Of a stretch of DNA of 54,708 nucleotides, positions 1 through 54,708 are shown one piece after another (positions within the stretch are counted from its first letter, which is position 1; each line of letters begins with the position of its first letter). The notes beneath the pieces were generated by a model. It made no database searches. It saw nothing but the letters and a program-made list of their open reading frames with translations, and was not told the origin of the DNA. This DNA comes from an uncultured bacterium (lineage in GTDB: Bacteria; Patescibacteriota; Minisyncoccia; Phycocordibacterales; CAIZLB01), in the NCBI GenBank assembly GCA_903848795.1, contig CAINHC010000016.1, positions 1 through 54,708 of the forward strand, given 5' to 3'. The translations under genes and the position numbers were made by a program.

Positions 1-61
1 ACTGTTCATCTGTTGAAAAATTATCTATGAATTCTTGCATGTTTTCTGGGTATTCCTTCAT
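1..61 (-). CDS. Possible 5' end of a gene running off the window (MKEYPENMQEFIDNFSTDEQ...)
   Basis: ATG at 61 lies 6 nt after a TACGAT -10 box of a TTGACA-N16-TACGAT promoter, and the frame is open to the window edge. Confidence 0.4.
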   Translation of the reverse strand, partial: MKEYPENMQEFIDNFSTDEQ

Positions 62-67
62 CTATTT

Positions 68-95
68 ATCGTAACAAAGGGGTTGGGGGTGTCAA
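68..95 (-). promoter_or_regulatory. sigma70-type promoter, probably leaderless
   Basis: TTGACA (95-90), N16, TACGAT (73-68), ATG at 61. Confidence 0.5.
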
Positions 96-184
96 GCGGA
101 TATGCCAGTAGATAAAACATCTAAATAGACGACCGCCTCCGCTTCATTGAAACCGTATTTAATTAGTTTTTTGATTGTTTGCAT
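92..184 (-). pseudogene. Truncated TrmB-like regulator, first 30 codons only
   Basis: Hand translation MQTIKKLIKYGFNEAEAVVYLDVLSTGISA* matches the N-termini of the three intact TrmB-like ORFs (L..G(F/L)...E..(V/I/L)YL), and it is divergent from a LivJ-like gene like the others. Confidence 0.7.
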
Positions 185-189
185 ATATA

Positions 190-204
190 GTCCTAACTTG
201 GGAC
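190..204. promoter_or_regulatory. Candidate TrmB-like operator GTCC-N7-GGAC
   Basis: GTCCTAACTTGGGAC, 5 nt from the trmB remnant start codon. Confidence 0.5.
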
Positions 205-335
205 GACATTATCTTCATAATTATCCTTATAATATAATATCATATATATAAATATATCAAAATATTAACCAAATGTAGGACGCATAATCGATATAGTCAT
301 ATAATTCTGTTCACATAATAATAACCAACGGAAAT

Positions 336-1421
336 ATGAAATATAAAAAGATAATTATACCAGGAGTGTTTGTTTTAGCCTTGTTACTCTACGGGCTCTT
401 TGCGGATTTTAAAAATGATAAATATGTAAAGATTGGGGTAACACTACCCTTATCTGGTAACTTGTCTATGTATGGAGAATCCATCTTGAATGGAATAAAT
501 TTGGCAATCAATGAACAAAACAATTCATCTGACCCTTTAAAAATTGATTTAATTGTTGGAAACAATGAAGGATCAGCGAATAAGGCGGTTTCTGATGTTA
601 ATAATTTCGTGTATGTTGATAAGGTATCGGCGGTTTATAATTCATTTGAGTCATTAGGTCTTGCAGCCAGAGAAATTGTCGAAAAAACTCATGTACCGAT
701 GATAATGAGTACCACATATGTTCTAACTGCAAAGGATTCTCCAAAATTTACTTTTCGTGACTATTGGAATTTTAAAAATATTGGAAATGATTTTAACATA
801 ATTTTGAAAAAGGACAGTGTATCATCAGTTAAAATTCTTGCGCAAAACGATAATTCATATAATGACTTTAAGAGCGATATAGTTCAAGATGGTGTTGAAT
901 TAGGTAGGGAAGAGAAGTTTAATTATGGAGAAAAGGATTTCAGAACCAGCCTATCTAAGCTTAATATTTCAAGTAATGATAATTTGATAGTCTATGCTTT
1001 CCCAGTTGAAGCCTCTTTAATTGTTAAACAATTAATTGAACTTGGAGTTAAACCTAATAGGTTACTAATTACTGAGGCTACGGAGTATCCAATTATGTCC
1101 GATAGTAAAAGTGTCAGTTATTTGAGCGAGATTGGAGCTTATAGTTATGTGTCTTCAGAGATTCTTGATAATCAGGATTTCGTATCAAAATACAAACAAG
1201 CTTATAAAATAAATCCTCGAGCTGATTCAGTATATGCTTATGAAGATAGTAGAATGCTAATAGGAGCTATTAAAAAGTGTGATAAATTTGAATATAAAAT
1301 TGAAGATCAAAGAGTTTGTATTAAGGATGAAATTAAAGGAGGATTCGATGAGTTTAATAATATTAATAGGAATGTACCTATCGTGAAGTTTGGTGGGGGA
1401 AGGTTCAGTGTAATTAAATAG
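336..1421 (+). CDS. LivJ/LivK-like (branched-chain amino acid type) substrate-binding protein with N-terminal membrane anchor
   Basis: KIGVTLPLSG..G..ILNGINLAINE N-terminus, EKFNYGEKDFRTSLSKL and YAYED motifs, hydrophobic N-terminal helix without lipobox Cys. Confidence 0.85.
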   Translation: MKYKKIIIPGVFVLALLLYGLFADFKNDKYVKIGVTLPLSGNLSMYGESILNGINLAINEQNNSSDPLKIDLIVGNNEGSANKAVSDVNNFVYVDKVSAVYNSFESLGLAAREIVEKTHVPMIMSTTYVLTAKDSPKFTFRDYWNFKNIGNDFNIILKKDSVSSVKILAQNDNSYNDFKSDIVQDGVELGREEKFNYGEKDFRTSLSKLNISSNDNLIVYAFPVEASLIVKQLIELGVKPNRLLITEATEYPIMSDSKSVSYLSEIGAYSYVSSEILDNQDFVSKYKQAYKINPRADSVYAYEDSRMLIGAIKKCDKFEYKIEDQRVCIKDEIKGGFDEFNNINRNVPIVKFGGGRFSVIK

Positions 1422-1443
1422 AATGTATCGAATTAAATATTGT

Positions 1444-2196
1444 TTATTCGGTCTTAACCGTAACATTATTCCAAATCAGATTGAAGAAAGAAGAAAAAAT
1501 ACTACTGAATGGCTCTGATTCTATGATTAGTGAATAAATCTTTTGATTATCCATAAAGAATAGGGCAGTCTTGTTGCCGTAGATATACATTGAGCTTTTT
1601 ATATCTTGCGGACCTTTGACCTCTCTCGTTTCTCTGAATGAATTACTTGCAAAGCCCTCGTCAATGTCACCCGGCACAAATTCAGGTCTGATGATTCTAA
1701 TATGTATATTTGACTGCTCTCTATTTTTAATCCATTCACGGCTAACTTTTGGAAAATATTTAATAAAATCTGGTCTAAGATATGCACTTATGGTTTTTAC
1801 CTTTGTAAGCTTGGAATGATCTAAAATATCTTGTAGTACCGCCTTAGATCCTTCCTTGCCAGTGTATAACTTTGCGGAGGGAACTGTTCTTCCGTCTTCA
1901 GAAAGTAACCTTAGTTCTGGAACCAATTCCTTCATTTTCTCCAGCTTCTCTTCTTGTATTTTTAATAATCTGTTAGGACTCTCCGCTCCATAGTATTTAA
2001 CTCCATTTTTCCTCCACATACTTACTAAGCCCATTCTTTGCATTGATAGTAGGGTGTCATATATGGTTGTTTTTGCAATTCCAGTGTCTTGTACAATCTG
2101 GGTAATTGAACAGTCCTTAAGTTTAAGGAGGCTTAAATAGACCTGAGATTCTTTATCGGAAAAGCCGATTTGTGATAGTTGTTGAATATAATTCAT
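1444..2196 (-). CDS. TrmB-family transcriptional regulator (wHTH plus C-terminal sensor-like domain)
   Basis: LSQIGFSDKESQVYLSLL...TGIAKTTIYDTL..M..MGLV winged HTH, AESPNRL linker, C-terminal IYGNKTALF. Confidence 0.85.
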   Translation of the reverse strand: MNYIQQLSQIGFSDKESQVYLSLLKLKDCSITQIVQDTGIAKTTIYDTLLSMQRMGLVSMWRKNGVKYYGAESPNRLLKIQEEKLEKMKELVPELRLLSEDGRTVPSAKLYTGKEGSKAVLQDILDHSKLTKVKTISAYLRPDFIKYFPKVSREWIKNREQSNIHIRIIRPEFVPGDIDEGFASNSFRETREVKGPQDIKSSMYIYGNKTALFFMDNQKIYSLIIESEPFSSIFSSFFNLIWNNVTVKTE

Positions 2197-2201
2197 AAAT
2201 G

Positions 2202-2216
2202 GTCGGAAAAAGCGAC
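2202..2216. promoter_or_regulatory. Candidate TrmB-like operator GTCG-N7-CGAC
   Basis: GTCGGAAAAAGCGAC, 5 nt from the trmB start codon, the same offset as the 190-204 site. Confidence 0.5.
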
Positions 2217-2343
2217 TAATATATTATACATTAGGAACCTTATAATACAAGCCTGTTTCTGTTTTACATAAAATATCAAGTATAAACTGCGATTAAGTTG
2301 ACAAAGTATAATATGATGTTGCCGTAATAATTTAAATAAAAAT

Positions 2344-3480
2344 ATGAAAAAACATAAAATTATATCAATAATTATAGCGGTAATACTTGTTGTGACAGTT
2401 ATATTCGTGGCTAATGGGGGTGTGGATGGTGCTAATAACTCAGATACTATCAAGATTGGCTTTATAGGTGCTCTTTCAGGAGCTGATCCTTCATATGGAG
2501 AGGCTATGAAAGGTGGGGTAGAGATTGCTGTTGAAGAAATAAATGCGGAAGGTGGAATAGGTGGTAAGAAAGTTGAAGTAATATATGAGGATGGCAAGTG
2601 TATTGATTCAAAGAGTGCTCTGTCTGCTTTTCAAAAGCTAAATGACATAGATCATGTAAAGGCAATAATCGGTGGTGGATGTTCAAATGAGGTGTCTTCT
2701 ATTTCTAAATTAGTTGATGAAAATAGAATATTTCTGATATCCTCTGGTGCATCTAGTCCCGATATCTCTGGTTCAAGCCGGTACATCTTTAGAAACTCAT
2801 CAAATGATACAGAGATGAGTAGACAGTTAGCTAATCAAATTAATAAAGATGGATTTAGGGACATCGCAATTATTTCTGATAATTCGGATTTTTCTTCAGG
2901 ATTCAGAAAATCATTTATTAATGAGTTTGATAAGATTGGCGGTGTTGTGAGTGGAGATATAATTGTTCAAGCCAATCAATCAGATTATAGATCCGATATT
3001 GCTAAACTTAAAGCTTCTAATCCAAAAGCCATATTTATTAATCCAGCTGTTCCAAAGACTGCAGGTATTATTGTAAAGCAAATACAAGAAGCTGGTTTAA
3101 CTTCTAAAATATATTTAACATACATGGCAACACCTGCATTTTTCAATATAGCAGGGGACAGTGCTGATGGTGCAACTGTAATTGATCTACCAAAGATTTC
3201 TGGTAATCTCGCAAACAATATTCTTACTAAGTTTGAAGCTAAATATGGTCACAAAACTGTTTACGAATATAATACAGTTGCGGCATATGATGCGATGATG
3301 GTGATTAAAGAATCTATATCGAAAGTCGGATATGATTCTGATAAATTATCCAATTACGTATCAACGCACAGCTTCTCCGGCGGTCTCGGTAATTTCAGCT
3401 TTAATAACCAAGGTGATGTTTCTGGAATGAAATATACATTCCAAATTATTAAAGGACATGAGTTGATGGAGATAAAATAA
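2344..3480 (+). CDS. LivJ/LivK-like substrate-binding protein with N-terminal membrane anchor
   Basis: IKIGFIGALSG, YEDGKC...GGGCS Cys pair, SSGASSPDIS, DYRSDIAKLK and AAYDA motifs. Confidence 0.9.
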   Translation: MKKHKIISIIIAVILVVTVIFVANGGVDGANNSDTIKIGFIGALSGADPSYGEAMKGGVEIAVEEINAEGGIGGKKVEVIYEDGKCIDSKSALSAFQKLNDIDHVKAIIGGGCSNEVSSISKLVDENRIFLISSGASSPDISGSSRYIFRNSSNDTEMSRQLANQINKDGFRDIAIISDNSDFSSGFRKSFINEFDKIGGVVSGDIIVQANQSDYRSDIAKLKASNPKAIFINPAVPKTAGIIVKQIQEAGLTSKIYLTYMATPAFFNIAGDSADGATVIDLPKISGNLANNILTKFEAKYGHKTVYEYNTVAAYDAMMVIKESISKVGYDSDKLSNYVSTHSFSGGLGNFSFNNQGDVSGMKYTFQIIKGHELMEIK

Positions 3481-3487
3481 GGACGAA

Positions 3488-3533
3488 ATAAAATAAACCC
3501 CGAGTTCTATTATTTACTCGGGGTTTATTTTAT
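3488..3533. terminator. Bidirectional intrinsic terminator
   Basis: Perfect 18-bp inverted repeat ATAAAATAAACCCCGAGT / ACTCGGGGTTTATTTTAT between convergent genes. Confidence 0.85.
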
Positions 3534-3552
3534 GATTTATATATGGAAATTA

Positions 3553-4602
3553 TTATTTCTGCTCCTCCAGCCACTTCCACACCGCCTCATTTAACATGAT
3601 TGTCTCAACATAAATTGTTGCTCTCACACGGTCTGCGTCTTTGTAGTAGTTAAGAAGTGAATCAACTTCCTTCTTGATTGCTTCCTCAGATACCTCAATC
3701 TTTTCCTCAATCGCAATCTTGTTTAGAAGAAGTTGTGTCTTTGCTCTTTTTTCTGCATCTGGTCTCCATTCTTTCTTAATGTCTTCTTGGGTTTTTCCAA
3801 TATGCTTCAAATAGTCCTCGATTGAAAGTCCCATTTCTGAAATATTTGATGACATCTCCGCAATCATTTTCTCAAGCTCTGATGCAATTAGCATCTCAGG
3901 CATTTCAATCTCAGAGTCTTTGATAATATCTTCCATTATCTTCAGTCTCTTCTTCTCCTTTTCCTTGCGAGTTTTGTCTGATGTAATTCCTTCCTTAACT
4001 CTTTCTTTAAATTCCTCCACTGTCTTTAGGTCCCCAAATTTCTTTATAAAATCTTCATTCACTTCTGGAAGATCCAGTTCTCCATGATTATGGTCGTGAT
4101 CATCTGGATTCTTTGCGTGATGTTCATCATGAGCAACTTGTTTTCTAAGTTCTTCAACCGCCTCATCAACTTCTTTGTCAGTTACTGTAACTTCAACTTT
4201 CTCAGCCATTATTTTTCCTGCTGACTTTTTGTAATTTCCAATCTTAACTTCAGGCATCAGTGCAGTTTTAATCTTGAATCCAAAAGCTTCACCTGGTGCA
4301 ACCTTTGTGATTGTAACAGCGGGGGAGCCAACAGCTTTGATATCAAGAGAAGAAACTATTTCTCCATAATGATGCTCAAGAGCTAATCTTCCAGCCTCTT
4401 CTGTTATTGTCATTTCTCCTAGTTTGTCTACAAGTTGTTTTTCTGGAATATGACCTGGTCTAAAGCCATCGATTTTGATTTCTTTGCTAAAGCTTTTAAG
4501 TGCTTTGGCTCTAAACTCTGCAACGGTTTCTGCTTTGATTTCACCTTCAACTTCGAATTCTGAATTTGGAAGTTTTTGTTTGTTAGTTATTGTAAATGAC
4601 AT
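3553..4602 (-). CDS. tig: Trigger factor, short form apparently lacking most of the FKBP PPIase domain
   Basis: KIDGFRPGHIP ribosome-binding loop, C-terminal chaperone domain (A.KR.K..LLL.KIA.EEKIEVS), 349 aa. Confidence 0.9.
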   Translation of the reverse strand: MSFTITNKQKLPNSEFEVEGEIKAETVAEFRAKALKSFSKEIKIDGFRPGHIPEKQLVDKLGEMTITEEAGRLALEHHYGEIVSSLDIKAVGSPAVTITKVAPGEAFGFKIKTALMPEVKIGNYKKSAGKIMAEKVEVTVTDKEVDEAVEELRKQVAHDEHHAKNPDDHDHNHGELDLPEVNEDFIKKFGDLKTVEEFKERVKEGITSDKTRKEKEKKRLKIMEDIIKDSEIEMPEMLIASELEKMIAEMSSNISEMGLSIEDYLKHIGKTQEDIKKEWRPDAEKRAKTQLLLNKIAIEEKIEVSEEAIKKEVDSLLNYYKDADRVRATIYVETIMLNEAVWKWLEEQK

Positions 4603-4644
4603 TTTATTTAATTTATTCTGAATAATTTATTACACCATAAAAAT

Positions 4645-5202
4645 TTAACCTTGCACGGGGCCTGACCCCTTACCATACTTCTCTTCATAAAGCTTCTTGG
4701 CTCTATCAAATGCCTTCTTGGCTTCATCTGCTCCGCCTATGCTATCAATTGTAACAATTTTCTTTTGCATTTGCTTGTATGTCAAAAAGAAGTGTTCGAT
4801 CTCTTCGATTGTGTGAGGATTAACATCTGACAAATCGTGAACATTATTCCATCTTGGGTCACCAACTGGAACAGCAACGATTTTTGCATCTGAATCTCCA
4901 TCGTCAACCATGTTTAAAATTGCAACAGGGCGAATACGCGCCATCACTCCTGGAATAAGGGCGTGGGTTGTTAGAATTACAGTATCAAGTGGGTCACCAT
5001 CATCCCAAAGTGTTCTTGGAATAAAGCCATAATCAAATGGATAATCTTGTGTGGTATAGCCAACTCTATCAAGTGAGATTAATCCTGTTTTTTTATCTAT
5101 TTCGTATTTGTTTTTTGATCCCTTGTTGATTTCAATGATCGTTATCATTTCCTCAGGAGTTCCGGAATCTATATCGTGCCATAAGTTCATTCTTGTCATC
5201 AT
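4645..5202 (-). CDS. ppa: Family I inorganic pyrophosphatase
   Basis: EINKGSKNKYEIDK, YPFDYGFIPRT, DGDPLD and DSDAK motifs. Confidence 0.95.
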   Translation of the reverse strand: MMTRMNLWHDIDSGTPEEMITIIEINKGSKNKYEIDKKTGLISLDRVGYTTQDYPFDYGFIPRTLWDDGDPLDTVILTTHALIPGVMARIRPVAILNMVDDGDSDAKIVAVPVGDPRWNNVHDLSDVNPHTIEEIEHFFLTYKQMQKKIVTIDSIGGADEAKKAFDRAKKLYEEKYGKGSGPVQG

Positions 5203-5327
5203 TTTGTCATTAATTAGTTTTTTATAATTTTAGTTGTTTAGGTATTTTCTGAAATAAGTAGCAAAGGGACTCTCCACAGGTTCATGTTAGAACCACTTTT
5301 GTTTCTATTTGGAAAGTTGGTTCTTAT

Positions 5328-6617
5328 TTATTCTGCTTCTGTTATCGAGTCTTCTTCGACTAGTACTCCGTCTGCAATCAACTTTGCTACGTCGCTGTCA
5401 TTGATTACGGCTTCTTGTTCATCTTGCATGTCGTTTGCTTCCTCGTTGCTATTTCCGTTTCCAAATTTTCCGCCAGTATCCTCATCACTTAGATCTTCTA
5501 CCTTCACGGATTGAATGTCGATTCTCCACCCTGTTAGTTTTGCTGCGAGTCTTACGTTTTGTCCTCCTTTTCCAATGGCTAGTGATTGTTGGTCTTCTGC
5601 GACTTCAACTATCGCTGTCTTATCTTGCTCACTAATCTTGATATTTATAATCTTTGCTGGAGATAGGGCGTCGGCGATGAATTCTGCTGGATTTTCTGAC
5701 CAATCAACGATATCGATTTTTTCGCCATTTAATTCACCTGTTACTGTGTTTACTCTAACCCCACGTTGCCCAACCATTGATCCGATTGGATCGATATGTG
5801 AGTCTGCTGCGTAAACTGCAATTTTTGATCTTGCTCCAGCCTCTCTGGCAACTGACTTAACTTCTACTGTTCCTGCTGCAATCTCTGGTACTTCAATTTT
5901 GAATAGTTCTGCGAGGAAGTGAGGTGTTGCACGTGAGAGTCTTAGGAAGATTCCTCTTGGAGTTTCTTCAACACGCATTAGACAGGCTCTGATTCTTTCT
6001 CCTTGATTGTAATGTTCTCCTGGAATTTGCTCATCATATGGAAGCAAACCTATTGCGCGTCCCATATTGATAAATACTGTTCCTCTTTCTATTCTTTCAA
6101 CTGTTCCTGAAACTATTTCTCCCTCCTTCTTTCCGAATTCATTGAGCACTGATATCTTCTCTGCCTCTCTAATCTTCTGAATAATGACTTGTTTTGCTGT
6201 TTGAGCTGCGATTCTTCCGTAATCTTCTTTTGTTTCTAGTGGGAAGACCAATTCTTCTCCAACTTGCACATCCTTCTTTATTTTTCGGGCGATATCTAGC
6301 AAAATGTGTTGTTCGTCGTTAAAAATAACTCTTTCCTCGTCTTCTCTATTGATATCATAGGCTGATTCCGGGAGTGTGCCGTCTTCATTGGGAAATATTG
6401 TTTTTTCTGGATCGACGGCTGTTTTTACCTGACAAAAATCGACTTTTCCGGTGTTGATATCAAAAATAGCCCTGATATATTGACCCTTTCTGCCGTATTC
6501 CTTCTTATAGGCGGTGGCGAGGGCTAATTCTATGGCTTCTATTATCTTTTCTCTGGGAATTCCTCTTTCTTCTTCTAATTGGTCAAGGACTGAATGTATT
6601 ACTTTTAGATCAAACAT
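5328..6617 (-). CDS. nusA: Transcription factor NusA
   Basis: FGRIAAQ-like YGRIAAQTAKQVI, S1 domain, AREAGARSKIAV, AIGKGGQNVRLAAKLTGWRIDI. Confidence 0.97.
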   Translation of the reverse strand: MFDLKVIHSVLDQLEEERGIPREKIIEAIELALATAYKKEYGRKGQYIRAIFDINTGKVDFCQVKTAVDPEKTIFPNEDGTLPESAYDINREDEERVIFNDEQHILLDIARKIKKDVQVGEELVFPLETKEDYGRIAAQTAKQVIIQKIREAEKISVLNEFGKKEGEIVSGTVERIERGTVFINMGRAIGLLPYDEQIPGEHYNQGERIRACLMRVEETPRGIFLRLSRATPHFLAELFKIEVPEIAAGTVEVKSVAREAGARSKIAVYAADSHIDPIGSMVGQRGVRVNTVTGELNGEKIDIVDWSENPAEFIADALSPAKIINIKISEQDKTAIVEVAEDQQSLAIGKGGQNVRLAAKLTGWRIDIQSVKVEDLSDEDTGGKFGNGNSNEEANDMQDEQEAVINDSDVAKLIADGVLVEEDSITEAE

Positions 6618-6776
6618 GATATTTAATTGTTATTTAGTTGTTTAAGTTTGTTTGGCTGGCGCCGATTTAGGCCTTGTAAGGCTTAATCTGGTCAAATATT
6701 GACCTTCTGACGCCCGTCTCTTTTGGATAAACCCTTTGTTTAAGCCGTATAATGTGGCTTTTTATGAGTTTTTGGG

Positions 6777-6805
6777 AAAAAAATTAGCCCGCCTTTCGGG
6801 CGAAC
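6777..6805 (-). terminator. Weak terminator-like hairpin in the nusA leader (candidate attenuator)
   Basis: Minus strand GTTCGCC-CGAAA-GGCGGGC followed by TAATTTTTTT, about 20 nt downstream of the nusA promoter. Confidence 0.5.
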
Positions 6806-6823
6806 ATAACTTGAGACCTCATA

Positions 6824-6852
6824 AATATAGCATTGTTTGGTGAAATGGTCAA
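6824..6852 (-). promoter_or_regulatory. nusA promoter
   Basis: TTGACC-N17-TATATT with extended TG. Confidence 0.65.
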
Positions 6853-6913
6853 AATTAATGCAGAAATATACAAATTGACATTTATGGCATGTAATTAATG
6901 ACCGGTTTAGATA

Positions 6914-6960
6914 TTGCAATCAACTGTTAATTATGCTAAATTTAACACCAAATTAACAGT
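6914..6960 (+). promoter_or_regulatory. fic promoter overlapped by a 10-bp inverted repeat operator
   Basis: TTGCAA-N17-TAAATT (TG-extended), ACTGTTAATT (6923-6932) and AATTAACAGT (6951-6960). Confidence 0.6.
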
Positions 6961-6995
6961 AAGTCATTTTAACCTATATATTACAACCCATATCT

Positions 6996-8324
6996 ATGTT
7001 TGAAACACCACCAATTTGGAAAAAGCTATTAACAGTTGAACTTATTGAAAAAATTCAAAATTCAAAAGAAGTTCAAGATATTTTGAGTAAAGCTCAAAAG
7101 GAGTATGTTTATTGGGATAAATTCAAATATTATAATTTTCCTCAAAACATCACACCCAAAGAAGCCTGGGCTTTTGTTAAACTTTCTAGGATGTCTTTGA
7201 TTGAAAGGACTCCAGTCAAATCAATTTCTGGTGATAATTTTAGCTATAATATTCCCAAAGATTTATATCAAAAATTAAATTTTATCGATACGCATGGAGC
7301 GGGTTTACTTAAGAGTTTTCAAGATAAACCTTCTAGTGCTCAAACTTCAAAATATATAATCAGCAGTTTAACTGAAGAATCTATCGCATCTAGTCAAATT
7401 GAAGGAGCGAACACAACTCACAAAATCGCAAAGGAAATGATTTTATCACAGAGAAAGCCGAGAAATAAAAGTGAACAAATGATTGTGAACAACTATTTGG
7501 CAATGCAAAAAATTGCACAGTGGAAGGATATTGATTTGACGGAACAGATGTTACTAGATTTGCAAAAGATATTAATAGATCAGACAGTTGACGAACCCCT
7601 AATTGTTGGAAGATTTAGAAGGGATGAAGATGAGATAGTCGTATCTGATCAGATTACTGGGGAGATAGCTCATGTTCCACCAAAAGAAAAATTGATGCTT
7701 TCTGAATTGAAAAGATTTATACAGTACGCTAATCAAAAAGAGAGTGATGATAGTTTTATTCATCCAGTTGTAAAGGCATCCATCCTTCACTTCTGGTTTG
7801 CTTATTTACATCCGTTTGCGGATGGTAATGGTAGATCATCGAGAGCAATTTTTTATTGGTATTTATTGAAAAATGATTATTGGCTTATAGAATACGTTTC
7901 CATTTCCAGAGCTATAAAACAAAGTCGAAAAGCTTATGACAACGCTTTTTTGTATAGTGAAAATGATGATAATGACATGACTTATTTTCTATTATATATT
8001 ACTGAGACTTTCAAAAAATCTATATTACAGTTTATGGAATATTTTGAAAGGAAGGAGATTGAAATAAGGGAAATAAAATCCAATACTTCAGTGTCTTCTA
8101 AATTTAATATTAGACAGACTGTTCTGCTTCAATATTTTTCTGAACATCCCGATGAATCTATTGATGTCGCGACCCATCAAAATAAAAATGGAATTTCTCG
8201 TCCTTCTGCTTATAATGACTTGGCTATGTTAGTTAAGAAAGGTTTGCTTGCTGAAACAAGAAATGACAAAAGACTGATATATATGCCAAATATCAATAAG
8301 ATTAAAAAATTATTTAATTTATAA
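6996..8324 (+). CDS. Fic-domain protein with C-terminal winged HTH
   Basis: HPFADGNGRSSRA catalytic motif, SSQIEG inhibitory motif upstream, ISRPSAYNDLAMLVKKGLL wHTH. Confidence 0.9.
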   Translation: MFETPPIWKKLLTVELIEKIQNSKEVQDILSKAQKEYVYWDKFKYYNFPQNITPKEAWAFVKLSRMSLIERTPVKSISGDNFSYNIPKDLYQKLNFIDTHGAGLLKSFQDKPSSAQTSKYIISSLTEESIASSQIEGANTTHKIAKEMILSQRKPRNKSEQMIVNNYLAMQKIAQWKDIDLTEQMLLDLQKILIDQTVDEPLIVGRFRRDEDEIVVSDQITGEIAHVPPKEKLMLSELKRFIQYANQKESDDSFIHPVVKASILHFWFAYLHPFADGNGRSSRAIFYWYLLKNDYWLIEYVSISRAIKQSRKAYDNAFLYSENDDNDMTYFLLYITETFKKSILQFMEYFERKEIEIREIKSNTSVSSKFNIRQTVLLQYFSEHPDESIDVATHQNKNGISRPSAYNDLAMLVKKGLLAETRNDKRLIYMPNINKIKKLFNL

Positions 8325-8390
8325 GAAAACTACTAAATTGAATTTTATGATTTTGGAGAATTGCCTACTTGGTGATAATATTTATATATC

Positions 8391-10273
8391 ATGAATTCAT
8401 CTAACGTGGATATGGAAAATAAACAGAGTAAGGTTGTTAAAAATTCCAAAAAAACCAAAAAGACACCCGAAAAGAAGGAAAAAGGCGCTTCACTGCTTGT
8501 TAATTTTGGTAGGGTAATGAAACTTGTCTGGGCTTATGACAATATGACAAGAAGTTTTTGCCATTGGAATTTTCCTTAATTATACTTGTGTCAGTCTTGC
8601 CAATTGTCCTCTCTTGGTTTTCTGCCTTATTTGTTAACAAAATAACATCCGGAGAGCTGACGACTATATTTGATCCGGGTCTAATTGGAATTGTCTCTGT
8701 TTATTTAGCTCTCCCTTTGATAATAGAATTGGCTGATGTTTGGTATGAATATTTTGATAATATGTTTTATGTATTTTTTGCACAACATATTAACTTGATG
8801 TTTATTGATAAGAAAAACGAAATTGATGTGCAGACATTCGAAAATCTTGAGTTTAATAATCTTATGCTCAAGGTTAATGAAAATACAAGTAAAATGGTTC
8901 ATTTTTGTGACTACTCATTCTTTTTGGTTGGTAAAATCGCAATACTTTTTTCTGTAGTATTTATTTTGTTTAATTACGAATGGTGGTTTGTTCCAGTTTT
9001 ACTTTTAGCCATTATTCCAAACTTGATTTTGCAAATAAAATTTGGAGAAAGAGTATATGGTATTTGGGACGCCAAGGCTGAGGTTAGACGTAAATATAAT
9101 CTTTTTACGTGGTATTTTTCTGATATTGCATCTTTGACAGAGATAAAAATATTTAAAAATAAAAGTTATTTTAAGAAAAATATCATTGGTTTACTAAATA
9201 TTTTTAATTCTGAGATCAACAATAATGAAAACAGGAGGACAAAATATAGAAATCTGACGACACTGCTTGAGATGGCTGTTGGTGCTGTGATTGTGTTTTA
9301 TTTAATGAATAGTGTTATAGAAAAGACCTTAGCAGTTGGAACATTTATATTCCTTCTGGGTAGAATGAATGATGTCAGAGATTCATTGACTTCTATTTTT
9401 AGAAACTTCTCTGTGCTTATGGGTGACAATAAGTTTATTAGTGATGTCTTTAAATTTTTATCCACCGAAAAGGTCGTTAAAGGAGGAGACAAAATAATAG
9501 AGGAGGGAACCCCTGAAATCGAATTTTCAAATGTATCTTTTGCCTACCCTGATACTAAAAAGAATGTATTAAATGACTTTAATTTTAAAATAAAAGCAGG
9601 GGAAAAGATTGCCATTGTTGGAGTCAATGGAGCTGGAAAGACAACTCTCACAAAATTGATAATGAGATTTTATGATGTAACAAAAGGGTCAATATCGATT
9701 GGAGGGAATAACATAAAAGATATTGATCTGTCTGATTATTATCATAGAGTAGGGCATCTTTCTCAAAACTATGCGCACTATAAATTGCCGGTTAATGAAA
9801 TTATTGCACTTGGAAATACAGAGGTGACACTAGACATTGATAGGGTGATTGAATCCGCCAAAAAATCCGGTGCACATGAGTTTATCTCTGCCTGGGAAAA
9901 GGGGTATGATACTCAGCTTGGAAAAGAATTTGATGATGGAGTCGAACCTTCTGTTGGTCAATGGCAAAAACTTGCGCTCGCTAGAATGTTTTACAAGAAT
10001 CCTCAGATTTGGATATTGGATGAGCCAACAGCTTCGATTGACTCTGTTGCGGAAATGGAAATATTCCAAGAGCTAGAAAATCTACCAGAAGATAAGACTG
10101 TCATACTAATTTCTCACAGATTTAACACGGTTAAAAATGCTAACAGAATAATGGTGATTGAAGATGGGGAAGTGAAGGAATTTGATAGTCATAATAAATT
10201 GATGAAAATTAAAAACGGAATTTATAAGAAATTATTTGAGATGCAAAAGAAGTCTTATGAGACGGTGTCTTAA
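8391..10273 (+). pseudogene. ABC exporter (permease plus ATPase), frameshifted near the 5' end
   Basis: ORFs 8391-8579 and 8558-10273 join in frame if one copy of the TATGACAA tandem (8535-8550) is removed. Walker A GVNGAGKTT, signature PSVGQ, Walker B ILDEPT. Confidence 0.75.
8535..8550 (+). repeat. 8-bp tandem duplication (TATGACAA)x2
   Basis: Read directly from the sequence. Confidence 0.95.
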
Positions 10274-10354
10274 TGTTATAGGGTGTATATTTGTACACAT
10301 ATTCTAGAAAGTTTTTATAGAATTAATTTTCTCGGCGTGATATAATTTACGCAA

Positions 10355-12151
10355 ATGATTATCGATCCTAATCAGCTTAAAAAACTCGTAGTTGATTCTG
10401 GACTTGTCGCAGGTCCGGAGCTTGATGAAATTGAGCAAAAATCAATAAAAGAAAACAGGCCATTGGGAGAGGCTCTGGTTAACAGTGGAAAAATTTCAGC
10501 AGATGACTATAGAAGAATGCAGGCTTATATACTTGGAATTCCCTTTATTGATATAAGTAGTCAGAAACTTGAATTCGATGTTTTGTCTCTAATCCCTGAG
10601 CCTATTGCTAGAAAGCATAATATTATTGCCTTTAGAAAAAGAGACGATTCTCTTGAGGTTGCCATGCTCGATACTGCTGATCTTTCTGCTATTAACTTCG
10701 TTCAAAAGAAAACTGGTCTAAAGATTCTACCAAGGCTCACTACAACAGAATCGATGAAGTCGGCTTTGATTCAATATCAAAAGAGCTTGAAGGCTGATTT
10801 TGGTGACATTATTCAACAAGAGGTTTCTACTTTGAAGGGTAGAAGTAGTGTTGGGATGGCTAATGCTGCGGGTACAATGATCAACGGAGTTGGTACAGTT
10901 GACGATACTAGTGGAGAGGATTTGAGAAAATTAGCAGAGGACTTGCCGGTGGTTCGAATTATCGACACGCTTCTTAAACACGCAATTTTACAGGGCGCAT
11001 CTGACATTCACATTGAACAAATGGAAAATGAAGTTGTTATTCGATATAGAATTGATGGAATGTTGCACGATGCTATGGTTTTACCAAAAAACATTGGTCC
11101 AAGTGTTACTGCGAGAATAAAAGTCTTGGCAAATCTAAAATTGGATGAAAAAAGGCTTCCCCAAGATGGACGTTTCAAGATTGAATCAAATGGGGAGAAC
11201 GTTTCATTTCGTGTCTCTGTTTTGCCAACATACTATGGTGAAAAGACGGTTATGAGACTACTTAGGGAGAATATGACTGGTTTTACGCTAGAGCATTTAG
11301 GTTTCCATGGTCGAAATTTGGAATTAATTCACGAAGCAACTGGATATTCTGAGGGTTTGATACTTACAACTGGACCAACTGGATCCGGAAAGACTACAAC
11401 TCTCTATACGTTGCTTGATATTTTGAATCAACCGGATGTGAATATCTCAACCGTGGAAGACCCAGTCGAATATCAAATGAATAGAGTTAATCAAACTCAG
11501 GTCAAGCCTGATATTGGTCTGACTTTTGCCTCGGGTCTCCGCTCACTTCTCAGACAAGACCCTGACATTATAATGGTTGGAGAAATTCGAGATAATGAAA
11601 CAGCTTCTCTTGCTATAAACGCCTCCCTTACTGGGCACTTGGTTCTTTCAACCCTTCACACCAACTCATCTGCCGGTGCCGTTCCTCGTTTAATTGATAT
11701 GAAGTGTGAGCCGTTTCTTCTGGTTTCCACTATTAGAATAATCATCGCACAGAGACTTGTGCGCGAGTTGGGATCGTCAAAGGAGAGGTATATTTTAACA
11801 AAAGAGCAGCTAGAGTCACTTAGAAAATACACTGACATGGATATGGTACTGAAGTCACTTAAGGACGAACATGTTGTGGCTGATGATTTGGACTGGTCCA
11901 GTATTTATTTTTACAAGCCAGTACCTGATAAGGAGAGTGAGGATGGATATAAGGGTAGAGTTGGAATTCATGAAGTTTTAAAGGTTTCATCATCTATCAA
12001 GGAGATGATTATGAAAGGGGAGGCATCTGATCAAATTCAAGAGCGAGCTCGAAAAGAGGGGATGCTTACAATGTTTGAAGATGGAATATTTAAAGCAGTT
12101 CAAGGTCATACTTCAATTGAAGAGATTTTGAGGGTGGCATCGTCGGAATAG
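10355..12151 (+). CDS. pilB: Type IV pilus / T2SS assembly ATPase (PilB/GspE)
   Basis: ASDIHIE, PQDGRF, TGPTGSGKTTTLY, EDPVEY, LRQDPDIIMVGEIRD and STLHTN motifs. Confidence 0.93.
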   Translation: MIIDPNQLKKLVVDSGLVAGPELDEIEQKSIKENRPLGEALVNSGKISADDYRRMQAYILGIPFIDISSQKLEFDVLSLIPEPIARKHNIIAFRKRDDSLEVAMLDTADLSAINFVQKKTGLKILPRLTTTESMKSALIQYQKSLKADFGDIIQQEVSTLKGRSSVGMANAAGTMINGVGTVDDTSGEDLRKLAEDLPVVRIIDTLLKHAILQGASDIHIEQMENEVVIRYRIDGMLHDAMVLPKNIGPSVTARIKVLANLKLDEKRLPQDGRFKIESNGENVSFRVSVLPTYYGEKTVMRLLRENMTGFTLEHLGFHGRNLELIHEATGYSEGLILTTGPTGSGKTTTLYTLLDILNQPDVNISTVEDPVEYQMNRVNQTQVKPDIGLTFASGLRSLLRQDPDIIMVGEIRDNETASLAINASLTGHLVLSTLHTNSSAGAVPRLIDMKCEPFLLVSTIRIIIAQRLVRELGSSKERYILTKEQLESLRKYTDMDMVLKSLKDEHVVADDLDWSSIYFYKPVPDKESEDGYKGRVGIHEVLKVSSSIKEMIMKGEASDQIQERARKEGMLTMFEDGIFKAVQGHTSIEEILRVASSE

Positions 12152-12230
12152 TCCCCTTTGGGGAGATTGGGGTGAGGGGTAGGAGTGGTAGCAGGTTCAG
12201 TCAGGGGCTTGTGAACAAAATAAAAACAAA

Positions 12231-13439
12231 ATGAAATATTATTTTACAGCTATAAACAAGAATGGGAAAAAATATAACGGTGATATTGAGGCTGCAAGTA
12301 AATCACTGTTCTTTAATGAATTCAAAAAAACAGGTGACACTCTAGTATCTGTAAAAGAAGGGGCTGTTGGAAGAAGCAACAAGGCCGGCTTCAGTCTTTT
12401 TTCTACTGTTAAGACTATTGATAAAATAATTTTTGCTAGAAACATGGCAAATATGATTGAGGCGGGATTGCCATTGTCTCGTGCGCTTGGTGTGTCTGAA
12501 AGGCAGGCTACTAAACCAAAACTAAAAGAGATTTTTAAAAAAATAAATGTTTCTATCTCCAGTGGTAAGACATTTTATGAATCATTGTCAGAGTATCCAA
12601 AGATTTTTCCAACCGTATTTATTTCCATGGTTAAATCAGGTGAGGAGTCTGGAAATTTGGCTCAATCATTGAAGGATATTGCAATTCAAATGGAAAAGAC
12701 TTATCTTTTGCAAAAAAAAATTAAGGGAGCAATGATGTATCCGACGATTATTTTCATTGTGATGATAATCGTGGCATTTTTGATGATGATTTACGTGGTT
12801 CCAAGATTAACTAAGACCTTCAAGGACCTTAAAACTGATTTACCAACAAGTACGAAGTTGATTATCTTTGTTTCCGATTTTCTTGCCCAGAATGCGCTAC
12901 TTTCTTTGGGCGGTTTAATTGCGGTGTTGTTTGGGTTCTTCTATTTTCTAAAAACTTCTTTAGGTAAAAATATAATGGATACTCTGGTTCTTAAAATACC
13001 TGTTATTTCTGGTATAGTGATAGAAAGTAATTCTGCAAGAACAGCAAGGACAATGTCATCTCTTTTGTCTGCTGGTGTTGATATTGTTACAGCTGTTAAA
13101 ATTACTGGAGAGGTTTTACAAAATGGTCATTATAAACGTGTCTTGAAAACATTGGAGGGAGTTGTGGAAAAAGGAGATTCAATGTCTTCTGTGTTTGAAA
13201 AAGAATATAAAATTTATCCGGCCTTTGTAACTGAGATGATTAGCGTGGGGGAGGAAACTGGAAAGCTTGCCGATATGTTGCTTGGAGTTGCAACTTTTTA
13301 TGAAAATGAAGTAGATCAAAAGACAAAAGACCTTTCGACCATTATTGAACCAGTCTTAATGGTCTTTATTGGAGGGGCCGTTGGTTTCTTTGCTGTTTCC
13401 ATGATTACTCCGATGTACTCGGTGATGAATAATATATAA
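12231..13439 (+). CDS. pilC: Type IV pilus platform protein (PilC/GspF)
   Basis: SGEESGNL, KIKGAMMYP, VGEETGKLADML, IIEPVLMVFIG. Confidence 0.93.
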   Translation: MKYYFTAINKNGKKYNGDIEAASKSLFFNEFKKTGDTLVSVKEGAVGRSNKAGFSLFSTVKTIDKIIFARNMANMIEAGLPLSRALGVSERQATKPKLKEIFKKINVSISSGKTFYESLSEYPKIFPTVFISMVKSGEESGNLAQSLKDIAIQMEKTYLLQKKIKGAMMYPTIIFIVMIIVAFLMMIYVVPRLTKTFKDLKTDLPTSTKLIIFVSDFLAQNALLSLGGLIAVLFGFFYFLKTSLGKNIMDTLVLKIPVISGIVIESNSARTARTMSSLLSAGVDIVTAVKITGEVLQNGHYKRVLKTLEGVVEKGDSMSSVFEKEYKIYPAFVTEMISVGEETGKLADMLLGVATFYENEVDQKTKDLSTIIEPVLMVFIGGAVGFFAVSMITPMYSVMNNI

Positions 13440-13442
13440 AAT

Positions 13443-13922
13443 ATGAATATACTAAAAAATAATGCCAGAATTTGTTCCAGTCAAAGAGGTTTTACATTAC
13501 TAGAGGTACTGGTTGTAATGTCTATCATGATTGCCCTTACTTCAATTTCCATAAGTACATATATAAGTATGAGAGACAAGCAGTCTGTCCAAAAAGACGC
13601 CGATTCTATTGTTTCTGTATTACAAAAGGCCCAAAGTATGTCATCTAACAGAAAAAACGATTCCGCCTATGGTGTTAAGTTTGCATCGTCAACTGTAACT
13701 GTATTTTCTGGATCAACGTACGATACTGGTAATGTTATTTCGACATACACTTTGGAAAAGAATGTAAAGATCAATACCATAATCCTTTCTTCTAATGGAA
13801 CAGAAGTTGATTTTATGAAAATTACTGGTAACCCGCTTGCTAATGGAACAGTTACTTTGGGTACAGGATCTTTTTCAAAAATTGTAACAATTTATGGAAC
13901 TGGTATAATTGAACTGAAGTGA
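13443..13922 (+). CDS. Pilin-like protein (FimU/GspH-like)
   Basis: Class III signal RGFTLLEVLVVM. Confidence 0.85.
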   Translation: MNILKNNARICSSQRGFTLLEVLVVMSIMIALTSISISTYISMRDKQSVQKDADSIVSVLQKAQSMSSNRKNDSAYGVKFASSTVTVFSGSTYDTGNVISTYTLEKNVKINTIILSSNGTEVDFMKITGNPLANGTVTLGTGSFSKIVTIYGTGIIELK

Positions 13923-14422
13923 TAAACAAAAATTCTAATAATGTTTTCAAAAAGGGTTTTAGTTTAGTCGAAATACTAGTCGGCGCAAGTATAATTAGCT
14001 TGTCTTTAATTTTTATTATTAATCTAGAGACTGGAATTAGTAAAATAGGTTTTAATTCTGTACATAGCGTGCAGGCAGGAATGCTGGTGGAGGAAGGTGT
14101 GGCTGCAATTATAAACTTAAGAAATGTGTCGTGGCAGAATATTGTGGCTTTAGATAATAATCTTTCATATAGACTATTCTGGGATCAGGGGGATGGCCTT
14201 TGGAAGACCACGACTTATGCTAATTTGATTGATAGTAAATTTGACAGAACCGTAACATTCTATCCAGTTTATCGAGACGCTAGTACTTTTAATGTTGTTA
14301 CGAGCGGAGGAGTGCTTGATTTGGGCACAAGAAAGTTTGTTGTTAGTGTTACTTGGAATGATAGTAATGGAACCTCTACCAAGACTGCGACGTCTTATGT
14401 TCATAATATATTTAATAAATAA
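13919..14422 (+). CDS. Pilin-like protein (PilV-like)
   Basis: KGFSLVEILVG, GTGA start/stop overlap with the previous gene. Confidence 0.85.
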   Translation: MINKNSNNVFKKGFSLVEILVGASIISLSLIFIINLETGISKIGFNSVHSVQAGMLVEEGVAAIINLRNVSWQNIVALDNNLSYRLFWDQGDGLWKTTTYANLIDSKFDRTVTFYPVYRDASTFNVVTSGGVLDLGTRKFVVSVTWNDSNGTSTKTATSYVHNIFNK

Positions 14423-14423
14423 T

Positions 14424-14945
14424 ATGTTTTTAAATCATCAAAAAAAGAAAAACGAAAAAGGATTTTCTTTAGTAGAAACAATTATTTATATAGGCTTAAT
14501 GTCTTTGATTTTATTCTGTTTGATTAGTTTAATTTCTTCTGCCACTCGAACGTATTTGTTTTTAAAGAGTTCTAGAAATATTGAAAGAAGCGCTATTAAT
14601 GTAATGGATAGTTTGAATGACAAAACTAACACGTCTTCTAAGATTGATATTCCAAATACTGTTTTTGATAATGCAACTGGTTCAATATCCTTAATTCTAT
14701 ATAGTGGAAATAACTCAACTACCAATAGAATATATCTATCAAATGGTCAGGTTATGTGGAGTAAAAATGGTGTCTTATTGGGGCCACTTAGCTTATCGGA
14801 CGTCAGAGTAACCAGCCTGACTTTTAGAAACATGACAAATTCAACGTTCAATGGTTTTAAGGTTGAAATGACGATTGACAATGGCACCAGTTCAGAAAAA
14901 TATATTTCAGAAGATTTTTATGATTCATTTATATTGAGAAATTAA
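14424..14945 (+). CDS. Pilin-like protein (PilW-like)
   Basis: KGFSLVETIIY. Start moved from 14292 to the ATG at 14424 to avoid overlap with the upstream pilin. Confidence 0.8.
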   Translation: MFLNHQKKKNEKGFSLVETIIYIGLMSLILFCLISLISSATRTYLFLKSSRNIERSAINVMDSLNDKTNTSSKIDIPNTVFDNATGSISLILYSGNNSTTNRIYLSNGQVMWSKNGVLLGPLSLSDVRVTSLTFRNMTNSTFNGFKVEMTIDNGTSSEKYISEDFYDSFILRN

Positions 14946-14968
14946 TTTACATACCATGTATACTATTT

Positions 14969-16138
14969 ATGAAAATGTTTAACTCTAAATTTAAAAAAGA
15001 AAAAACTGGAATGGGGCGATATTCCAATAGAGAATCTGGTCAGGTAGTTTTGATTGCCGTTATTTTAACCCTCGCCGTTTCCGTTTTAATTCTATTTGGT
15101 CTTTCTCTTCCTGTCGCAGATCAAATTAGAAGTGCCGGGGACTACCTTTCTTCAAAACAAACATTGGTTAACTCAGAATCTTTAAATGGTGAAGTTTTAT
15201 ACAGATTAAATAATAATAAAACCATACCGTCAGTTCTGAATATGTCTATTGTCGGAGATGCGTCATATTCTATAATTGCACAGTGGGATGCTAATGATAA
15301 GCAAGTTACTTCAAACAGTGATTATCGTGGTTTTACAAGAAAAATTCAGGCAATGTTTACAGCCAACAGGACAATAATATTTGATTTTGGAGTTTGGTTA
15401 TCTAATGGTGGAGTTAGAATGGAGAACAGCTCACGTATTGATGGAAATGTTTTTACTATGGGTACGGTTTTGCAATTAAATTCCTCTTCTATTGGTGGAA
15501 TTCTCTCTACTTCGACTACACCGGTCAATTTGCCTATGTCGGATAATGATATTAATAATTGGAAGGCACAAGGTTCATCTGGGAAGGTTGTCAATGGAAA
15601 TTTAACTATAACTAACAGTACAGCAACAACAACCACCGCCGCCCTTAAGGTAGTTGGAAATCTAACTATTACTAATAGTAGTGTGCTGACTCTCAATGGC
15701 CCAGTGTATGTTACTGGAAATTTGGTACTGGACAATTCTGCTGTTATACAACTTAGTCCAAGTTATGCAGAAAAATCCGAAACGGTGGTGGTTGATGGGA
15801 CAATTAACTTAGGTAATAGTACCTTTTTTGGTGGAAGTGGTCAGCCTGGGAGTACTATAATATTAGCAACTCAAAATACTAATGGCTGTGCCAATACCAG
15901 CTGTACTGGTGGTACACCAGCAATTAAATTAACTAATTCAGCTGAGGCTAATGCTATTCTGGTTGCGCCACATGGGGCTGTATATTTATCAAATAGTGCT
16001 GAAACAAAAAGTGTTTTGGCAAATTATTTATATATGTCTAATAGTGCACAAATTCAGTATGACCCAAATATCGTTAATACTAGCTTTAAATCAAGTACAT
16101 CGACATCTTGGAGTATTAGTAGCTTGAAGGAAATCTAG
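14969..16138 (+). CDS. PilX-like minor pilin with repetitive C-terminal domain
   Basis: ESGQVVLIAVIL (no Glu at +5, as typical of PilX/GspK), last gene of the pilin run, GNL.I.NS repeats. Confidence 0.7.
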   Translation: MKMFNSKFKKEKTGMGRYSNRESGQVVLIAVILTLAVSVLILFGLSLPVADQIRSAGDYLSSKQTLVNSESLNGEVLYRLNNNKTIPSVLNMSIVGDASYSIIAQWDANDKQVTSNSDYRGFTRKIQAMFTANRTIIFDFGVWLSNGGVRMENSSRIDGNVFTMGTVLQLNSSSIGGILSTSTTPVNLPMSDNDINNWKAQGSSGKVVNGNLTITNSTATTTTAALKVVGNLTITNSSVLTLNGPVYVTGNLVLDNSAVIQLSPSYAEKSETVVVDGTINLGNSTFFGGSGQPGSTIILATQNTNGCANTSCTGGTPAIKLTNSAEANAILVAPHGAVYLSNSAETKSVLANYLYMSNSAQIQYDPNIVNTSFKSSTSTSWSISSLKEI

Positions 16139-16265
16139 ACCTTGTTCAACCTCTGGATGCGCGATTGACGAATCTGAGCTACGTTTGCTTTTTTTGTAAA
16201 TTACAACACAAAAAAAGTTGAAAATTTGTGACCGACCCCAATTTTTTTTGATATAATTTGAGTAT

Positions 16266-17084
16266 ATGAAACCAAAAAAGATTTTAGTTATCGGTAATTG
16301 GAAGATGACACCAAATACACTGGTAGAGGCAAAGGTAAAAATGGCTGTTATTAAGAGGTTCTCAGATAAGATGCGATTGACCGAGACTATTATTTGTCCA
16401 CCATCGACTTTTATTGTGCCATTGTCTCAAATGGCAGGAGGTGCTAAAGGTAAGGTTAAAATTGGAGCACAGGATATTTCTAAATTTGAATCTGGTGCTC
16501 ATACTGGAGAAATCTCTTCTACTATGTTAAAAAGTTCAGGGGTTTCTTATGTAATTGTTGGACATTCAGAGAGACGAGCTATGGGGGAGGACCCGGCTCT
16601 TATTGCCCAAAAACTCCAAAAGGTTCTAGCGGGAGGAATGACTGGTGTTGTTTGTATTGGTGAAACGGAGAGAGATAACGATGCAGAATATCTTTCTGTT
16701 ATTAAAGCCCAACTGAAGGAGGTTTTGATTTATACATCCCGTCAACAATTTGCTAATTTAGTAATTGCTTATGAGCCACTTTGGGCAGTTAATAATTCTC
16801 GTAATATTGCAATAACTCCACATGAGATTCATCAAATCGTTATTTTGATAAGAAAATATTTGAAAGATAATTGGGGAGAAAGTATCGCAAGTATTGTTAA
16901 GATTGTTTACGGAGGATCTGTTACTCCTGATAATGCACAGGATTTGGTTCACAACGGTGATGTCGACGGGTTGCTTATTGGGCGCGCAAGTTGGCAACCT
17001 GAAGACTTGAAGAGTATTGTCCAATCTTTGAATGTAGTTAAGAAAAAGCCGAGAATAAAGATAAAAAAGAAAGGGAAGAAGTAA
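16266..17084 (+). CDS. tpiA: Triosephosphate isomerase
   Basis: GNWKM, VGHSERR, IAYEPLWA, YGGSV. Confidence 0.96.
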   Translation: MKPKKILVIGNWKMTPNTLVEAKVKMAVIKRFSDKMRLTETIICPPSTFIVPLSQMAGGAKGKVKIGAQDISKFESGAHTGEISSTMLKSSGVSYVIVGHSERRAMGEDPALIAQKLQKVLAGGMTGVVCIGETERDNDAEYLSVIKAQLKEVLIYTSRQQFANLVIAYEPLWAVNNSRNIAITPHEIHQIVILIRKYLKDNWGESIASIVKIVYGGSVTPDNAQDLVHNGDVDGLLIGRASWQPEDLKSIVQSLNVVKKKPRIKIKKKGKK

Positions 17085-17169
17085 TTCGGTCAATAAAGAT
17101 AAATACATACCGAATTTGTTATCGATAATTGATAAATAAAAATATTCAAAAAATAATTTATATAAAAAA

Positions 17170-18351
17170 ATGTCAGAAAATAATCTAAAAATAGTTGGAA
17201 TAGAGGAGTTTGTTAAAGGTGAGACTGTCGGAAGTCTTACAGGCAAAAAGTTTTTAATCAGAGCGGACTTTAATGTTCCGATCGAAAATGGAGTGGTTGT
17301 TGAAGACTTGAGAATGAGATCTATTTTGCCAACAGTGAATCTTTTGCGTGACGCAGGGGCTAGAATAATTTTAATTTCGCACATAGAAACAAAGGATGGA
17401 TCTGGAATGGAGGTTGTGGCAAAACACTTTAATGACAAACTTGGATTGGCTGTTAAATATGTTAATGAGGTTGTTGGCGAGGCTGTTAAGGGGGCAGTAT
17501 CGGACTTACATGATGGAGAAGTTTTACTTTTGCAAAATCTGCGTATAAATGAAGGTGAAAAGAATAATGATGAAAACTTCGCGCGAGAACTTGCAGGGCT
17601 TGCTGATTTTTATGTGAATGATGCATTTGCTGTTTCTCATAGAAAGCACGCATCAGTTGTTGGCGTTCCAAAATTTCTGCCACACTTTGCTGGGATACAA
17701 TTAATGAAGGAAATTAAATCTTTAACGGAAGCTATAAATCCACCACATCCTTTTGTATTTATTTTAGGTGGTGCCAAGTTTGATACGAAGTTACCATTGA
17801 TAAAAAAGTATTTGGATAAGGCAGATTCTGTAATCTTGGGTGGGGCGTTAGTTAATGATGTATATAAAGCTCGTGGATTTAATGTTGGTAGGTCTTTGGT
17901 GTCAGATGGGTCAACGGACATCAGTGATGTTGTTTCTAATCCGAAACTAATTATTGGGGATGATGTGATAGTTCACGATATGGAAGACATTGCAAAAGTG
18001 GCTGTTAAAAAAATATCTGAGGTTGGTGATAATGACGTGATTGCAGACGCCGGACCTTCTTTTGGAGATGTACTTCGACCGATTGTTGCTGATGCTAAAT
18101 TTGTTTTGTGGAATGGACCACTTGGTAACTATGAGAATGGTTTTACTGAGCAAACTATTTCGTGCGCGAAGATTTTGTTGGAGTGTGGAGTGCGGGGTGC
18201 GATAGGAGGAGGTGATACTGTTGCTGCCGTTAAGTCTTTGGGGTTAGATGATTCAGATCAGAAAAGTAATTTGTTCGTTTCAACTGGAGGTGGAGCGATG
18301 ATTGATTTTTTGGTGAATGAGACATTGCCGGGGATAGAAGCATTGGAATAA
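17170..18351 (+). CDS. pgk: Phosphoglycerate kinase
   Basis: RADFNVP, NDAFAVSHRKHAS, LGGAKFDTK, WNGPLG, GGGDT, STGGGA. Confidence 0.96.
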   Translation: MSENNLKIVGIEEFVKGETVGSLTGKKFLIRADFNVPIENGVVVEDLRMRSILPTVNLLRDAGARIILISHIETKDGSGMEVVAKHFNDKLGLAVKYVNEVVGEAVKGAVSDLHDGEVLLLQNLRINEGEKNNDENFARELAGLADFYVNDAFAVSHRKHASVVGVPKFLPHFAGIQLMKEIKSLTEAINPPHPFVFILGGAKFDTKLPLIKKYLDKADSVILGGALVNDVYKARGFNVGRSLVSDGSTDISDVVSNPKLIIGDDVIVHDMEDIAKVAVKKISEVGDNDVIADAGPSFGDVLRPIVADAKFVLWNGPLGNYENGFTEQTISCAKILLECGVRGAIGGGDTVAAVKSLGLDDSDQKSNLFVSTGGGAMIDFLVNETLPGIEALE

Positions 18352-18466
18352 TTTCATGGTCACAAATTTTGACCATGAGCGCGAACGCCGTTAAAATTTG
18401 TAAAATTAAATTGGAAGCCCCAACTAACTTGTGACTCCCAATTTGTTTTTTAGACCTATGTGTTTT

Positions 18467-18934
18467 TTACAACTCCGCCTTTATCTTATCTTGATACACC
18501 TTCATATCTCCTTCCTTGTACTCCTTGTGGGGCCAATGAACTAGGCCGTCGTCATTTAATCTTGGTATAACATGAATGTGGGCATGGTTGACTATTTGTC
18601 CCGCTGCTGGCTCATTATTCATTATAATATTAACACCATCCACATCAGCACCATTTCTGATGGCTGTAGCTATCTTTTGAGTGGTTAGAGTTAGCCTACA
18701 TAGCAATTCTGCTGATACCGTATAGATATTTTCAGTGTGATCTTTTGGAATAACCAGTGTGTGACCGTAATTTGTTGGTGCTATGTCCAAAATGGCTAAA
18801 GTCTCATCGTCCTCATACACTTTGAAAGCTGGAATATCACCAACTATAATCTTACAAAACACGCAGTCTTCATTATGATTGTTATTTGTGTTTTGATTTG
18901 TTCGGTCGTTTGTTTTATCAGTCATGTTAGTCAT
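18467..18934 (-). CDS. HIT family hydrolase
   Basis: DCVFCKI, GHTLVIPK, HAHIHVIPR triad. Confidence 0.92.
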   Translation of the reverse strand: MTNMTDKTNDRTNQNTNNNHNEDCVFCKIIVGDIPAFKVYEDDETLAILDIAPTNYGHTLVIPKDHTENIYTVSAELLCRLTLTTQKIATAIRNGADVDGVNIIMNNEPAAGQIVNHAHIHVIPRLNDDGLVHWPHKEYKEGDMKVYQDKIKAEL

Positions 18935-18948
18935 TTTATGATAGAATC

Positions 18949-20784
18949 ATGATATTGAAAAGCTCTAAAGTGAAAAAAGCCAAAAAAGTGAAGAATTATA
19001 GTGTCCGGGATTGGTCCGGTGATACTATTCTTGATCATTTATTGAACGCCAGAGGGGTTTCTGCCGATGAGAGGCAAGCCTTTCTTAACCCTGATTATGA
19101 TAAGCATGTTCACGACCCATTTCTAATGGCTGGAATGGAGACTGCTGTGGAGAGAATTAATAAGGCGATGGAAAATAATGAAAAAATCGTTATTTATGGC
19201 GATTTTGATGCTGATGGCATACCCGCTTCAGTTGTTCTTCATGATTTCTTTAAAAAAGTCGCATATCATAACTTTGTAAACTACATTCCTCATAGACATA
19301 AGGAGGGTTTTGGCTTTCATTTGCATGTTATTGAGGGTTTGGCTGAGGAGAATATGGTTGATGTTAATCATAAGGGAATGCTAGTTATAACTGTCGATTG
19401 TGGAATTACAGATGTCCCGACAGTTAAAAGGGCGAGTGAGTTAGGAATTGACGTAATTATCACCGATCACCACTTACCAGACAAAGAATTGCCCCCAGCT
19501 GTGGCTGTTGTTGACCCTAAACGTCTTGATTGTGGCTATCCTGATAAGATGCTTTGTGGCGCGGGGGTGGCGTATAAGCTTGTGCAGGCCTTAATTTTCT
19601 ATGATAGATTGCATGGAAATAAATTTGATATTAAGGAAGGATGGGAAAAGTGGTTGCTCGATATGGTGGGAATAGCAACGCTTTCTGATATGGTGCCTTT
19701 GGTCAATGAAAACAGAGTTTTTGCAAAATTTGGATTAATGGTGCTTCGTAAAACACAAAGACTAGGTTTGGTTAAGCTTTTTAGGGCACTAAAGGTTTCT
19801 CAAAAGGATTTGGTTGAGGAAGATATAACGTTCTTGATAACTCCAAGAATTAATGCAGCATCCAGAATGGCTGACCCAAGAGATGCCTTTCTTCTTCTTT
19901 CGACAACTGACTCTCTGGAAGCGGAGAGTATGGTGAAACACCTCAATTCTATTAATGATGAGAGAAAAGTGGTGGTTGCCAAGATGAGTAAGGAAATACA
20001 TAAGGTTATTCGCGAATTGAAGTTGGACGATGATGAAATATTAGTGGTTGGTAATCCAGATTGGAGTCCGACACTACTTGGTCTTGTTTCGACCACTCTA
20101 GTCAAGGATTATGGTGTTCCTGTATTTTTATGGGGAAGAAGTGAGGGGGTTATAAAGGGTTCCTGTAGATCAGATGGAGTTTGTAATGTCGTGGACATAA
20201 TGCGCAATATTCAAGAAAAGCATCCACAATTATTCCTAAATGCCGGAGGGCACTCTTTTGCTGGAGGATACTCTATTAATGAGGAATTTATACATGAATT
20301 CAGGGATAGGATTAAGGAGAGCTATGACAATCTATTTGGGTCTGGGGCGGGTGATGAGGGCGGAATTAGGGCTGGAACTGAGATTGGTGCAGAATCTGAA
20401 TCAAATGAATCAAGGGCACGACCAGACAAGATTATTAGTTATCTTGCCGATGCAATTTTGCAACCCGAGCAGGTTACTTGGAATACTTGGAATGATGTCG
20501 AAAAGTTAATGCCATATGGCGAAGGCAATTCAAAGCCTCTATTTGTATTTAAGGATGTCAAAATTGATAGTATTAAGATGTTTGGCAAACAAAAGGAGCA
20601 TCTGGAAATTAGCTTCGCTGGTATTAAGGCAATTGCTTTCTTTGCAGATGCAGAAATGTATGAAGATATTGAGAGCGAACTGGGAAAGGGGAATATAGTG
20701 AGGAAGACGGTTCTGGGTAATTTAGAGAAATCTACTTTCACATACACACCCATGTTACGAATCAGAATTGTTGATATAATCTAA
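18949..20784 (+). CDS. recJ: ssDNA exonuclease RecJ
   Basis: YGDFDADG, ITVDCGI, ITDHH, TLSDMVPL, PRINAASRM, GGHSFAGG. Confidence 0.95.
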   Translation: MILKSSKVKKAKKVKNYSVRDWSGDTILDHLLNARGVSADERQAFLNPDYDKHVHDPFLMAGMETAVERINKAMENNEKIVIYGDFDADGIPASVVLHDFFKKVAYHNFVNYIPHRHKEGFGFHLHVIEGLAEENMVDVNHKGMLVITVDCGITDVPTVKRASELGIDVIITDHHLPDKELPPAVAVVDPKRLDCGYPDKMLCGAGVAYKLVQALIFYDRLHGNKFDIKEGWEKWLLDMVGIATLSDMVPLVNENRVFAKFGLMVLRKTQRLGLVKLFRALKVSQKDLVEEDITFLITPRINAASRMADPRDAFLLLSTTDSLEAESMVKHLNSINDERKVVVAKMSKEIHKVIRELKLDDDEILVVGNPDWSPTLLGLVSTTLVKDYGVPVFLWGRSEGVIKGSCRSDGVCNVVDIMRNIQEKHPQLFLNAGGHSFAGGYSINEEFIHEFRDRIKESYDNLFGSGAGDEGGIRAGTEIGAESESNESRARPDKIISYLADAILQPEQVTWNTWNDVEKLMPYGEGNSKPLFVFKDVKIDSIKMFGKQKEHLEISFAGIKAIAFFADAEMYEDIESELGKGNIVRKTVLGNLEKSTFTYTPMLRIRIVDII

Positions 20785-20873
20785 TAAATAGATTTAGTAA
20801 ATAGAGTCAGGACAAAAATCAATAGAAAAATAAAAATCAAAGAGAAAACCAAAATCAAAACCAAAATAAAAAT

Positions 20874-21713
20874 ATGAAAAACAGAGTCTTAATATTTGCA
20901 GATGGCGCATCAAGAGGAAACCCTGGTAGAGGTGGGTATGGAACTGTTGTCGTAAGTGGATTGTCAGAAAATTTTAATAGCAACTCAAGTGTTTTGGAAA
21001 TTAAAGAATTGGGAGGACGGGACAATATGACCACTAACAATAAGATGGAGCTAAGTGCGGTTATTGAGGGTTTGAGATATTGCGGGAAAGTTGGTCTTGA
21101 TAATGAGAATACAGAATTTAGTATTTACACAGATTCTAAATATGTGATGAATGGTGCACAGGGGTGGATTTTTGGTTGGAAGAAAAATGGATGGAAAACG
21201 AAAGCTGGGGAGGAAGTAAAAAATCAAGAGTTGTGGGAAGACATGTCAGATTTAATTCAAGGCAAGAAAATTAATTGGGTGCTACTTCCAGGGCACGCAG
21301 GTGTCGCAGGTAATGAAAGATGTGACCAAATCGCAACTCTGTTTGCTGATAATGTTAGCGGAGAGACTTCGGGTAATCCAAAATTGTTTGAAGGTAGTTT
21401 TAAAAAATACGAGGAAATTAAATCGAGTGATATTGCAATTGATACCTCAAAACTTTTGGATGTTTTCTATAATCCAGGTTTGATCAAAATAGCGAAGGAC
21501 GACAAAAATGCGAGTGGCGCAAAAAAAACAGGAAGTTCCGCGAAAGCTTCAAAAGCATTTTCATATGTCAGTAAGGTGGATGGAAATATATATATTGATA
21601 AAAATTGGGTAGATTGTGAGAAGAGGGTGAAGGGAACAAAAGGTGCACTTTACAAGAAGTCCGTCTCACTAAACGATCAAGAAAATATTTCAAGAGATTT
21701 CATGAGTCGATAA
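20874..21713 (+). CDS. rnhA: RNase HI with C-terminal hybrid-binding-like domain
   Basis: FADGASRGNPGRGGYG, TNNKMELSAVI, YTDSKYV, GHAGVAGNERCD. Confidence 0.9.
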   Translation: MKNRVLIFADGASRGNPGRGGYGTVVVSGLSENFNSNSSVLEIKELGGRDNMTTNNKMELSAVIEGLRYCGKVGLDNENTEFSIYTDSKYVMNGAQGWIFGWKKNGWKTKAGEEVKNQELWEDMSDLIQGKKINWVLLPGHAGVAGNERCDQIATLFADNVSGETSGNPKLFEGSFKKYEEIKSSDIAIDTSKLLDVFYNPGLIKIAKDDKNASGAKKTGSSAKASKAFSYVSKVDGNIYIDKNWVDCEKRVKGTKGALYKKSVSLNDQENISRDFMSR

Positions 21714-21777
21714 TTTCTTCGGGTATTCTTTAGAATTTTTTTATAGAAGCATTATGTCAATCTGATATGGTGTGGGT

Positions 21778-23286
21778 ATGAACTTTGATTGGTATTACAA
21801 AAAGGGAAGCAAAACCTCCGTGTTGGCGATTTGGATATTTGTAATATTTTTGGCGTGTACAATAATTTATCTTCGATACAATTTTGTAACATCGAGATCG
21901 AAGTTCTTAATGGATAGGGTCGATAGGGAGGTTGAGTTAAGCGGAATGATTGTAGAGGAACCGACGGATTTTGGTTTCAAAAAAAGCCTGATCGTTGAGG
22001 TGTCAAAAGTCAAAATTAATGGCGAGGAAATTTCCATAAATCCTGTAAAATCAGATTTTGAATCAGAATTTTGGTTGAAGGATTTTTTTAACATCGGGAG
22101 GTATTTTGATCCAAGCTTTAGAAAAAATAAAATACGCGTTATCGCCAGTTGTTCGGATTGCAATTTTGGACACTCCATAAATTTGGGAGGAACCTTAAGT
22201 TTGCCAAAAGTTACAGAGGATTTTGACTCAGATATTTTTCTACTTTCTCGGGGAATACAGTTTGAAATTGTGAATGCCAAAATCAGGAAGGTTGGAGAGT
22301 TCGACTCGCATTTCGCGTTGGAAAATTATCTATACGATTTCAAAAATCTCTTTGTTAAGAAAATTAAAATTGCTCTACCAGACAGAGAGGAGTCGGCGCT
22401 TGGTGCTGGAATTTTGATCACAGGTAAAGGAGAGTTGTCTAAGAAAACTTTGGAAGACTTTAAGAGATCGGGGTTGGTTCACATGGTGGTGCTTTCTGGG
22501 TTCAATGTATCAATTGTTGCTCAAGTAATAATTTCCGTTTTATCTTTTTTGCCAAAAATAATTACAGGCGTGCTTGGGTCAATTGGTGTCATTTTATTTT
22601 GCATTATGGTTGGCGGAGGAGCGACAGTTATCAGGTCTCTGATCATGTCTTTGATAGGAATTTTTTCTCAAGTCTTTGACCTTAACCATTCCGCACTTCG
22701 TGCTGTCCTTATCGCGGGAGGGCTGATGATAATTCAAAATCCAATAGTCATAATTGGCGACCCATCGTTTCAGTTGTCCTTTGCATGTACTATAGGGGTA
22801 ATACTTTTAGGTAATTCATCTAAACATTTTTTCAGTTTTGTGACCGATAGGTTTGGGTTAAGAGAAGTCGTCTCATCTACCGTCGCTGTTCAAATATTTT
22901 CACTGCCACTTCTCCTGAAATTCTCGGGGTCAATATCTTCTTATGGAATTTTTGCAAACATTATAGTGGTTCCATTCATACCCTTTGCAATGCTTTCGGT
23001 GTTCCTTTCTGGTACCTTCTGTTTCATCAATCAAAATTTAGGCTTGGTATTCAACCTTGTTTCACATCTTATTTTGGCTTATATGTTGTTCGTTGTGAAA
23101 TATATTTCAAGTCTAAATAGTGCGATGTTGGAGATTGGAAAGACCAATAACTTTTTTATCGTCTGTTGGTACGCCGTTGTGATTCCGCCCTCGGTGATGC
23201 TTTATAAAAAATTCTCAAGAAATTCGGGGGTATCCGATATCCGAAAAATAAAAGAAGATATCAACAAAAAAATCCATCAGGATTGA
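21778..23286 (+). CDS. comEC: ComEC membrane/competence domain (no MBL domain)
   Basis: SGLVHMVVLSGFNV, GGATVIRSLIM, PSFQLSF, ANIIVVP. ATG at 21778 follows an extended -10. Confidence 0.88.
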   Translation: MNFDWYYKKGSKTSVLAIWIFVIFLACTIIYLRYNFVTSRSKFLMDRVDREVELSGMIVEEPTDFGFKKSLIVEVSKVKINGEEISINPVKSDFESEFWLKDFFNIGRYFDPSFRKNKIRVIASCSDCNFGHSINLGGTLSLPKVTEDFDSDIFLLSRGIQFEIVNAKIRKVGEFDSHFALENYLYDFKNLFVKKIKIALPDREESALGAGILITGKGELSKKTLEDFKRSGLVHMVVLSGFNVSIVAQVIISVLSFLPKIITGVLGSIGVILFCIMVGGGATVIRSLIMSLIGIFSQVFDLNHSALRAVLIAGGLMIIQNPIVIIGDPSFQLSFACTIGVILLGNSSKHFFSFVTDRFGLREVVSSTVAVQIFSLPLLLKFSGSISSYGIFANIIVVPFIPFAMLSVFLSGTFCFINQNLGLVFNLVSHLILAYMLFVVKYISSLNSAMLEIGKTNNFFIVCWYAVVIPPSVMLYKKFSRNSGVSDIRKIKEDINKKIHQD

Positions 23287-23420
23287 TGGATGAAACTGAA
23301 AGTTTGATGATTCAATTGTCTGGGTAGTACCTGTTTTGAATGACAGAACTTTTTCGCGTGAGACTTAAAAATTTGAAATGTCAGGGAAGTGATCGAGCGT
23401 TCAGTTAAAGTGGGTGGCGA

Positions 23421-24020
23421 CTATTTCGCTTCCAAAAATCTTTTCTCAGAAACTGAAAAATTTAGATTTTCAAAGAATGCCTCAACATATTTTTTCTTCT
23501 CACTTGGGACAAAGTCTAGCATGTATGAGTGCTCCCACATATCAAGGGCAAGAATGACGGAGCAACCAGTTAGGTGTCCTAGATGCTGTTCCTCAACCCA
23601 GCAGTGTTGAAGAGTCCCTGTCTTTTTATCAAAATAAAGGACAGCCCATCCAACACCACGAGTCATTGCAATTTCCTTGAATCTCAAAAGCCACGAGTCG
23701 AATGATCCCCATGTCTCATTGATCATTTGAACCAATTCACTTTGATCGTCTTTGGACTTTAAACCACCTTCAAATTGTTCGAAGTAATATTCATGATTTC
23801 TCATGCCGTCAAACTCAAAAGAAAACCTTCTCTGCATTTCAGAAATCAAGTATGTGTTTTTTGTAATCTCTTCCTCAGTTGTTCGAAGACCATCAATCTT
23901 CTCTAGAATCAAATTTGCACTTTTGACATATCCTGAGTAGAGCTTCAAGTGCTCCTCTATGGTCTTCTGACTAATTCCCTTGAGCTCCGGAATCGCGAAT
24001 GTTTTTTCTGTAAATTTCAT
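23421..24020 (-). CDS. Fe/Mn superoxide dismutase family protein
   Basis: Four ligands are visible: EHLKLY, NHEYYF and LDMWEHSY, plus RGVGWAVL. Confidence 0.88.
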   Translation of the reverse strand: MKFTEKTFAIPELKGISQKTIEEHLKLYSGYVKSANLILEKIDGLRTTEEEITKNTYLISEMQRRFSFEFDGMRNHEYYFEQFEGGLKSKDDQSELVQMINETWGSFDSWLLRFKEIAMTRGVGWAVLYFDKKTGTLQHCWVEEQHLGHLTGCSVILALDMWEHSYMLDFVPSEKKKYVEAFFENLNFSVSEKRFLEAK

Positions 24021-24033
24021 ATTTTAAATTTTT

Positions 24034-25179
24034 ATGATTAATAATCTTCCTCAATTTTCTCAAACAATTTGGCAAAGAATATTTGAAATATTCTTGCGCT
24101 TTGCAGATGCCTTTTATAGGGTCTCTGTTCGTCTATTATACCATAGTAAAATTGTGGGAGTTTTGTTGGTGTCCTCCTTGATTATATTTGTGACGTCCAT
24201 CAGTTTCTTCATCTCCGTTTTTAATGAAGTTCAAACTAAAGACGAAATCATTCAAAATTCTCGTCAGGGATTTTATGCGATCGATGTTGGACAAGGTGAC
24301 TCGCTTCTTTATGTCACAAAAGAGAATCAAACTATTCTCACGGACACCGGAAGACCAGGAAGCGGAATCGTGCAGAAGTTAGAAAAGATTTTAGGAAAGT
24401 ACAGAAAGAAAATCGATGTAGTTGTTTTGACTCACCCCGATTCAGATCATGTGGGCGAAATCGAAAACATCCTAGCGACCTACGAGGTTGGACTAATTTT
24501 GTATTCTCCAATATATGACGTCCGACCAGACTCTCTAAAATCAATTGAAAATATCAGAAGCAAAAATCACGGATTAACCCTACCGGTTTTTGCTGGTGAG
24601 AATTTGAATTTATCATCAAAGGAAAAAATATATTTCCTCTCTCCAGCGTTTACTGGCATGGCAACATTTGCAAACAAAAAGGAATTGGAAGAGGATAATT
24701 ACTTCTCAGTCGTGTCGCTTATAAAAAGCAAAGATTTAATTTTTATGATGGCTGACGCTCCCCAGAAGATAGAAAAAGTTTTAGCATCTCTCGCCACTCG
24801 CTCTACCTTCTCAAACTCCGCATCTGCCTCGCCACAAAGATTTGAAACTGCTGATATATTTTCTCAACTATCAAATCTCACAGGAGAAGAATTTCAAAGA
24901 AATCAGTTTGATAAAATAATTTTGAAAGTTGGACACCATGGATCCAAGACTTCATCAGCATCAGAGTTTATCAAACAACTTTCTCCAACAGATGCAATTT
25001 TATCCTATGGAAAAAATAACAGATACGGTCATCCTCACAAAGAAGTTTTGGATTTGTTGATGGGTGGATTTTTAGCATCATCCTCACCAGCTTCATCCAT
25101 GTCATCAGTATCGTTATCTCCAGTCCCCCAAATCAAAATACACCGAACCATCTTTGGTACGGTGTATTTTGGGGAGTAA
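24034..25179 (+). CDS. ComEC/Rec2-type metallo-beta-lactamase-fold protein
   Basis: DVGQGDS, THPDSDHVG, KVGHHGSKTSS, YGHPH, N-terminal TM helix. Confidence 0.88.
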   Translation: MINNLPQFSQTIWQRIFEIFLRFADAFYRVSVRLLYHSKIVGVLLVSSLIIFVTSISFFISVFNEVQTKDEIIQNSRQGFYAIDVGQGDSLLYVTKENQTILTDTGRPGSGIVQKLEKILGKYRKKIDVVVLTHPDSDHVGEIENILATYEVGLILYSPIYDVRPDSLKSIENIRSKNHGLTLPVFAGENLNLSSKEKIYFLSPAFTGMATFANKKELEEDNYFSVVSLIKSKDLIFMMADAPQKIEKVLASLATRSTFSNSASASPQRFETADIFSQLSNLTGEEFQRNQFDKIILKVGHHGSKTSSASEFIKQLSPTDAILSYGKNNRYGHPHKEVLDLLMGGFLASSSPASSMSSVSLSPVPQIKIHRTIFGTVYFGE

Positions 25180-25194
25180 TCCGATTACTTGTAA

Positions 25195-25446
25195 TTATTT
25201 CATTTTTATCAAACCAGCTTTCTTAAGAGTGGCAAAAGCGCCATTCTTTTGAATAGTTTTGATTGCTCTAGTTGATAGAGTTAATGTAACTGATTGTCCA
25301 AGCTCTGGAACATAAATACGCTTCTTTTGAAGATTGGCGCGTCTACGTCTCAACCCTGTTGGGTTGAATTGAGTAGCACGAGTACGGTTAGAATACCCGC
25401 CTCCATTAATTGAACTTCTTTTTGTTATTGCGCAAACTTTTGCCAT
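25195..25446 (-). CDS. rpmB: 50S ribosomal protein L28
   Basis: MAKVCAIT...RRRRANLQKKRIYVPELG..VTLTLSTRAIKT. Confidence 0.93.
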   Translation of the reverse strand: MAKVCAITKRSSINGGGYSNRTRATQFNPTGLRRRRANLQKKRIYVPELGQSVTLTLSTRAIKTIQKNGAFATLKKAGLIKMK

Positions 25447-25472
25447 ATGTTTTGGTATGCTATCATACTTCT

Positions 25473-26093
25473 ATGGACATAGCAACAATAATAATCTCGA
25501 TAGCGATACTGGTATTTTCCGTGGTAATTCACGAAGTAGCCCATGGGCTAGCGGCACTCAGCCAAGGTGACCAAACAGCCAAAATCATGGGTCGCCTTAC
25601 TCTAAACCCAATAAAGCACATAGATCCATTTGGATCCATAATATTACCCCTACTTTGTGTAATTTTACCAGGTGGAATCATCCTTGGCTGGGCAAAACCT
25701 GTACCAGTAAACTTCAACGCCCTTAGGTCTGGAAAAAAGGGTGAGGCGTTAGTTGCCATCGCGGGCCCCCTATCAAATATAATATTGGCAGTAGTCGCCG
25801 GTTTGGTTATAAGAGGATTTGCTTCATCACTCCCAGGTCCTGCTGTTTTTGCACTGGAGATAGTAATTCTAACCAATCTAGTTCTTGCAACATTCAACCT
25901 AGTTCCCATCCCTCCACTGGATGGCTCACGTATTCTATCCGCCATATTACCCTACAAAGCAAGACATATAATGGCCACCCTTGAAAGATATGGCTTACTA
26001 TTTGCCCTACTTTTCGTATTCTTCATCTGGCAATTAATAATCCCAATAGTCTACTTTTTGGCCTATTTATTGAGCGGAATTAGAATACAGTAA
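25473..26093 (+). CDS. Site-2 protease, peptidase M50
   Basis: HEVAHG, GRLTLNP, GWAKPVPVN, AGPLSN, FNLVPIPPLDGS. Start set at ATG 25473. Confidence 0.92.
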   Translation: MDIATIIISIAILVFSVVIHEVAHGLAALSQGDQTAKIMGRLTLNPIKHIDPFGSIILPLLCVILPGGIILGWAKPVPVNFNALRSGKKGEALVAIAGPLSNIILAVVAGLVIRGFASSLPGPAVFALEIVILTNLVLATFNLVPIPPLDGSRILSAILPYKARHIMATLERYGLLFALLFVFFIWQLIIPIVYFLAYLLSGIRIQ

Positions 26094-26099
26094 TCTAGA

Positions 26100-26861
26100 T
26101 TATAACCCCTCCCAAATACCTTTAAATAACTCTCTCATGTTGTGTGCTAGAGTTGCATCGTATATTTGGACAAAGTAATGTGGTTTTTGATTTGTAACCG
26201 CAAAGATCAAGTAATCTCCAGCTACCCAGGTTGATCCAGTAAAATCACCTTCTCTATCCCAAAACTTCACAAGACGTCTATCAAATTGCTTTGATCTGAT
26301 TATATTTTCATATTTCGATTCATTTGTTAGTAAACGAACAGAAAGTTTCTTTGGTGCACAATTTTTCCAGAACCACTCTATCCAGGTGGCATAATGCTTG
26401 GAAAAACTAGGATCTTGGAATCCCCACCAAATTGTATCCTTTTTCATTATACTATCAGCCCAGATTGGTGATTGCTTGTAATAAAAAGTGCCCATATCCT
26501 CTTCATACACAAAGGTTATTTTTGGAATGGAATAACGTGTATTTTTTGTCATGGATTTTAACTCCTCTATGGCTTTATCTATAATCCCCTTCTTCCTCTG
26601 TAAATCCTCCTCCTCCTTTCTACTTATATCCTTAAGGTCATCTGGTGGAAGTGCTACTAGATATTTTTGTTTACCAGCTAAATCCTCAACAATAAGGCCC
26701 TTTTCTACTAGTTCTTGAGCGATTATATACGCAGTTGTACGATTGATGCCCGCAACTTTTGCTGCTCTGGCCGGAGTTATTTTACCTTGTTCTAATATGG
26801 CTAGGTAGAGCTCTATTTCCTTTGGTTTAAATCCTAATTCAGAAAGTAGTTTGTTTATCAT
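26100..26861 (-). CDS. TrmB-family transcriptional regulator
   Basis: LSELGFKPKEIELYLAIL...AGINRTTAYIIAQELVEKGLI wHTH. Confidence 0.85.
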   Translation of the reverse strand: MINKLLSELGFKPKEIELYLAILEQGKITPARAAKVAGINRTTAYIIAQELVEKGLIVEDLAGKQKYLVALPPDDLKDISRKEEEDLQRKKGIIDKAIEELKSMTKNTRYSIPKITFVYEEDMGTFYYKQSPIWADSIMKKDTIWWGFQDPSFSKHYATWIEWFWKNCAPKKLSVRLLTNESKYENIIRSKQFDRRLVKFWDREGDFTGSTWVAGDYLIFAVTNQKPHYFVQIYDATLAHNMRELFKGIWEGL

Positions 26862-26868
26862 GTCAAAT

Positions 26869-26897
26869 ATTATAGCATGTTGTCATAAAATTATCAA
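26869..26897 (-). promoter_or_regulatory. Leaderless promoter of trmB (26861)
   Basis: TTGATA-N17-TATAAT with extended TG, then 7 nt to the ATG. Confidence 0.7.
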
Positions 26898-27022
26898 CAG
26901 ACAAATAGCGCTACAAATATACATATGCTCTTAATAAACTTGGCTTGTGTAACCATAAATATTGCAGAAAATGTAATTTGACATATTATGATATTCGTTA
27001 TCAAAATATAAATATTTTAAAA

Positions 27023-28138
27023 ATGAGCAATAAAACAAAGAAATATATCAGTATTGTGGGCCTAATTGTCATATTAGTCTTGGTTTTTGTATCAATGAAC
27101 CGCAATCAAAACAGCGGTTCAGAGCCAAAAACTATTAAAATCGGGGTAATTGCCTCAATGACAGGGGCTTATTCAAATGTTGGTGAGAATAGCAAAAAAG
27201 GTATAGATCTGGCTGTGAGCGAAGTAAATAAAAAGGGTGGAGTTTTGGGCAGACCAATCGAGGTTGTCTATAAAGAATACCCTGGAGAGGATCAGAAAGT
27301 TGCTGTATCCGCATTTTATGAACTTAATAGTTCTGGTATAAATTTAATCATAGGACCAAGTCTCACCACCACAGGCTCCGCGCTAGCCCCGCTCGCTGTT
27401 CCAAATAATAGTCTATTGATTTCTCCTGCTATTGGCTCTGAGAAATTTGCAGAAGCAAACGAAAATACATTTAGTGTATGGCCTCCTGATAAGGCGGGTG
27501 TTTCAAAGCTGGCGGAATTTGTATTCGAAAAAGGCTTGAGAAGGGTGGCTGTTATTGGCTCACAACAAGAGTGGGAGAGACAAATGGCCGTGTATTTTAA
27601 GGAAGATTTTGAAAAGCTTGGTGAAACAATCACGGATATAGAATTACCTCTGATGACCGACAAAGACCTTAGAACTCAGTCTATTAAGATAAAAGAATCA
27701 AATCCTGAGGCTGTAATCTTTACTAATTATGGTGAAACTAGCTATGCAGCAAAAAGAATCCGTGAAGTAGGAATTGAGTCACCCTTCTTTTCTGTTCTTT
27801 TGGATGAGGAAGGAATAAAAAATGCTAATGGAACGCTTGAGGGTACAATATATGTAACTTCGTACACCCCAACTCCAGAGTTTGTATCTGCTTACAAGGG
27901 CTATTATAATACCGAGCCACAGTTCCCAGCTGACACATCCTATGATTCTGTTATGGTCCTTGCAAAGGCAATAGAGAAGGCCAAAAGTACAGATACTGCT
28001 AAGGTTACAGAGAGTCTGAGTGAGATTTCTTCCTTCAGTGGAGCCTCAGGGGTATTTGGATTTGATGCAAGCGGGGCGGCGGTAAAAACCCCGGCCTACT
28101 ACATAGTCAAAAACGGAAAGTCTGAGCTTTACAAATAA
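27023..28138 (+). CDS. LivJ/LivK-like substrate-binding protein with N-terminal membrane anchor
   Basis: IKIGVIASMTG, GIDLAVSEVN..GGVLGRPIEVV, DLRTQSIKIK, SYDSV. Start set at ATG 27023. Confidence 0.9.
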   Translation: MSNKTKKYISIVGLIVILVLVFVSMNRNQNSGSEPKTIKIGVIASMTGAYSNVGENSKKGIDLAVSEVNKKGGVLGRPIEVVYKEYPGEDQKVAVSAFYELNSSGINLIIGPSLTTTGSALAPLAVPNNSLLISPAIGSEKFAEANENTFSVWPPDKAGVSKLAEFVFEKGLRRVAVIGSQQEWERQMAVYFKEDFEKLGETITDIELPLMTDKDLRTQSIKIKESNPEAVIFTNYGETSYAAKRIREVGIESPFFSVLLDEEGIKNANGTLEGTIYVTSYTPTPEFVSAYKGYYNTEPQFPADTSYDSVMVLAKAIEKAKSTDTAKVTESLSEISSFSGASGVFGFDASGAAVKTPAYYIVKNGKSELYK

Positions 28139-28146
28139 AAAACCCC

Positions 28147-28173
28147 AAAAAACCCAGCCCCGCTGGGTTTTTT
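28147..28173 (+). terminator. Intrinsic terminator
   Basis: AAAAAACCCAGC-CCC-GCTGGGTTTTTT. Confidence 0.85.
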
Positions 28174-28220
28174 GCTACCAACTATAATTAGGTCTCAAAT
28201 CCCAAGGGTTTATTGCGTAT

Positions 28221-28326
28221 AAACATATATTCTCATTTCGCCTAAGAGCCTTGCGAGTTGCAACGAGCAGAGGTGATTTTCAGCAGAAAATCGCCGTGCT
28301 CTTAGGGGGAGTGAGAATATGTGTTT
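28221..28326 (+). ncRNA. Structured palindromic element, copy A (unknown family, RNA or DNA)
   Basis: 29-bp outer stem (25 Watson-Crick, 3 G-U, 1 mismatch) enclosing two hairpins, with the core shared with 38412-38545. Confidence 0.6.
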
Positions 28327-28339
28327 GGGTTATTAACCC

Positions 28340-28368
28340 TTGCATTAAGCACCTATATATAGTAGTCT
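28340..28368 (+). promoter_or_regulatory. rpsL promoter
   Basis: TTGCAT-N17-TAGTCT. Confidence 0.6.
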
Positions 28369-28409
28369 ATGACAACTAGTGTATTTTACATACGCTCGTA
28401 AATTTAAGT

Positions 28410-28826
28410 ATGCCAACTTTAAATCAATTAATTAAGAAGAATCGTTCAAAGCCTCGCAAAAAGAGTAAGGCTATTGCCCTTACTCGTGGTTTTAACACAT
28501 TGCAAAACAGACCAATCTTTTATAATTCACCTTTTAAAAGAGGAGTTTGTACAAAGGTTACAACCAAAACACCTAAGAAGCCTAACTCTGCTATCAGAAA
28601 GATCGCCAGAGTTCGTCTTACAAACGGTATAGAAGTTACTGCTTACATCCCAGGAATGGGACACAACCTACAAGAGCACTCCGTGGTACTACTACGTGGT
28701 GGTCGTGTTAAGGACGTTGGTATTAGATATACCGTTGTTCGTGGAAAGCTAGACTGTGCAGGTGTTGAAAAGCGTAGAAAGCAACGTTCAGCTTACGGCG
28801 CAAAGCGCCCAAAGGCAGCTAAGTAA
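28410..28826 (+). CDS. rpsL: 30S ribosomal protein S12
   Basis: [36 protein letters not shown]. Confidence 0.98.
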
Positions 28827-28847
28827 TATTAGCCGTCTGGTTTCGGG

Positions 28848-28966
28848 GGTCTGTTGATTCATACACGTCATGGATCAATCGGCCAAAATGTACACTCGTA
28901 CAAAAAATGATTTATAGAGTAAGTTTTTGACGAAGCGGTCAAAAGTCTGAAAAATGTCTATAAATC
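28848..28966 (+). promoter_or_regulatory. Structured rpsL-rpsG spacer (candidate S7-responsive element)
   Basis: Three hairpins in a 182-nt spacer, including GATTTATAGA/TCTATAAATC enclosing TTTTGAC/GTCAAAA. Confidence 0.4.
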
Positions 28967-29008
28967 GCGTATTATCAATATTATTAAAAATTACGTAACT
29001 TACAGAAA

Positions 29009-29479
29009 ATGCGAAGAAAATTAAAAAAGAAGGTTGTTATAAAACCTGATATAAAATATAAGTCAGAAGTAGTTTCAAAATTTATAAACTATGTTATGTG
29101 GAGTGGTAAGAAAGAGACCGCCTCAAAGATTGTTTATTCATGTTTTGACACTATTAAGGATTTAGCCAAGACAGAAAATCCATTAGAGATTTTTGAAACA
29201 GCCCTTAAAAATGCAGCTCCTCAAGTTGAAGTTAGATCAAGAAGAGTTGGAGGTGCAAACTATCAAGTTCCTAGAGAAGTTAGAGCTGAAAGAAGAGCTT
29301 TCCTATCTATGAAATGGATTATTGACGCAGCTCGCGCAAAAAAGGGAAAGGCTATCCATTTAAAACTAGCAGATGAAATTTTTGCAGCTTCAAAGAATGA
29401 AGGAGAAGCAGTAAGAAAGAAAGAGAATACCCACAAGATGGCAGATGCCAACAAGGCTTTTGCTCACTTTGCTTGGTAA
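29009..29479 (+). CDS. rpsG: 30S ribosomal protein S7
   Basis: [30 protein letters not shown]. Confidence 0.98.
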
Positions 29480-29583
29480 TTCCCCATCACAAACCCCAAG
29501 CAGGTGCGCTCCATAGCTCATTGTTGGGGTTTGTTGATTTATGGTAAACTATATTTATAAAAATAAATTTAAAAAAATAATAT

Positions 29584-31737
29584 ATGCAACGTGATTATCC
29601 ATTAGAGCGAATTAGAAACTTTGGTATCATCGCTCACATTGACGCTGGTAAGACAACAACATCAGAGCGCGTTCTTTACTACACAGGAATGAGCCATAAG
29701 ATTGGTGAAGTTCATGAAGGTGAAGCTGTAACAGACTGGATGGAACAAGAGAAAGAGCGTGGTATTACAATTACTGCCGCTGCTATTACTTGTTTCTGGA
29801 ATCCAACATACATGGGAACTGACAAGTCTCTTATGCATCGTTTCAACATTATCGACACACCAGGGCATGTGGACTTTACAGTTGAGGTTGAAAGATCTCT
29901 AAAAGTTCTTGACGGAGGAGTTGTAGTATTTGATGGAGTTGCCGGAGTTGAAGCTCAATCAGAAACAGTTTGGAGACAAGCTGATAAATATCACGTTCCA
30001 CGTATTTGTTTTATAAACAAGCTAGACAGAATGGGTGCATCATTTGAGAGATCATATCAATCAATCTTGGATAGACTAAACAAGAATGCAATCAGAATGC
30101 AACTTCCAATTGGAGCAGAAGCGGATTTGGATGGAATGATTGATCTTCTAAAGATGAAGGCTTACAAGTTCGAAGGAGATATGGGAAGTACAGTTACAGA
30201 ATATGAAATTCCGGGTGATTTAGTGGATGAAGCTAAGATGAGAAGACAGGAGCTTGTTGAGAAATGTGTAGAGTTCGATGAAGATTTGATGAACAGATAC
30301 CTAGAAGAAGGAGAATCTGCAGTATTCACAATCGATGAACTTAAAGCATCTCTAAGAAAGGGAGTTATTGCAAACAAAGTATTCCCAGTTTTCACAGGTT
30401 CAGCTCTTAAGAATAAAGGAGTTCAATTGGTACTCGATGCCGTTGTTGACTATCTACCATGTCCACTAGATGTTCCTCCAATAAAAGGAATTGATCCAGA
30501 GACAAATGAAGAAATTGAAAGACATGCATCAGATGAAGAGCCTTTTGCAGCACTTGCATTCAAATTGCAAACTGATCCATTCGTAGGACAACTTACATTC
30601 TTCCGTGTATATTCCGGAACAATTGAAGCTGGTTCATACATTTATAATGCAACGACTGGTAACAAAGAGAGACTTGGACGTATTGTTAGACTTCAAGCTA
30701 ACAAGAGAGAGGATGTTAAGAAAGTTTTTGCTGGAGAAATCGCAGCGGCCGTTGGTCTTAAGGAAGCAAAGACATCTCACACTTTCTGTGACGAGGCTCA
30801 TCCAATTTTACTTGACCCTATTAAGTTCGCAGAGCCTGTTGTGTCTCTCCGAATCGAGCCAAAGACAAAAGCTGATCAAGAGAAAATGGGTGTTGCTCTT
30901 AAGAAACTAGGAGATGAAGACCCAACATTTAGAGTTTCTTCAAACACAGAGACCGGAGATACTGTTATCTCAGGAATGGGTGAACTTCACCTTGAAATCA
31001 TGGTTGATAGAATGAAGAGAGAGTTCAATGTTGAGGCTAATGTAGGTGCTCCTCAAGTTGCATACAGAGAGACTATTCTTGGAAGTGCAGAGGCAGAACA
31101 TAAATATGTTAAGCAATCTGGAGGTAAAGGACAATATGGTCACGTTAAGATTATAATTAAGCACCTAGAGCCACTTGTTGAAGGAGCAAAGATTCCTAAG
31201 AATGTTCACAGAACCGCTGATTTTGAATTTATCGACTCAATTAAAGGAGGGGTTATTCCAACAGAATTTATTCCTGCAGTTGAGAAGGGAGTTAAAGAGG
31301 CGATGGAGAGAGGTATCGTTGCTGGATTCCCACTAACAAACGTATCATGTGAACTTACATTCGGTTCATATCATGATGTTGACTCATCAGAAATCGCTTA
31401 CAAGATTGCAGCTTCTCAAGCTTTCCAAGAGGGAGCTAAGCGTGCTCGCCCAGTTATTCTTGAGCCTATAATGAAGGTTGAGGCCCTAACACCAGAGCAA
31501 TTCATGGGTGACGTTACAGGATCACTTTCATCAAAGAGAGGACAAATCGAAGGAATGGACGATAGACTAGGAGGAATCAAGGTAATCAGAGCGATGGTTC
31601 CACTATCAGAAATGTTCGGTTACACAACAGATATCAGATCAATGACACAAGGAAGAGGCTCAGTAACAATGGAATTCGATCATTATGATACAGTTCCAGC
31701 AAACGTGGAGAAGACAATCGTTGAGTCAAGAAAATAA
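29584..31737 (+). CDS. fusA: Elongation factor G
   Basis: [38 protein letters not shown]. Confidence 0.98.
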
Positions 31738-31808
31738 CATTATGGCCATATTGCTTGTGGGGCGTCAGCCCTATTCGGCTAATAAATAAGCTGAAAGCAG
31801 GCGACAAA

Positions 31809-31836
31809 CAAAACACTCCAGAGATGGGGTGTTTTG
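31809..31836 (+). terminator. Terminator after fusA
   Basis: CAAAACACTCCA-GAGA-TGGGGTGTTTTG. Confidence 0.75.
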
Positions 31837-31974
31837 CGTTGGGGCGAATCCTGCCTGCGGCGAGGGGGTTGACGTAAAGCTTAAAACGTGATACCGTTTT
31901 TTATAGAACAGCGAATCGAGTAGTTGTCACAAACCTGAATATCTCAACAATTTAAAATTCAAACCGATACAAGC

Positions 31975-32478
31975 ATGAAAAGAAACGAAGACATCTTATT
32001 GGAAGTATCAAGGGGGTTGGCTGAAGTCAGAAACCTTCTTAAGCAAGTGGATCATGAAAACTCCAGATTGACAGCAGAGATGGGTGAACTTCTGCGGGCC
32101 TGTGAGGAAATTGAAAGCGACCTCCGTCAAAAAAATATCAACTTCATGACATTGCTGGTTGACACAGCGACAAAACTTGCTGGCGCCACTACCTACAAGG
32201 TCGTGCAACACCCAGACAGCAGCGGTCAAAGGTATTACTTTTTCTTCATCAAAGGTTCAACGACTGTCGGGGTGAATGAAAACTACAGCACAGATGTTGT
32301 AGATTATCCTGACTTTGGCTATAAACATTTTGAGTTTATGAGATCTCGACTTGTTACCGAAGTTGTACGGATGTTGAAAAATAAACCTGATGGATTCAGA
32401 CGTTGTACTAAGCTGTTGAATGAGAGTCTGGCGGCGATTTTAAATGCCACTGCTGACACAATCGAAACAGTGAAGTAA
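31975..32478 (+). CDS. Hypothetical protein with N-terminal coiled-coil-like segment
   Basis: 167-aa ORF with its own TTGACG-N17-TACCGT promoter and a terminator at about 32520-32557. Confidence 0.7.
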   Translation: MKRNEDILLEVSRGLAEVRNLLKQVDHENSRLTAEMGELLRACEEIESDLRQKNINFMTLLVDTATKLAGATTYKVVQHPDSSGQRYYFFFIKGSTTVGVNENYSTDVVDYPDFGYKHFEFMRSRLVTEVVRMLKNKPDGFRRCTKLLNESLAAILNATADTIETVK

Positions 32479-32726
32479 TAACAAAACGCACTTCAGCAAA
32501 CACTCAAAACTTAACTGCACCACCCCCACGAAAACCGCTCGTGACAGGGGTGGTTTTCATTTATATAAAACAATTCTTCGAACATCGTCCCAAGTTTGGA
32601 GCTCTCACAATGAACTGGTAAAAGTCATTTTCTGTACCCAGCTCGGATGTTCTGTAGCAGGCCCCTTTTTATAGAATGATAATCACCAATCTTTTTATAT
32701 TTCTCTATATGAGTTAAAATGTCATC

Positions 32727-33236
32727 ATGAACGACTTAAATAATTTAATCTTTGTGGATTGCGAGGCAAATGGTAAGTGTCCAAGTATGGGCAAGCTTAC
32801 TGAATTTGGCGCGGTCGCATATCCCTCAAAAGCTACTTTTCATGGAGTCTTAGTGGAAAGAAAGCCTGATACAGAAAATCCTGAATTCAAAATAGAGACC
32901 GGGATTGTTTTTGATGAAAAAGAAGTATTTGAAAAATTTAACGCATGGTTACAGGAGGTAACAGGTGGAGAAAACCCAAAATTTGTTAGCGATAATCCCG
33001 CTTTTGATTGGCAATGGATCAATGATGGCTTCCATCGAACCATTGGTAACAATCCTTTTGGATATTCTGCCCGTAGGATTGGTGACTTTTATGCTGGCTT
33101 AGTTGGAGATTTTAAGGATGCCTCTTCTTGGAAAAGATTGCGTATAACAAAACATGATCACCATCCCGTGCATGATGCTATGGGTAACGTTGAAGCTTTT
33201 GAGAGATTACTTAAGGGCGAGAGACCTAAGAAGTAA
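32727..33236 (+). CDS. DEDDh 3'-5' exonuclease (DnaQ-like)
   Basis: FVDCE (Exo I), DNPAFDWQWI (Exo II), HHPVHDA (Exo III). Confidence 0.8.
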   Translation: MNDLNNLIFVDCEANGKCPSMGKLTEFGAVAYPSKATFHGVLVERKPDTENPEFKIETGIVFDEKEVFEKFNAWLQEVTGGENPKFVSDNPAFDWQWINDGFHRTIGNNPFGYSARRIGDFYAGLVGDFKDASSWKRLRITKHDHHPVHDAMGNVEAFERLLKGERPKK

Positions 33237-33353
33237 TAAACACCACCCAATTTGGTAAAAAGTACTGTTTTTTGTCAAAAGTACTTGACTTTTAACCCAA
33301 AATGAATATAATATAGGGTATTATTACAAAATAATGTAATATTTAATACAATT

Positions 33354-34610
33354 ATGTTAATAACAAGAATTAAAGCCAGTAATTTCTATGGTATAAAAGA
33401 CCCTTTAGAGGTAATTTTTACTGAGGGTGGAGAGAAGGAGAAAAATGGTTATGTAAATTTTGGAAAAGAGAGGATTTCTCTCATCGCTGGTTTTTATGGT
33501 GCCAACGCTTCAGGCAAAAGTACTGTTTTAAATGTTATAGATATCATTATACGTATAATGCTTTCAAGACAGCAGGATTTTATTTTTGATCCTAATGGCA
33601 TAAAACAAGAGACAATAATATTGGTTCCCAACTATCAAAATGATATGAAAATAAAACCCTCTGTAATGGAGATGGATTTTGTTATTAACAACAATAAATA
33701 CAACTATTTAATTTCTATCATAAATGAAGGCAAAGAAATTTCTGAAGAAGTTTTATATAAAAACAGTAAAAAGGTTTTTGATAGGAAAAAATCTACAATT
33801 TCATTTGACCCGAAAATATCAAAAAAGATAGGAAATATAGCAAATAATATTGTGGCTCCCAAGAAGTCTTCATTTCTTTCTGTTCTTTTAGATGATAGCT
33901 CGGATGTCTCCGTATTTGGAAATCTTAAAGAGGAGGTAGGTATTTCTGAGCTTAAACAAATTAAAAATAAACTTTGTTTTATAACTGACAAGAGATCAGT
34001 ACAAATGGGACAAAATAACATACGAGGTATTTTTGCTCTTGCGGTTAATTATGTAAATAATATTAATCCATCTGTAGAGCAACAGTTAAATGTTGTTAAC
34101 TCGGTAGTAAAATACTTTGAACCTTCATTTAAAAAACTTAATATTGTAAAAAAGAATGAAAATTTTATTGAGTACAGCGCTCAGTATGATAATTTCTACA
34201 AAGACCTTCCTGTGACTGAACTTTCTGCTGGAACCAGAGAGCTTATATCTTATATTAGTGACATTCTTAGAATTTTAAAAAATGGTGGTATTGTCGTTTA
34301 CGATGAAACAAGTAAGTATTATCATCCAGATATGGAAATTGCAATTCTTAATTTGTTTAAAGACAAAGATATAAACAAAAATAATGCTCAAATATTCTTT
34401 TCTTCGCACAATGCTGAGACTTTTGATTTATTACAGAACAATCAAGCTCATATATTGGAAAAGAAGGATGACAATATAATTATTACAAAAGTATCTGATT
34501 ATGCTGACATTAAAGAAAGAGATAATATTAAAAGGGTGTATCGTTTAGGCTCTTTTGGTGGAGTTCCAGATACTATTGATTTTAGTAGAATAATTAATAA
34601 TTTGCTTTAA
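33354..34610 (+). CDS. ABC-type (AAA_21/RloA-like) ATPase
   Basis: Walker A GANASGKS, signature LSAGTRE, Walker B VVYDE..KYYHP, H-loop FSSHN. Confidence 0.85.
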   Translation: MLITRIKASNFYGIKDPLEVIFTEGGEKEKNGYVNFGKERISLIAGFYGANASGKSTVLNVIDIIIRIMLSRQQDFIFDPNGIKQETIILVPNYQNDMKIKPSVMEMDFVINNNKYNYLISIINEGKEISEEVLYKNSKKVFDRKKSTISFDPKISKKIGNIANNIVAPKKSSFLSVLLDDSSDVSVFGNLKEEVGISELKQIKNKLCFITDKRSVQMGQNNIRGIFALAVNYVNNINPSVEQQLNVVNSVVKYFEPSFKKLNIVKKNENFIEYSAQYDNFYKDLPVTELSAGTRELISYISDILRILKNGGIVVYDETSKYYHPDMEIAILNLFKDKDINKNNAQIFFSSHNAETFDLLQNNQAHILEKKDDNIIITKVSDYADIKERDNIKRVYRLGSFGGVPDTIDFSRIINNLL

Positions 34611-34614
34611 ATCT

Positions 34615-35187
34615 ATGGGGAAGAAAAGTTTTGATGTTTATTATTTAATTATAAGTGAAGGTACTACTGAATTTATTATTTTTGCATATTTAACAAAAAA
34701 TAAGTTTAGAAAGCTCTTTGAAGAATCAAATATTAAATTTAGCAACAAGACTGAAGTTATAAAAGATGGAAACCAGATAGTATCTCAGGGCAACTTAGGT
34801 GGAGCGGGTCACATCGGAGACTTTAAGGCAAAATACAGCCTAATAAAAAATAAATATTCTGATCAAAAATTATTTTTCTTATTAGATAAAGATCTGGATG
34901 ATTCTTTAAAAATAGAAAATGCTATTATAGCAGGCGGAGATATTGTTCAGTTTATAGAATATAATTCTGAGTATCTATTATTAAAGTTTTCAGGTAAAAA
35001 TCCGAAAACCCCTTCTTGTTTCAATGGCATGAAGGAATTTAGAGATTATTCTAAGATTGAATTTGAAAAAGAATTTGGCAAAAATGCATCTGATTTAAAG
35101 GATGTAGATCTGGAATTAATATTTGGTGATGTTAGTGAGAAAGAAATAAGACTGGCTTTTGCAGAGATATTTTCTACTTTGTCTTAA
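34615..35187 (+). CDS. RloB-like TOPRIM-fold protein
   Basis: YLIISEGTTE and FLLDKD (TOPRIM Glu and DxD), 4 nt downstream of the ATPase. Confidence 0.65.
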   Translation: MGKKSFDVYYLIISEGTTEFIIFAYLTKNKFRKLFEESNIKFSNKTEVIKDGNQIVSQGNLGGAGHIGDFKAKYSLIKNKYSDQKLFFLLDKDLDDSLKIENAIIAGGDIVQFIEYNSEYLLLKFSGKNPKTPSCFNGMKEFRDYSKIEFEKEFGKNASDLKDVDLELIFGDVSEKEIRLAFAEIFSTLS

Positions 35188-35206
35188 ATAATCAGACTTC
35201 ATTAAG

Positions 35207-35250
35207 TCTATGTGTCAAGGGTGTGGACAATTTGTACTCACCCTTGACAC
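35207..35250. terminator. Hairpin between convergent genes
   Basis: GTGTCAAGGGTG ... CACCCTTGACAC, 12-bp inverted repeat. Confidence 0.6.
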
Positions 35251-35280
35251 ACCAACAAAAGTATATTTTTGACCAGTAGA

Positions 35281-35739
35281 CTATTTTTTGATAAACAACC
35301 TCTCATAACCATTCTCATTAAACTCATCGTAATATTTTTTATCAAATTCATACACTGGCACACCAAGATAACCCCCATGTTCTTCTATAAGTTTGTCAGC
35401 TTCTTCTTTTGAATATTTATTATGAAAATCTCTTTTCCCTAATTCATGTGCCAAGCCTTCAAATAATTGTTGTTCGTCATACAATGCTAGGTCATCAAGA
35501 ATTTTCTCGTAATAATCTTCATCTAAATGTGGGTCTTTTGCCCCACAGTCACATAAATTCTTCTCAAAATCAAAATCTTTGGCATATTGTAAGAGATATT
35601 TTTGGACTTCTTCAATTTCATTGGTGTCCTTTTTGTATTTATCATCGACAAAATCAGACATTGGACCGTATATAAAAGAATTTGCTTCCAAAGATTTTAC
35701 TATTATTTCGTATTGTTTTTTTGTTATATTTATTTTCAT
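35281..35739 (-). CDS. Hypothetical acidic protein
   Basis: 152-aa ORF co-oriented with the SWIM and Fic genes. Confidence 0.7.
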   Translation of the reverse strand: MKINITKKQYEIIVKSLEANSFIYGPMSDFVDDKYKKDTNEIEEVQKYLLQYAKDFDFEKNLCDCGAKDPHLDEDYYEKILDDLALYDEQQLFEGLAHELGKRDFHNKYSKEEADKLIEEHGGYLGVPVYEFDKKYYDEFNENGYERLFIKK

Positions 35740-35763
35740 ATTTTCAGTATTAATTCTTTAATA

Positions 35764-36543
35764 TTAATTAATAATATCACCGCTCTTCAAACCAAATCCA
35801 CTTTCCCAATCAAATATCTGGCCTTTAGGTAATTTCTTTTTAATGAATGGTTTAATATTTGGATCGAAACTTACAAACAGATTGAGTACTTCTACAAGCT
35901 TTAGCATCAAATCTCCTATGGTGCCATCTGAGTCATCAATGCCTCCACATGCTTTTCTATCAAGTCTCTTTAAGGTATTTATACAAATCATTACAGATTT
36001 TTCACAAACCGGAAGTTTAGAAAGAGCTAGAAGAATGAATCGAGAACCCCGCACTAGTGAGTCCTGATATTGAAACCATTTTGAAGATGGACCACTAAAT
36101 CTTTTGAGAAAAGACATACCTTTATTTATTTCTGATTTAGCTTTATCTAATTCATTTTGTGTTGCGTCTCTAACTATTCCTGAGCAGACGGCTTGATCAA
36201 CGGGGTGCTTTATAGATTCTGTATCTTTAGGTCTATATTTGTAAACCACTGCAATAGCAAGCGCAATCATATGTTTACACAATTCATTTTTTTGACCAAC
36301 GTAACAATCACAAATACCTCTATCATATGCTTCTATAGACACACCTACATGATATTCATGGGTTCCGGATACTATCGCTCTAAATCCTGAAAAGGAATCA
36401 CTAATTTTTTTGACTGCACCTTTTTCATATAATTTAAGACCTTTATTAAATTCAGAATCTCCAACACCTAATTGTATATCAGGTATGGTGTATAAAACTA
36501 ATGATCTGGCGTTTAATTGTGCTAAAAAAAGTTTGTTTCTCAT
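35764..36543 (-). CDS. SWIM zinc-finger protein
   Basis: ICDCYVGQKNELCKHMIAL (CxC...CxH). Confidence 0.8.
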   Translation of the reverse strand: MRNKLFLAQLNARSLVLYTIPDIQLGVGDSEFNKGLKLYEKGAVKKISDSFSGFRAIVSGTHEYHVGVSIEAYDRGICDCYVGQKNELCKHMIALAIAVVYKYRPKDTESIKHPVDQAVCSGIVRDATQNELDKAKSEINKGMSFLKRFSGPSSKWFQYQDSLVRGSRFILLALSKLPVCEKSVMICINTLKRLDRKACGGIDDSDGTIGDLMLKLVEVLNLFVSFDPNIKPFIKKKLPKGQIFDWESGFGLKSGDIIN

Positions 36544-36584
36544 ATAATTAAATCTTGTGAAAAAATCTTATAAATAAATATATT

Positions 36585-37457
36585 CTATTCCCCAATCTTC
36601 CAAACCCCCTTCTCTAAAAAGGCCTCAATAGTCTGACGCCCTGCTTTATTGATAAGATTTGAGTGTGATATTTTATTGCTCTTTGCAAAATCTGAAAGCG
36701 TGACAATATTTTTGCCTTCTAGGTATGCCAAACGTTTATGATAGCTGTTTGTAAGTGCTTTACCGACAATTTCTTCCATAATAGTGGTTGTACCCTTTTC
36801 GTTAAACTCTTTAAAGGCACTGTAATATTTTTTTCTATCAATAAATTTAATGTTTATTGGAACAAAACCCTCTCGTATTAGTAGGTAATTATTAATGACA
36901 CGTCCAATTCTTCCGTTACCATCATTAAAGGGGTGGAGGGTTTCAAAGGCAAGATGTATTTTTGCGATTCTCTTAATTATATTTTCATGACTTGAAGCAT
37001 TGTATTCCGAAAGCATTTTTTCCACCCCTCCCTTTATTTCTTGTGGTGCTGGTGCAATATGGTTTCCAACTCTAACATATTCATTGCCCTCTCGAAATCT
37101 GCCAGCAACTTCATCCCAGATATTTGATAAGAGCATTTTATGAAGGGATAAAATGATATCAATTTTAAGCTCGCTCTCTTTAGCTTTTTTTTCAATGTAC
37201 TCCACTACTCTAGCAAGGTTCTTTGCTTCAAATATCTCTCGCTCCGTTATATATCTGTCCAAATCTATCTGGAGAAGTATTTTCTCAGTTTCTTCAAGGG
37301 AGAGTGTGCTATTCTCTATGGCGTTGGAGTTATAGACCTGTTCAGAAATTTCCACTTCAGATATAAGCTTAATCAAAGCATCCTTTCCAGTGGATGATTT
37401 ATAATACCTCTCCCTGAGGTCCTTAATCTTATTGTATGTTGTAGATATATTAGCCAT
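36585..37457 (-). CDS. Fic-domain protein with short C-terminal HTH
   Basis: HPFNDGNGRIGR, inhibitory motif SNAIEN, C-terminal TLSDFAKSNKISHSNLINKA. Confidence 0.9.
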   Translation of the reverse strand: MANISTTYNKIKDLRERYYKSSTGKDALIKLISEVEISEQVYNSNAIENSTLSLEETEKILLQIDLDRYITEREIFEAKNLARVVEYIEKKAKESELKIDIILSLHKMLLSNIWDEVAGRFREGNEYVRVGNHIAPAPQEIKGGVEKMLSEYNASSHENIIKRIAKIHLAFETLHPFNDGNGRIGRVINNYLLIREGFVPINIKFIDRKKYYSAFKEFNEKGTTTIMEEIVGKALTNSYHKRLAYLEGKNIVTLSDFAKSNKISHSNLINKAGRQTIEAFLEKGVWKIGE

Positions 37458-37469
37458 AATGTACTATAC

Positions 37470-37544
37470 ATTATAGGTATTTTCACGATTATGTCAATCA
37501 AAATCGTGAAAAACATGAAAAAACGACAGATTTTCACGATTATG
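37470..37544 (-). promoter_or_regulatory. fic promoter with a three-box operator
   Basis: TTGACA-N16-TATAAT (37497-37470), TTTTCACGATT at 37480-37490 and 37531-37541, inverted copy at 37502-37512. Confidence 0.65.
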
Positions 37545-37599
37545 GGTATTATTGTGGCAACAAAACCATCCAGGTTGATACTTAAATTGCTGATATTTT

Positions 37600-37641
37600 A
37601 ACTGTAGTGGTCAAAAAGTACGTTTTTTGACCACTACAGTT
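37600..37641. repeat. Perfect 18-bp inverted repeat with 6-nt spacer
   Basis: AACTGTAGTGGTCAAAAA-GTACGT-TTTTTGACCACTACAGTT. Confidence 0.9.
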
Positions 37642-37829
37642 GTTATAATGGTCAAAAATAGGAAGGTGATGGTCAATAATTGCGTGACTTTTTCAAGAGG
37701 ACGTAGTAATCTATAAAAAGTTTGACATCGGCGTTTTAAATTCACAATTAAGTCAAATCACCTCTTCCAATGTATATTTTGCATTTTGTCGAGGGGTGAA
37801 ATGTACTTTGGAAACAAAACACTAGTAAA

Positions 37830-38285
37830 ATGTCAGCGAAAGTTCAAAAAATGTATATCTGTGTCGGGAAGGAAGGCAAAGGCTTTGTTGCGAAGGTTAC
37901 CTCCTTCATCAGCAGCTTGGCTCGTGAGTGTTACTCTGAGCAACATGTCAGCGGTGGAGACAGTGGGGATTTGTACGAGGAAGTCGCAACCGTTAGGTCT
38001 TACACCATGGAAAATGGCTGGATACAGCTCTATACCGTTACTGACGACAGCGTTAACGGCTATGGAGAATGTGTTTCTGTTCTCTGGGAGCCTCCGGATG
38101 AAATCGAGCCAAGGTTCAGCTCGTGGCCGAAATTTCTCAAGTTTCTGGATAAGAATGATTTTGTATCGAAGCACAAGTCTCTCAAGGCACGTCCGGACGG
38201 GTGGAAATCATTTGCAAGTTACTTGGATGAGCACTTCGTACGTCCAGACAAAGCTCCATTTACGACAAAAGACGGCAAGGGTTAA
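37830..38285 (+). CDS. Hypothetical protein
   Basis: 151-aa ORF followed by a terminator-like hairpin at about 38330-38360. The overlapping 37786 ORF is judged spurious. Confidence 0.65.
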   Translation: MSAKVQKMYICVGKEGKGFVAKVTSFISSLARECYSEQHVSGGDSGDLYEEVATVRSYTMENGWIQLYTVTDDSVNGYGECVSVLWEPPDEIEPRFSSWPKFLKFLDKNDFVSKHKSLKARPDGWKSFASYLDEHFVRPDKAPFTTKDGKG

Positions 38286-38411
38286 TACCCACAGGTTATT
38301 GAGTTATCTTTCTCTCCTAAAAAAGACACAACCCCATGGCTAGTTGCCAGTGGGGTTTTGCGATTTTACTCCCTAGGATCCATATCCCGAAGGTGGCGTC
38401 CTGTATTACCA

Positions 38412-38545
38412 CCAAATCCCTAATCCCATGCCCTTTAAGAGACTTGCGAACTGCAGTGAGCAGATGATTTCCGTTCCCCATAAGGAAATCACATTTTCAG
38501 CAGAAAACTGACGTGCTCTTAAGGGGCATGAGACTTGGGATTTGG
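38412..38545 (+). ncRNA. Structured palindromic element, copy B
   Basis: 30-bp outer stem (26 Watson-Crick, 1 G-U, 3 mismatches), same core as copy A plus one extra hairpin. Confidence 0.6.
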
Positions 38546-38547
38546 AG

Positions 38548-38575
38548 TTGACATTACGCCACCTTCTGATATTAT
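38548..38575 (+). promoter_or_regulatory. tuf promoter
   Basis: TTGACA-N16-TATTAT with extended TG. Confidence 0.7.
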
Positions 38576-38603
38576 CCAGTATGACGCCAACTGGCGGTTT
38601 TTT

Positions 38604-38786
38604 ATCCCAACTCTTCTTTTTGATTTAAGGCAAGTATTAAAGAATCAAACATAATAAAGCTATTTACAAGAAGAAGCACTGGGGATGAAATTTAAGAAAA
38701 TTTATTAATTTTAATTTTTATTAATTAGTAAATATTGGGCTTGCGGAGATATCCGCGCCTTGTGGAGATATCCATAAATAAAGCCC
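38604..38786 (+). promoter_or_regulatory. Structured tuf leader with twin GGA-GATA-TCC hairpins
   Basis: GGGCTT/AAGCCC closes GCGGAGATATCCGC and GTGGAGATATCCAT, with a long imperfect hairpin at 38604-38686. Confidence 0.5.
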
Positions 38787-38813
38787 TGTATTTATATAAT
38801 TATCAACAAATAT

Positions 38814-40007
38814 ATGGCAGTAGAAGCTTTTGATCGTTCAAAACCTCACTTAAACGTAGGTACAATTGGTCACGTTGATCACGGAAAGACTACCTTAACA
38901 GCCGCAATCCTTAATGTTCTTCACAGAGCAGGTATGCAGGCGACAATTAAGGATGTTAGTGAAATTGATAAGGCTCCAGAAGAGAAGGCTCGTGGAATTA
39001 CAATTTCATTGTCACACAGTGAATACACAACAAATGTAAGACACTATGCTCACATTGATGCCCCAGGTCACGCCGACTACATCAAGAACATGATTACTGG
39101 TGCCGCTCAAATGGACGGTGCTATCCTAGTTGTTGCTGCAACAGACGGACCAATGCCACAAACACGTGAGCACGTTCTTCTTGCAAAGCAAGTTGGAGTT
39201 CCAAAGATAATCGTATTCATGAACAAGTGTGACATGGTAGATGACGCAGACATGCTTGATCTAGTTGAGGCAGAAATCAGAGAATTGCTAGAAAAGAATG
39301 GATTTGACGCAGATGCTCCAATTATCAGAGGTTCAGCGCTTAAGGCACTTGAAGCACCTGACAATACAGATCAATGGTCAAAGAAAGTTCTAGAACTTGC
39401 TGACGCTCTTGATACATATCTTCCACAACCTGTGAGAGAGACTGACAAGCCATTCCTTATGCCTATTGAGGACATCTTCTCAATTGAAGGAAGAGGAACA
39501 GTGGTAACAGGAAAGATTGAAAAGGGTATGATTAAGATTGGTGAAGAAGTAGAAATCGTTGGAATCAAGGATACTCAAAAGACAGTTGTTACAGGAATCG
39601 AAATGTTCAACAAGCAACTAACAGAGGGTATGGCTGGAGACAACGCTGGTATACTTCTCCGATCTGTTAAGAAAGATGATCTTACAAGAGGTCAAGTTCT
39701 TTCAAAGCCAGGAACAGTAAAGCCACACACAGATTTTGAAGCAGAAGTCTATATCCTTAAGAAGGAAGAAGGCGGTCGACACACTCCATTCTTCTCAGGT
39801 TACAAACCACAGTTCTACGTACGTACAACTGACGTTACAGGAGAGGTTACATTAAAAGAAGGTGTAGACATGGTTATGCCAGGTGACACAGTTACATTCA
39901 AAGTTAAATTGGTAGCCCCAATCGCGCTTGAAGATAATACAAGATTCGCTATTCGCGAGGGAGGTAGAACTGTTGGAGCTGGAGTTGTAACTAAAATCGT
40001 AGCCTAA
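38814..40007 (+). CDS. tuf: Elongation factor Tu
   Basis: [37 protein letters not shown]. Confidence 0.98.
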
Positions 40008-40063
40008 CTTTTAGTTAACGGAAGATTGAATTTTACTCAGAAAACATTAAAAAAAACGCCATT

Positions 40064-40417
40064 ATGGCAACAAAAGAAGCACATAAAAAGAAAACTGCAA
40101 AAGAAGATAGCGTATCAAGATTACGTATTCGTGTTCGCGCATACGAGTCAAAGATCATTGATGCATCCATTAAACAAATTATGGATACAGCTCTAAGATT
40201 TGATGCTACTATCGTAGGTCCTATTCCTCTTCCAACAGAAATCAAGAAGTATACAGTAAATCGTTCATCGTTTATTTTCAAAAATTCACGTGAGCAATTT
40301 GAGATGAGAATACACAAGCGTCTGATTGATATAATCAATCCAAATGCAAAGGTAATCGAAGCTCTAACCAACTTGAGTCTGCCATCAGGAGTGAATATTG
40401 ACGTAAAAATGATGTAG
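40064..40417 (+). CDS. rpsJ: 30S ribosomal protein S10
   Basis: GPIPLPT, SREQFEMRIHKRLIDI. Confidence 0.97.
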   Translation: MATKEAHKKKTAKEDSVSRLRIRVRAYESKIIDASIKQIMDTALRFDATIVGPIPLPTEIKKYTVNRSSFIFKNSREQFEMRIHKRLIDIINPNAKVIEALTNLSLPSGVNIDVKMM

Positions 40418-40451
40418 TTAAACTTTCTTCAGTGAATTCCTAAAAACTACC

Positions 40452-41051
40452 ATGAAATTTATTCTCGGAACAAAACAGAATATGACCCAGCTTTTCGACG
40501 AAGAAGGCAGAGTTCATCCTGTGACAGTTCTTAAAACCTCTCCGATGGTTGTAACGCAAGTTAAGACCGAAGGCAAAGATGGTTACGATGCTGTTCAAGT
40601 TGGATTTGGGACAAGAAGTCCTCGTCGTATAAACAAGGCACAAAAAGGGCAAATGAAAGATCTCGGCAGTTTCCAATATCTAAGAGAAATTTCTGGTGTA
40701 AAGGACTCATCAATTGGTGAGAACATTAATCCAGAACTTACTCCTGGGGAAAAAGTGGAGGTGTCAGCTATTTCAAAATCAAAAGGATTTCAGGGTGTTG
40801 TAAAACGCCATGGATTTCACGGTGGACCACGTTCTCACGGTCAAAAGCACAGTGAGCGCGAGCCAGGTTCTATCGGCGCCGGCGGATACCAACGTGTATT
40901 TAAAGGTACACGTATGGCAGGACGTATGGGAGGGGACCGAGTAACCGTTAAGAATCTAACTGTTATTTCTTACGATAAAACAACAGGGGAATTATGCATC
41001 AGGGGTGCAATCCCAGGTCGAAGAGGCACATTAGTAGAAGTGCGCGCCTAG
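40452..41051 (+). CDS. rplC: 50S ribosomal protein L3
   Basis: SKGFQGVVKRHGF, GTRMAGRMG. Confidence 0.97.
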   Translation: MKFILGTKQNMTQLFDEEGRVHPVTVLKTSPMVVTQVKTEGKDGYDAVQVGFGTRSPRRINKAQKGQMKDLGSFQYLREISGVKDSSIGENINPELTPGEKVEVSAISKSKGFQGVVKRHGFHGGPRSHGQKHSEREPGSIGAGGYQRVFKGTRMAGRMGGDRVTVKNLTVISYDKTTGELCIRGAIPGRRGTLVEVRA

Positions 41052-41081
41052 CACAATTATCTTAAACCTTAAATTAAATTT

Positions 41082-41834
41082 ATGGCACAGACAAAATCTA
41101 AAAGAGCAGCAAGTAAAGTCGAAAAGACTCCAAAAATTGCTAAGACAAAGAAAGAAAAAGTAGAAGTTTCTCTAGAAGGAACAATATACGATGTGGGAGG
41201 TAATAGTGCAGGCACAGTAGCTCTTCCAAAAGAAATCTTCGGAATTCCTTGGAATGGTGATCTTGTTGCACAAGTTGTAAACTCGATACAGTCATCTGCA
41301 AGACAACCAGTTGCACATACAAAAGATAGATCAGAAGTTGCCGGTGGCGGTAAAAAGCCATGGAAGCAAAAGGGAACAGGACGTGCTCGTCACGGTTCAT
41401 CTCGTTCTCCTATCTGGGTAGGTGGAGGTGTTGCTCACGGTCCTCGTAACGAGAAAGATTACGACAGAAAGGTAAACAAGAAAATGAAAGCTAAGGCACT
41501 ATTTACGATTCTTTCCGCAAAGTGGAGAGATGGTGAAATCCTCTTCGTAAAAAATCTTGAACTAGTTGAACCTAAGACAAAGCTAGCAATAGCTATGATC
41601 GATAGACTCTCAAAAGTTACAGGCTTTGATAAGTTAGCAACAAAGCATAAGAATGCTGCTCTTATCACAGTTCCTGCACTTGAAGAGAATGTAAAGAGAG
41701 GTTTCTCTAACCTAAAGAGTATGGAGGTAACAGAACTTCGAAATATTAATCCAATTGCGCTTCTTCAATATAAGTACTTGGTCATTGCTTCACCTGAAGA
41801 TGCGTTTGTTACTCTTACTTCAAAAATAAAGTAA
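41082..41834 (+). CDS. rplD: 50S ribosomal protein L4
   Basis: KKPWKQKGTGRARHGS, Lys-rich N-terminal extension. Confidence 0.97.
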   Translation: MAQTKSKRAASKVEKTPKIAKTKKEKVEVSLEGTIYDVGGNSAGTVALPKEIFGIPWNGDLVAQVVNSIQSSARQPVAHTKDRSEVAGGGKKPWKQKGTGRARHGSSRSPIWVGGGVAHGPRNEKDYDRKVNKKMKAKALFTILSAKWRDGEILFVKNLELVEPKTKLAIAMIDRLSKVTGFDKLATKHKNAALITVPALEENVKRGFSNLKSMEVTELRNINPIALLQYKYLVIASPEDAFVTLTSKIK

Positions 41835-41853
41835 CCAACATAATATCAAATAT

Positions 41854-42150
41854 ATGACAAAGATATCAATACAGAAGCATCAATTGGAAGTTATTAAGAG
41901 CCCTCGTATTACTGAGAAGGCAACTGTAAAGGCGGGTGAAAACCAATACGTCTTTGAAGTTACTGACAGGTCTACTAAGGCATCTATCGCAAAAGCTATC
42001 GAAGCACTTTATAAGGTAAAACCTGTTAAAGTTAATATAGTGAATATTCCTGCAAAAACAGTGTTTGTTCGTGGAAAGGTCGGCAAGAAAAGCGCCATTA
42101 AGAAAGCCTATGTTTTCTTAAAGAAAGGCGACAAGATCGACTTAGCATAA
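41854..42150 (+). CDS. rplW: 50S ribosomal protein L23
   Basis: PRITEKA, KKAYVFLKKG. Confidence 0.96.
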   Translation: MTKISIQKHQLEVIKSPRITEKATVKAGENQYVFEVTDRSTKASIAKAIEALYKVKPVKVNIVNIPAKTVFVRGKVGKKSAIKKAYVFLKKGDKIDLA

Positions 42151-42180
42151 TCAGCGTGATACGCAAAGTAAAATAAATAT

Positions 42181-43023
42181 ATGAAAAGATTTAAACCAAC
42201 AAGCCCCTCACGCCGAAACATGGCTATAGTCAACTATGCACAGATTCTTACTACTGACGAGCCATATAAGCCCCTTACAAACGGGTTTAAGCGTGGATCG
42301 GGACGTAATAACACTGGACGTATTACAACTAGACACAAGGGAGGAGGTCACAAGAGACTTTATCGTCAAATTGACTTCAAGTATGACAAAAGAGATATTC
42401 CTGCAAAGATAGACACAATTGAATACGATCCAAACCGTACTTCATTTATTTCTCTCGTAACTTATGCCGATGGAGAAAAGCGTTATGTTATTCTTCCAAA
42501 GACACTCAAAGTTGGAGATAAATTTATTGTAGGCGAGAAGGTTGAGGTAAAGCCAGGTAACAGACTTCCATTAAAGAACATTCCTGTTGGAACATTCATT
42601 TACAACATCGAATTGAAATTTGAAGGAGGATCTAAGCTTGTTCGTTCAGCTGGATCTTTTGCTGAAGTGATTGCTCATGACGGGGGCTATGCTCTTGTTA
42701 AGATGCCATCAACTGAAGTTAGAAAGGTTATAGAAACAGCATGGGCATCAATCGGAGAAGTATCAAATGATGAGAATCGTTTGCAGAATATTGGAAAGGC
42801 TGGAGCAAGCAGACACCGTGGTATCAGACCAACTGTCCGTGGTACTGCTATGAACCCAGTTGATCACCCACACGGAGGAGGAGAAGGTAGACAAGGAAGA
42901 GGACGCAGACGCGCAATTTCTATCTACGGAAAGCCAACCGGAAAGGGACAAAAATCAAGACGCGCAAAGAAGTATTCAAACAAACATATTGTTTCAAGAA
43001 GAAAGGTTGGAAAGAGAAGATAA
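42181..43023 (+). CDS. rplB: 50S ribosomal protein L2
   Basis: IEYDPNRT, VRGTAMNPVDHPHGGGEG. Confidence 0.98.
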   Translation: MKRFKPTSPSRRNMAIVNYAQILTTDEPYKPLTNGFKRGSGRNNTGRITTRHKGGGHKRLYRQIDFKYDKRDIPAKIDTIEYDPNRTSFISLVTYADGEKRYVILPKTLKVGDKFIVGEKVEVKPGNRLPLKNIPVGTFIYNIELKFEGGSKLVRSAGSFAEVIAHDGGYALVKMPSTEVRKVIETAWASIGEVSNDENRLQNIGKAGASRHRGIRPTVRGTAMNPVDHPHGGGEGRQGRGRRRAISIYGKPTGKGQKSRRAKKYSNKHIVSRRKVGKRR

Positions 43024-43080
43024 TCTTTTATCCACCCGACTCTCAAAACAAGAACTTGTGGCTTTGGAGCTGGTCTTATA

Positions 43081-43112
43081 CACAAAACCCCGCAGAAGTG
43101 CGGGGTTTTGTG
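43081..43112 (+). terminator. Terminator after rplB
   Basis: CACAAAACCCCGCA-GAAG-TGCGGGGTTTTGTG. Confidence 0.85.
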
Positions 43113-43141
43113 TTGGATATCTTTTGGTGTATAATTTAAAC

Positions 43142-43900
43142 ATGAGTTTTAGATACAATCCAATACAAAGATGGGCAAAGACGATATATAGAAAGTTTAA
43201 CCCAATACCTGGTTCTCCTTGGACCAAAGGTCATGTTGATGACATTTGCGCGATTAATTTGGTTCCACCAGAGACATTAAAAACTTTTTTTACAAATTGT
43301 ATTGAAAGACTTCAAGCCATTAAAGGAAAAGAGATTGGAGACTATCTTGAGTTTGGTGTCTTCAATGGTTCATCCTTAGGAAGCGCTTATCTAACTGCAA
43401 AAAAGATGGATCTTAAATCTATGAAGTTTTTTGGGTTTGATTCATTTGAAGGTCTACCTACAGGAACAAACGAGGAGCATGATATTCTGCAAAAAGGATT
43501 TTACTGTTGTCCATTTAATAAAACAAAGGAGTGTCTGGAAAGAAGGGGTGTTGATTCAGAAGATGTTACTTGGATTAAAGGTGTATACAATGAGACGCTA
43601 AATGATGAAACATTTAAGAATATTGGTTATCCAAAAATCGGAATCGTATTTATTGATTGCGACACATACAGTTCATCCAAAAATGTTCTTGATTTTCTTG
43701 CCCCGTTAATAGTGGAGCCCGCAATTATTTGTCTTGATGATTGGAAGCTTTATGATATGGATATAAAAGGAACTGGTGAATATAAATCTTTCAATGAATT
43801 TTTAGAAAGAAATAGACATATTAAAGCTAAGGAAATCAAATCGTACAATAGAAAATCAAAAACTTTTATTTTGATGCCAAAAGTTACTTCAAGGGATTAG
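43142..43900 (+). CDS. TylF/MycF/NovP-like O-methyltransferase
   Basis: DYLEFGVFNGSS, GFDSFEGLP, WIKGVYNETL, FIDCDTYSS, DDW. ATG at 43142 lies 6 nt after TATAAT. Confidence 0.8.
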   Translation: MSFRYNPIQRWAKTIYRKFNPIPGSPWTKGHVDDICAINLVPPETLKTFFTNCIERLQAIKGKEIGDYLEFGVFNGSSLGSAYLTAKKMDLKSMKFFGFDSFEGLPTGTNEEHDILQKGFYCCPFNKTKECLERRGVDSEDVTWIKGVYNETLNDETFKNIGYPKIGIVFIDCDTYSSSKNVLDFLAPLIVEPAIICLDDWKLYDMDIKGTGEYKSFNEFLERNRHIKAKEIKSYNRKSKTFILMPKVTSRD

Positions 43901-43919
43901 TGTTTTTAAATAGAACGGG

Positions 43920-44669
43920 TCATTCTTGTTGCGCCGACTGCCAAATTATCTCAAACTGTTCTTCTTGTAATTGTATTATTCCAGGATTTTCTATGACGAT
44001 TGTTAAAATAGGTGAGACCATTTGCGTAATGATAACTTTGTTTTTTAATATAACTAGGTTACTAATTAGATCTACATCTTTTGGTAAATATCTAATATCC
44101 CAATTAATTCTCTTTCCGTATTCTTTATATTTCTCGGCTTCAGGTGTTCTTTGAAGTAAGGTCCTTAGAGACAAATGTAGGTGACTTCTTTTCTCCACCC
44201 AGTCTTCGAAGAAATCTTTATCTATTTTCATGAACTTTTCAATATCAGAAATAATTAGGTATTTATCGCCATATCTCAGCTCTTTCAATATATCCGTGTA
44301 GACCTTTTTGAAGCCGGAGATCCCCTCGTAATATTTAATAAAATTGAGACCGGTGTGTATTTGGTATTTGCTAGATAGCTCGGGGATAATTTTTGATAGG
44401 TTATCTTTTTTAAGCTCGTAAGTCTTCATTAGATTCTCTGGGTTGGATGCAACAAATAGCTTTTTGAGACCATTAATTTCAATACTGATTAGCCCCTTAA
44501 TTTTAAGTGCTTCTATTACGGAGTAGGCGGTAGTTCTGATGACCCCCGCTCCTTTGGCAATATTGATGGCTGTTGCAGGCCCGAGGCTTAGGTTTGCCAG
44601 ATAAATTTTGGCTTCGTTTTCCGTTAGGCCAATGTCTTTGATTATTTCTATGGTTCTATTAGTTAGCAT
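43920..44669 (-). CDS. TrmB-family transcriptional regulator
   Basis: DIGLTENEAKIYLANL...AGVIRTTAYSVIEALKIKGLI. Start at ATG 44669 chosen by alignment to paralogs, GTG 44741 is an alternative. Confidence 0.85.
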   Translation of the reverse strand: MLTNRTIEIIKDIGLTENEAKIYLANLSLGPATAINIAKGAGVIRTTAYSVIEALKIKGLISIEINGLKKLFVASNPENLMKTYELKKDNLSKIIPELSSKYQIHTGLNFIKYYEGISGFKKVYTDILKELRYGDKYLIISDIEKFMKIDKDFFEDWVEKRSHLHLSLRTLLQRTPEAEKYKEYGKRINWDIRYLPKDVDLISNLVILKNKVIITQMVSPILTIVIENPGIIQLQEEQFEIIWQSAQQE

Positions 44670-44768
44670 GTTTGTTGAATGTTTATATTGTTTTGTATAA
44701 AAGTGTCGATTACTTCGTCGTCTAAATATACCATATACCACTTATATAATATAGCACTTCTAGATACG

Positions 44769-44785
44769 TGTCGACAAAACAGACA
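44769..44785. promoter_or_regulatory. Candidate TrmB-like operator TGTC-N9-GACA
   Basis: TGTCGACAAAACAGACA, with one-mismatch copies at 44705-44719 and 44800-44814. Confidence 0.5.
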
Positions 44786-44838
44786 TAAACTATCTTTAGT
44801 TCTATAATTACGACACATTAATAATAAAAAGCAAACAT

Positions 44839-45996
44839 ATGAAAAGTAATTATAAAAAAATAGTATTTATGTCAGTTGTATTCATAGCCTCAATATCGGC
44901 TGTAATATTGGGTGCTTCTGGTCAGTTTGATAGTAAAGATGTAACTATTACCGCAATGTTCCCCATGACGGGCGGATTATCATCTTATGGTGATTCAGCA
45001 TCTAAGGCTTCAATCCTAGCTGTGGAAGAAATTAATGCAAACGGTGGAATTAATGGCAAGAAATTGAAGCTAAATCTCCAAGATCATAAATGTGACGCAA
45101 AGGAGGCTGTTGCAATATATAAGCAGTTTAAGTCTACTACTGATGTGTTCACATCTGCTGCTTGTAGTGGTACGGCGCTTGCCATAGCCCCAATGCTTGA
45201 AAATGATGGGTCTGTTCTGTTAGGTTCAACACTTTCTACACCTAAGATAAGCGGTGTGTCTAAAAACCTCTTTAGAAATTGGTCATCAGACGCAAAGGAG
45301 GCAGAACTGTTTGCGGGCCTACTAAGGGGAGTTAATTATAAGAAGATCGGAATAATTTATGAAGAAACTGATTATGCTAAGGGATTAAAGGAATCTTTGG
45401 AAAAGGACGTCCTAGTTGACTCGACAACATCATCTTCTGACTCAAAACAGGTCTATTCTGAGGGGTTTGTCAGTGGATCGACTGATGTTAGAAGCCAATT
45501 GCTTAAACTCCAGTCCGAGGGGGTAGATGTCCTGTTTATTAGCCCTCAAACTGTTACTTCCGCAGAGATTATTGCCAAGCAGATGACTGAATTTGGCTTT
45601 AAACCAAAGACAATATTAGTCAACGACAATGTTAGTAAAGCAGATAGCCTACTTTCAAAATACTCAACCTTATTTCAAGGCGCTTACGGGGCAGATTATA
45701 GAATAGAAAATAGTAAGGCTATTGAAGATTTTAAGTCTAAATATAAGGCTAGATTTGGCGAAGATTGCAAGCAGGTCAATATCTGTATCGCGGAGTACGA
45801 TAATATTAAAATAATGGCCAAGGCTTTGTCTGCGACAGCTGGCTCAAACTATGATAAAGCCGAAATTCGGGCCTATATTAAAGGAATAAATTACGAAGGA
45901 GTGTCTGGAAAAATAAGTTTTGACAATAATAACGATAGGTCCAACGCTGAATACTCGCTACTTAAGGTGAATAATGGAAAAGCAACTATGATTTAG
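44839..45996 (+). CDS. LivJ/LivK-like substrate-binding protein with N-terminal membrane anchor
   Basis: FPMTGGLSSYG, LAVEEINANGGING, DHKC...SAACSG, DVRSQLLKL, EYDNI. Confidence 0.9.
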   Translation: MKSNYKKIVFMSVVFIASISAVILGASGQFDSKDVTITAMFPMTGGLSSYGDSASKASILAVEEINANGGINGKKLKLNLQDHKCDAKEAVAIYKQFKSTTDVFTSAACSGTALAIAPMLENDGSVLLGSTLSTPKISGVSKNLFRNWSSDAKEAELFAGLLRGVNYKKIGIIYEETDYAKGLKESLEKDVLVDSTTSSSDSKQVYSEGFVSGSTDVRSQLLKLQSEGVDVLFISPQTVTSAEIIAKQMTEFGFKPKTILVNDNVSKADSLLSKYSTLFQGAYGADYRIENSKAIEDFKSKYKARFGEDCKQVNICIAEYDNIKIMAKALSATAGSNYDKAEIRAYIKGINYEGVSGKISFDNNNDRSNAEYSLLKVNNGKATMI

Positions 45997-46127
45997 GTTG
46001 TATTTTGGCTAATCAGCATTGATTATTAGTTACCGGTGTGTTATGGTGCATGGTAGAGTCGCGGTTGACTCCAATGTCTAGATTCAGAACAAGTCAGAAA
46101 TCAAATTCAACCAAAATAGTACCATAT

Positions 46128-46379
46128 ATGCCAAGAAAACCAGCAGGAATAACCCCTTGGACGGGGTCAACGATCGGGGAGATTGATAAAACAGTAAGAG
46201 CACCCAACCGAAGACGTGTGGTGGCAAGACCCTGCCCTAATACTGTTCCTGAAGAAATCCAAGTTATCGTTCGCAATGCTCGTTTTGAGTTATTGAAATC
46301 GAAGTGGGGCGGTTCAACCCAAAGACCACCTTTGGGTGCACCCAAAAATCACCAAAGAGGAAAGACGGCGAAGGCCTGA
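46128..46379 (+). CDS. Small basic hypothetical protein
   Basis: 83-aa ORF from ATG 46128 followed by a terminator. No recognised motif. Confidence 0.4.
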   Translation: MPRKPAGITPWTGSTIGEIDKTVRAPNRRRVVARPCPNTVPEEIQVIVRNARFELLKSKWGGSTQRPPLGAPKNHQRGKTAKA

Positions 46380-46399
46380 ACCTCCAAACATCAACCCAT

Positions 46400-46439
46400 C
46401 CCCGGCGGCCATCTTTTTGGTCCGCTGGGGTTTGTTTTT
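46400..46439 (+). terminator. Terminator
   Basis: CCCCGGCGGCC...GGTCCGCTGGGG followed by TTTGTTTTT. Confidence 0.7.
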
Positions 46440-46543
46440 ACCTAATTTTGCTCAATTTTATTCAAAAACACTTCAGTCCTCGAAAGTGACCATTAGACAT
46501 TTGTAAAATAGATGTCGATATTACCAAATGAGCCTTTTGGTGG

Positions 46544-46571
46544 TTGACACTTTCATAATTTTTGTTAGTAT
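46544..46571 (+). promoter_or_regulatory. rpsS restart promoter
   Basis: TTGACA-N16-TAGTAT with extended TG. Confidence 0.65.
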
Positions 46572-46614
46572 ACGGTAACTGGCTCTCAAGGGCTATTATT
46601 TTTCACACAAATCA

Positions 46615-46968
46615 ATGACAAGATCACTAAAAAAAGGACCATATATAGCCCCAAAACTTCTAGAGAAGATTGCAGGCAAAAACCCACAATCAACTGGGGT
46701 AATTAAGACTTGGTACAGAGGAAGTCAAATCTCACCAGAAATGGTTGGTTTTATCTTTGGTGTACACAATGGAAAGACACACATTGAAGTTCTTGTCACA
46801 GAAGAAATGGTCGGACACAGACTAGGTGAATTTTCACCAACAAGAAAATTCGTTAGACACGGAGGAAAGATGCAAAAGGAACTTGATGCTGCTAAGAAGC
46901 AGTCAGAAATAACAGCAGCTAAGTCCGCTAAAGCAACAACAACAGCAGCGCCTGCTAAAAAGAAATAA
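46615..46968 (+). CDS. rpsS: 30S ribosomal protein S19
   Basis: [26 protein letters not shown]. Confidence 0.97.
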
Positions 46969-46990
46969 TTTTAATAAATAAGTCAAAGCC

Positions 46991-47416
46991 ATGAAAGCAA
47001 TTTTAAGTAATTATAGACAATCACCAAGAAAAGTAGGACTAGTAGCCGGACTAATTCGTGGCAAGACCGTTGCGCAAGCTCGTGTTGCTTTGAAGTTTGC
47101 AAACAAGAGAGCATCTCTTCCTGTAGCTAAGCTACTTGAGAGTGCAGTTGCTAATGCAAAGAACGCAGGTGTTTCTAATGTTGAGTCATTGAAGATTCAA
47201 GAAATACAAGTTAACAAAGGTAGAGTTCTAAAAAGAAGTCTTCCTCGTGCTCGTGGATCAGCATCAAGACTTAATAAGCGTTCAAGTCATGTTTCAATAA
47301 TTCTTTCTGAGAAAGGGGGAGTTGTTTCACCTGTAGCGATGATTGAAAAAGCTAAGGCAGAAAAAGTTACAAAGACTGCAAAAGTTATAAAAGAATCAAA
47401 AAAAGAAAATAAATAA
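46991..47416 (+). CDS. rplV: 50S ribosomal protein L22
   Basis: RQSPRKV, LESAVANA, PRARGSA. Confidence 0.97.
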   Translation: MKAILSNYRQSPRKVGLVAGLIRGKTVAQARVALKFANKRASLPVAKLLESAVANAKNAGVSNVESLKIQEIQVNKGRVLKRSLPRARGSASRLNKRSSHVSIILSEKGGVVSPVAMIEKAKAEKVTKTAKVIKESKKENK

Positions 47417-47422
47417 AAATAT

Positions 47423-48079
47423 ATGACACACACAGTTCACCCATATGCACATAGACTAGGAATAATCAGAGATTGGAAATCTCGTTGGTTTTCTACTGAT
47501 GCCAAGTTTAGATCAAATCTTAAATGTGACATTCTCGTTAGAGAGTGGTTGCAAAAGAAGATGCGTGGACAATATATTTCAGATATCGAGATTGAGAGAA
47601 ATGACAAAATGATACGTTTGATTCTAAAGACCTCACGCCCAGGAATAATAATCGGAAGAAATGGAGAAGGGGCAACAAAACTTAAAGCAGAAATTGAAAA
47701 ATTCTTAAGAAAGCACGGAGAAGAAAAGACAACTGCACTTAAGTTAGAAATAGAAGAAGTAAGATCTCCAGAATCAAGTGCACCAATTGTCGCTCAAATG
47801 CTTGCAGAAGGACTTGAAAAGCGTATGCCTTTCAGACGTGTTATGAAGCAAATGATTGAGAAGGTTATGACATGTAGAGATGTTAAGGGAGTTAGAGTCT
47901 ACATGACAGGTCGTCTAGGAGGAGCAGAAATGGCAAGAACAGAGACGCTTAAAAAAGGTCAAATTCCACTTCAAACTCTTAGAGCTGATATTGATTACAA
48001 GAACTATGAGGCAAACTTGCCTTATGGAAAGATCGGTATCAAGGTCTGGATTTATAAAGGTGAAGTTTTTAACAAATAA
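47423..48079 (+). CDS. rpsC: 30S ribosomal protein S3
   Basis: SRPGIIIGRNG, GRLGGAEMAR, PLQTLRADIDY. Confidence 0.97.
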   Translation: MTHTVHPYAHRLGIIRDWKSRWFSTDAKFRSNLKCDILVREWLQKKMRGQYISDIEIERNDKMIRLILKTSRPGIIIGRNGEGATKLKAEIEKFLRKHGEEKTTALKLEIEEVRSPESSAPIVAQMLAEGLEKRMPFRRVMKQMIEKVMTCRDVKGVRVYMTGRLGGAEMARTETLKKGQIPLQTLRADIDYKNYEANLPYGKIGIKVWIYKGEVFNK

Positions 48080-48097
48080 TTTAAATAAGATACTACC

Positions 48098-48517
48098 ATG
48101 TTATTCCCAAAGAAAGTTAAACACAGAAAATGGCAAGTCGGCCGCGAAAACCCAAACAAAGTTAGGGTTGCAACTCGTGGTGTTGATGTTTCCTTTGGTT
48201 CATACGGACTAAAGGCTACTAGCTCATATCGTGTAACTTCAAATCAAATTGAATCTGCAAGAAAGGTTATTTCCAAAACTCTTGGAAAAACTGGACGTAT
48301 GTGGACTAGAGTATTTCCTGACAGACCTGTAACTCAAAAGGCGGCTGAAGTGCCCATGGGAAAGGGAAAGGGAGAGCCAAAGGGCTTCTGTTTGGAAGTT
48401 AGACCTGGAAGAATTCTTTTTGAAGTTGATGGTGTAACAGAGGAAGTTGCAAAAAGTGCTTTGATAAAAGCAGGTAAAAAATTACCAGTAACTATCCGTG
48501 TGGTAGGTAGAGAATAA
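48098..48517 (+). CDS. rplP: 50S ribosomal protein L16
   Basis: RVFPDRPVT, PMGKGKG. Confidence 0.97.
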   Translation: MLFPKKVKHRKWQVGRENPNKVRVATRGVDVSFGSYGLKATSSYRVTSNQIESARKVISKTLGKTGRMWTRVFPDRPVTQKAAEVPMGKGKGEPKGFCLEVRPGRILFEVDGVTEEVAKSALIKAGKKLPVTIRVVGRE

Positions 48518-48534
48518 TATTTAAATATAAAACA

Positions 48535-48768
48535 ATGACTGAATTTAAAGACAAAAACAGAAAAGATTTAATGAAGACCTTACATGAAAAGAAGGATTCT
48601 TTGCAGGCTTTTCGTTTTGGCGGAGCTGGATCAAAATCAAGAAATGTAAAGGAAGGACGTAATACCAGAAAAGATATTGCTCGTATTCTTACAGAACTTA
48701 AATCTCAAACAAGCGCTCTTTCTTCAAAGGCAAATCTTGAGGCTAAAGTAGAGGCAACAGCAAAATAG
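48535..48768 (+). CDS. rpmC: 50S ribosomal protein L29
   Basis: RKDIARILTEL, position in the operon. Confidence 0.9.
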   Translation: MTEFKDKNRKDLMKTLHEKKDSLQAFRFGGAGSKSRNVKEGRNTRKDIARILTELKSQTSALSSKANLEAKVEATAK

Positions 48769-48796
48769 GCGACAATAAATAATTTCAATATAAAAT

Positions 48797-49063
48797 ATGA
48801 AAAAGACAATTAATACAACAGAAGAGGTGATAACAAAAGCAAATAAGAAAATGCTTTCAGGTGTTGTTACTTCAGACAAAATGAAGGACACTATCGTTGT
48901 GTCAGTTCAGCAATATGTCATGGTTCCAAAGTACAAAAAGTTTGTTAAGACAAACAAGAAGTATAAGGCACATGATGCTGGAAATACAAAGAAGATCGGA
49001 GATAAAGTAGAGATTGTTGAATGTCGCCCAATCTCAAAGGATAAACACTTTAAGTTAATTTAA
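48797..49063 (+). CDS. rpsQ: 30S ribosomal protein S17
   Basis: GVVTSDKMKDTIVV, ECRPISKDKHF. Confidence 0.97.
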   Translation: MKKTINTTEEVITKANKKMLSGVVTSDKMKDTIVVSVQQYVMVPKYKKFVKTNKKYKAHDAGNTKKIGDKVEIVECRPISKDKHFKLI

Positions 49064-49073
49064 TTTTACCAAT

Positions 49074-49442
49074 ATGTTACAACCACGTTCAATAGTATCA
49101 ATAGCAGATAACACAGGAGCAAAAATAGGCCGAGTGTTCAAAGTTACTGGTTCTTCAAAAAAGAGATATGCAGAGATTGGAGAAGTAGTGATAATTTCTG
49201 TTCAAAAGGCTGAGCCTAGAAAGACTGTAAAGAAGAAGGACATACACCGCGCTGTTGTTGTTCGCCAAAAGAAGGCCTTTAGAAGAAAGGATGGTTCTTA
49301 TGTTAGATTTGATGAGAACGCAGTTGTTCTTATTGATAAGACAAAAGGTGAGCCAATTGGTGGACGTGTATTCGGTCCTATCCCAAGAGAGCTTTCTGAG
49401 AAGTATCAAAAGATCGTTTCTCTAGCAGCTGAGGTAGTATAA
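49074..49442 (+). CDS. rplN: 50S ribosomal protein L14
   Basis: ADNTGAK, RFDENAVV, GRVFGP. Confidence 0.97.
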   Translation: MLQPRSIVSIADNTGAKIGRVFKVTGSSKKRYAEIGEVVIISVQKAEPRKTVKKKDIHRAVVVRQKKAFRRKDGSYVRFDENAVVLIDKTKGEPIGGRVFGPIPRELSEKYQKIVSLAAEVV

Positions 49443-49481
49443 AAGTAAAATTATTAACAATTGCAACATAAATTTAAAAAC

Positions 49482-49781
49482 ATGAAAATCAAGAAAGGAG
49501 ACAAAATAATAGTGATAGCAGGAAAAGACAAGGGTAAGACTGGTAAAGTTACCAGAGCTATTCCTACTGAGTCTAAAGTTGTTGTTGAAGGTCTAAACCT
49601 TCTAAAGAAGCACAGAAAGGCAAGAAGACAAGGTGAGAAGGGACAAATTGTTGAGGTATCTATGCCTCTACATGTTTCAAATGTTGCAATTGCGATTGAT
49701 GGTAAGCCAGCTCGTATTGCCAGCAAGGTTATAGGAGGTAAGAAGGTTAGAGTTGATAGTAAGACAGGAAAGGCAATATAA
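49482..49781 (+). CDS. rplX: 50S ribosomal protein L24
   Basis: IKKGDKIIVIAGKDKGKTG, PLHVSNV. ATG at 49482. Confidence 0.96.
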   Translation: MKIKKGDKIIVIAGKDKGKTGKVTRAIPTESKVVVEGLNLLKKHRKARRQGEKGQIVEVSMPLHVSNVAIAIDGKPARIASKVIGGKKVRVDSKTGKAI

Positions 49782-49811
49782 GCCTAAAAGTTAATTTATT
49801 AAAGAAAATTT

Positions 49812-50363
49812 ATGAAACACCAAACAGTAAAAGAAAAAGGAACAAAAACATACGAGGCCCTAAAGGCTGAATTTGGATACACAAACAAGCTTCAAGCCCC
49901 AAAGATATTGAAGGTTGTTCTTTCTGCAACTTCTGGATCTATTAAGGATCCAAAGAAGAAGGAGCTAATTGGAGACCGTCTAACAAAGATAGCTGGACAA
50001 AAGGCTACTCAAACTGCTGCAAAGAAGTCAGTTGCCTCATTTAAGGTTAGACAAGGTGACGTTGTGGGATGGCAATCAACTCTAAGAGGAGAAAGAATGT
50101 GGAGTTTTGTAGAAAAGCTTGTAAATGTCGCTCTTCCTCGTACTAGAGACTTTAGAGGTATAAAGTTAAGTGCAGTTGACGCTATGGGTAACTATACTCT
50201 TGGAATTAAGGAGCACACAGTCTTCCCAGAGACATCTGACGAGGAATTGAAGGATGTTTTCGGGTTTGCTGTGACTTTAGTTACAACAGCTAAGACCAAG
50301 GCCGAGGTCAAGGCATTAATGGAATATTTAGGTTTCTTGTTTAGAAAAGAAGACGTTAAATAA
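49812..50363 (+). CDS. rplE: 50S ribosomal protein L5
   Basis: AKKSVASFKVRQG, ALPRTRDFRG. Confidence 0.97.
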   Translation: MKHQTVKEKGTKTYEALKAEFGYTNKLQAPKILKVVLSATSGSIKDPKKKELIGDRLTKIAGQKATQTAAKKSVASFKVRQGDVVGWQSTLRGERMWSFVEKLVNVALPRTRDFRGIKLSAVDAMGNYTLGIKEHTVFPETSDEELKDVFGFAVTLVTTAKTKAEVKALMEYLGFLFRKEDVK

Positions 50364-50366
50364 GCG

Positions 50367-50395
50367 TTGACTTTAAGGCATTAAACTGCTAGGAT
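50367..50395 (+). promoter_or_regulatory. Internal promoter upstream of rpsN
   Basis: TTGACT-N17-TAGGAT with extended TG in the rplE-rpsN spacer. Confidence 0.55.
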
Positions 50396-50411
50396 TCAAA
50401 AACACAAAGAC

Positions 50412-50597
50412 ATGGCAAAAACATCAACATTCGTAAGATCGCTCAAAAAACCAAAGTTCTCAACACGTATAGTGAGACGTTGCTTTAGATGTGGTCGTGT
50501 TCACGGTTACATGCGAGATTTCGGTATGTGCCGTATCTGTTTTAGAGAGGCTGCTAACGAAGGCAGAATCCCAGGAATTAAAAAATCATCATGGTAG
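50412..50597 (+). CDS. rpsN: 30S ribosomal protein S14, Zn-binding (C+) type
   Basis: RCFRCGR...MCRICFR, GIKKSSW. Confidence 0.97.
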
Positions 50598-50980
50598 ATC
50601 CAATATCACAAATAATAATAAACATTAAAAACGCGAACGTAGCCAGAAAAGCTACAACTACTCTTCCTTATTCAAAATTGAAAGAGTCAGTACTCGCTGT
50701 TCTTAAGAGAGAGGGTTTCATTAAAGACTTTTCAAAAAAGGGAAAGAAGGTAATAAAGACTCTTGAGATTGAGTTGATTTACGTAGATGGTAAGCCAAGA
50801 ATTGAGGGAGTACAGCAAATCTCTAAGCAATCACGTAGAACTTACACGAAGGCAAAGGAGCTTAAGTCAGTTCTTAACGGATACGGTGCTCTAATACTTA
50901 CAACTCCAAATGGTATTATGACAGACAAGGAAGCAAAGAAGGCAAAGGTCGGAGGAGAAGTTTTGTTTAAGATTTGGTAA
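50591..50980 (+). CDS. rpsH: 30S ribosomal protein S8
   Basis: [31 protein letters not shown]. Confidence 0.97.
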
Positions 50981-50990
50981 TTTTAATAAT

Positions 50991-51524
50991 ATGTCAAGAA
51001 TAGGAAAACAAATAATAAATATCCCGTCAGGAACTGAAGTAATCTTTAAGGATTATGTTCTTACCGTAAAAGGACCAAAGGGGGAGTTGAGTAGAGAAAT
51101 CAGACCTGGATTTGATATCAAGGTTGAAAATGGAACTGCAACTGTAATTCCACTTAAGCATGATCTACAAGCGAGAGCTTTGTGGGGAACATATGGTTCT
51201 CACCTTAAGAACATGGTTAAGGGAGTAACTGAGCAATTCACAAAAAAGTTACTACTCGAGGGTATCGGATTCAAGGCTGATGTTGCGGGAGATAAGATCA
51301 ATCTAAACCTAGGTTTTTCTCACCCAATTCAGGTTTCAATTCCAAAGGGAGTAACTGTTACATCAGAAAAGGGTCAAGTACTCTTTACTGGATGTGACAA
51401 GGAAGCAGTTAATCAACTTGCTTCACAAGTTAGATCATTGAAGAAGCCTGAGCCTTATAAGGGTAAGGGATTCAGATATGAAGGAGAAATAATTAAGAGA
51501 AAGCAAGGTAAGAAAGCTGCATAA
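50991..51524 (+). CDS. rplF: 50S ribosomal protein L6
   Basis: [21 protein letters not shown]. Confidence 0.98.
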
Positions 51525-51544
51525 AGTTAAATTATAAAAAAGCC

Positions 51545-51904
51545 ATGAAAACTAATATCGTATCATCAACAAGAGACAGAAGAAGAAAGCGAATTCGCTC
51601 AAAGGTTATTGGAACCACAGAGCGTCCTCGTCTATCTGTGTTTAAATCAAACGCGTTTATATACGCGCAGGTAATTAATGATGAGACTGGTAAGACATTG
51701 GCAGCAGCTTCTTCTCTTAAGACCAAGAAAGGAGAAAAGAAGGGAACAAAAACAGAGTCTTCAATGAATGTCGGTATTGAGGTTGCAAAGCTTGCAAAAT
51801 CAGCTGGCATCACAAAGGTTGTGTTTGACAGAGGAGGATTTAATTACACAGGACGTATCCGCGCACTTGCTGACGGAGCACGTCAAGGCGGATTAGAATT
51901 TTAA
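51545..51904 (+). CDS. rplR: 50S ribosomal protein L18
   Basis: [36 protein letters not shown]. Confidence 0.97.
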
Positions 51905-51909
51905 TAAAT

Positions 51910-52689
51910 ATGACTGATACACTTACAAACAATACAATAGTAGAGGAAACTGTAACGGAGAACACAGCTGTAGAGGCTGCTCCAGAGGTTGTTGCAGAGG
52001 CATCACCAGTCGCATCAGCGACGGCTTCATCGGCTCCTGCTCCATCACATGCTCCAACTCAAGCTGCTGGACCATTTGATAATAGAGGAGGATTCAGAGG
52101 TGGACCAAGAGGAGGATCACGTGGACCAGGAGGACCAGGTGGTGCACCTCGCGGACGTGGCGGACCAGACAGACGTGGTGGACCAAGAAGAGAGCCTAGA
52201 GCTAAGCCTGAGTTTGATCAAAAGATGATCGATATCAGACGTGTTACTAGAGTTTCTGCTGGGGGACGACGTTTCAGTTTTGCTGTAGCTGTTGTTATTG
52301 GGGACAAGAAGGGTAAGGTTGGTGTTGGAACAGGAAAGGGAACTGACACATCACTTGCAGTTGAAAAAGCTGTTAGAGATGCAAAGAACAATCTAATAAC
52401 TGTTCCTCTAACAAAGACAGGAAGTATTCCTCACGCAGTTGCTTCTAAGTACTGTAGTGCTAGAGTTGAAATGAAACCAGCTCTAGGAAAGGGGGTTGTG
52501 GCTGGATCATCTGTGCGTGATGTTATCGTTTTGGCTGGTATTACAGACATAAACGCAAAACTTCGTTCTGGAACAAAAAATAAGCTTAACAATGCACAAG
52601 CTGCAATCGTTGCCCTATCATCATTTAAAAAAGGTAAAAGAGTATTGGGAAATAATGAAACTTCAGCAAGTGCCGCTTCATCAAATTAA
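51910..52689 (+). CDS. rpsE: 30S ribosomal protein S5 with long N-terminal extension
   Basis: RRVTRVSAGGRRFSF, GKGVVAG. Confidence 0.97.
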   Translation: MTDTLTNNTIVEETVTENTAVEAAPEVVAEASPVASATASSAPAPSHAPTQAAGPFDNRGGFRGGPRGGSRGPGGPGGAPRGRGGPDRRGGPRREPRAKPEFDQKMIDIRRVTRVSAGGRRFSFAVAVVIGDKKGKVGVGTGKGTDTSLAVEKAVRDAKNNLITVPLTKTGSIPHAVASKYCSARVEMKPALGKGVVAGSSVRDVIVLAGITDINAKLRSGTKNKLNNAQAAIVALSSFKKGKRVLGNNETSASAASSN

Positions 52690-52714
52690 TAAATTAGATT
52701 ATAATTAAATTATC

Positions 52715-53155
52715 ATGCAATTACATAACGTAAAATCAAAGACAAAAAGAGCGAAATCAGTCCAGGTTGGACGTGGTGGAAAGCGTGGTAAGACTTCTGG
52801 ACGTGGTACAAAAGGCCAAGGAGCTCGTGCTGGTAGAAAAATCAGACCGGAACTTAGAGATACAATCAAAAGAATTCCAAAGCTTCGTGGTCTTGGTAAA
52901 AACTCCAATAAGTCTATCCAAGTTAAGCCAACAATTGTTGATATAACAAAATTGGTAGCTTTCAAAGCAGGAGAAAAAGTTTCTCCGCTTACACTAGCAG
53001 AGAAGGGTATAATTTCAGTTTATAAGGGACGTCTTCCTAAAATAAAGATTTTGGGTAAAACAGAAGAATCTATTCCTGGCGTAAATGTAGTAGATTGTAA
53101 AGTTTCTGCTTCCGCAACATCTGTAATTGAGAAGGCTGGTGGATCAATCAAGTAA
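52715..53155 (+). CDS. rplO: 50S ribosomal protein L15
   Basis: GRGGKRGKTSGRGTKGQGAR, IEKAGG. Confidence 0.97.
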   Translation: MQLHNVKSKTKRAKSVQVGRGGKRGKTSGRGTKGQGARAGRKIRPELRDTIKRIPKLRGLGKNSNKSIQVKPTIVDITKLVAFKAGEKVSPLTLAEKGIISVYKGRLPKIKILGKTEESIPGVNVVDCKVSASATSVIEKAGGSIK

Positions 53156-53274
53156 GTTTACATTCATCATTACGAAATACATCGCGTAAATATTAGGTAA
53201 ATTTGTCTTTAGATTCACTGAATTTCGGTTTCAGTTAATTAATTGTAATAATCGGTCAGTTCTGGCCAAAAAAT

Positions 53275-54546
53275 ATGGACAAATTTCTTCTAAAACTTAA
53301 ACATCTTTTTACAGACAAAGGTCTACGTAACAAAATTCTTTTTGTTCTAGGCGCACTTATCGTATTCAGATTGCTTGCCAACATTCCAATTCCTGGAGTT
53401 GATCAAGTAACACTGGATAGATTTTTAAATAATAATCAGTTTTTCGGTCTTTTGAGTATGTTTTCAGGAGGAGGACTTACAACTCTTTCTATTGCAATGC
53501 TTGGAGTGAGTCCTTACATTACATCATCAATTATAATGCAGTTGAGTACGATGATGTCTCCTAGAATGAAAGCTATGGTTTCAGAAAATGGCGATGTTGG
53601 AAGAAAGAGATTTAGTTTCTATACAAGAGCATTAACTGTTCCATTGGCTGTTATTGAAGGCTTTGGTTTCTTGGCATTATTACAAAAAGAGGGAATTGTT
53701 GGATCACTTGGTAGTTTTGGATTGATTACAAACGTAGCAATCATCGTTGCTGGTTCAATGATTCTTATGTGGATTGGTGAATTGGTGTCGGAGTTTGGTA
53801 TTGGAAACGGAGTTTCCCTTATTATCTTTGCGGGAATCGTAAGTAGAATTCCTCAGGCTCTTGGACAATTGCAATATGCTGTAGATGCTTCTCAAATACC
53901 TCTATTTATAGTTATGGCTGTTATAGGCTTGGCTGCAATTGTGGGTGTTGTATTTATGACTGAGGCGGAAAGACCTGTACCTGTGACATACGCAAAGCAA
54001 GTTAGAGGGGGGAAGATATATGGTGGTTCATCAACATATTTGCCATTTAGACTAAATCAAGCTGGAGTTATTCCAATAATCTTCGCGCTATCTATCCTTT
54101 TGTTGCCCCAAATGTTGTTCAACATGTTGGCATACCTTGGTAATCCAATGATTGCAGATGCATCAAAGTTCCTTGCTTCAGTAATGCAAAATCCTTGGAT
54201 TTACTCGGCGCTATACTTTATCTTGGTTTTCTTCTTCACATATTTCTACACAGCTGTTACTTTTGATCCAAAGACAATATCAGAGAATCTACAAAAGAGT
54301 GGGGCGTTTATCCCTGGAGTTAGGCCAGGTGATCCTACAACAGAGCATCTTGCTAAGATGGTTGGAAGACTTACTTTGGTTGGAGCGCTATTCCTAGGTT
54401 TGATTGCAGTCCTGCCACCAGTTCTTCAGGCCATTACTTCAATTAAGATTCTAACAATTGGAGGAACATCACTTTTGATTGTGGTTCAAGTTGTCATAGA
54501 TATAATCAAGAAGGTGGATGCGCAGTTGGCAATGCGGGAGTACTAG
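53275..54546 (+). CDS. secY: Preprotein translocase SecY
   Basis: LGVSPYITSSII, GIGNGVSLIIF, NQAGVIPIIFA, FIPGVRPG, GGTSLLIVV. Confidence 0.98.
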   Translation: MDKFLLKLKHLFTDKGLRNKILFVLGALIVFRLLANIPIPGVDQVTLDRFLNNNQFFGLLSMFSGGGLTTLSIAMLGVSPYITSSIIMQLSTMMSPRMKAMVSENGDVGRKRFSFYTRALTVPLAVIEGFGFLALLQKEGIVGSLGSFGLITNVAIIVAGSMILMWIGELVSEFGIGNGVSLIIFAGIVSRIPQALGQLQYAVDASQIPLFIVMAVIGLAAIVGVVFMTEAERPVPVTYAKQVRGGKIYGGSSTYLPFRLNQAGVIPIIFALSILLLPQMLFNMLAYLGNPMIADASKFLASVMQNPWIYSALYFILVFFFTYFYTAVTFDPKTISENLQKSGAFIPGVRPGDPTTEHLAKMVGRLTLVGALFLGLIAVLPPVLQAITSIKILTIGGTSLLIVVQVVIDIIKKVDAQLAMREY

Positions 54547-54573
54547 ACTAGAATTGGGGATAAAAGATAGGTA

Positions 54574-54604
54574 AAAAAGAGTGGACTTAACTGTCTGCTT
54601 TTTT
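54574..54604 (+). terminator. Terminator-like hairpin after secY
   Basis: AAAAAAGAGTGGAC-TTAACT-GTCTGCTTTTTT. Confidence 0.55.
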
Positions 54605-54708
54605 AGTTTCGTTTTGTGAATAACCTTGTATGAATAATGTAGGGTATGTTTATTGATTTAACTTATAAATTACGAGTTAATTATTGAAATTAGTAAAAGT
54701 TATCACCC

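Follow-up and report, generated by a model that had tools for sequence, protein, structure and literature searches.

TrmB-like regulators paired with LivJ-type binding proteins, and a single Liv-type translocator, in a CPR genome

What does a transcriptional regulator do beside a solute-binding protein gene when the two lie head to head at site after site, in DNA that carries no importer for the binding protein to serve? This question is raised by the window, the whole stretch of 54,708 nucleotides analysed here, in which four such modules occur (numbered below by their binding proteins). A first reading, made from the sequence alone, took the pair for a modular two-gene sensing or scavenging system whose binding protein either plugs into a shared transporter elsewhere or acts in host sensing or adhesion. 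Our best reading, to which we assign a probability of roughly 0.7, is that the pairs are separately regulated specificity cassettes that share one Liv importer.

Divergent pairs in the window and the genome

Pfam searches bear out the divergent pair at four sites in the window. The binding proteins are four Peripla_BP_6 members (75–178 bits against a cut-off of 31.7; E 1e-20 to 5e-52), and the regulators comprise three intact TrmB-like genes, whose TrmB winged helix-turn-helix domains (PF01978) score 42–51 bits against a cut-off of 25.6 (E 6e-11 to 1.5e-13), and one remnant (Table 1). The remnant, first proposed as a decayed trmB, is real: on the minus strand, positions 92-184 read MQTIKKLIKYGFNEAEAVVYLDVLSTGISA followed by the stop, in agreement with the N-terminal consensus of the family, and match a TrmB-like protein of a relative (40% over 30 amino acids, E 6e-5). 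Past the remnant, the minus strand carries a different gene that runs off the contig. Binding protein 1, whose regulator has been lost, is the most divergent copy, and no close ortholog of it was found among the sister-species loci fetched (best match 27%). Likely true starts are ATG 27023 (MSNKTKK...), not 26945, for the binding protein 3 gene and ATG 44669 for the third intact regulator, that of module 4. The modules are copies in the sense of protein-family paralogs but not of DNA repeats, with identities of 17–40% among binding proteins and 11–38% among regulators.

Table 1. Coordinates and strands of the paired genes and associated sites in the window
Feature	Position	Strand	Remarks
TrmB-like regulator remnant	92..184	-	30 codons + stop; N-terminal helix region only
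Binding protein 1 (LivJ-type, predicted N-terminal membrane anchor)	336..1421	+	Peripla_BP_6 E 1e-20, 75 bits; own-family HMM 341 bits
TrmB-like (predicted TrmBL2-type) regulator, partner of binding protein 2	1444..2196	-	PF01978 E 7.5e-12
Divergent spacer, module 2	2197..2343	.	147 bp
Binding protein 2	2344..3480	+	Peripla_BP_6 E 1e-48
TrmB-like regulator, partner of binding protein 3	26100..26861	-	PF01978 E 6e-11
Binding protein 3	26945..28138	+	Peripla_BP_6 E 5e-52
TylF-like O-methyltransferase gene	43142..43900	+	PF05711 E 5e-11
TrmB-like regulator, partner of binding protein 4	43920..44741	-	PF01978 E 1.5e-13
Divergent spacer, module 4	44742..44838	.	back-to-back promoter-like sites
Binding protein 4	44839..45996	+	Peripla_BP_6 E 4e-42
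Promoter-like site ahead of rpsS	46544..46571	+	TTGACA-16-TAGTAT, with TG

The 1.02-Mb genome as a whole encodes 15 binding proteins, all of which pass the Peripla_BP_6 cut-off, and 15 TrmB-like regulators identified by PF01978 or a family HMM. When a pair is defined as a binding-protein gene with a divergent TrmB-like start no more than about 190 bp away, 10 of the 15 are paired, giving 10 intact divergent pairs. Because about 0.05 pairs would be expected for 15 regulator genes placed at random in 1.02 Mb, the observed number far exceeds chance. Pairing is nonetheless not obligatory, since four or five binding proteins of the 15 lack an adjacent regulator. The claim that every TrmB-like gene has a LivJ-like partner holds in the window but fails genome-wide, where three intact TrmB-like genes instead adjoin an SPFH gene, an inositol monophosphatase-family gene and a META-domain gene. 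On contig C35, one binding-protein gene is flanked by genes for a DNA methylase and a PD-(D/E)XK nuclease, and an array of pairs on contig C6 contains the island-type genes PRiA4_ORF3 and AAA_14/DUF4143.

The pair recurs in related genomes. Divergent pairs counted from a profile search give a divergent regulator for 81 of 132 binding proteins by the Pfam HTH alone and for 34 of 50 with the family HMM, and a distant CPR genome (G105) encodes two such pairs. Correlated partner distances further bear out the pair as a genuine unit of two genes inherited together (Mantel r 0.74 over 44 pairs, reached in 0 of 5,000 permutations; r 0.36 over 37 non-redundant pairs, reached in 0 of 10,000), and the nearest neighbours of the two partners agree in 17 of 37 cases. 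Within single genomes the distances correlate weakly because the paralogs are saturated (r 0.31, p 0.04 in this genome; p 0.14 in its sister species, G004; p 0.24 in G017). Both genes of the pair are under purifying selection: relative to the sister species (dS 0.5–1.2), dN/dS is 0.05–0.16 for binding proteins and 0.008–0.09 for regulators, with values of 0.10 for binding protein 2, 0.037 for its partner and 0.025 for the module 4 regulator.

Regulators and divergent spacers

The regulators are 241–277 amino acids long and their Pfam match is limited to the HTH. An AlphaFold model of the module 2 regulator (pLDDT 87) places a helix at residues 75–101, followed by an alpha/beta domain. With the whole chain, Foldseek returned TrmBL2 (5bpd, E 8e-13) first and TrmB (3qph) next, and the C-terminal domain matched NucT and PLD3, which points to a PLD-like fold. 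Consistent with this, the regulator profile aligns with TrmBL2 over its full length (residues 12–252 against 12–263, E 1e-11) and with TrmB 3qph over residues 6–156 only (E 3e-14). The predicted architecture is the short one of TrmBL2, composed of a winged helix, a long helix and a PLD-like domain. Thermococcales TrmB has 338 amino acids, and neither Pfam, profile alignment nor protein length revealed its C-terminal sugar-binding subdomain in the regulators. The analogy drawn earlier with the ligand-sensing sugar regulator is consequently weaker than assumed, in that membership of the TrmB family stands and the sugar-binding subdomain does not.

In six of the seven orthologous pairs compared between this genome and its sister species, the spacers between the paired genes are 72–96% identical, far more than dS would predict, and each spacer has a sequence unique to its own module. 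The module 2 spacer is 90% identical to that of the sister species and carries a conserved GTCG-N7-CGAC dyad adjoining the regulator start, and the sister species preserves TGTCGACAAAACAGACA of the module 4 spacer in full. In module 3, the regulator is preceded by a sigma-70-like promoter at 26897-26869 (11 of 12 matches, with TG), and a strong bidirectional terminator (28146-28174) lies 3' of the binding-protein gene. No common operator was found across 11 spacers; the best motif, GTC-N9-GAC, occurs in three of them and in module 4 coincides with two back-to-back -35-like boxes.

These observations bear on an alternative in which the regulators sense nothing and act as generic nucleoid or silencing proteins, or as unspecific autoregulated repressors, left adjacent to the binding proteins by joint duplication. 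Their nearest solved relative in both sequence and fold is TrmBL2, an abundant, single-copy and largely sequence-independent chromatin protein for which we know of no effector. The missing sugar-binding subdomain points the same way, as do spacers that yielded neither a common nor a clearly module-specific operator and the occurrence of the same regulator family beside unrelated genes in this genome and beside unannotated genes in a relative (G012). A single generic function is nevertheless hard to reconcile with 15 paralogs that have diverged to 11–38% identity, differ in their recognition-helix residues and reach dN/dS values as low as 0.008. The head-to-head layout and the conserved, module-specific spacers are moreover typical of local regulators, and in one distant CPR genome (G325) a single copy stands opposite a whole liv operon. 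We thus consider non-sensing partners unlikely.

Binding proteins, their translocator and a dispersed pair

The binding-protein profile matches 4gnr (E 4e-64) and LivJ 1z15 (E 2e-49) in the PDB, and the matches include HAAT-type proteins with non-amino-acid ligands. Binding protein 2 is the copy nearest to Escherichia coli LivJ (1z15, E 2.6e-27) and keeps the equivalents of LivJ Y18, C78 and S79, and the closest solved structure to binding protein 3 is 3td9 (E 5e-29). From the LivJ/LivK literature, we take the contacts to the amino and carboxylate groups of the ligand to be S79, A100/T102, Y202 and E226. In an alignment to 1z15 at about 25% identity, which is unreliable in the C-lobe, the contact positions vary widely across the 15 paralogs and the C78-S79 pair is kept only in binding proteins 2 and 4 and in C35_13805. 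Since the amino-acid contacts of LivJ are unconserved among the paralogs, these proteins may bind something other than amino acids. In all 15 proteins, a Lys-rich stretch at the N-terminus leads into a hydrophobic helix some 20 amino acids long, and a lipobox cysteine was found in none of the 15. Judging anchor against cleavage by eye, we predict extracellular proteins tethered to the membrane by an N-terminal anchor rather than by lipid.

The binding proteins had been described as orphans, in a window said to contain no permease or ATPase. That description is accurate for Liv-type genes, as LivH, LivM, LivG and LivF are all absent from the window, though ORF 8558-10273 encodes a 571-amino-acid protein with an ABC ATPase domain. 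The label of orphan does not survive a genome-wide search, which identified exactly one Liv-type translocator, complete and split between livG-livF-livH on contig C6 and livM on contig C22, with further regulator/binding-protein pairs adjoining both loci. The genome encodes exactly two BPD_transp_2 permeases (C6:8820-9695 and C22:22718-23584), and the ATPases of the translocator are LivG (C6:6940-7674, with a BCA_ABC_TP_C tail) and LivF (C6:7961-8686, beside LivH). A liv permease/ATPase set under standard regulation had been named as the finding that would undo the proposed system; the transporter does exist, but its regulation is not standard.

Relatives display a similar linkage. In the sister species, one 33-kb array runs from livM through about 10 modules to livG and through about five more to livF-livH, so that five modules separate livG from livF where this genome has none. 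Among distant CPR genomes, G325 has one TrmB-like gene divergent from a complete operon (BP-BP-livH-livM-livG-BP-BP-livF, where BP is a binding protein), and G322 has a compact BP-livH-livM-BP-livG-livF and a separate pair. Translocator genes are interleaved with receptor arrays in these three genomes and in G007. Across 31 related genomes, the permease is present in all eight with at least five binding proteins and in none of the 23 with three or fewer. The single LivHMGF set, the linkage and this co-occurrence favour the shared transporter elsewhere over host sensing or adhesion.

Were the proteins instead surface sensors or adhesins, they would act in host recognition, attachment or signalling without feeding a transporter, and each regulator would turn one variant on or off, as in a repertoire of variable surface proteins. 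CPR bacteria live attached to hosts, and the predicted surface exposure of these proteins, their extreme diversity and their faster change between sister species (dN 0.025–0.112, against 0.005–0.081 for regulators) would all suit such a role. Several copies, including those in the window, also lie far from transporter genes, and three genomes with one to three binding proteins have no permease detected, which could reflect incomplete assemblies or decaying systems. The strict coincidence of five or more copies with the Liv permease and the interleaving of the arrays with livH, livM, livG and livF argue against this role, as do gene-wide dN/dS values that indicate no diversifying selection and proteins with the length and fold of ordinary transport binding proteins and no added domains. 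We accordingly give a sensor or adhesin role little credence.

The last pair does lie within the S10 operon, as first read, flanked by rplB (42181-43023) and rpsS (46615-46968). The TylF-like O-methyltransferase gene between rplB and module 4 does not belong to the cassette; the sister species lacks it, and the match there is limited to its rplB overlap. Orthologs of the regulator (96% identical) and of binding protein 4 (88%) occupy the equivalent site in the sister species, and a partial match to binding protein 4 (52%) lies upstream of rpsS in G003, so that the insertion is stable in at least two species and probably in three. The junction of rplB and rpsS varies in many relatives, whether or not pair genes are there. 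A promoter-like site within the conserved stretch of 100–260 bp ahead of rpsS might allow transcription of the distal S10 operon to resume past the insertion. That the pairs are cargo of a transposon, integron-like cassette or recombinase-bearing island, spread without selection for uptake specificities, seems to us highly improbable: the unusual rplB/rpsS location, the differing order and content of arrays between sister species, the island-type genes in the C6 array and the flanks of the C35 gene would fit, but none of the window modules has a transposase, an integrase or a terminal repeat beside it, the protein-level divergence of the paralogs is ancient and gives no sign of recent copy-and-paste, and the S10-operon insertion is stable at a junction that varies independently of the pair genes.

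Proposed cassettes and known systems

If the pairs are separately regulated cassettes on one importer, the 15 LivJ-type proteins would be alternative substrate receptors that all dock on the single LivH/LivM/LivG/LivF translocator of the HAAT family. The TrmBL2-type regulator most likely binds the shared spacer of 40–190 bp and would control the receptor gene and probably its own. The unit of regulator, promoters and receptor would have gone through many rounds of duplication and diversification in this Paceibacteria lineage, chiefly in or near the liv operon, and a few copies would have moved elsewhere, such as the one now in the S10 operon. The weakest step is that the regulator might sense the imported ligand via its PLD-like domain, a type of domain that is not known to form an effector pocket alone. 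It is a tentative and rather doubtful suggestion that the pair is an amplifiable 'sense-and-capture' cassette in which this domain reads the cytoplasmic solute delivered via LivHMGF. If true, an ultra-small, regulator-poor CPR cell would possess 15–31 insulated, substrate-specific uptake switches, and its liv operon would have 'exploded' through repeated cassette birth inside it.

The closest transport system is E. coli LIV-I, in which LivJ and LivK serve LivHMGF (HAAT, TC 3.A.1.4). Receptor, permease and ATPase families are the same, more than one binding protein shares a translocator, and several LivJ pocket residues are kept in binding protein 2. Whereas LIV-I has two receptors, which are periplasmic, this genome has 15 (and a relative up to 31), at 17–40% identity and apparently membrane-anchored. 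LIV-I is under global Lrp control; here most receptors have a private regulator gene, and the genes of the translocator are split up and interspersed with those of the receptors. Because the pocket residues are unconserved, the ligands probably extend well beyond branched-chain amino acids.

On the regulatory side, the trehalose/maltose cluster of Thermococcus litoralis and Pyrococcus furiosus likewise encodes a TrmB-family winged-helix regulator, presumably a repressor, next to the gene for the binding protein of an ABC importer, and the N-terminal winged helix and long helix of the two align (3qph residues 6–156). That system is archaeal and imports sugars, whereas the present one is bacterial and Liv-type, with regulators of about 250 amino acids that lack the C-terminal sugar-binding subdomain. 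The trmB gene lies inside its target operon, with one regulator per transporter; here the regulator gene is divergent from its target, with one per receptor. TrmBL2 of Thermococcales (5bpd, 5box, 5bqt) shares the winged helix, coiled-coil helix and PLD-like domain. In place of its single copy, there are 15 divergent paralogs here, 13–15% identical to TrmBL2, and 15 gene-linked paralogs would argue for a local role, unlike the DNA coating of TrmBL2.

Importers with many receptors and few translocators, and with receptor genes apart from the permease as here, include Borrelia OppA1-5 with one OppBCDF, pneumococcal AliA/AliB/AmiA and what we take to be the HAAT-type aromatic-acid binding proteins of Rhodopseudomonas palustris (4evs, 4f06, 3uk0). 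We know of none with a TrmB-type regulator for each receptor, and of none in which such cassettes take up about 3–6% of a 1-Mb genome, as they do here. The parts themselves are known; it is their arrangement, as regulator-paired receptors that most likely share one importer, for which no description was found in the literature searched.

Receptor modules of the window and the rplB–rpsS junction

The parent genome (1.02 Mb in 52 contigs, 98.8% complete; the window is its contig C16) has four LivJ-type binding protein genes in the window, all on the forward strand, and three TrmB-HTH regulator genes on the reverse strand, each facing a binding protein gene. Pfam matches thus bear out the sequence-only reading, which had described four head-to-head modules, the first with a decayed trmB and the last inside the S10 operon. 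That reading also called the modules copies of one another. They do belong to the same protein families, but the binding proteins are only 17-40% and the regulators 11-38% identical, and the window modules are ancient paralogs rather than DNA repeats.

Coordinates of module, S10-operon and translocator genes in the parent genome
Feature	Contig	Position	Strand	Basis or remark
TrmB-like remnant, 30 codons	C16	92-184	-	translation MQTIKKLIKYGFNEAEAVVYLDVLSTGISA*; family N-terminus still matched
Binding protein 1, Peripla_BP_6 (LivJ-type)	C16	336-1421	+	Pfam
TrmB-HTH regulator, partner of binding protein 2	C16	1444-2196	-	Pfam
Binding protein 2, Peripla_BP_6 (LivJ-type)	C16	2344-3480	+	Pfam
TrmB-HTH regulator, partner of binding protein 3	C16	26100-26861	-	Pfam
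Binding protein 3, Peripla_BP_6 (LivJ-type)	C16	26945-28138	+	Pfam
rplB	C16	42181-43023		S10 operon, 5' flank of fourth pair
TylF-like O-methyltransferase	C16	43142-43900	+	between rplB and fourth pair
TrmB-HTH regulator, partner of binding protein 4	C16	43920-44741	-	Pfam
Binding protein 4, Peripla_BP_6 (LivJ-type)	C16	44839-45996	+	Pfam
rpsS	C16	46615-46968		S10 operon, 3' flank of fourth pair
ABC ATPase	C6	6940-7674		LivG-specific BCA_ABC_TP_C tail
ABC ATPase, second	C6	7961-8686
Permease	C6	8820-9695		BPD_transp_2
Permease, second	C22	22718-23584		BPD_transp_2

The S10-operon pair occupies the same site between rplB and rpsS in the sister species (G004) and probably in another relative (G003). 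The TylF-like gene is present at this site only in the parent genome and is absent from it in the sister species, which makes it a separate, more recent insertion. Across the order the junction is variable (window 43024-46614; loci L025-L044): rplB lies within ~120 bp of rpsS in only about 5 of 20 relatives, the gap measures 0.7-1.1 kb in several of the 20, and in at least seven the 1.5 kb upstream of rpsS contain no rplB, some of these genomes having no binding protein gene at all. Conservation within the genus is limited to the 100-260 bp immediately before rpsS, where a promoter-like site (46544-46571) falls. An ORF at 46038-46379 (+, 113 aa) is probably not a gene: its translation is Arg/Pro-rich, Pfam gives no match and relatives do not conserve it.

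Further content of the window (6996-8324, 8558-13439, 21772-23286 and 33354-34610) includes a Fic-domain protein, a 571-aa ABC-ATPase protein, PilB-like and PilC-like type IV pilus proteins and ComEC, and an AAA_21 (AbiEii-like) ATPase is encoded between the str and S10 operons. Neither the Rfam scan nor the tRNA scan of the window returned a match, so no riboswitch or leader accounts for the modules.

A single Liv-type translocator and a large receptor family

The window had been read as devoid of livH/M/G/F-like permease and ATPase genes and its binding proteins as orphans. It indeed contains no Liv permease or ATPase gene; one ABC ATPase domain, the only one there, is found in the 571-aa protein (8558-10273). 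The orphan status does not survive a whole-genome search, which identified exactly two BPD_transp_2 permease genes. Together with two ABC ATPase genes these constitute one LivHMGF-type translocator (LivH and LivM permeases, LivG and LivF ATPases), encoded on contigs C6 and C22 among more module members: the C6 ATPase-ATPase-permease cluster lies ~3 kb from two more binding protein genes and one regulator gene, and the C22 permease gene adjoins two further regulator/binding protein pairs. Between the C6 receptor modules and livG (locus L001, 4382-6917) are a PRiA4_ORF3/DUF6930 gene and an AAA_14/DUF4143 ATPase gene, the latter with five further copies in the genome; both are island-type genes inside the C6 array.

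Genome-wide, the binding proteins number 15 full-length copies and two fragments, and the TrmB-like genes 15 with some additional fragments. Ten pairs (chance expectation ~0.05) are intact and divergent, their spacers measuring 3-189 bp. Several module members lie at contig ends, and the assembly, which is fragmented at the arrays, thus probably broke within them. Every TrmB-like gene has a LivJ-type partner within the window, as had been proposed, but elsewhere in the genome three adjoin genes for an SPFH/Band 7 membrane protein, an inositol-monophosphatase-family protein and a META-domain protein. An unpaired binding protein gene on contig C35 (13805-14929, within 13063-15447) lies between N6_N4 DNA methylase and PD-(D/E)XK endonuclease genes, apparently within a restriction-modification pair.

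The binding proteins are typical members of the HAAT family (matches to 4gnr, E 4e-64; 3td9; 4n0q; and LivJ 1z15, E 2e-49). All 15 have a Lys-rich N-terminal segment followed by a hydrophobic helix of ~20 residues and none has a lipobox, features from which, on inspection of the sequences, anchoring by the N-terminal helix seems probable. At the positions we take, from the LivJ/LivK literature, to be ligand contacts, the paralogs vary widely, and a Cys78-Ser79 pair is kept only in binding proteins 2 and 4 and the unpaired C35 protein (C35_13805), with the caveat that the underlying 1z15 alignment is uncertain at ~25% identity. Such variation would fit diversified ligand specificity.

We surveyed Patescibacteria (CPR) through 30 related genomes (31 in the permease tally) and 301 genomes sampled across the phylum. 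Receptor copy number is patchy among the relatives, with 20, 0, 12, 31, 11 and 1 copies in other species of the window's genus, 13, 0 and 18 in a second genus, 0-5 in other genera of the family and almost none in other families of the order; only 17/301 genomes across the phylum have any copy. A Liv permease is encoded by all eight genomes with at least five binding proteins and by none of the 23 with three or fewer. The divergent pairing recurs in relatives: scored on the Pfam HTH alone, a divergent TrmB gene lies no more than 800 bp from 81/132 binding protein genes, and 34/50 full-length binding proteins in fetched loci are paired by an HMM built from the parent genome's paralogs.

The sister species encodes orthologs 82-96% identical to those of the parent genome. 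One 33-kb stretch contains, in order, livM, ~10 modules, livG, ~5 modules and livF-livH, and a second array of 20 kb contains orthologs of the modules on contig C3 and of binding protein 2. The livG and livF genes are adjacent in the parent genome, whereas ~5 modules separate them in the sister species, so arrays rearrange between close species. Among distant CPR genomes, G325 has one TrmB-like gene divergent from BP-BP-livH-livM-livG-BP-BP-livF (BP, binding protein), G322 has a compact BP-livH-livM-BP-livG-livF cluster, and G322 and G105 have separate TrmB/BP pairs. These layouts look like the ancestral state.

One relative (G012; locus L051, C1:35001-55000) encodes neither Peripla_BP_6 nor a liv permease and has 10 TrmB-like genes; several of these genes are divergent from unannotated 190-250-aa proteins without signal peptides, showing that the regulator family is not restricted to receptor partners. 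In metagenome sequence (L049/L050, 1-1622), a binding protein gene of the SBP_bac_3 (polar amino-acid) type faces a divergent TrmB-like gene, and the same regulator family is thus paired with a different receptor family. Seven genomes from the window's own family were searched for SBP_bac_3 as a possible substitute in TrmB-rich relatives lacking Peripla_BP_6, and none gave a match.

Regulator architecture, spacers and co-inheritance

A profile of the 15 regulator paralogs matches TrmBL2 (5bpd/5box) over its full length (E 1e-11), and its match to TrmB (3qph) is confined to residues 6-156. The AlphaFold model of the 1444-2196 product (pLDDT 87) consists of a winged helix, a long helix (75-101) and an alpha/beta domain, and Foldseek ranks TrmBL2 first (E 8e-13), followed by TrmB and then, for the C-terminal domain, the PLD-fold proteins NucT and PLD3. 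In the broad sense, then, the regulators are TrmB-family proteins, and their architecture is the short one of TrmBL2. They are without the sugar-binding subdomain of TrmB proper, so a role as ligand-sensing repressors goes beyond what the fold itself conveys.

On consensus scans, divergent promoters can plausibly be placed in the spacers, as at 26897-26869(-), with 11/12 matches, and 44780-44808(+) with 44774-44746(-), and a strong terminator is predicted 3' of the binding protein 3 gene. A palindrome search of 11 spacers found no operator common to all. The candidate operator TTTGTCAAT-N14-ATTGACAAA in C3_857 is most simply explained as two back-to-back -35 boxes. GTC-N9-GAC occurs three times in 1,277 bp of spacer versus 0.096 per kb genome-wide, a 24-fold enrichment, though in only 3/11 spacers (185-335, 2197-2343 and 44742-44838), that is, in three of the window's four and none of seven other module spacers. 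The motif is conserved in the orthologous sister-species spacers and, in the fourth module, overlaps two back-to-back predicted -35 hexamers.

Binding protein and regulator distances are correlated across 44 pairs from five genomes (Mantel r 0.74; 0/5,000 permutations reach this value), and remain so without orthologs shared by the parent genome and its sister (r 0.36; 0/10,000), in line with the co-phylogeny that the sequence-only reading led one to expect. In 17/37 cases, the closest relative of a binding protein and the closest relative of its regulator are themselves partners. Within single genomes the signal is weak (r 0.31, p 0.04 in the parent genome; not significant in G004 or the relative G017), paralog distances being too saturated to resolve co-phylogeny at this level.

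We compared selection and spacers in seven orthologous modules of the two sister species. Ratios of dN/dS are 0.05-0.16 for binding proteins and 0.008-0.09 for regulators (dS 0.5-1.2), indicating that purifying selection maintains both genes. The extracellular binding protein evolves faster than its regulator in most pairs (dN 0.025-0.112 versus 0.005-0.081; identities of, for example, 85% versus 99% and 83% versus 96%). Every spacer is unique to its own module, yet six of the seven are 72-96% identical between species, well above the dS prediction; the seventh, whose core is conserved, falls to 54% overall only because it differs in length.

A probable shared importer and its proposed private regulators

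The best-supported reading is that many receptors feed one Liv-type translocator, most receptor genes having a private divergent TrmBL2-like regulator. We put the probability that the receptors serve a shared transporter at about 0.85. It is likely that each regulator controls its neighbouring gene; that each senses a cognate ligand is possible but less likely than not. On this reading the ancestral unit was a TrmB-like gene beside a liv operon, and this lineage has multiplied its regulator-promoter-receptor head.

The receptors could instead act in surface sensing or adhesion without transport, the regulators could be non-sensing, chromatin-like proteins, or the modules could have spread as mobile-element cargo. 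Strict co-occurrence with the permease, purifying selection, conserved module-specific spacers and the lack of flanking recombinases or repeats jointly make these three explanations less likely than a shared importer.

CPR bacteria are uncultured, metabolically minimal and thought to be regulator-poor, and to our knowledge little has been established about the substrates they import from host or surroundings. Receptor cassettes, most with a putative regulator of their own and probably all serving one importer, make up ~3% of this 1-Mb genome and, estimated from copy numbers, ~5-6% of the sister species' genome, which points to the TrmBL2-like family as the principal source of local transcription factors here. 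The ligands of the 15 purifiable binding proteins would reveal the organism's nutrient range, and the family lends itself, as a natural system, to the question of how so many strongly diverged receptors can use one ABC translocator. Since the mechanism consists of known parts, it matters less as a new principle than for this application, above all as a way into the nutrient range of uncultured CPR bacteria and the logic of their regulation.

The literature searched contained no account of TrmB-like/LivJ-type pairs in CPR bacteria. In its mode of operation the proposed receptor-translocator system resembles E. coli LivJ/LivK-LivHMGF, as it does the trehalose/maltose transporter that TrmB controls in Thermococcales. 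What sets it apart is the number and divergence of its receptors and their putative membrane anchoring, the presence of one regulator per receptor, of TrmBL2 type, and the scattering of translocator genes through the array.

What the first reader, a model, noticed from the sequence alone, without database searches (positions are those of the whole stretch)
190..44814. Candidate operator GTC-N9-GAC shared by three of the four module spacers
Seen in sequence: GTCC-TAACTTG-GGAC (190-204) and GTCG-GAAAAAG-CGAC (2202-2216) each lie exactly 5 nt from their trmB start codon. TGTC-GACAAAACA-GACA (44769-44785) has one-mismatch copies at 44705-44719 and at 44800-44814, the latter overlapping a TATAAT. 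My rough estimate is one chance hit per about 9 kb if GC is about 36 percent, so three perfect hits in four short spacers is unlikely, although the motif was defined after the fact. The fourth base pair differs between modules (CC/GG versus CG/CG), which suggests paralog-specific recognition. The 26862-27022 spacer has no clear copy. The motif differs from the archaeal TGM (TATCAC-N5-GTGATA).
Basis: partly seen in the sequence, partly recalled or inferred. Interest (0 to 1): 0.7.

Follow-up and report, generated by a model that had tools for sequence, protein, structure and literature searches.

The report
Shared operator of CPR TrmB-like regulators
A short mirror-image DNA word (GTC, nine or ten bases, GAC) sits on the promoters of a large family of TrmB-like regulator genes in these ultra-small Paceibacteria. 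It is most likely the site where each regulator binds to control its own gene, which would give a first readable piece of gene control in a group of bacteria that cannot yet be grown.

Summary
All quoted sequences are at the stated coordinates. Within the window alone the case is modest: 3 perfect hits in 628 nt of spacer against 0.06 expected, and 0.25% of random sets of four intergenic regions do as well.

Comparative data decide it.
- In 73 divergent trmB/binding-protein spacers from this genome and relatives, GTC-N9-GAC occurs 24 times and GTC-N10-GAC 11 times. Other spacings occur 0-5 times, and 1.4 is expected.
- 19 of 44 independent paralogue clusters carry a perfect site.
- 44 of 114 trmB upstream regions carry one, against 34 of 891 for other genes (p = 5e-25).
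- The motif follows trmB, not the binding-protein gene.

The site either covers the predicted trmB transcription start or includes its -35 box. Site subtype (spacing, fourth base, position) tracks the regulator's recognition-helix subtype.

The regulators are TrmBL2-like (model pLDDT 92.5). The best reading is a self-regulating operator with paralogue-specific inner bases. Control of the binding-protein genes is supported only where a second site exists, as in module 4.

Spacer 3 has a related TGTTG-N12-CAACA dyad instead. No binding has been measured. The motif differs from all published TrmB sites.

The parts
1..108 (.). End of an insertion sequence, with terminal inverted repeat GGGGGTGTCAAGCGGATATGCCAG, that interrupts trmB1. 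This is context, not part of the operator.
   Evidence: The same end lies at the ends of contigs C24, C25 and C19, and the other end at C3, C22, C14, C20 and C8. The 8-bp duplication TAGATAAA (109-116) equals the reverse complement of TTTATCTA at C3:139-146.
109..184 (-). The 5' 76 nt of trmB1 (MQTIKKLIKYGFNEAEAVVYLDVLS...). The rest of the gene lies on contig C3 from position 147.
   Evidence: The G001 orthologue reads MQTIKKLIKYGFNEAEAVIYLDVLSNMDSS.
190..204 (.). Site GTCC-TAACTTG-GGAC, 5 nt before the trmB1 ATG.
   Evidence: The G001 orthologue has GTCCTAAATTTGGAC at the same offset, with arms kept and centre changed.
208..213 (-). Predicted -10 of trmB1 (GATAAT on the minus strand), 3 nt upstream of the site. 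This is inferred.
   Evidence: row GTCCAAATTTAGGAC (G001 orthologue of trmB1) and the general geometry. No transcript data are available.
336..1421 (+). Binding protein 1 (Peripla_BP_6, LivJ-like).
1444..2196 (-). trmB2, a TrmBL2-like regulator of 250 aa.
   Evidence: Pfam PF01978. PDB profile matches to 3QPH and 5BPD. Model with pLDDT 92.5 and Foldseek E 5e-13 to TrmBL2.
2202..2216 (.). Site GTCG-GAAAAAG-CGAC, 5 nt before the trmB2 ATG.
   Evidence: It is identical in G001 and G004. It is also identical, with 16 further bases nearly so, in front of a G017 (other genus) trmB paralogue of a different <55%-identity cluster, while the rest of the spacer has diverged.
2223..2228 (-). Predicted -10 of trmB2 (TATAAT on the minus strand, preceded by TG), 6 nt upstream of the site. 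The site would then span about +1 to +15. This is inferred.
   Evidence: The block lies inside the stretch conserved between genera.
2344..3480 (+). Binding protein 2 (Peripla_BP_6).
26100..26861 (-). trmB3.
26878..26899 (.). Dyad TGTTG-N12-CAACA over the predicted trmB3 -35 and promoter spacer (TTGATA-17-TATAAT, 26897 down to 26869). It stands in place of GTC-N9-GAC in this module.
   Evidence: It is conserved in six trmB3 relatives of 38-49% identity. The promoter scan is.
27023..28138 (+). Binding protein 3 (Peripla_BP_6).
43920..44669 (-). trmB4. The ATG at 44669 fits the family alignment better than the GTG at 44741.
44705..44719 (.). Variant site GTCGATTACTTCGTC (GTC-N9-GTC), 36 nt from the trmB4 ATG.
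   Evidence: Kept as GTCGAT...TTCGTC in the G004 and G003 orthologues, with a changed centre in G003.
44769..44785 (.). Perfect site TGTC-GACAAAACA-GACA. It spans two predicted back-to-back -35 boxes: TCGACA for trmB4 and CAGACA for binding protein 4.
   Evidence: All 17 bases are identical in G000, G004 and G003 while the flanks vary. The promoter scan is.
44800..44814 (.). One-mismatch copy TTCTATAATTACGAC over the predicted -10 (TATAAT, 44803-44808) of binding protein 4. Its status is doubtful.
   Evidence: The block is conserved, but GAC is AAC in G003. The conservation may be due to the -10 box alone.
44839..45996 (+). Binding protein 4 (Peripla_BP_6).

Best explanation
GTC-N9-GAC, with GTC-N10-GAC as a second allowed form, is the core of the operator of a lineage-specific expansion of TrmBL2-like regulators in Paceibacteria (CPR).

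Shown by computation: the element is real, it is specific to trmB promoters, and it has a fixed geometry.

Inferred mechanism:
1. A dimer of the adjacent TrmB-like protein binds the dyad with its two winged-helix domains. The conserved start of the recognition helix ([KR]-x-T/S-x-Y) would read GTC. Variable neighbouring residues would read the fourth and fifth bases and set the 9 or 10 spacing.
2. In modules 1 and 2 of the window the site begins 3-6 nt after the predicted -10 box and ends 5 nt before the ATG. A bound protein would therefore sit on the transcription start and shut off its own gene (negative autoregulation).
3. In another subfamily one half of the site is the -35 box itself.
4. 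In module 4 the perfect site covers both back-to-back -35 boxes, so it could switch the regulator gene and the binding-protein gene together.
5. A ligand sensed by the PLD-like C-terminal domain would release the protein. This last step is pure inference.
For: - Spacing-specific enrichment: in 73 spacers, N9 occurs 24 times and N10 11 times, other spacings 0-5 times, with 1.4 expected from the local GTC and GAC counts. The reversed order GAC-Nk-GTC occurs 0-4 times.
- Independence: 12 (N9) and 8 (N10) of 44 clusters below 55% identity carry a perfect site, against 0.66 expected.
- Specificity: 44 of 114 trmB upstream regions against 34 of 891 other upstream regions in the same DNA, odds ratio 15.8, p = 5e-25. 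trmB genes without a divergent binding-protein gene keep the site. Binding-protein genes without trmB lack it.
- Taxonomic reach: in other families of the class, N9 occurs 8 times and N10 6 times, against 1.07 expected in 59 regions.
- Geometry: the site starts 0-11 nt after a -10-like hexamer and ends 3-17 nt before the ATG, or its trmB-proximal half is TTGAC placed 16-17 nt before a -10 box.
- Footprints: the site and the adjacent -10 block are identical between genera while the rest of the spacer diverged. The 17-mer of module 4 is invariant in three genomes.
- Covariation with the protein: R-P-T helices go with GTCA...TTGAC (12 of 13) and R-T-T helices with GTC[C/G/T] (15 of 15). LKRTTVYNI[LI]P goes with GTCTA-N6-TAGAC in three genomes from two families. 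A Mantel test gives r = 0.40 for the DNA-binding domain and 0.22 for the C-terminal domain.
- The proteins are true TrmB-family members with a dimer-forming coiled coil.
- Published TrmB regulators bind palindromes at or after the promoter, some with variable spacing, and some are autoregulated (PMC4158304).
Against: - No binding, transcript start or expression data exist.
- Only about 40% of trmB genes have a perfect site. Module 3 of the window and seven other modules of this genome have none.
- The covariation between protein and site is partly what common descent alone would give.
- In the -35 subclass one GAC is explained by the promoter itself.
- In most modules there is no second site near the binding-protein promoter, so control of that gene is not shown.
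- The closest solved relative, TrmBL2, is a non-specific chromatin protein.
Confidence: 0.78

Rival explanations
1. The motif is a by-product of promoter architecture. GAC and GTC are the cores of TTGACA -35 boxes of two back-to-back promoters held at a fixed distance, and no dedicated protein reads the dyad.
For: In module 4 the two halves coincide with predicted -35 boxes of both genes. In the R-P-T subfamily the trmB-proximal half is TTGAC with a -10 box 16-17 nt downstream. Distal GTCAA halves in other families fit the divergent gene's -35 box.
Against: Eight of 13 non-redundant N9 sites have no TTGAC or GTCAA half (GTCC..GGAC, GTCG..CGAC, GTCAT..ATGAC). These lie 3-17 nt from the ATG or over it, where no -35 box can serve trmB. 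The expectation of 1.4 already uses the local GTC and GAC counts. Other promoters in the same DNA show no N9 or N10 peak. The 5 bases between the two boxes of module 4 are also invariant.
Confidence: 0.08
2. The dyad acts as RNA: a small 5'-terminal hairpin of the trmB mRNA that affects stability or ribosome access.
For: In modules 1 and 2 the site would make up most of a roughly 20-nt leader. The fourth pair is complementary in many sites (C-G, G-C, A-T). The bare sites fold with a mean of -2.4 kcal/mol.
Against: Only 3 bp are constant, with loops of 5-10 nt. Many sites are not complementary beyond 3 bp, for example GTCACAAAACAGGAC and GTCGACAAAACAGAC. Sites that overlap the -35 box, or whose left half precedes the predicted start (the class at distance -5), would not be transcribed whole. 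N9 and N10 alternation with a protein-subtype link fits a protein reader better.
Confidence: 0.05
3. The sites are read by one shared regulator, a single master TrmB paralogue or another factor that recognises GTC-N9/10-GAC. It would co-ordinate all trmB genes, rather than each paralogue reading its own promoter.
For: Only GTC and GAC are common to all sites. Many paralogues coexist in one genome, at least 13 in G000.
Against: Inner bases, spacing and position are kept among orthologues and differ between co-resident paralogues, tracking the neighbouring protein's helix type. Genomes of the class with a single TrmB-like gene still have the site in front of it.
Confidence: 0.07
4. The three hits in the window arose by chance, from a motif defined after the fact.
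For: The motif was defined after looking. Genome-wide, spacing 9 is not enriched (98 hits against 85 expected).
Against.
Confidence: 0.02

Closest known systems
Halobacterium salinarum TrmB (VNG1451C) site TACT-N7-8-GAGTA
   Same: It lies downstream of the promoter for repression or upstream for activation (PMC4158304).
   Different: The half-site is different (TACT against GTC). It works with an archaeal BRE/TATA promoter. It belongs to one global regulator with a sugar-binding domain, not to many paralogues each at its own promoter.
Thermococcales glycolytic motif TATCAC-N5-GTGATA (TrmBL1/Tgr), and TACT-N3-AGTA (Pyrococcus and Thermococcus TrmB at malE)
   Same: These are inverted repeats read by TrmB-family proteins. 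They overlap the transcription start when repressing, and they control binding-protein-dependent ABC uptake genes. TrmBL1 is autoregulated.
   Different: The sequence and spacing are unrelated, so the sequence test is not met. Those regulators carry a full sugar-binding domain, whereas the ones here have the short TrmBL2-like architecture.
TrmBL2 (PDB 5BPD, 5BOX, 5BQT)
   Same: It is the best full-length match by profile (E 5e-11) and by fold (E 5e-13). It shares the winged helix, the long coiled coil and the PLD-like C-terminal domain, and it also lacks a sugar-binding subdomain.
   Different: TrmBL2 is described as a non-specific chromatin protein. The proteins here are only about 15% identical to it and are associated with a specific dyad at their own promoters.
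   Same: TGTCA-N7-TGACA is GTC-N9-GAC with A/T as the fourth pair. That note gave the same reading, a self-operator on trmB promoters.
   Different: It is an unchecked AI note on another genome. The sites in this window belong to the GTCC and GTCG subtypes placed at the transcription start, not on the -35 box.
Mycobacterium smegmatis MmtA1, a PF01978-only bacterial factor with site ACAATTGT
   Same: It is a bacterial protein with a TrmB-type winged helix that binds a palindrome in its own promoter (bioRxiv 10.1101/2025.04.03.647061).
   Different: It has no C-terminal domain, an unrelated site, and acts as an activator.

Membership tests
TrmB family of transcription regulators | N-terminal winged helix-turn-helix domain PF01978 above the curated cut-off | tested here: met
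   TrmB2 scores 45.4 bits, TrmB3 42.4 and TrmB4 51.0, against a cut-off of 25.6.
TrmB family of transcription regulators | Coiled-coil dimerisation helix followed by a C-terminal domain homologous to that of TrmB and TrmBL2 | tested here: met
   A profile of 41 paralogues matches TrmBL2 over positions 9-247 (E 5e-11) and TrmB 3QPH over 4-154 (E 2e-12). The model has pLDDT 92.5 with a helix at 74-99. Foldseek gives TrmBL2 E 5e-13 and 3QPH E 2.5e-9. The C-terminal domain also matches the PLD-fold protein NucT.
TrmB family of transcription regulators | Sugar-binding C-terminal subdomain, as in the sugar-sensing TrmB and TrmBL1 | tested here: not met
   The proteins are about 250 aa, against 342 aa for 3QPH. 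The profile match to 3QPH ends at residue 153, and the architecture equals TrmBL2. They belong to the family but not to the sugar-sensing subgroup.
TrmB family of transcription regulators | Sequence-specific binding to a palindromic operator, and release by an effector | not testable with these tools
   Only computational association is available.
Thermococcales glycolytic motif (TGM) and TACT-type TrmB sites | Sequence TATCAC-N5-GTGATA, TACT-N3-AGTA or TACT-N7-8-GAGTA | tested here: not met
   The enriched element is GTC-N9/10-GAC. The published motifs are taken from PMC4158304.
Autoregulatory bacterial operator | A dyad placed on the regulator's own core promoter or transcription start, conserved among orthologues | tested here: met
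   Conservation is. The promoter positions are predictions, not mapped starts.
Mobile hairpin mini-repeat of Parcubacteria (scan note e1-822972) | A stem of 8-10 bp around a CACAATTTGTG core, present in many near-identical copies | tested here: not met
   The trmB sites have 3-5 bp arms and differ from one another. Only the window hit at 18359 and the copies on contig C17 are of the hairpin type.

The most novel reading that the evidence does not exclude
The TrmBL2-like paralogues of Paceibacteria form an orthogonal set of one-component switches with a simple, readable recognition code. The first residues of the recognition helix (R-P-T, R-T-T, R-P-S and others) would set the fourth and fifth bases, the 9 or 10 spacing, and even the position of the operator on the promoter. 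Each switch would independently gate one orphan LivJ-like binding protein. All of these binding proteins would feed one or two shared Liv-type membrane translocators: the genome has 2 permease genes against at least 16 binding-protein genes. This would be a nutrient-sensing array that lets a 1-Mb symbiont choose which scavenging receptor to display.
Probability: 0.3. Interest if true: 0.75.

Novelty: new variant of a known kind. Interest (0 to 1): 0.55.

Why it matters
Almost nothing is known about how CPR/Patescibacteria regulate genes, because they are uncultured and have few transcription factors. This finding offers:
- a predicted operator with clear rules, shared by dozens of paralogues across a class;
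- a ready set of protein and DNA pairs that can be tested in vitro or in E. coli reporters without growing the organism;
- a natural series for studying how a winged-helix family diversifies its DNA specificity.

It also extends the TrmB family, so far studied in Archaea, to a bacterial expansion with a new site. The family and the logic (a palindromic self-operator) are ordinary, which limits the surprise.

Tried and rejected
- Further regulon members in this genome: intergenic GTC-N9-GAC numbers 25-26 against about 11 expected. The excess is explained by the three module sites, by five or six hairpin mini-repeats (contig C17, C29, window 18359), and by tRNA and rRNA sequences. No convincing extra target was found, and there is no site before the Liv permease genes.
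- Other window hits:
  - 8526 lies 17 nt before an ABC ATPase ORF.
  - 35214 lies between convergent genes.
  - 46476 is intergenic.
  - 22747, 32721 and 37947 are coding or lie at a start codon.
  None lies before a trmB gene, and their conservation in relatives was not examined.
- The terminator call at 2200-2218 was rejected, because no plus-strand gene ends upstream of it.
- k-mer enrichment in trmB upstream regions mostly returned generic promoter words. Only TGTTGTC stood out, in 13 of 108 regions against 8 of 1298.
- RNA folding energy of the bare sites was uninformative.
- Literature: no paper in the held library combines TrmB with 'candidate phyla radiation', and the top-ranked papers of a search combining TrmB with Patescibacteria, Parcubacteria or Saccharibacteria did not mention TrmB.
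- Several first attempts at Pfam calls failed because of frame errors in my coordinates.

Full report
**What is in the window**

The window is a whole contig (C16) of a 1.02-Mb, 36.8% GC genome in 52 contigs. Earlier notes of this scan place the organism in the Paceibacteria (CPR).

Four head-to-head gene pairs are present. Each pair has a TrmB-family regulator (PF01978) on the minus strand and a Peripla_BP_6 (LivJ-like) binding protein on the plus strand.

So are the two 5-nt distances to the start codons.

One detail differs. trmB1 is cut after 76 nt by an insertion sequence whose end fills window 1-108. The gene continues at contig C3:147 behind an 8-bp target duplication. C3, the insertion sequence and C16 therefore form one tandem run of four modules.

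**Is it more than chance?**

Genome-wide, GTC-N9-GAC is at background. There are 98 hits against 85 expected, and spacing 9 is no commoner than other spacings.

In the four spacers (628 nt), 0.06 hits are expected and 3 are seen. I compared all 1344 palindromes with 3-base arms and gaps of 0-20. GTC/9 is the best, with nominal p = 1.3e-5. Only 0.25% of 2000 random sets of four intergenic regions of this genome reach that value. This is suggestive, but the motif was chosen after looking.

**The comparative test**

The genome holds many more such regulators and binding proteins. Its relatives hold over a hundred.

From fetched loci I called 117 TrmB-like and 89 binding-protein genes with family HMMs. 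I defined 73 divergent spacers with a mean length of 146 nt.

- Perfect GTC-N9-GAC occurs 24 times and GTC-N10-GAC 11 times.
- Every other spacing from 0 to 20 occurs 0-5 times.
- The local counts of GTC and GAC predict 1.4 per spacing.
- The reversed arrangement GAC-Nk-GTC occurs 0-4 times.

I then collapsed regulators into 44 clusters below 55% identity. Of these, 12 carry N9, 8 carry N10 and 19 carry either, against 0.66 expected for N9.

Regulator genes that have no divergent binding-protein gene still carry the site 5-31 nt before their ATG. Binding-protein genes without a regulator do not carry it.

Against all other genes in the same DNA, the counts are 44 of 114 regions versus 34 of 891 (odds ratio 15.8, p = 5e-25).

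In 59 homologues from other families of the class, N9 occurs 8 times and N10 6 times, against 1.07 expected.

The element is therefore real. It is tied to the trmB promoter and is older than this family of organisms.

**Anatomy**

Reading the trmB strand, two arrangements recur.

1. The site starts 0-11 nt after a -10-like hexamer and ends 3-17 nt before the ATG. It would then span the transcription start and most of a short leader.
   - Modules 1 and 2 of the window are of this type.
   - For trmB2, TG-TATAAT lies at 2223-2230 (minus strand), then 6 nt, then the site at 2216 down to 2202, then 5 nt, then the ATG.
   - This block, site plus -10 box, is nearly identical in front of a regulator of a different paralogue cluster in another genus. 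The rest of that spacer has diverged.
2. The site lies 30-34 nt before the ATG. Its trmB-proximal half is TTGAC(A/T), followed 16-17 nt later by a -10 box. The site thus includes the -35 box of a nearly leaderless gene.

Module 4 is a third case.
- The perfect 17-mer at 44769-44785 spans two predicted back-to-back -35 boxes.
- It is invariant in three genomes.
- The variant GTCGAT...TTCGTC (44705-44719) is also kept.
- The 44800-44814 copy is not kept as a motif.

Five of the 44 clusters have a second perfect site 29-57 nt before the binding-protein ATG.

Module 3 has no GTC-N9-GAC. Its six relatives of 38-49% identity all share TGTTG-N12-CAACA over the -35 box and promoter spacer (26878-26899 in the window). 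TGTTG and CAACA are also the preferred outer flanks of the main motif.

**Who reads it?**

The regulators are true TrmB-family proteins with the short TrmBL2 architecture.
- A profile of 41 paralogues matches TrmBL2 over its full length and TrmB 3QPH over the N-terminal half.
- The TrmB2 model (pLDDT 92.5) shows a winged helix, a long helix at 74-99 and a PLD-like C-terminal domain.
- Its best fold matches are TrmBL2 and then TrmB.

Site subtype follows the regulator's recognition helix.

| Recognition helix | Site subtype | Count |
|---|---|---|
| R-P-T | GTCA...TTGAC, almost all on the -35 box | 12 of 13 |
| R-T-T | GTC followed by C, G or T, mostly next to the transcription start | 15 of 15 |
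| LKRTTVYNI[LI]P | GTCTA-N6-TAGAC (N10) | 3 genomes from 2 families |
| IPRPSVYDNLK | GTCGTCGAA..TCGAC (N10) | 2 genomes |

Site distance correlates with distance in the DNA-binding domain (Mantel r = 0.40, p = 2e-4). The correlation with the C-terminal domain is weaker (r = 0.22).

This is what cognate recognition predicts. Shared ancestry contributes to it, and it is not proof.

**Mechanism proposed**

A dimer of each regulator binds its own dyad and blocks RNA polymerase at its own promoter. Where a second site or a shared -35 site exists, it blocks the binding-protein promoter as well. An unknown ligand would relieve this.

- Shown: the element, its specificity, its geometry and its covariation with the protein.
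- Inferred: binding, repression, the ligand response, and any control of the binding-protein genes in single-site modules.

**Rivals**

- A pure promoter by-product fails for most sites. They have no TTGAC half and lie where no -35 box could serve trmB.
- An RNA hairpin is unlikely. Only 3 bp are constant, and several sites would not be transcribed whole.
- A single master regulator is hard to reconcile with the subtype-specific inner bases. Genomes that have a single TrmB-like gene still carry the site.

**Comparison with what is known**

Published TrmB sites are TACT-N3-AGTA, TATCAC-N5-GTGATA, TACT-N7-8-GAGTA and ATAATACT repeats, all in Archaea (PMC4158304). None resembles GTC-N9/10-GAC. 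The variable spacing and the placement at the promoter are shared features.

I found no paper that links TrmB to CPR bacteria.

Within this scan, an earlier unchecked note (e1-1543131) reported TGTCA-N7-TGACA at TrmB-like promoters of another CPR genome. That is the A/T subtype of the same motif. My result was reached before reading that note and agrees with it.

**Verdict**

This is a new operator variant for a known regulator family. Interest is moderate to good, mainly because it makes CPR gene regulation directly testable.

Noticed in passing
window 1-116, and contig C3:1-146: An insertion sequence with terminal inverted repeat GGGGGTGTCAAGCGGATATGCCAG and an 8-bp duplication TTTATCTA interrupts trmB1 after codon 25. 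Its ends lie at the ends of at least nine contigs, so it is a main cause of assembly breaks. It shows that C3 and C16 are neighbours. Binding protein 1 would then lack its regulator, if this insertion is fixed in the population.
   Followed up: partly
window 18354-18378: CATGGTCACAAATTTTGACCATG is an 8-bp-stem hairpin between convergent genes. It matches GTC-N9-GAC only by accident. It resembles the CACAATTTGTG hairpin mini-repeats that lie in and after an ORF6N/RhuM-like gene on contig C17 (16470-17520), in six or more copies.
   Followed up: partly
genome G000: C22:22727-23539 and C6:8844-9656: The genome has only two LivH/M-type permease genes (PF02653), against at least 16 Peripla_BP_6 binding-protein genes. 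One permease gene lies directly beside a trmB module. Many binding proteins probably share one or two translocators.
   Followed up: partly
window 226-235 and 2238-2247: CCTTATAATA occurs at almost the same offset (20 and 21 nt after the site) in spacers 1 and 2. The two regulators are only 33% identical. It could be a second conserved promoter element, or a -10 box for the binding-protein gene.
   Followed up: no
window 8526-8540: GTCTGGGCTTATGAC lies 17 nt before an ORF with an ABC ATPase domain (8558-10273, TTG start) and after a Fic-domain gene. Its conservation was not examined.
   Followed up: no
contig C3:3980-4140 (module C3_b): The spacer has a CTCCT-GTAA-AGGAG hairpin about 22 nt from the trmB ATG instead of a GTC dyad. 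Several other modules of this genome (C22_b, C6) also lack any recognisable dyad.
   Followed up: no
relatives G001-G024 compared with other families of the class: TrmB-like genes number 8-14 per genome in several members of this organism's family. Most other Paceibacteria families have 1-3 above the threshold used. This points to a lineage-specific expansion.
   Followed up: partly

Follow-up and report, generated by a model that had tools for sequence, protein, structure and literature searches.

A branched palindromic repeat beside housekeeping promoters in a genus of CPR bacteria

The attC site of integrons is defined by the fold of one strand, with a variable stem sequence, a conserved structure and an apex that is sometimes branched; these sites carry R''/R' boxes and are arranged in tandem arrays of cassettes next to intI. 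PATEs, which derive from IS200/IS605 elements, are ORF-less hairpin derivatives that are mobilized as single-stranded DNA with strand polarity. REPs and REPINs are short, gene-less, intergenic hairpin repeats that persist within a lineage and are believed to function in the form of a folded single strand (PMC3116915, PMC3337134). The Correia elements (CREE/NEMIS) of Neisseria are promoter-adjoining palindromes of ~100 to 150 bp with a conserved core that influence existing promoters or give rise to new ones, and have been mobilized between strains (PMC2649163). A further report presents template switching at imperfect inverted repeats as an established mutational route and describes how self-copying by the nascent strand corrects quasipalindromes toward perfect ones (PMC7202029).

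The DNA analyzed here, referred to as the window, is a 54,708-nt stretch from the genome of a tiny freshwater CPR bacterium (G000). An earlier note on it had described two copies of a structured element, A and B, each placed between a terminator and the promoter of a translation operon, and the coordinates and core sequence it gave for both copies were confirmed on the sequence. The shared core reads TAAGAG-n-CTTGCGA-(GTTGCAAC in A, ACTGCAGT in B)-GAGCAGA ... TTTTC-AGCA-GAAAA ... CGTGCTCTTA and forms a three-way junction common to both copies, with one additional arm in B. The features are given below by their positions in the window.

28146..28174, no strand assigned: bidirectional intrinsic terminator belonging to the binding-protein gene upstream, outside the element (terminator scan)
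28203..28342, plus strand: copy A, entire hairpin, with outermost pairing of CAAGGGTT (28203-28210) and AACCCTTG (28335-28342) (sequence and fold)
28232..28315, plus strand: copy A, conserved 84-nt unit, consisting of the 18-bp inner stem P1 and the three-way junction (covariance model R1, 93.4 bits, E ~1e-21)
28251..28270, plus strand: copy A, helix P2, UUGC-GA-GU-[UGCA]-AC-GA-GCAG, with a U.G closing pair and tandem G.A/A.G (pair counts)
28272..28295, plus strand: copy A, helix P3, GGTGATTTTC-[AGCA]-GAAAATCGCC (fold and pair counts)
~38382..38572, plus strand: copy B, entire nested hairpin, the outer arms being a diverged, inverted version of the promoter downstream (fold; comparison of congeners with and without the element)
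38425..38532, plus strand: copy B, conserved unit, four-way variant (covariance model R1, 68.3 bits)
38444..38463, plus strand: copy B, helix P2, apex AC-[UGCA]-GU (sequence and pair counts)
38465..38491, plus strand: copy B, extra arm TGATTTCC-GTTCCCCATAA-GGAAATCA, part of a ~29-nt module
38494..38507, plus strand: copy B, apical P3, TTTTC-[AGCA]-GAAAA (sequence)
38548..38575, plus strand: host promoter TTGACA-16 nt-TATTAT (with TG), within the 3' arm of copy B (scan, 11/12 matches)

Copy A folds at -71.5 kcal/mol, compared with -36.2 +/- 4.0 kcal/mol for shuffled sequences (z -8.9), and copy B at -83.6 kcal/mol (z -8.4). Both hairpins pair as the earlier note had proposed but run beyond its limits, to 28203-28342 for A and ~38382-38572 for B, in which the outer arms GAAGGTGGCGT (38389-38399) and ACGCCACCTTC (38556-38566) pair. 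The exchange of GT/AC in A for AC/GT in B beside the tandem G.A/A.G and the extra arm of B (38465-38491) were found as described, as were the deviations in the stem of A, namely three T.G wobbles and one G.G mismatch. The account of the surroundings held in part. A terminator precedes A (28146-28174), but the scan did not flag the hairpin preceding B, whose tail is just 4 Ts; conversely, B is followed by a promoter (TTGACA at 38548, 16 nt, TATTAT at 38575, with TG), whereas A is followed only by a -35-like TTGCAT at 28340, with no consensus -10 box at the right spacing.

Although the window holds two copies, a covariance-model search found 12 in the 1.02-Mb genome, scattered singly over 9 contigs, and the description as a two-copy element does not stand. 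With the covariance model, each of six congeneric genomes was found to carry 2 to 12 copies (among them 12 in G003, 7 in G002, 6 in G006, and 2 in G004 and in G005). The distribution is patchy in the order-level neighborhood, with the element in 19 of 41 genomes, and the element is nearly absent from the rest of the phylum (6 of 401 genomes sampled across it). A search of 596 Gb for the exact core pattern returned, outside the genus, single occurrences in unrelated phyla, the chance expectation for its 18 fixed bases being ~17 matches by our own estimate. The pattern had no match in viral contigs, and a phage or plasmid origin was rejected, there being no blastn match in phage or plasmid collections. 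The earlier note had recognized no known family, and none was found: across the whole window no Rfam 15 model matched at its gathering score, and at E values up to 10 only chance-level matches to unrelated models overlapped the copies. Hammerhead, twister-sister, SRP, 6S and Y RNAs were dropped after inspection by eye because their conserved motifs are absent, and no published description of the repeat was found in the literature.

The repeat unit of ~105 to 135 nt consists of a ~30-bp stem capped by the conserved three-way junction, whose arms are P2 (U.G closing pair, tandem G.A and UGCA loop) and P3 (AGCA loop). The closing U.G of P2 is present in 48 of 51 copies, the two apical base pairs of P2 alternate between GU/AC and AC/GU in pair counts across the family, and 9 of the 10 pairs of P3 have changed on both sides. 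Across the 12-copy set, 94.5% of stem cells are paired, compared with 71% in shuffles and 42 to 46% with slid partners, and both-side changes occur at 26 of 35 pairs; in the 51-copy set the corresponding values are 94.4%, 66% in shuffles, and 32 of 35 pairs. This covariation is far beyond chance. An optional ~29-nt module, which takes the place of 6 nt in the 5' strand of P3, converts the three-way into a four-way junction. Copies at other loci and in other genomes carry it in identical or almost identical form; at the orthologous murG site it is present in G006 and absent in G000. The extra arm was rejected as an independent mini-repeat, being found solely inside this element.

Inner-stem wobbles are strongly asymmetric, with 38 G.T/T.G pairs versus 9 A.C/C.A pairs, and the element strand is the more stable one in 48 of 58 copies by folding energy. 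The covariance model scores ~100 bits on the element strand versus ~31 bits on the opposite strand. These observations bear out the earlier claim of one defined folding strand, and they do so indirectly with respect to the molecule involved, as the wobble asymmetry fits RNA and single-stranded DNA equally.

A sense promoter lies within 110 nt downstream in 24 of 44 copies of the genus, versus 6 to 9 in three control orientations, and in 17 of these 24 copies the -10 box starts +36 to +43 beyond the model match (11 of 14 distinct sites). The promoter predictions show that in this genus the 3' side of the element lies ~15 nt upstream of the -35 box of strong host promoters. Most of the neighboring genes are housekeeping genes with high expression (rpsL, tuf/S10, typA, rplS, rplY, rpsA, infB, secA, secG and murG); copies precede secA, secG, murG, clpB and a protease gene and lie behind tRNAs, rplU, fusA and hpf, and about one-quarter stand tail-to-tail with tRNA or protein genes. 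In other genera a promoter accompanies 6 of 32 copies, with no association and no fixed spacing. The earlier note had held that dozens of randomly placed copies would speak against a link to translation operons. Copies are indeed many, but they are not scattered at random: they lie close to promoters and are enriched adjoining translation-related genes. Dedication to two translation operons was contradicted by the 12 copies, their other gene contexts and the lack of the element at both sites in sister species; it would not be a dedicated regulator of the rpsL and tuf operons. A replication-strand rule was also rejected, since GC skew agrees with orientation in just 9 of 12 copies, which is not significant.

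Comparison of sister species revealed both occupied and empty sites. At the rpsL site, G000 and G006 alone have an element, each a different family member. On the tuf side, G002 and G005 have none: their homology begins exactly at TTGACA, and they have the promoter of copy B without the element. At the hsp20 site, the difference is a clean ~106-nt indel between conserved flanks; empty sites at rplS, typA and C6:25476 occur in G004 or G001, and the secA site of G004 retains only a remnant of the 3' half. Compared as sequence, these sites show an element that is present or absent at the same positions, decays by deletion and is swapped for other members of the family. An element carrying its own promoter was rejected, because the promoters persist unchanged at the empty sites. 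Neither a target-site duplication, at the clean hsp20 indel or the other junctions, nor a target motif was found in five junction sets.

The outer stem has a different history from the junction. At site B, the left flank matches the reverse complement of the ancestral promoter, and inverted promoter copies lie in the stem likewise at the C6:25476, secA and rpsA sites. About 27 of 58 copies have a significant stem extension of 30 to 70 nt, whose mismatch spectrum looks neutral (32 G.T versus 20 A.C). Among eight empty sites, five are without an inverted copy (z of 0.7 or less) and the other three are weak (z of 1.8 to 3.1). Alignment with these sites indicates that in about half of the copies the outer stem is demonstrably a decaying inverted duplicate of the host promoter. 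The claim that structure is under selection was therefore sustained only in part: pairing survives many compensatory changes in the 12- and 51-copy sets, but part of the outer-stem "covariation" is inverted duplication of host DNA, so that covariation alone is no proof of selection on structure. One of the empty sites, typA of G004, has the outer inverted repeat but no element, and insertion into an existing palindrome, or excision, is thus also possible.

The element resembles REPs and REPINs in being gene-less, intergenic and hairpin-forming, with a population size that varies between related genomes and a folded single strand of fixed polarity, although the wobble and energy data behind the latter fit RNA equally. 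In REPINs, however, the stem (two inverted REPs) is conserved and the loop varies; the present element instead conserves its apical junction and has its stem rewritten. Conserved arms and near-identical copies, the hallmark of REPs and REPINs, are not found: median identity is 0.42 for the stem versus 0.67 for the core, the arms being the variable part, and the best stem identity between paralogues in this genus is 0.82. With no two near-identical paralogues, recent transposition is not shown in this genus. In addition, the element flanks no RAYT gene, has no conserved 5' tetranucleotide and lies upstream of promoters, whereas REPs lie at operon ends. Correia elements share with it the palindrome, the intergenic position, the conserved core and the location beside promoters, but their terminal inverted repeats are conserved and promoters are made by their own ends. 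In the present element each copy has ends of its own, and the promoter is the host's: it remains where the site is empty, and a backward copy of it has been written into the stem; outer stems that differ between copies and the absence of target-site duplications also set the element apart from classical MITEs. Like attC, it shows a one-strand fold with a variable stem and a branched apex, but its copies are singletons scattered over 9 contigs near housekeeping genes, and no R-box-like ends were seen. Like PATEs, it is ORF-less, hairpin-built and strand-polar, but the end hairpins of the resident IS200-type element are unrelated to it and no tetranucleotide target was found. Template switching as treated in the quasipalindrome report may offer a route to perfect, fast-changing stems and outward palindrome growth; it is, however, a process rather than an element family, and the events described there span a few bases versus the 30 to 70 nt needed here.

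On balance, we lean slightly toward the view that A and B are members of a dispersed, gene-less, structure-defined REP/MITE-like repeat of this CPR genus whose active form is a single folded strand, probably of DNA. The element would act and propagate in this form, most likely as single-stranded DNA, either exposed during replication or extruded as a cruciform behind promoters under heavy transcription. A trans-acting factor would recognize the junction core as its module, and the inner stem would be maintained by selection on the fold. The outer stem may be made and re-perfected by hairpin-primed fold-back (template-switch) synthesis, which would copy the flanking promoter backwards and so mimic covariation.

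The earlier note had offered three options, of which a REP-like mobile single-stranded DNA hairpin or a promoter-proximal DNA element fits best, while a free-standing ncRNA gene is unsupported, there being no consistent upstream sense promoter. We regard as distinctly unlikely a family of functional RNAs in which the three-way junction is the active part of a cis- or trans-acting ncRNA (a processing site, protein sponge or terminator/insulator) transcribed by read-through or from its own promoter. Such a family would agree with the strong covariation in every helix, the conserved U.G pair, tandem G.A and both tetraloops, the wobble bias and energy asymmetry favoring one strand, and the A-runs and T-runs flanking the stem in many copies. 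Against this, copies lie between terminators and promoters, where the spacer is least transcribed, and a sense promoter lies upstream in only 6 of 44 copies, the background level. Copies facing convergent genes (rplU, fusA, hpf and tRNA) could be transcribed only as the non-folding antisense. Most copies have no U-tract past the stem end, and Rfam gave no match. Elsewhere in the genome the stems have only chance matches of 11 to 15 nt; they lack targets, and a guide RNA was rejected. As to an intrinsic terminator, many copies have A-runs and T-runs inside the stem, and the scan flagged only the separate upstream terminator at A. Mobilization of a strict REPIN/PATE-type element, by single-stranded cut-and-paste through the genome's own HUH Y1 transposase, is very improbable, even though G000 has two Y1_Tnp genes, RAYT-like (C52:213-563) and IS200-type TnpA (contig C6), a single fixed strand folds, and the copy-rich genomes of the genus have Y1 (G000, G003, G002 and G006) while the two-copy genomes G004 and G005 do not. 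The suggested check for a RAYT or IS200/IS605 TnpA gene found both types, each with unrelated hairpins of its own. The TnpA gene is flanked by CCCTGTGGTCTCTGCCACAGGG, with the form CCCTG(T/C)GGTCTCTGCC(A/G)CAGGG at C6:46605 and 47134, unlike P1, P2 or P3; past the RAYT-like gene lies another mini-hairpin, GGGGCCTGACCCC, also unlike the element core, and the contig of this gene carries none of the 12 copies. No one Y1 type is common to copy-rich genomes, G016 and G017 have 5 and 6 copies without a Y1 gene, and co-occurrence is weak (Y1 in 9 of 19 genomes with the element versus 5 of 22 without). The lack of a conserved 5' tetranucleotide and of a near-identical copy population in this genus also argues against it, and a Y1 partner was rejected. 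A reverse-transcriptase partner was rejected as well, as G002 has 7 copies and no RT gene, and co-occurrence is weak.

It is unlikely, though less so than either of these, that the palindrome is a host-serving DNA element upstream of promoters, kept by selection with mobility secondary, as a cruciform or bent-DNA platform (e.g., for HU-type proteins), a negative-supercoil sink or a read-through insulator for strong housekeeping promoters. Two findings speak for such a role: at 11 of 14 distinct sites the distance to a sense promoter is fixed, and the neighbors are mostly highly expressed and enriched for translation, secretion and envelope genes. So does site B, where between G000 and G004 the promoter spacer and its mirror copy have changed jointly (GGTGGCGT/ACGCCACC versus GGTGGGGG/CCCCCACC) with the hexamers unpaired. 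However, the same promoters work without the element in sister species, relatives in other genera have neither promoter association (6 of 32 copies) nor fixed spacing, about one-quarter of copies stand tail-to-tail with other genes, and the remnants represent loss without replacement.

It is conceivable, if quite improbable, that the junction core drives promoter-targeting insertion with no transposase of its own. A replication fork that has stalled against RNA polymerase at a strong promoter would take a folded copy of the element as its new template, the element would be copied in ~15 nt upstream of the -35 box, and snap-back on the new hairpin would write the promoter backwards into the stem. 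Because the stem would be rebuilt at each event, this would explain the private perfect stems, the fixed spacing and the absence of target duplications and of a partner gene, and it would also explain the enrichment at the most transcribed genes. In a variant, the palindrome would be kept since cruciform extrusion under transcription-driven supercoiling tunes promoters.

CPR genomes are among the most compact known, and this one retains a dozen gene-less palindromes of 100 to 190 nt against the promoters of core translation, secretion and envelope genes. As the repeat is absent from Rfam and no paper on it was found, annotation of CPR genomes will miss it or miscall it as a riboswitch, a leader or an ncRNA. 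It also carries a caution for covariation-based RNA discovery, in that the inner helices behave as if selected while the outer stem duplicates host DNA. Fixed promoter spacing and backward promoter copies are unusual among bacterial small repeats, and they provide a concrete handle on how palindromes near highly transcribed genes arise, grow and are tolerated, and on whether promoter output changes with them. The elements may also matter for metagenome assembly. One genome, G026, has a homogeneous population of 12 copies in which even the outer stem sequences are in common, and by its uniformity this population looks like a recent burst.

Copies A and B of the hairpin repeat, before rpsL and tuf respectively, were confirmed on the sequence at the positions and with the shared core described in an earlier note, which took them for a two-copy structured element, and the extra arm reported for copy B was seen. 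Both were far more stable as single strands than shuffled controls, with folds of -71.5 kcal/mol (z -8.9) for copy A and -83.6 kcal/mol (z -8.4) for copy B. The hairpins are present as described, but both reach beyond their reported ends.

28203-28342, hairpin of copy A
~38382-38572, hairpin of copy B
38465-38491, further arm of copy B

The fold is a three-way junction closed by a long stem, P1. Junction helix P2 reads UUGC-GA-NN-[UGCA]-NN-GA-GCAG, with a U.G closing pair and tandem G.A, and P3 has about 10 bp and the loop AGCA. The view that this is no known RNA family was borne out by comparison of the whole window with Rfam, which gave no match at the gathering score and nothing meaningful at E <=10. 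A literature search found no description of this hairpin repeat family.

The element is not limited to two copies. A covariance model based on these copies gave 12 matches at E <=1e-14 in the source genome (G000), with the next match at E ~1, and the 22-nt core pattern occurred 11 times in the 1.02-Mb assembly and never in a reversed control. All 12 copies have near-perfect stems of 25 to 35 bp that differ in sequence, and three have a fourth arm. Each of the other six species of the genus (G001 to G006) has 2 to 12 copies, and in the neighbourhood 19 of 41 genomes carry one or more; an even phylum-wide sample gave a match in only 6 of 401 genomes, four of them (G000 included) from the same order. 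Among 185,579 species genomes, the exact core pattern was found in the same freshwater-lake MAGs and as single matches in unrelated phyla, the latter at about the number predicted by chance. The element was absent from the collections of viral contigs, phages and plasmids that were searched.

Pairing was analyzed in 51 copies from 17 genomes, with shuffles and slid partners as controls. Standard pairs were found in 94.4% of cells, against 66% in shuffles and 39 to 57% with slid partners, and both sides had changed at 32 of 35 pairs. Of the 51 copies, 48 have U.G as the base pair of P2, whose two apical pairs switch from GU/AC to AC/GU or back. Counts for the inner 17 pairs of P1 were 38 G.T/T.G pairs versus 9 A.C/C.A mismatches; in 48 of 58 copies the fold of the element strand was more stable than that of the complementary strand (mean, -56.0 versus -52.0 kcal/mol), and covariance model scores were about 100 bits for one strand and about 31 bits for the opposite one. 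The wobble excess, folding energies and strand scores show that the strand that folds is fixed, be it RNA or single-stranded DNA.

In about 27 of 58 copies, the 18-bp inner stem is continued outwards by another significant palindrome, 30 to 70 nt long. Comparison with empty sites showed that its right arm is ancestral host sequence and its left arm the inverted copy of it. At the tuf-side site of copy B (site B), the left flank GGATCCATATCCCGAAGGTGGGGGTTTGT is the mirror of TTGACAAACCCCCACCTTCTGATATTATCC, and the mirrored promoter is present alone, without the element, in G002 and G005. The promoter at C6:25476 (a G000 contig position) was likewise copied inverted into the stem and stands alone in G004, and inverted copies were also found of the rpsA promoter, in four species, and of the secA promoter and start region, in the element's left arm. 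Five of eight empty sites lack the outer inverted copy; the empty typA site in G004 has kept the outer inverted repeat without the element. Mismatches in the outer zone (32 G.T versus 20 A.C and many others) look neutral, unlike those of the inner stem. Some of the apparent covariation thus reflects duplication rather than selection on pairing. At site B, the promoter spacer and its mirror changed jointly in G000 relative to G004, and the hexamers are unpaired. We infer that fold-back template switching would be the source of perfect, fast-changing stems that grow outwards; PMC7202029 treats template switching at imperfect palindromes as an established process.

Only G000 and G006 carry the element before rpsL, and the G006 copy differs in its stem and is of the other P2 type. 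In G001 the upstream gene and terminator are the same, and the promoter region comes directly after them; in G002 to G005 the upstream genes are different and the element is missing. The tuf-side site is filled in G000, G001, G003 and G004, and in G002 and G005 homology starts exactly at the -35 TTGACA. Other sites were searched across species with a concatenated flank query. The hsp20 site is a clean indel of ~106 nt (TTCCAAGG...CCTTGGAA) with conserved flanks, filled by different members in G000 and G003 and empty in G004, G006 and G001. G001 and G004 have empty rplS sites, and in G004 both sites of the typA region are empty too; the secA site of G004 holds a remnant consisting of the element's 3' half only. 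At four sites with conserved flanks, clearly different family members occur in different species, and this same-site replacement points to turnover rather than gradual drift. Genus paralogues have a best stem identity of 0.82 (median, 0.42; core, 0.67); no two of them are close, so they give no sign of recent jumping. A genome of another family-level lineage (G026) has about 12 copies with even the outer stems in common, and this set looks like a recent burst. In its subfamily (loci L084-L093 and L017), the outer part of the stem is conserved (AATTACGAAA/TTTCGTAATT), as is the inner part (TTCC-GA-GCAGAGA / TCTGC-GA-GGAA, a second tandem G.A), and a short hypervariable segment separates the two.

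A good sense promoter lies within 110 nt of the 3' side in 24 of 44 genus copies, against 6, 7 and 9 in three control orientations. The -10 box starts 36 to 43 nt past the 84-nt unit (conserved inner stem plus junction) in 17 of these 24 copies and 11 of 14 distinct sites, so that the -35 box lies ~15 nt past it, a few bases outside the 30-bp stem. The promoters serve, among others, rpsL, tuf/S10 operon, typA, rplS, rplY, rpsA, infB, secA, secG, murG and clpB; other copies stand tail-to-tail with rplU, fusA, hpf, tRNA-Ala and a duplicated 3' end of tRNA-Val. The specific link to translation operons drawn in the earlier note thus gives way to a real but nonexclusive enrichment beside translation-related and other heavily expressed genes: a rough estimate would put 8 of 12 copies beside such a gene, where about a quarter would be expected. 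Relatives in other genera lack the promoter association (6 of 32 copies). The fixed spacing may reflect targeting, for example of forks stalled at promoter-bound polymerase, or it may reflect host selection, for example for a cruciform or insulator.

The unrelated rplY, rpsA, infB, clpB and C6:25476 promoters have a common spacer motif, (T)TCGCCAAAA or TTTCCAAAAAA, possibly an extra promoter element or factor site in the genus. The stem end occurs as three tandem repeats (GAGGGGGTAT x3) in the stretch from the element to the secG promoter, at G000:C25:3944-3985.

Loci L058, L051, L060 and L061; G000:C37:27255-27285; G000:C6:25590-25620, spacer motif between -35 and extended -10

The data fit a REP/MITE-like repeat that is defined by its structure and acts as a folded single strand. 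This strand is more likely DNA than RNA, since copies lie between terminators and promoters and have no promoter of their own, and for a quarter of them any transcript would be antisense. The logic of fold, not sequence, is common to the element and attC sites, which are arranged in arrays. REPINs have conserved arms and a dedicated RAYT (PMC3116915, PMC3337134), and Correia elements, whose ends are conserved, create promoters of their own (PMC2649163). Except for single-strand polarity, the element lacks the defining features of all three.

A RAYT or IS200/IS605 TnpA gene had been suggested as something to look for, and G000 encodes both an IS200-type TnpA and a RAYT-like Y1 gene; however, each is flanked by its own hairpin, unrelated to the element, and Y1 was rejected as partner. 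Y1 presence follows copy number loosely within the genus, and outside it the tracking fails (9 of 19 element-bearing genomes versus 5 of 22 without the element). Reverse transcriptase was likewise rejected, as its genes do not track the element. The stem sequences have no other targets within the genome. The IS200-type element (G000:C6:46600-47160) encodes a 149-aa Y1 transposase and has hairpins CCCTGTGGTCTCTGCCACAGGG (left) and ACCCTGCGGTCTCTGCCGCAGGGT (right). The RAYT-like gene (G000:C52:196-830) is an open frame of ~250 aa followed by a mini-hairpin, GCACGGGGCCTGACCCC, which recurs at G000:C6:28520-28545 and may be its cognate REP-like repeat. Five reverse-transcriptase-domain ORFs, one with an in-frame TGA, occur in the 1-Mb genome.

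G000:C2:2038-2646, C22:3409, C32:4286, C48:770 and C49:826, reverse-transcriptase-domain ORFs

A ~29-nt module, TGATTTCCGTTCCCCATAAGGAAATCAC, makes the four-way variant; four or five genomes carry it, with the same or almost the same sequence, in copies whose loci are unrelated. The murG-site copy of G006 has the module, but the orthologous G000 copy lacks it. Both observations show that the module moves between copies, through either conversion or insertion.

Window 38465-38493; G000:C20:490-518; loci L046, L048, L049, L040 and L050, copies of the four-way module

At G000:C1:61305-61720, an insert of ~200 nt follows tRNA-Val(TAC). The final 19 nt of the tRNA are repeated at the end of this insert (GAGTCCCTTATCGCCCACA), and a four-way copy comes directly after it, tail-to-tail. 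The tRNA-Ala copy on C8 has private flanks, ATGAACGAAAAAC ... GTTTTGAGTGAAT, in common with the tRNA-Val copy, which suggests a tRNA-linked subfamily whose conserved unit is larger.

Downstream of copy B, the following features lie ahead of tuf.

38548-38575, strong promoter
38585-38596, small hairpin CGCC-AACT-GGCG, within ~10 nt of the promoter
38598-38603, T6 run after the hairpin

All congeners have kept the promoter and the small hairpin, and a loop/stem change (GACGCCAACTGGCGG versus AACGCCTTTTGGCGG) is compensatory; ~200 nt of AT-rich sequence separate the T6 run from the tuf ATG at 38814. The stretch 38548-38813 may be an attenuator-like leader or tiny transcript rather than a direct tuf promoter. 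The 10-bp palindrome GGAGATATCC occurs twice (38745-38754 and 38764-38773) shortly before a TATATAAT box and the start of tuf, and the two look like a putative operator pair.
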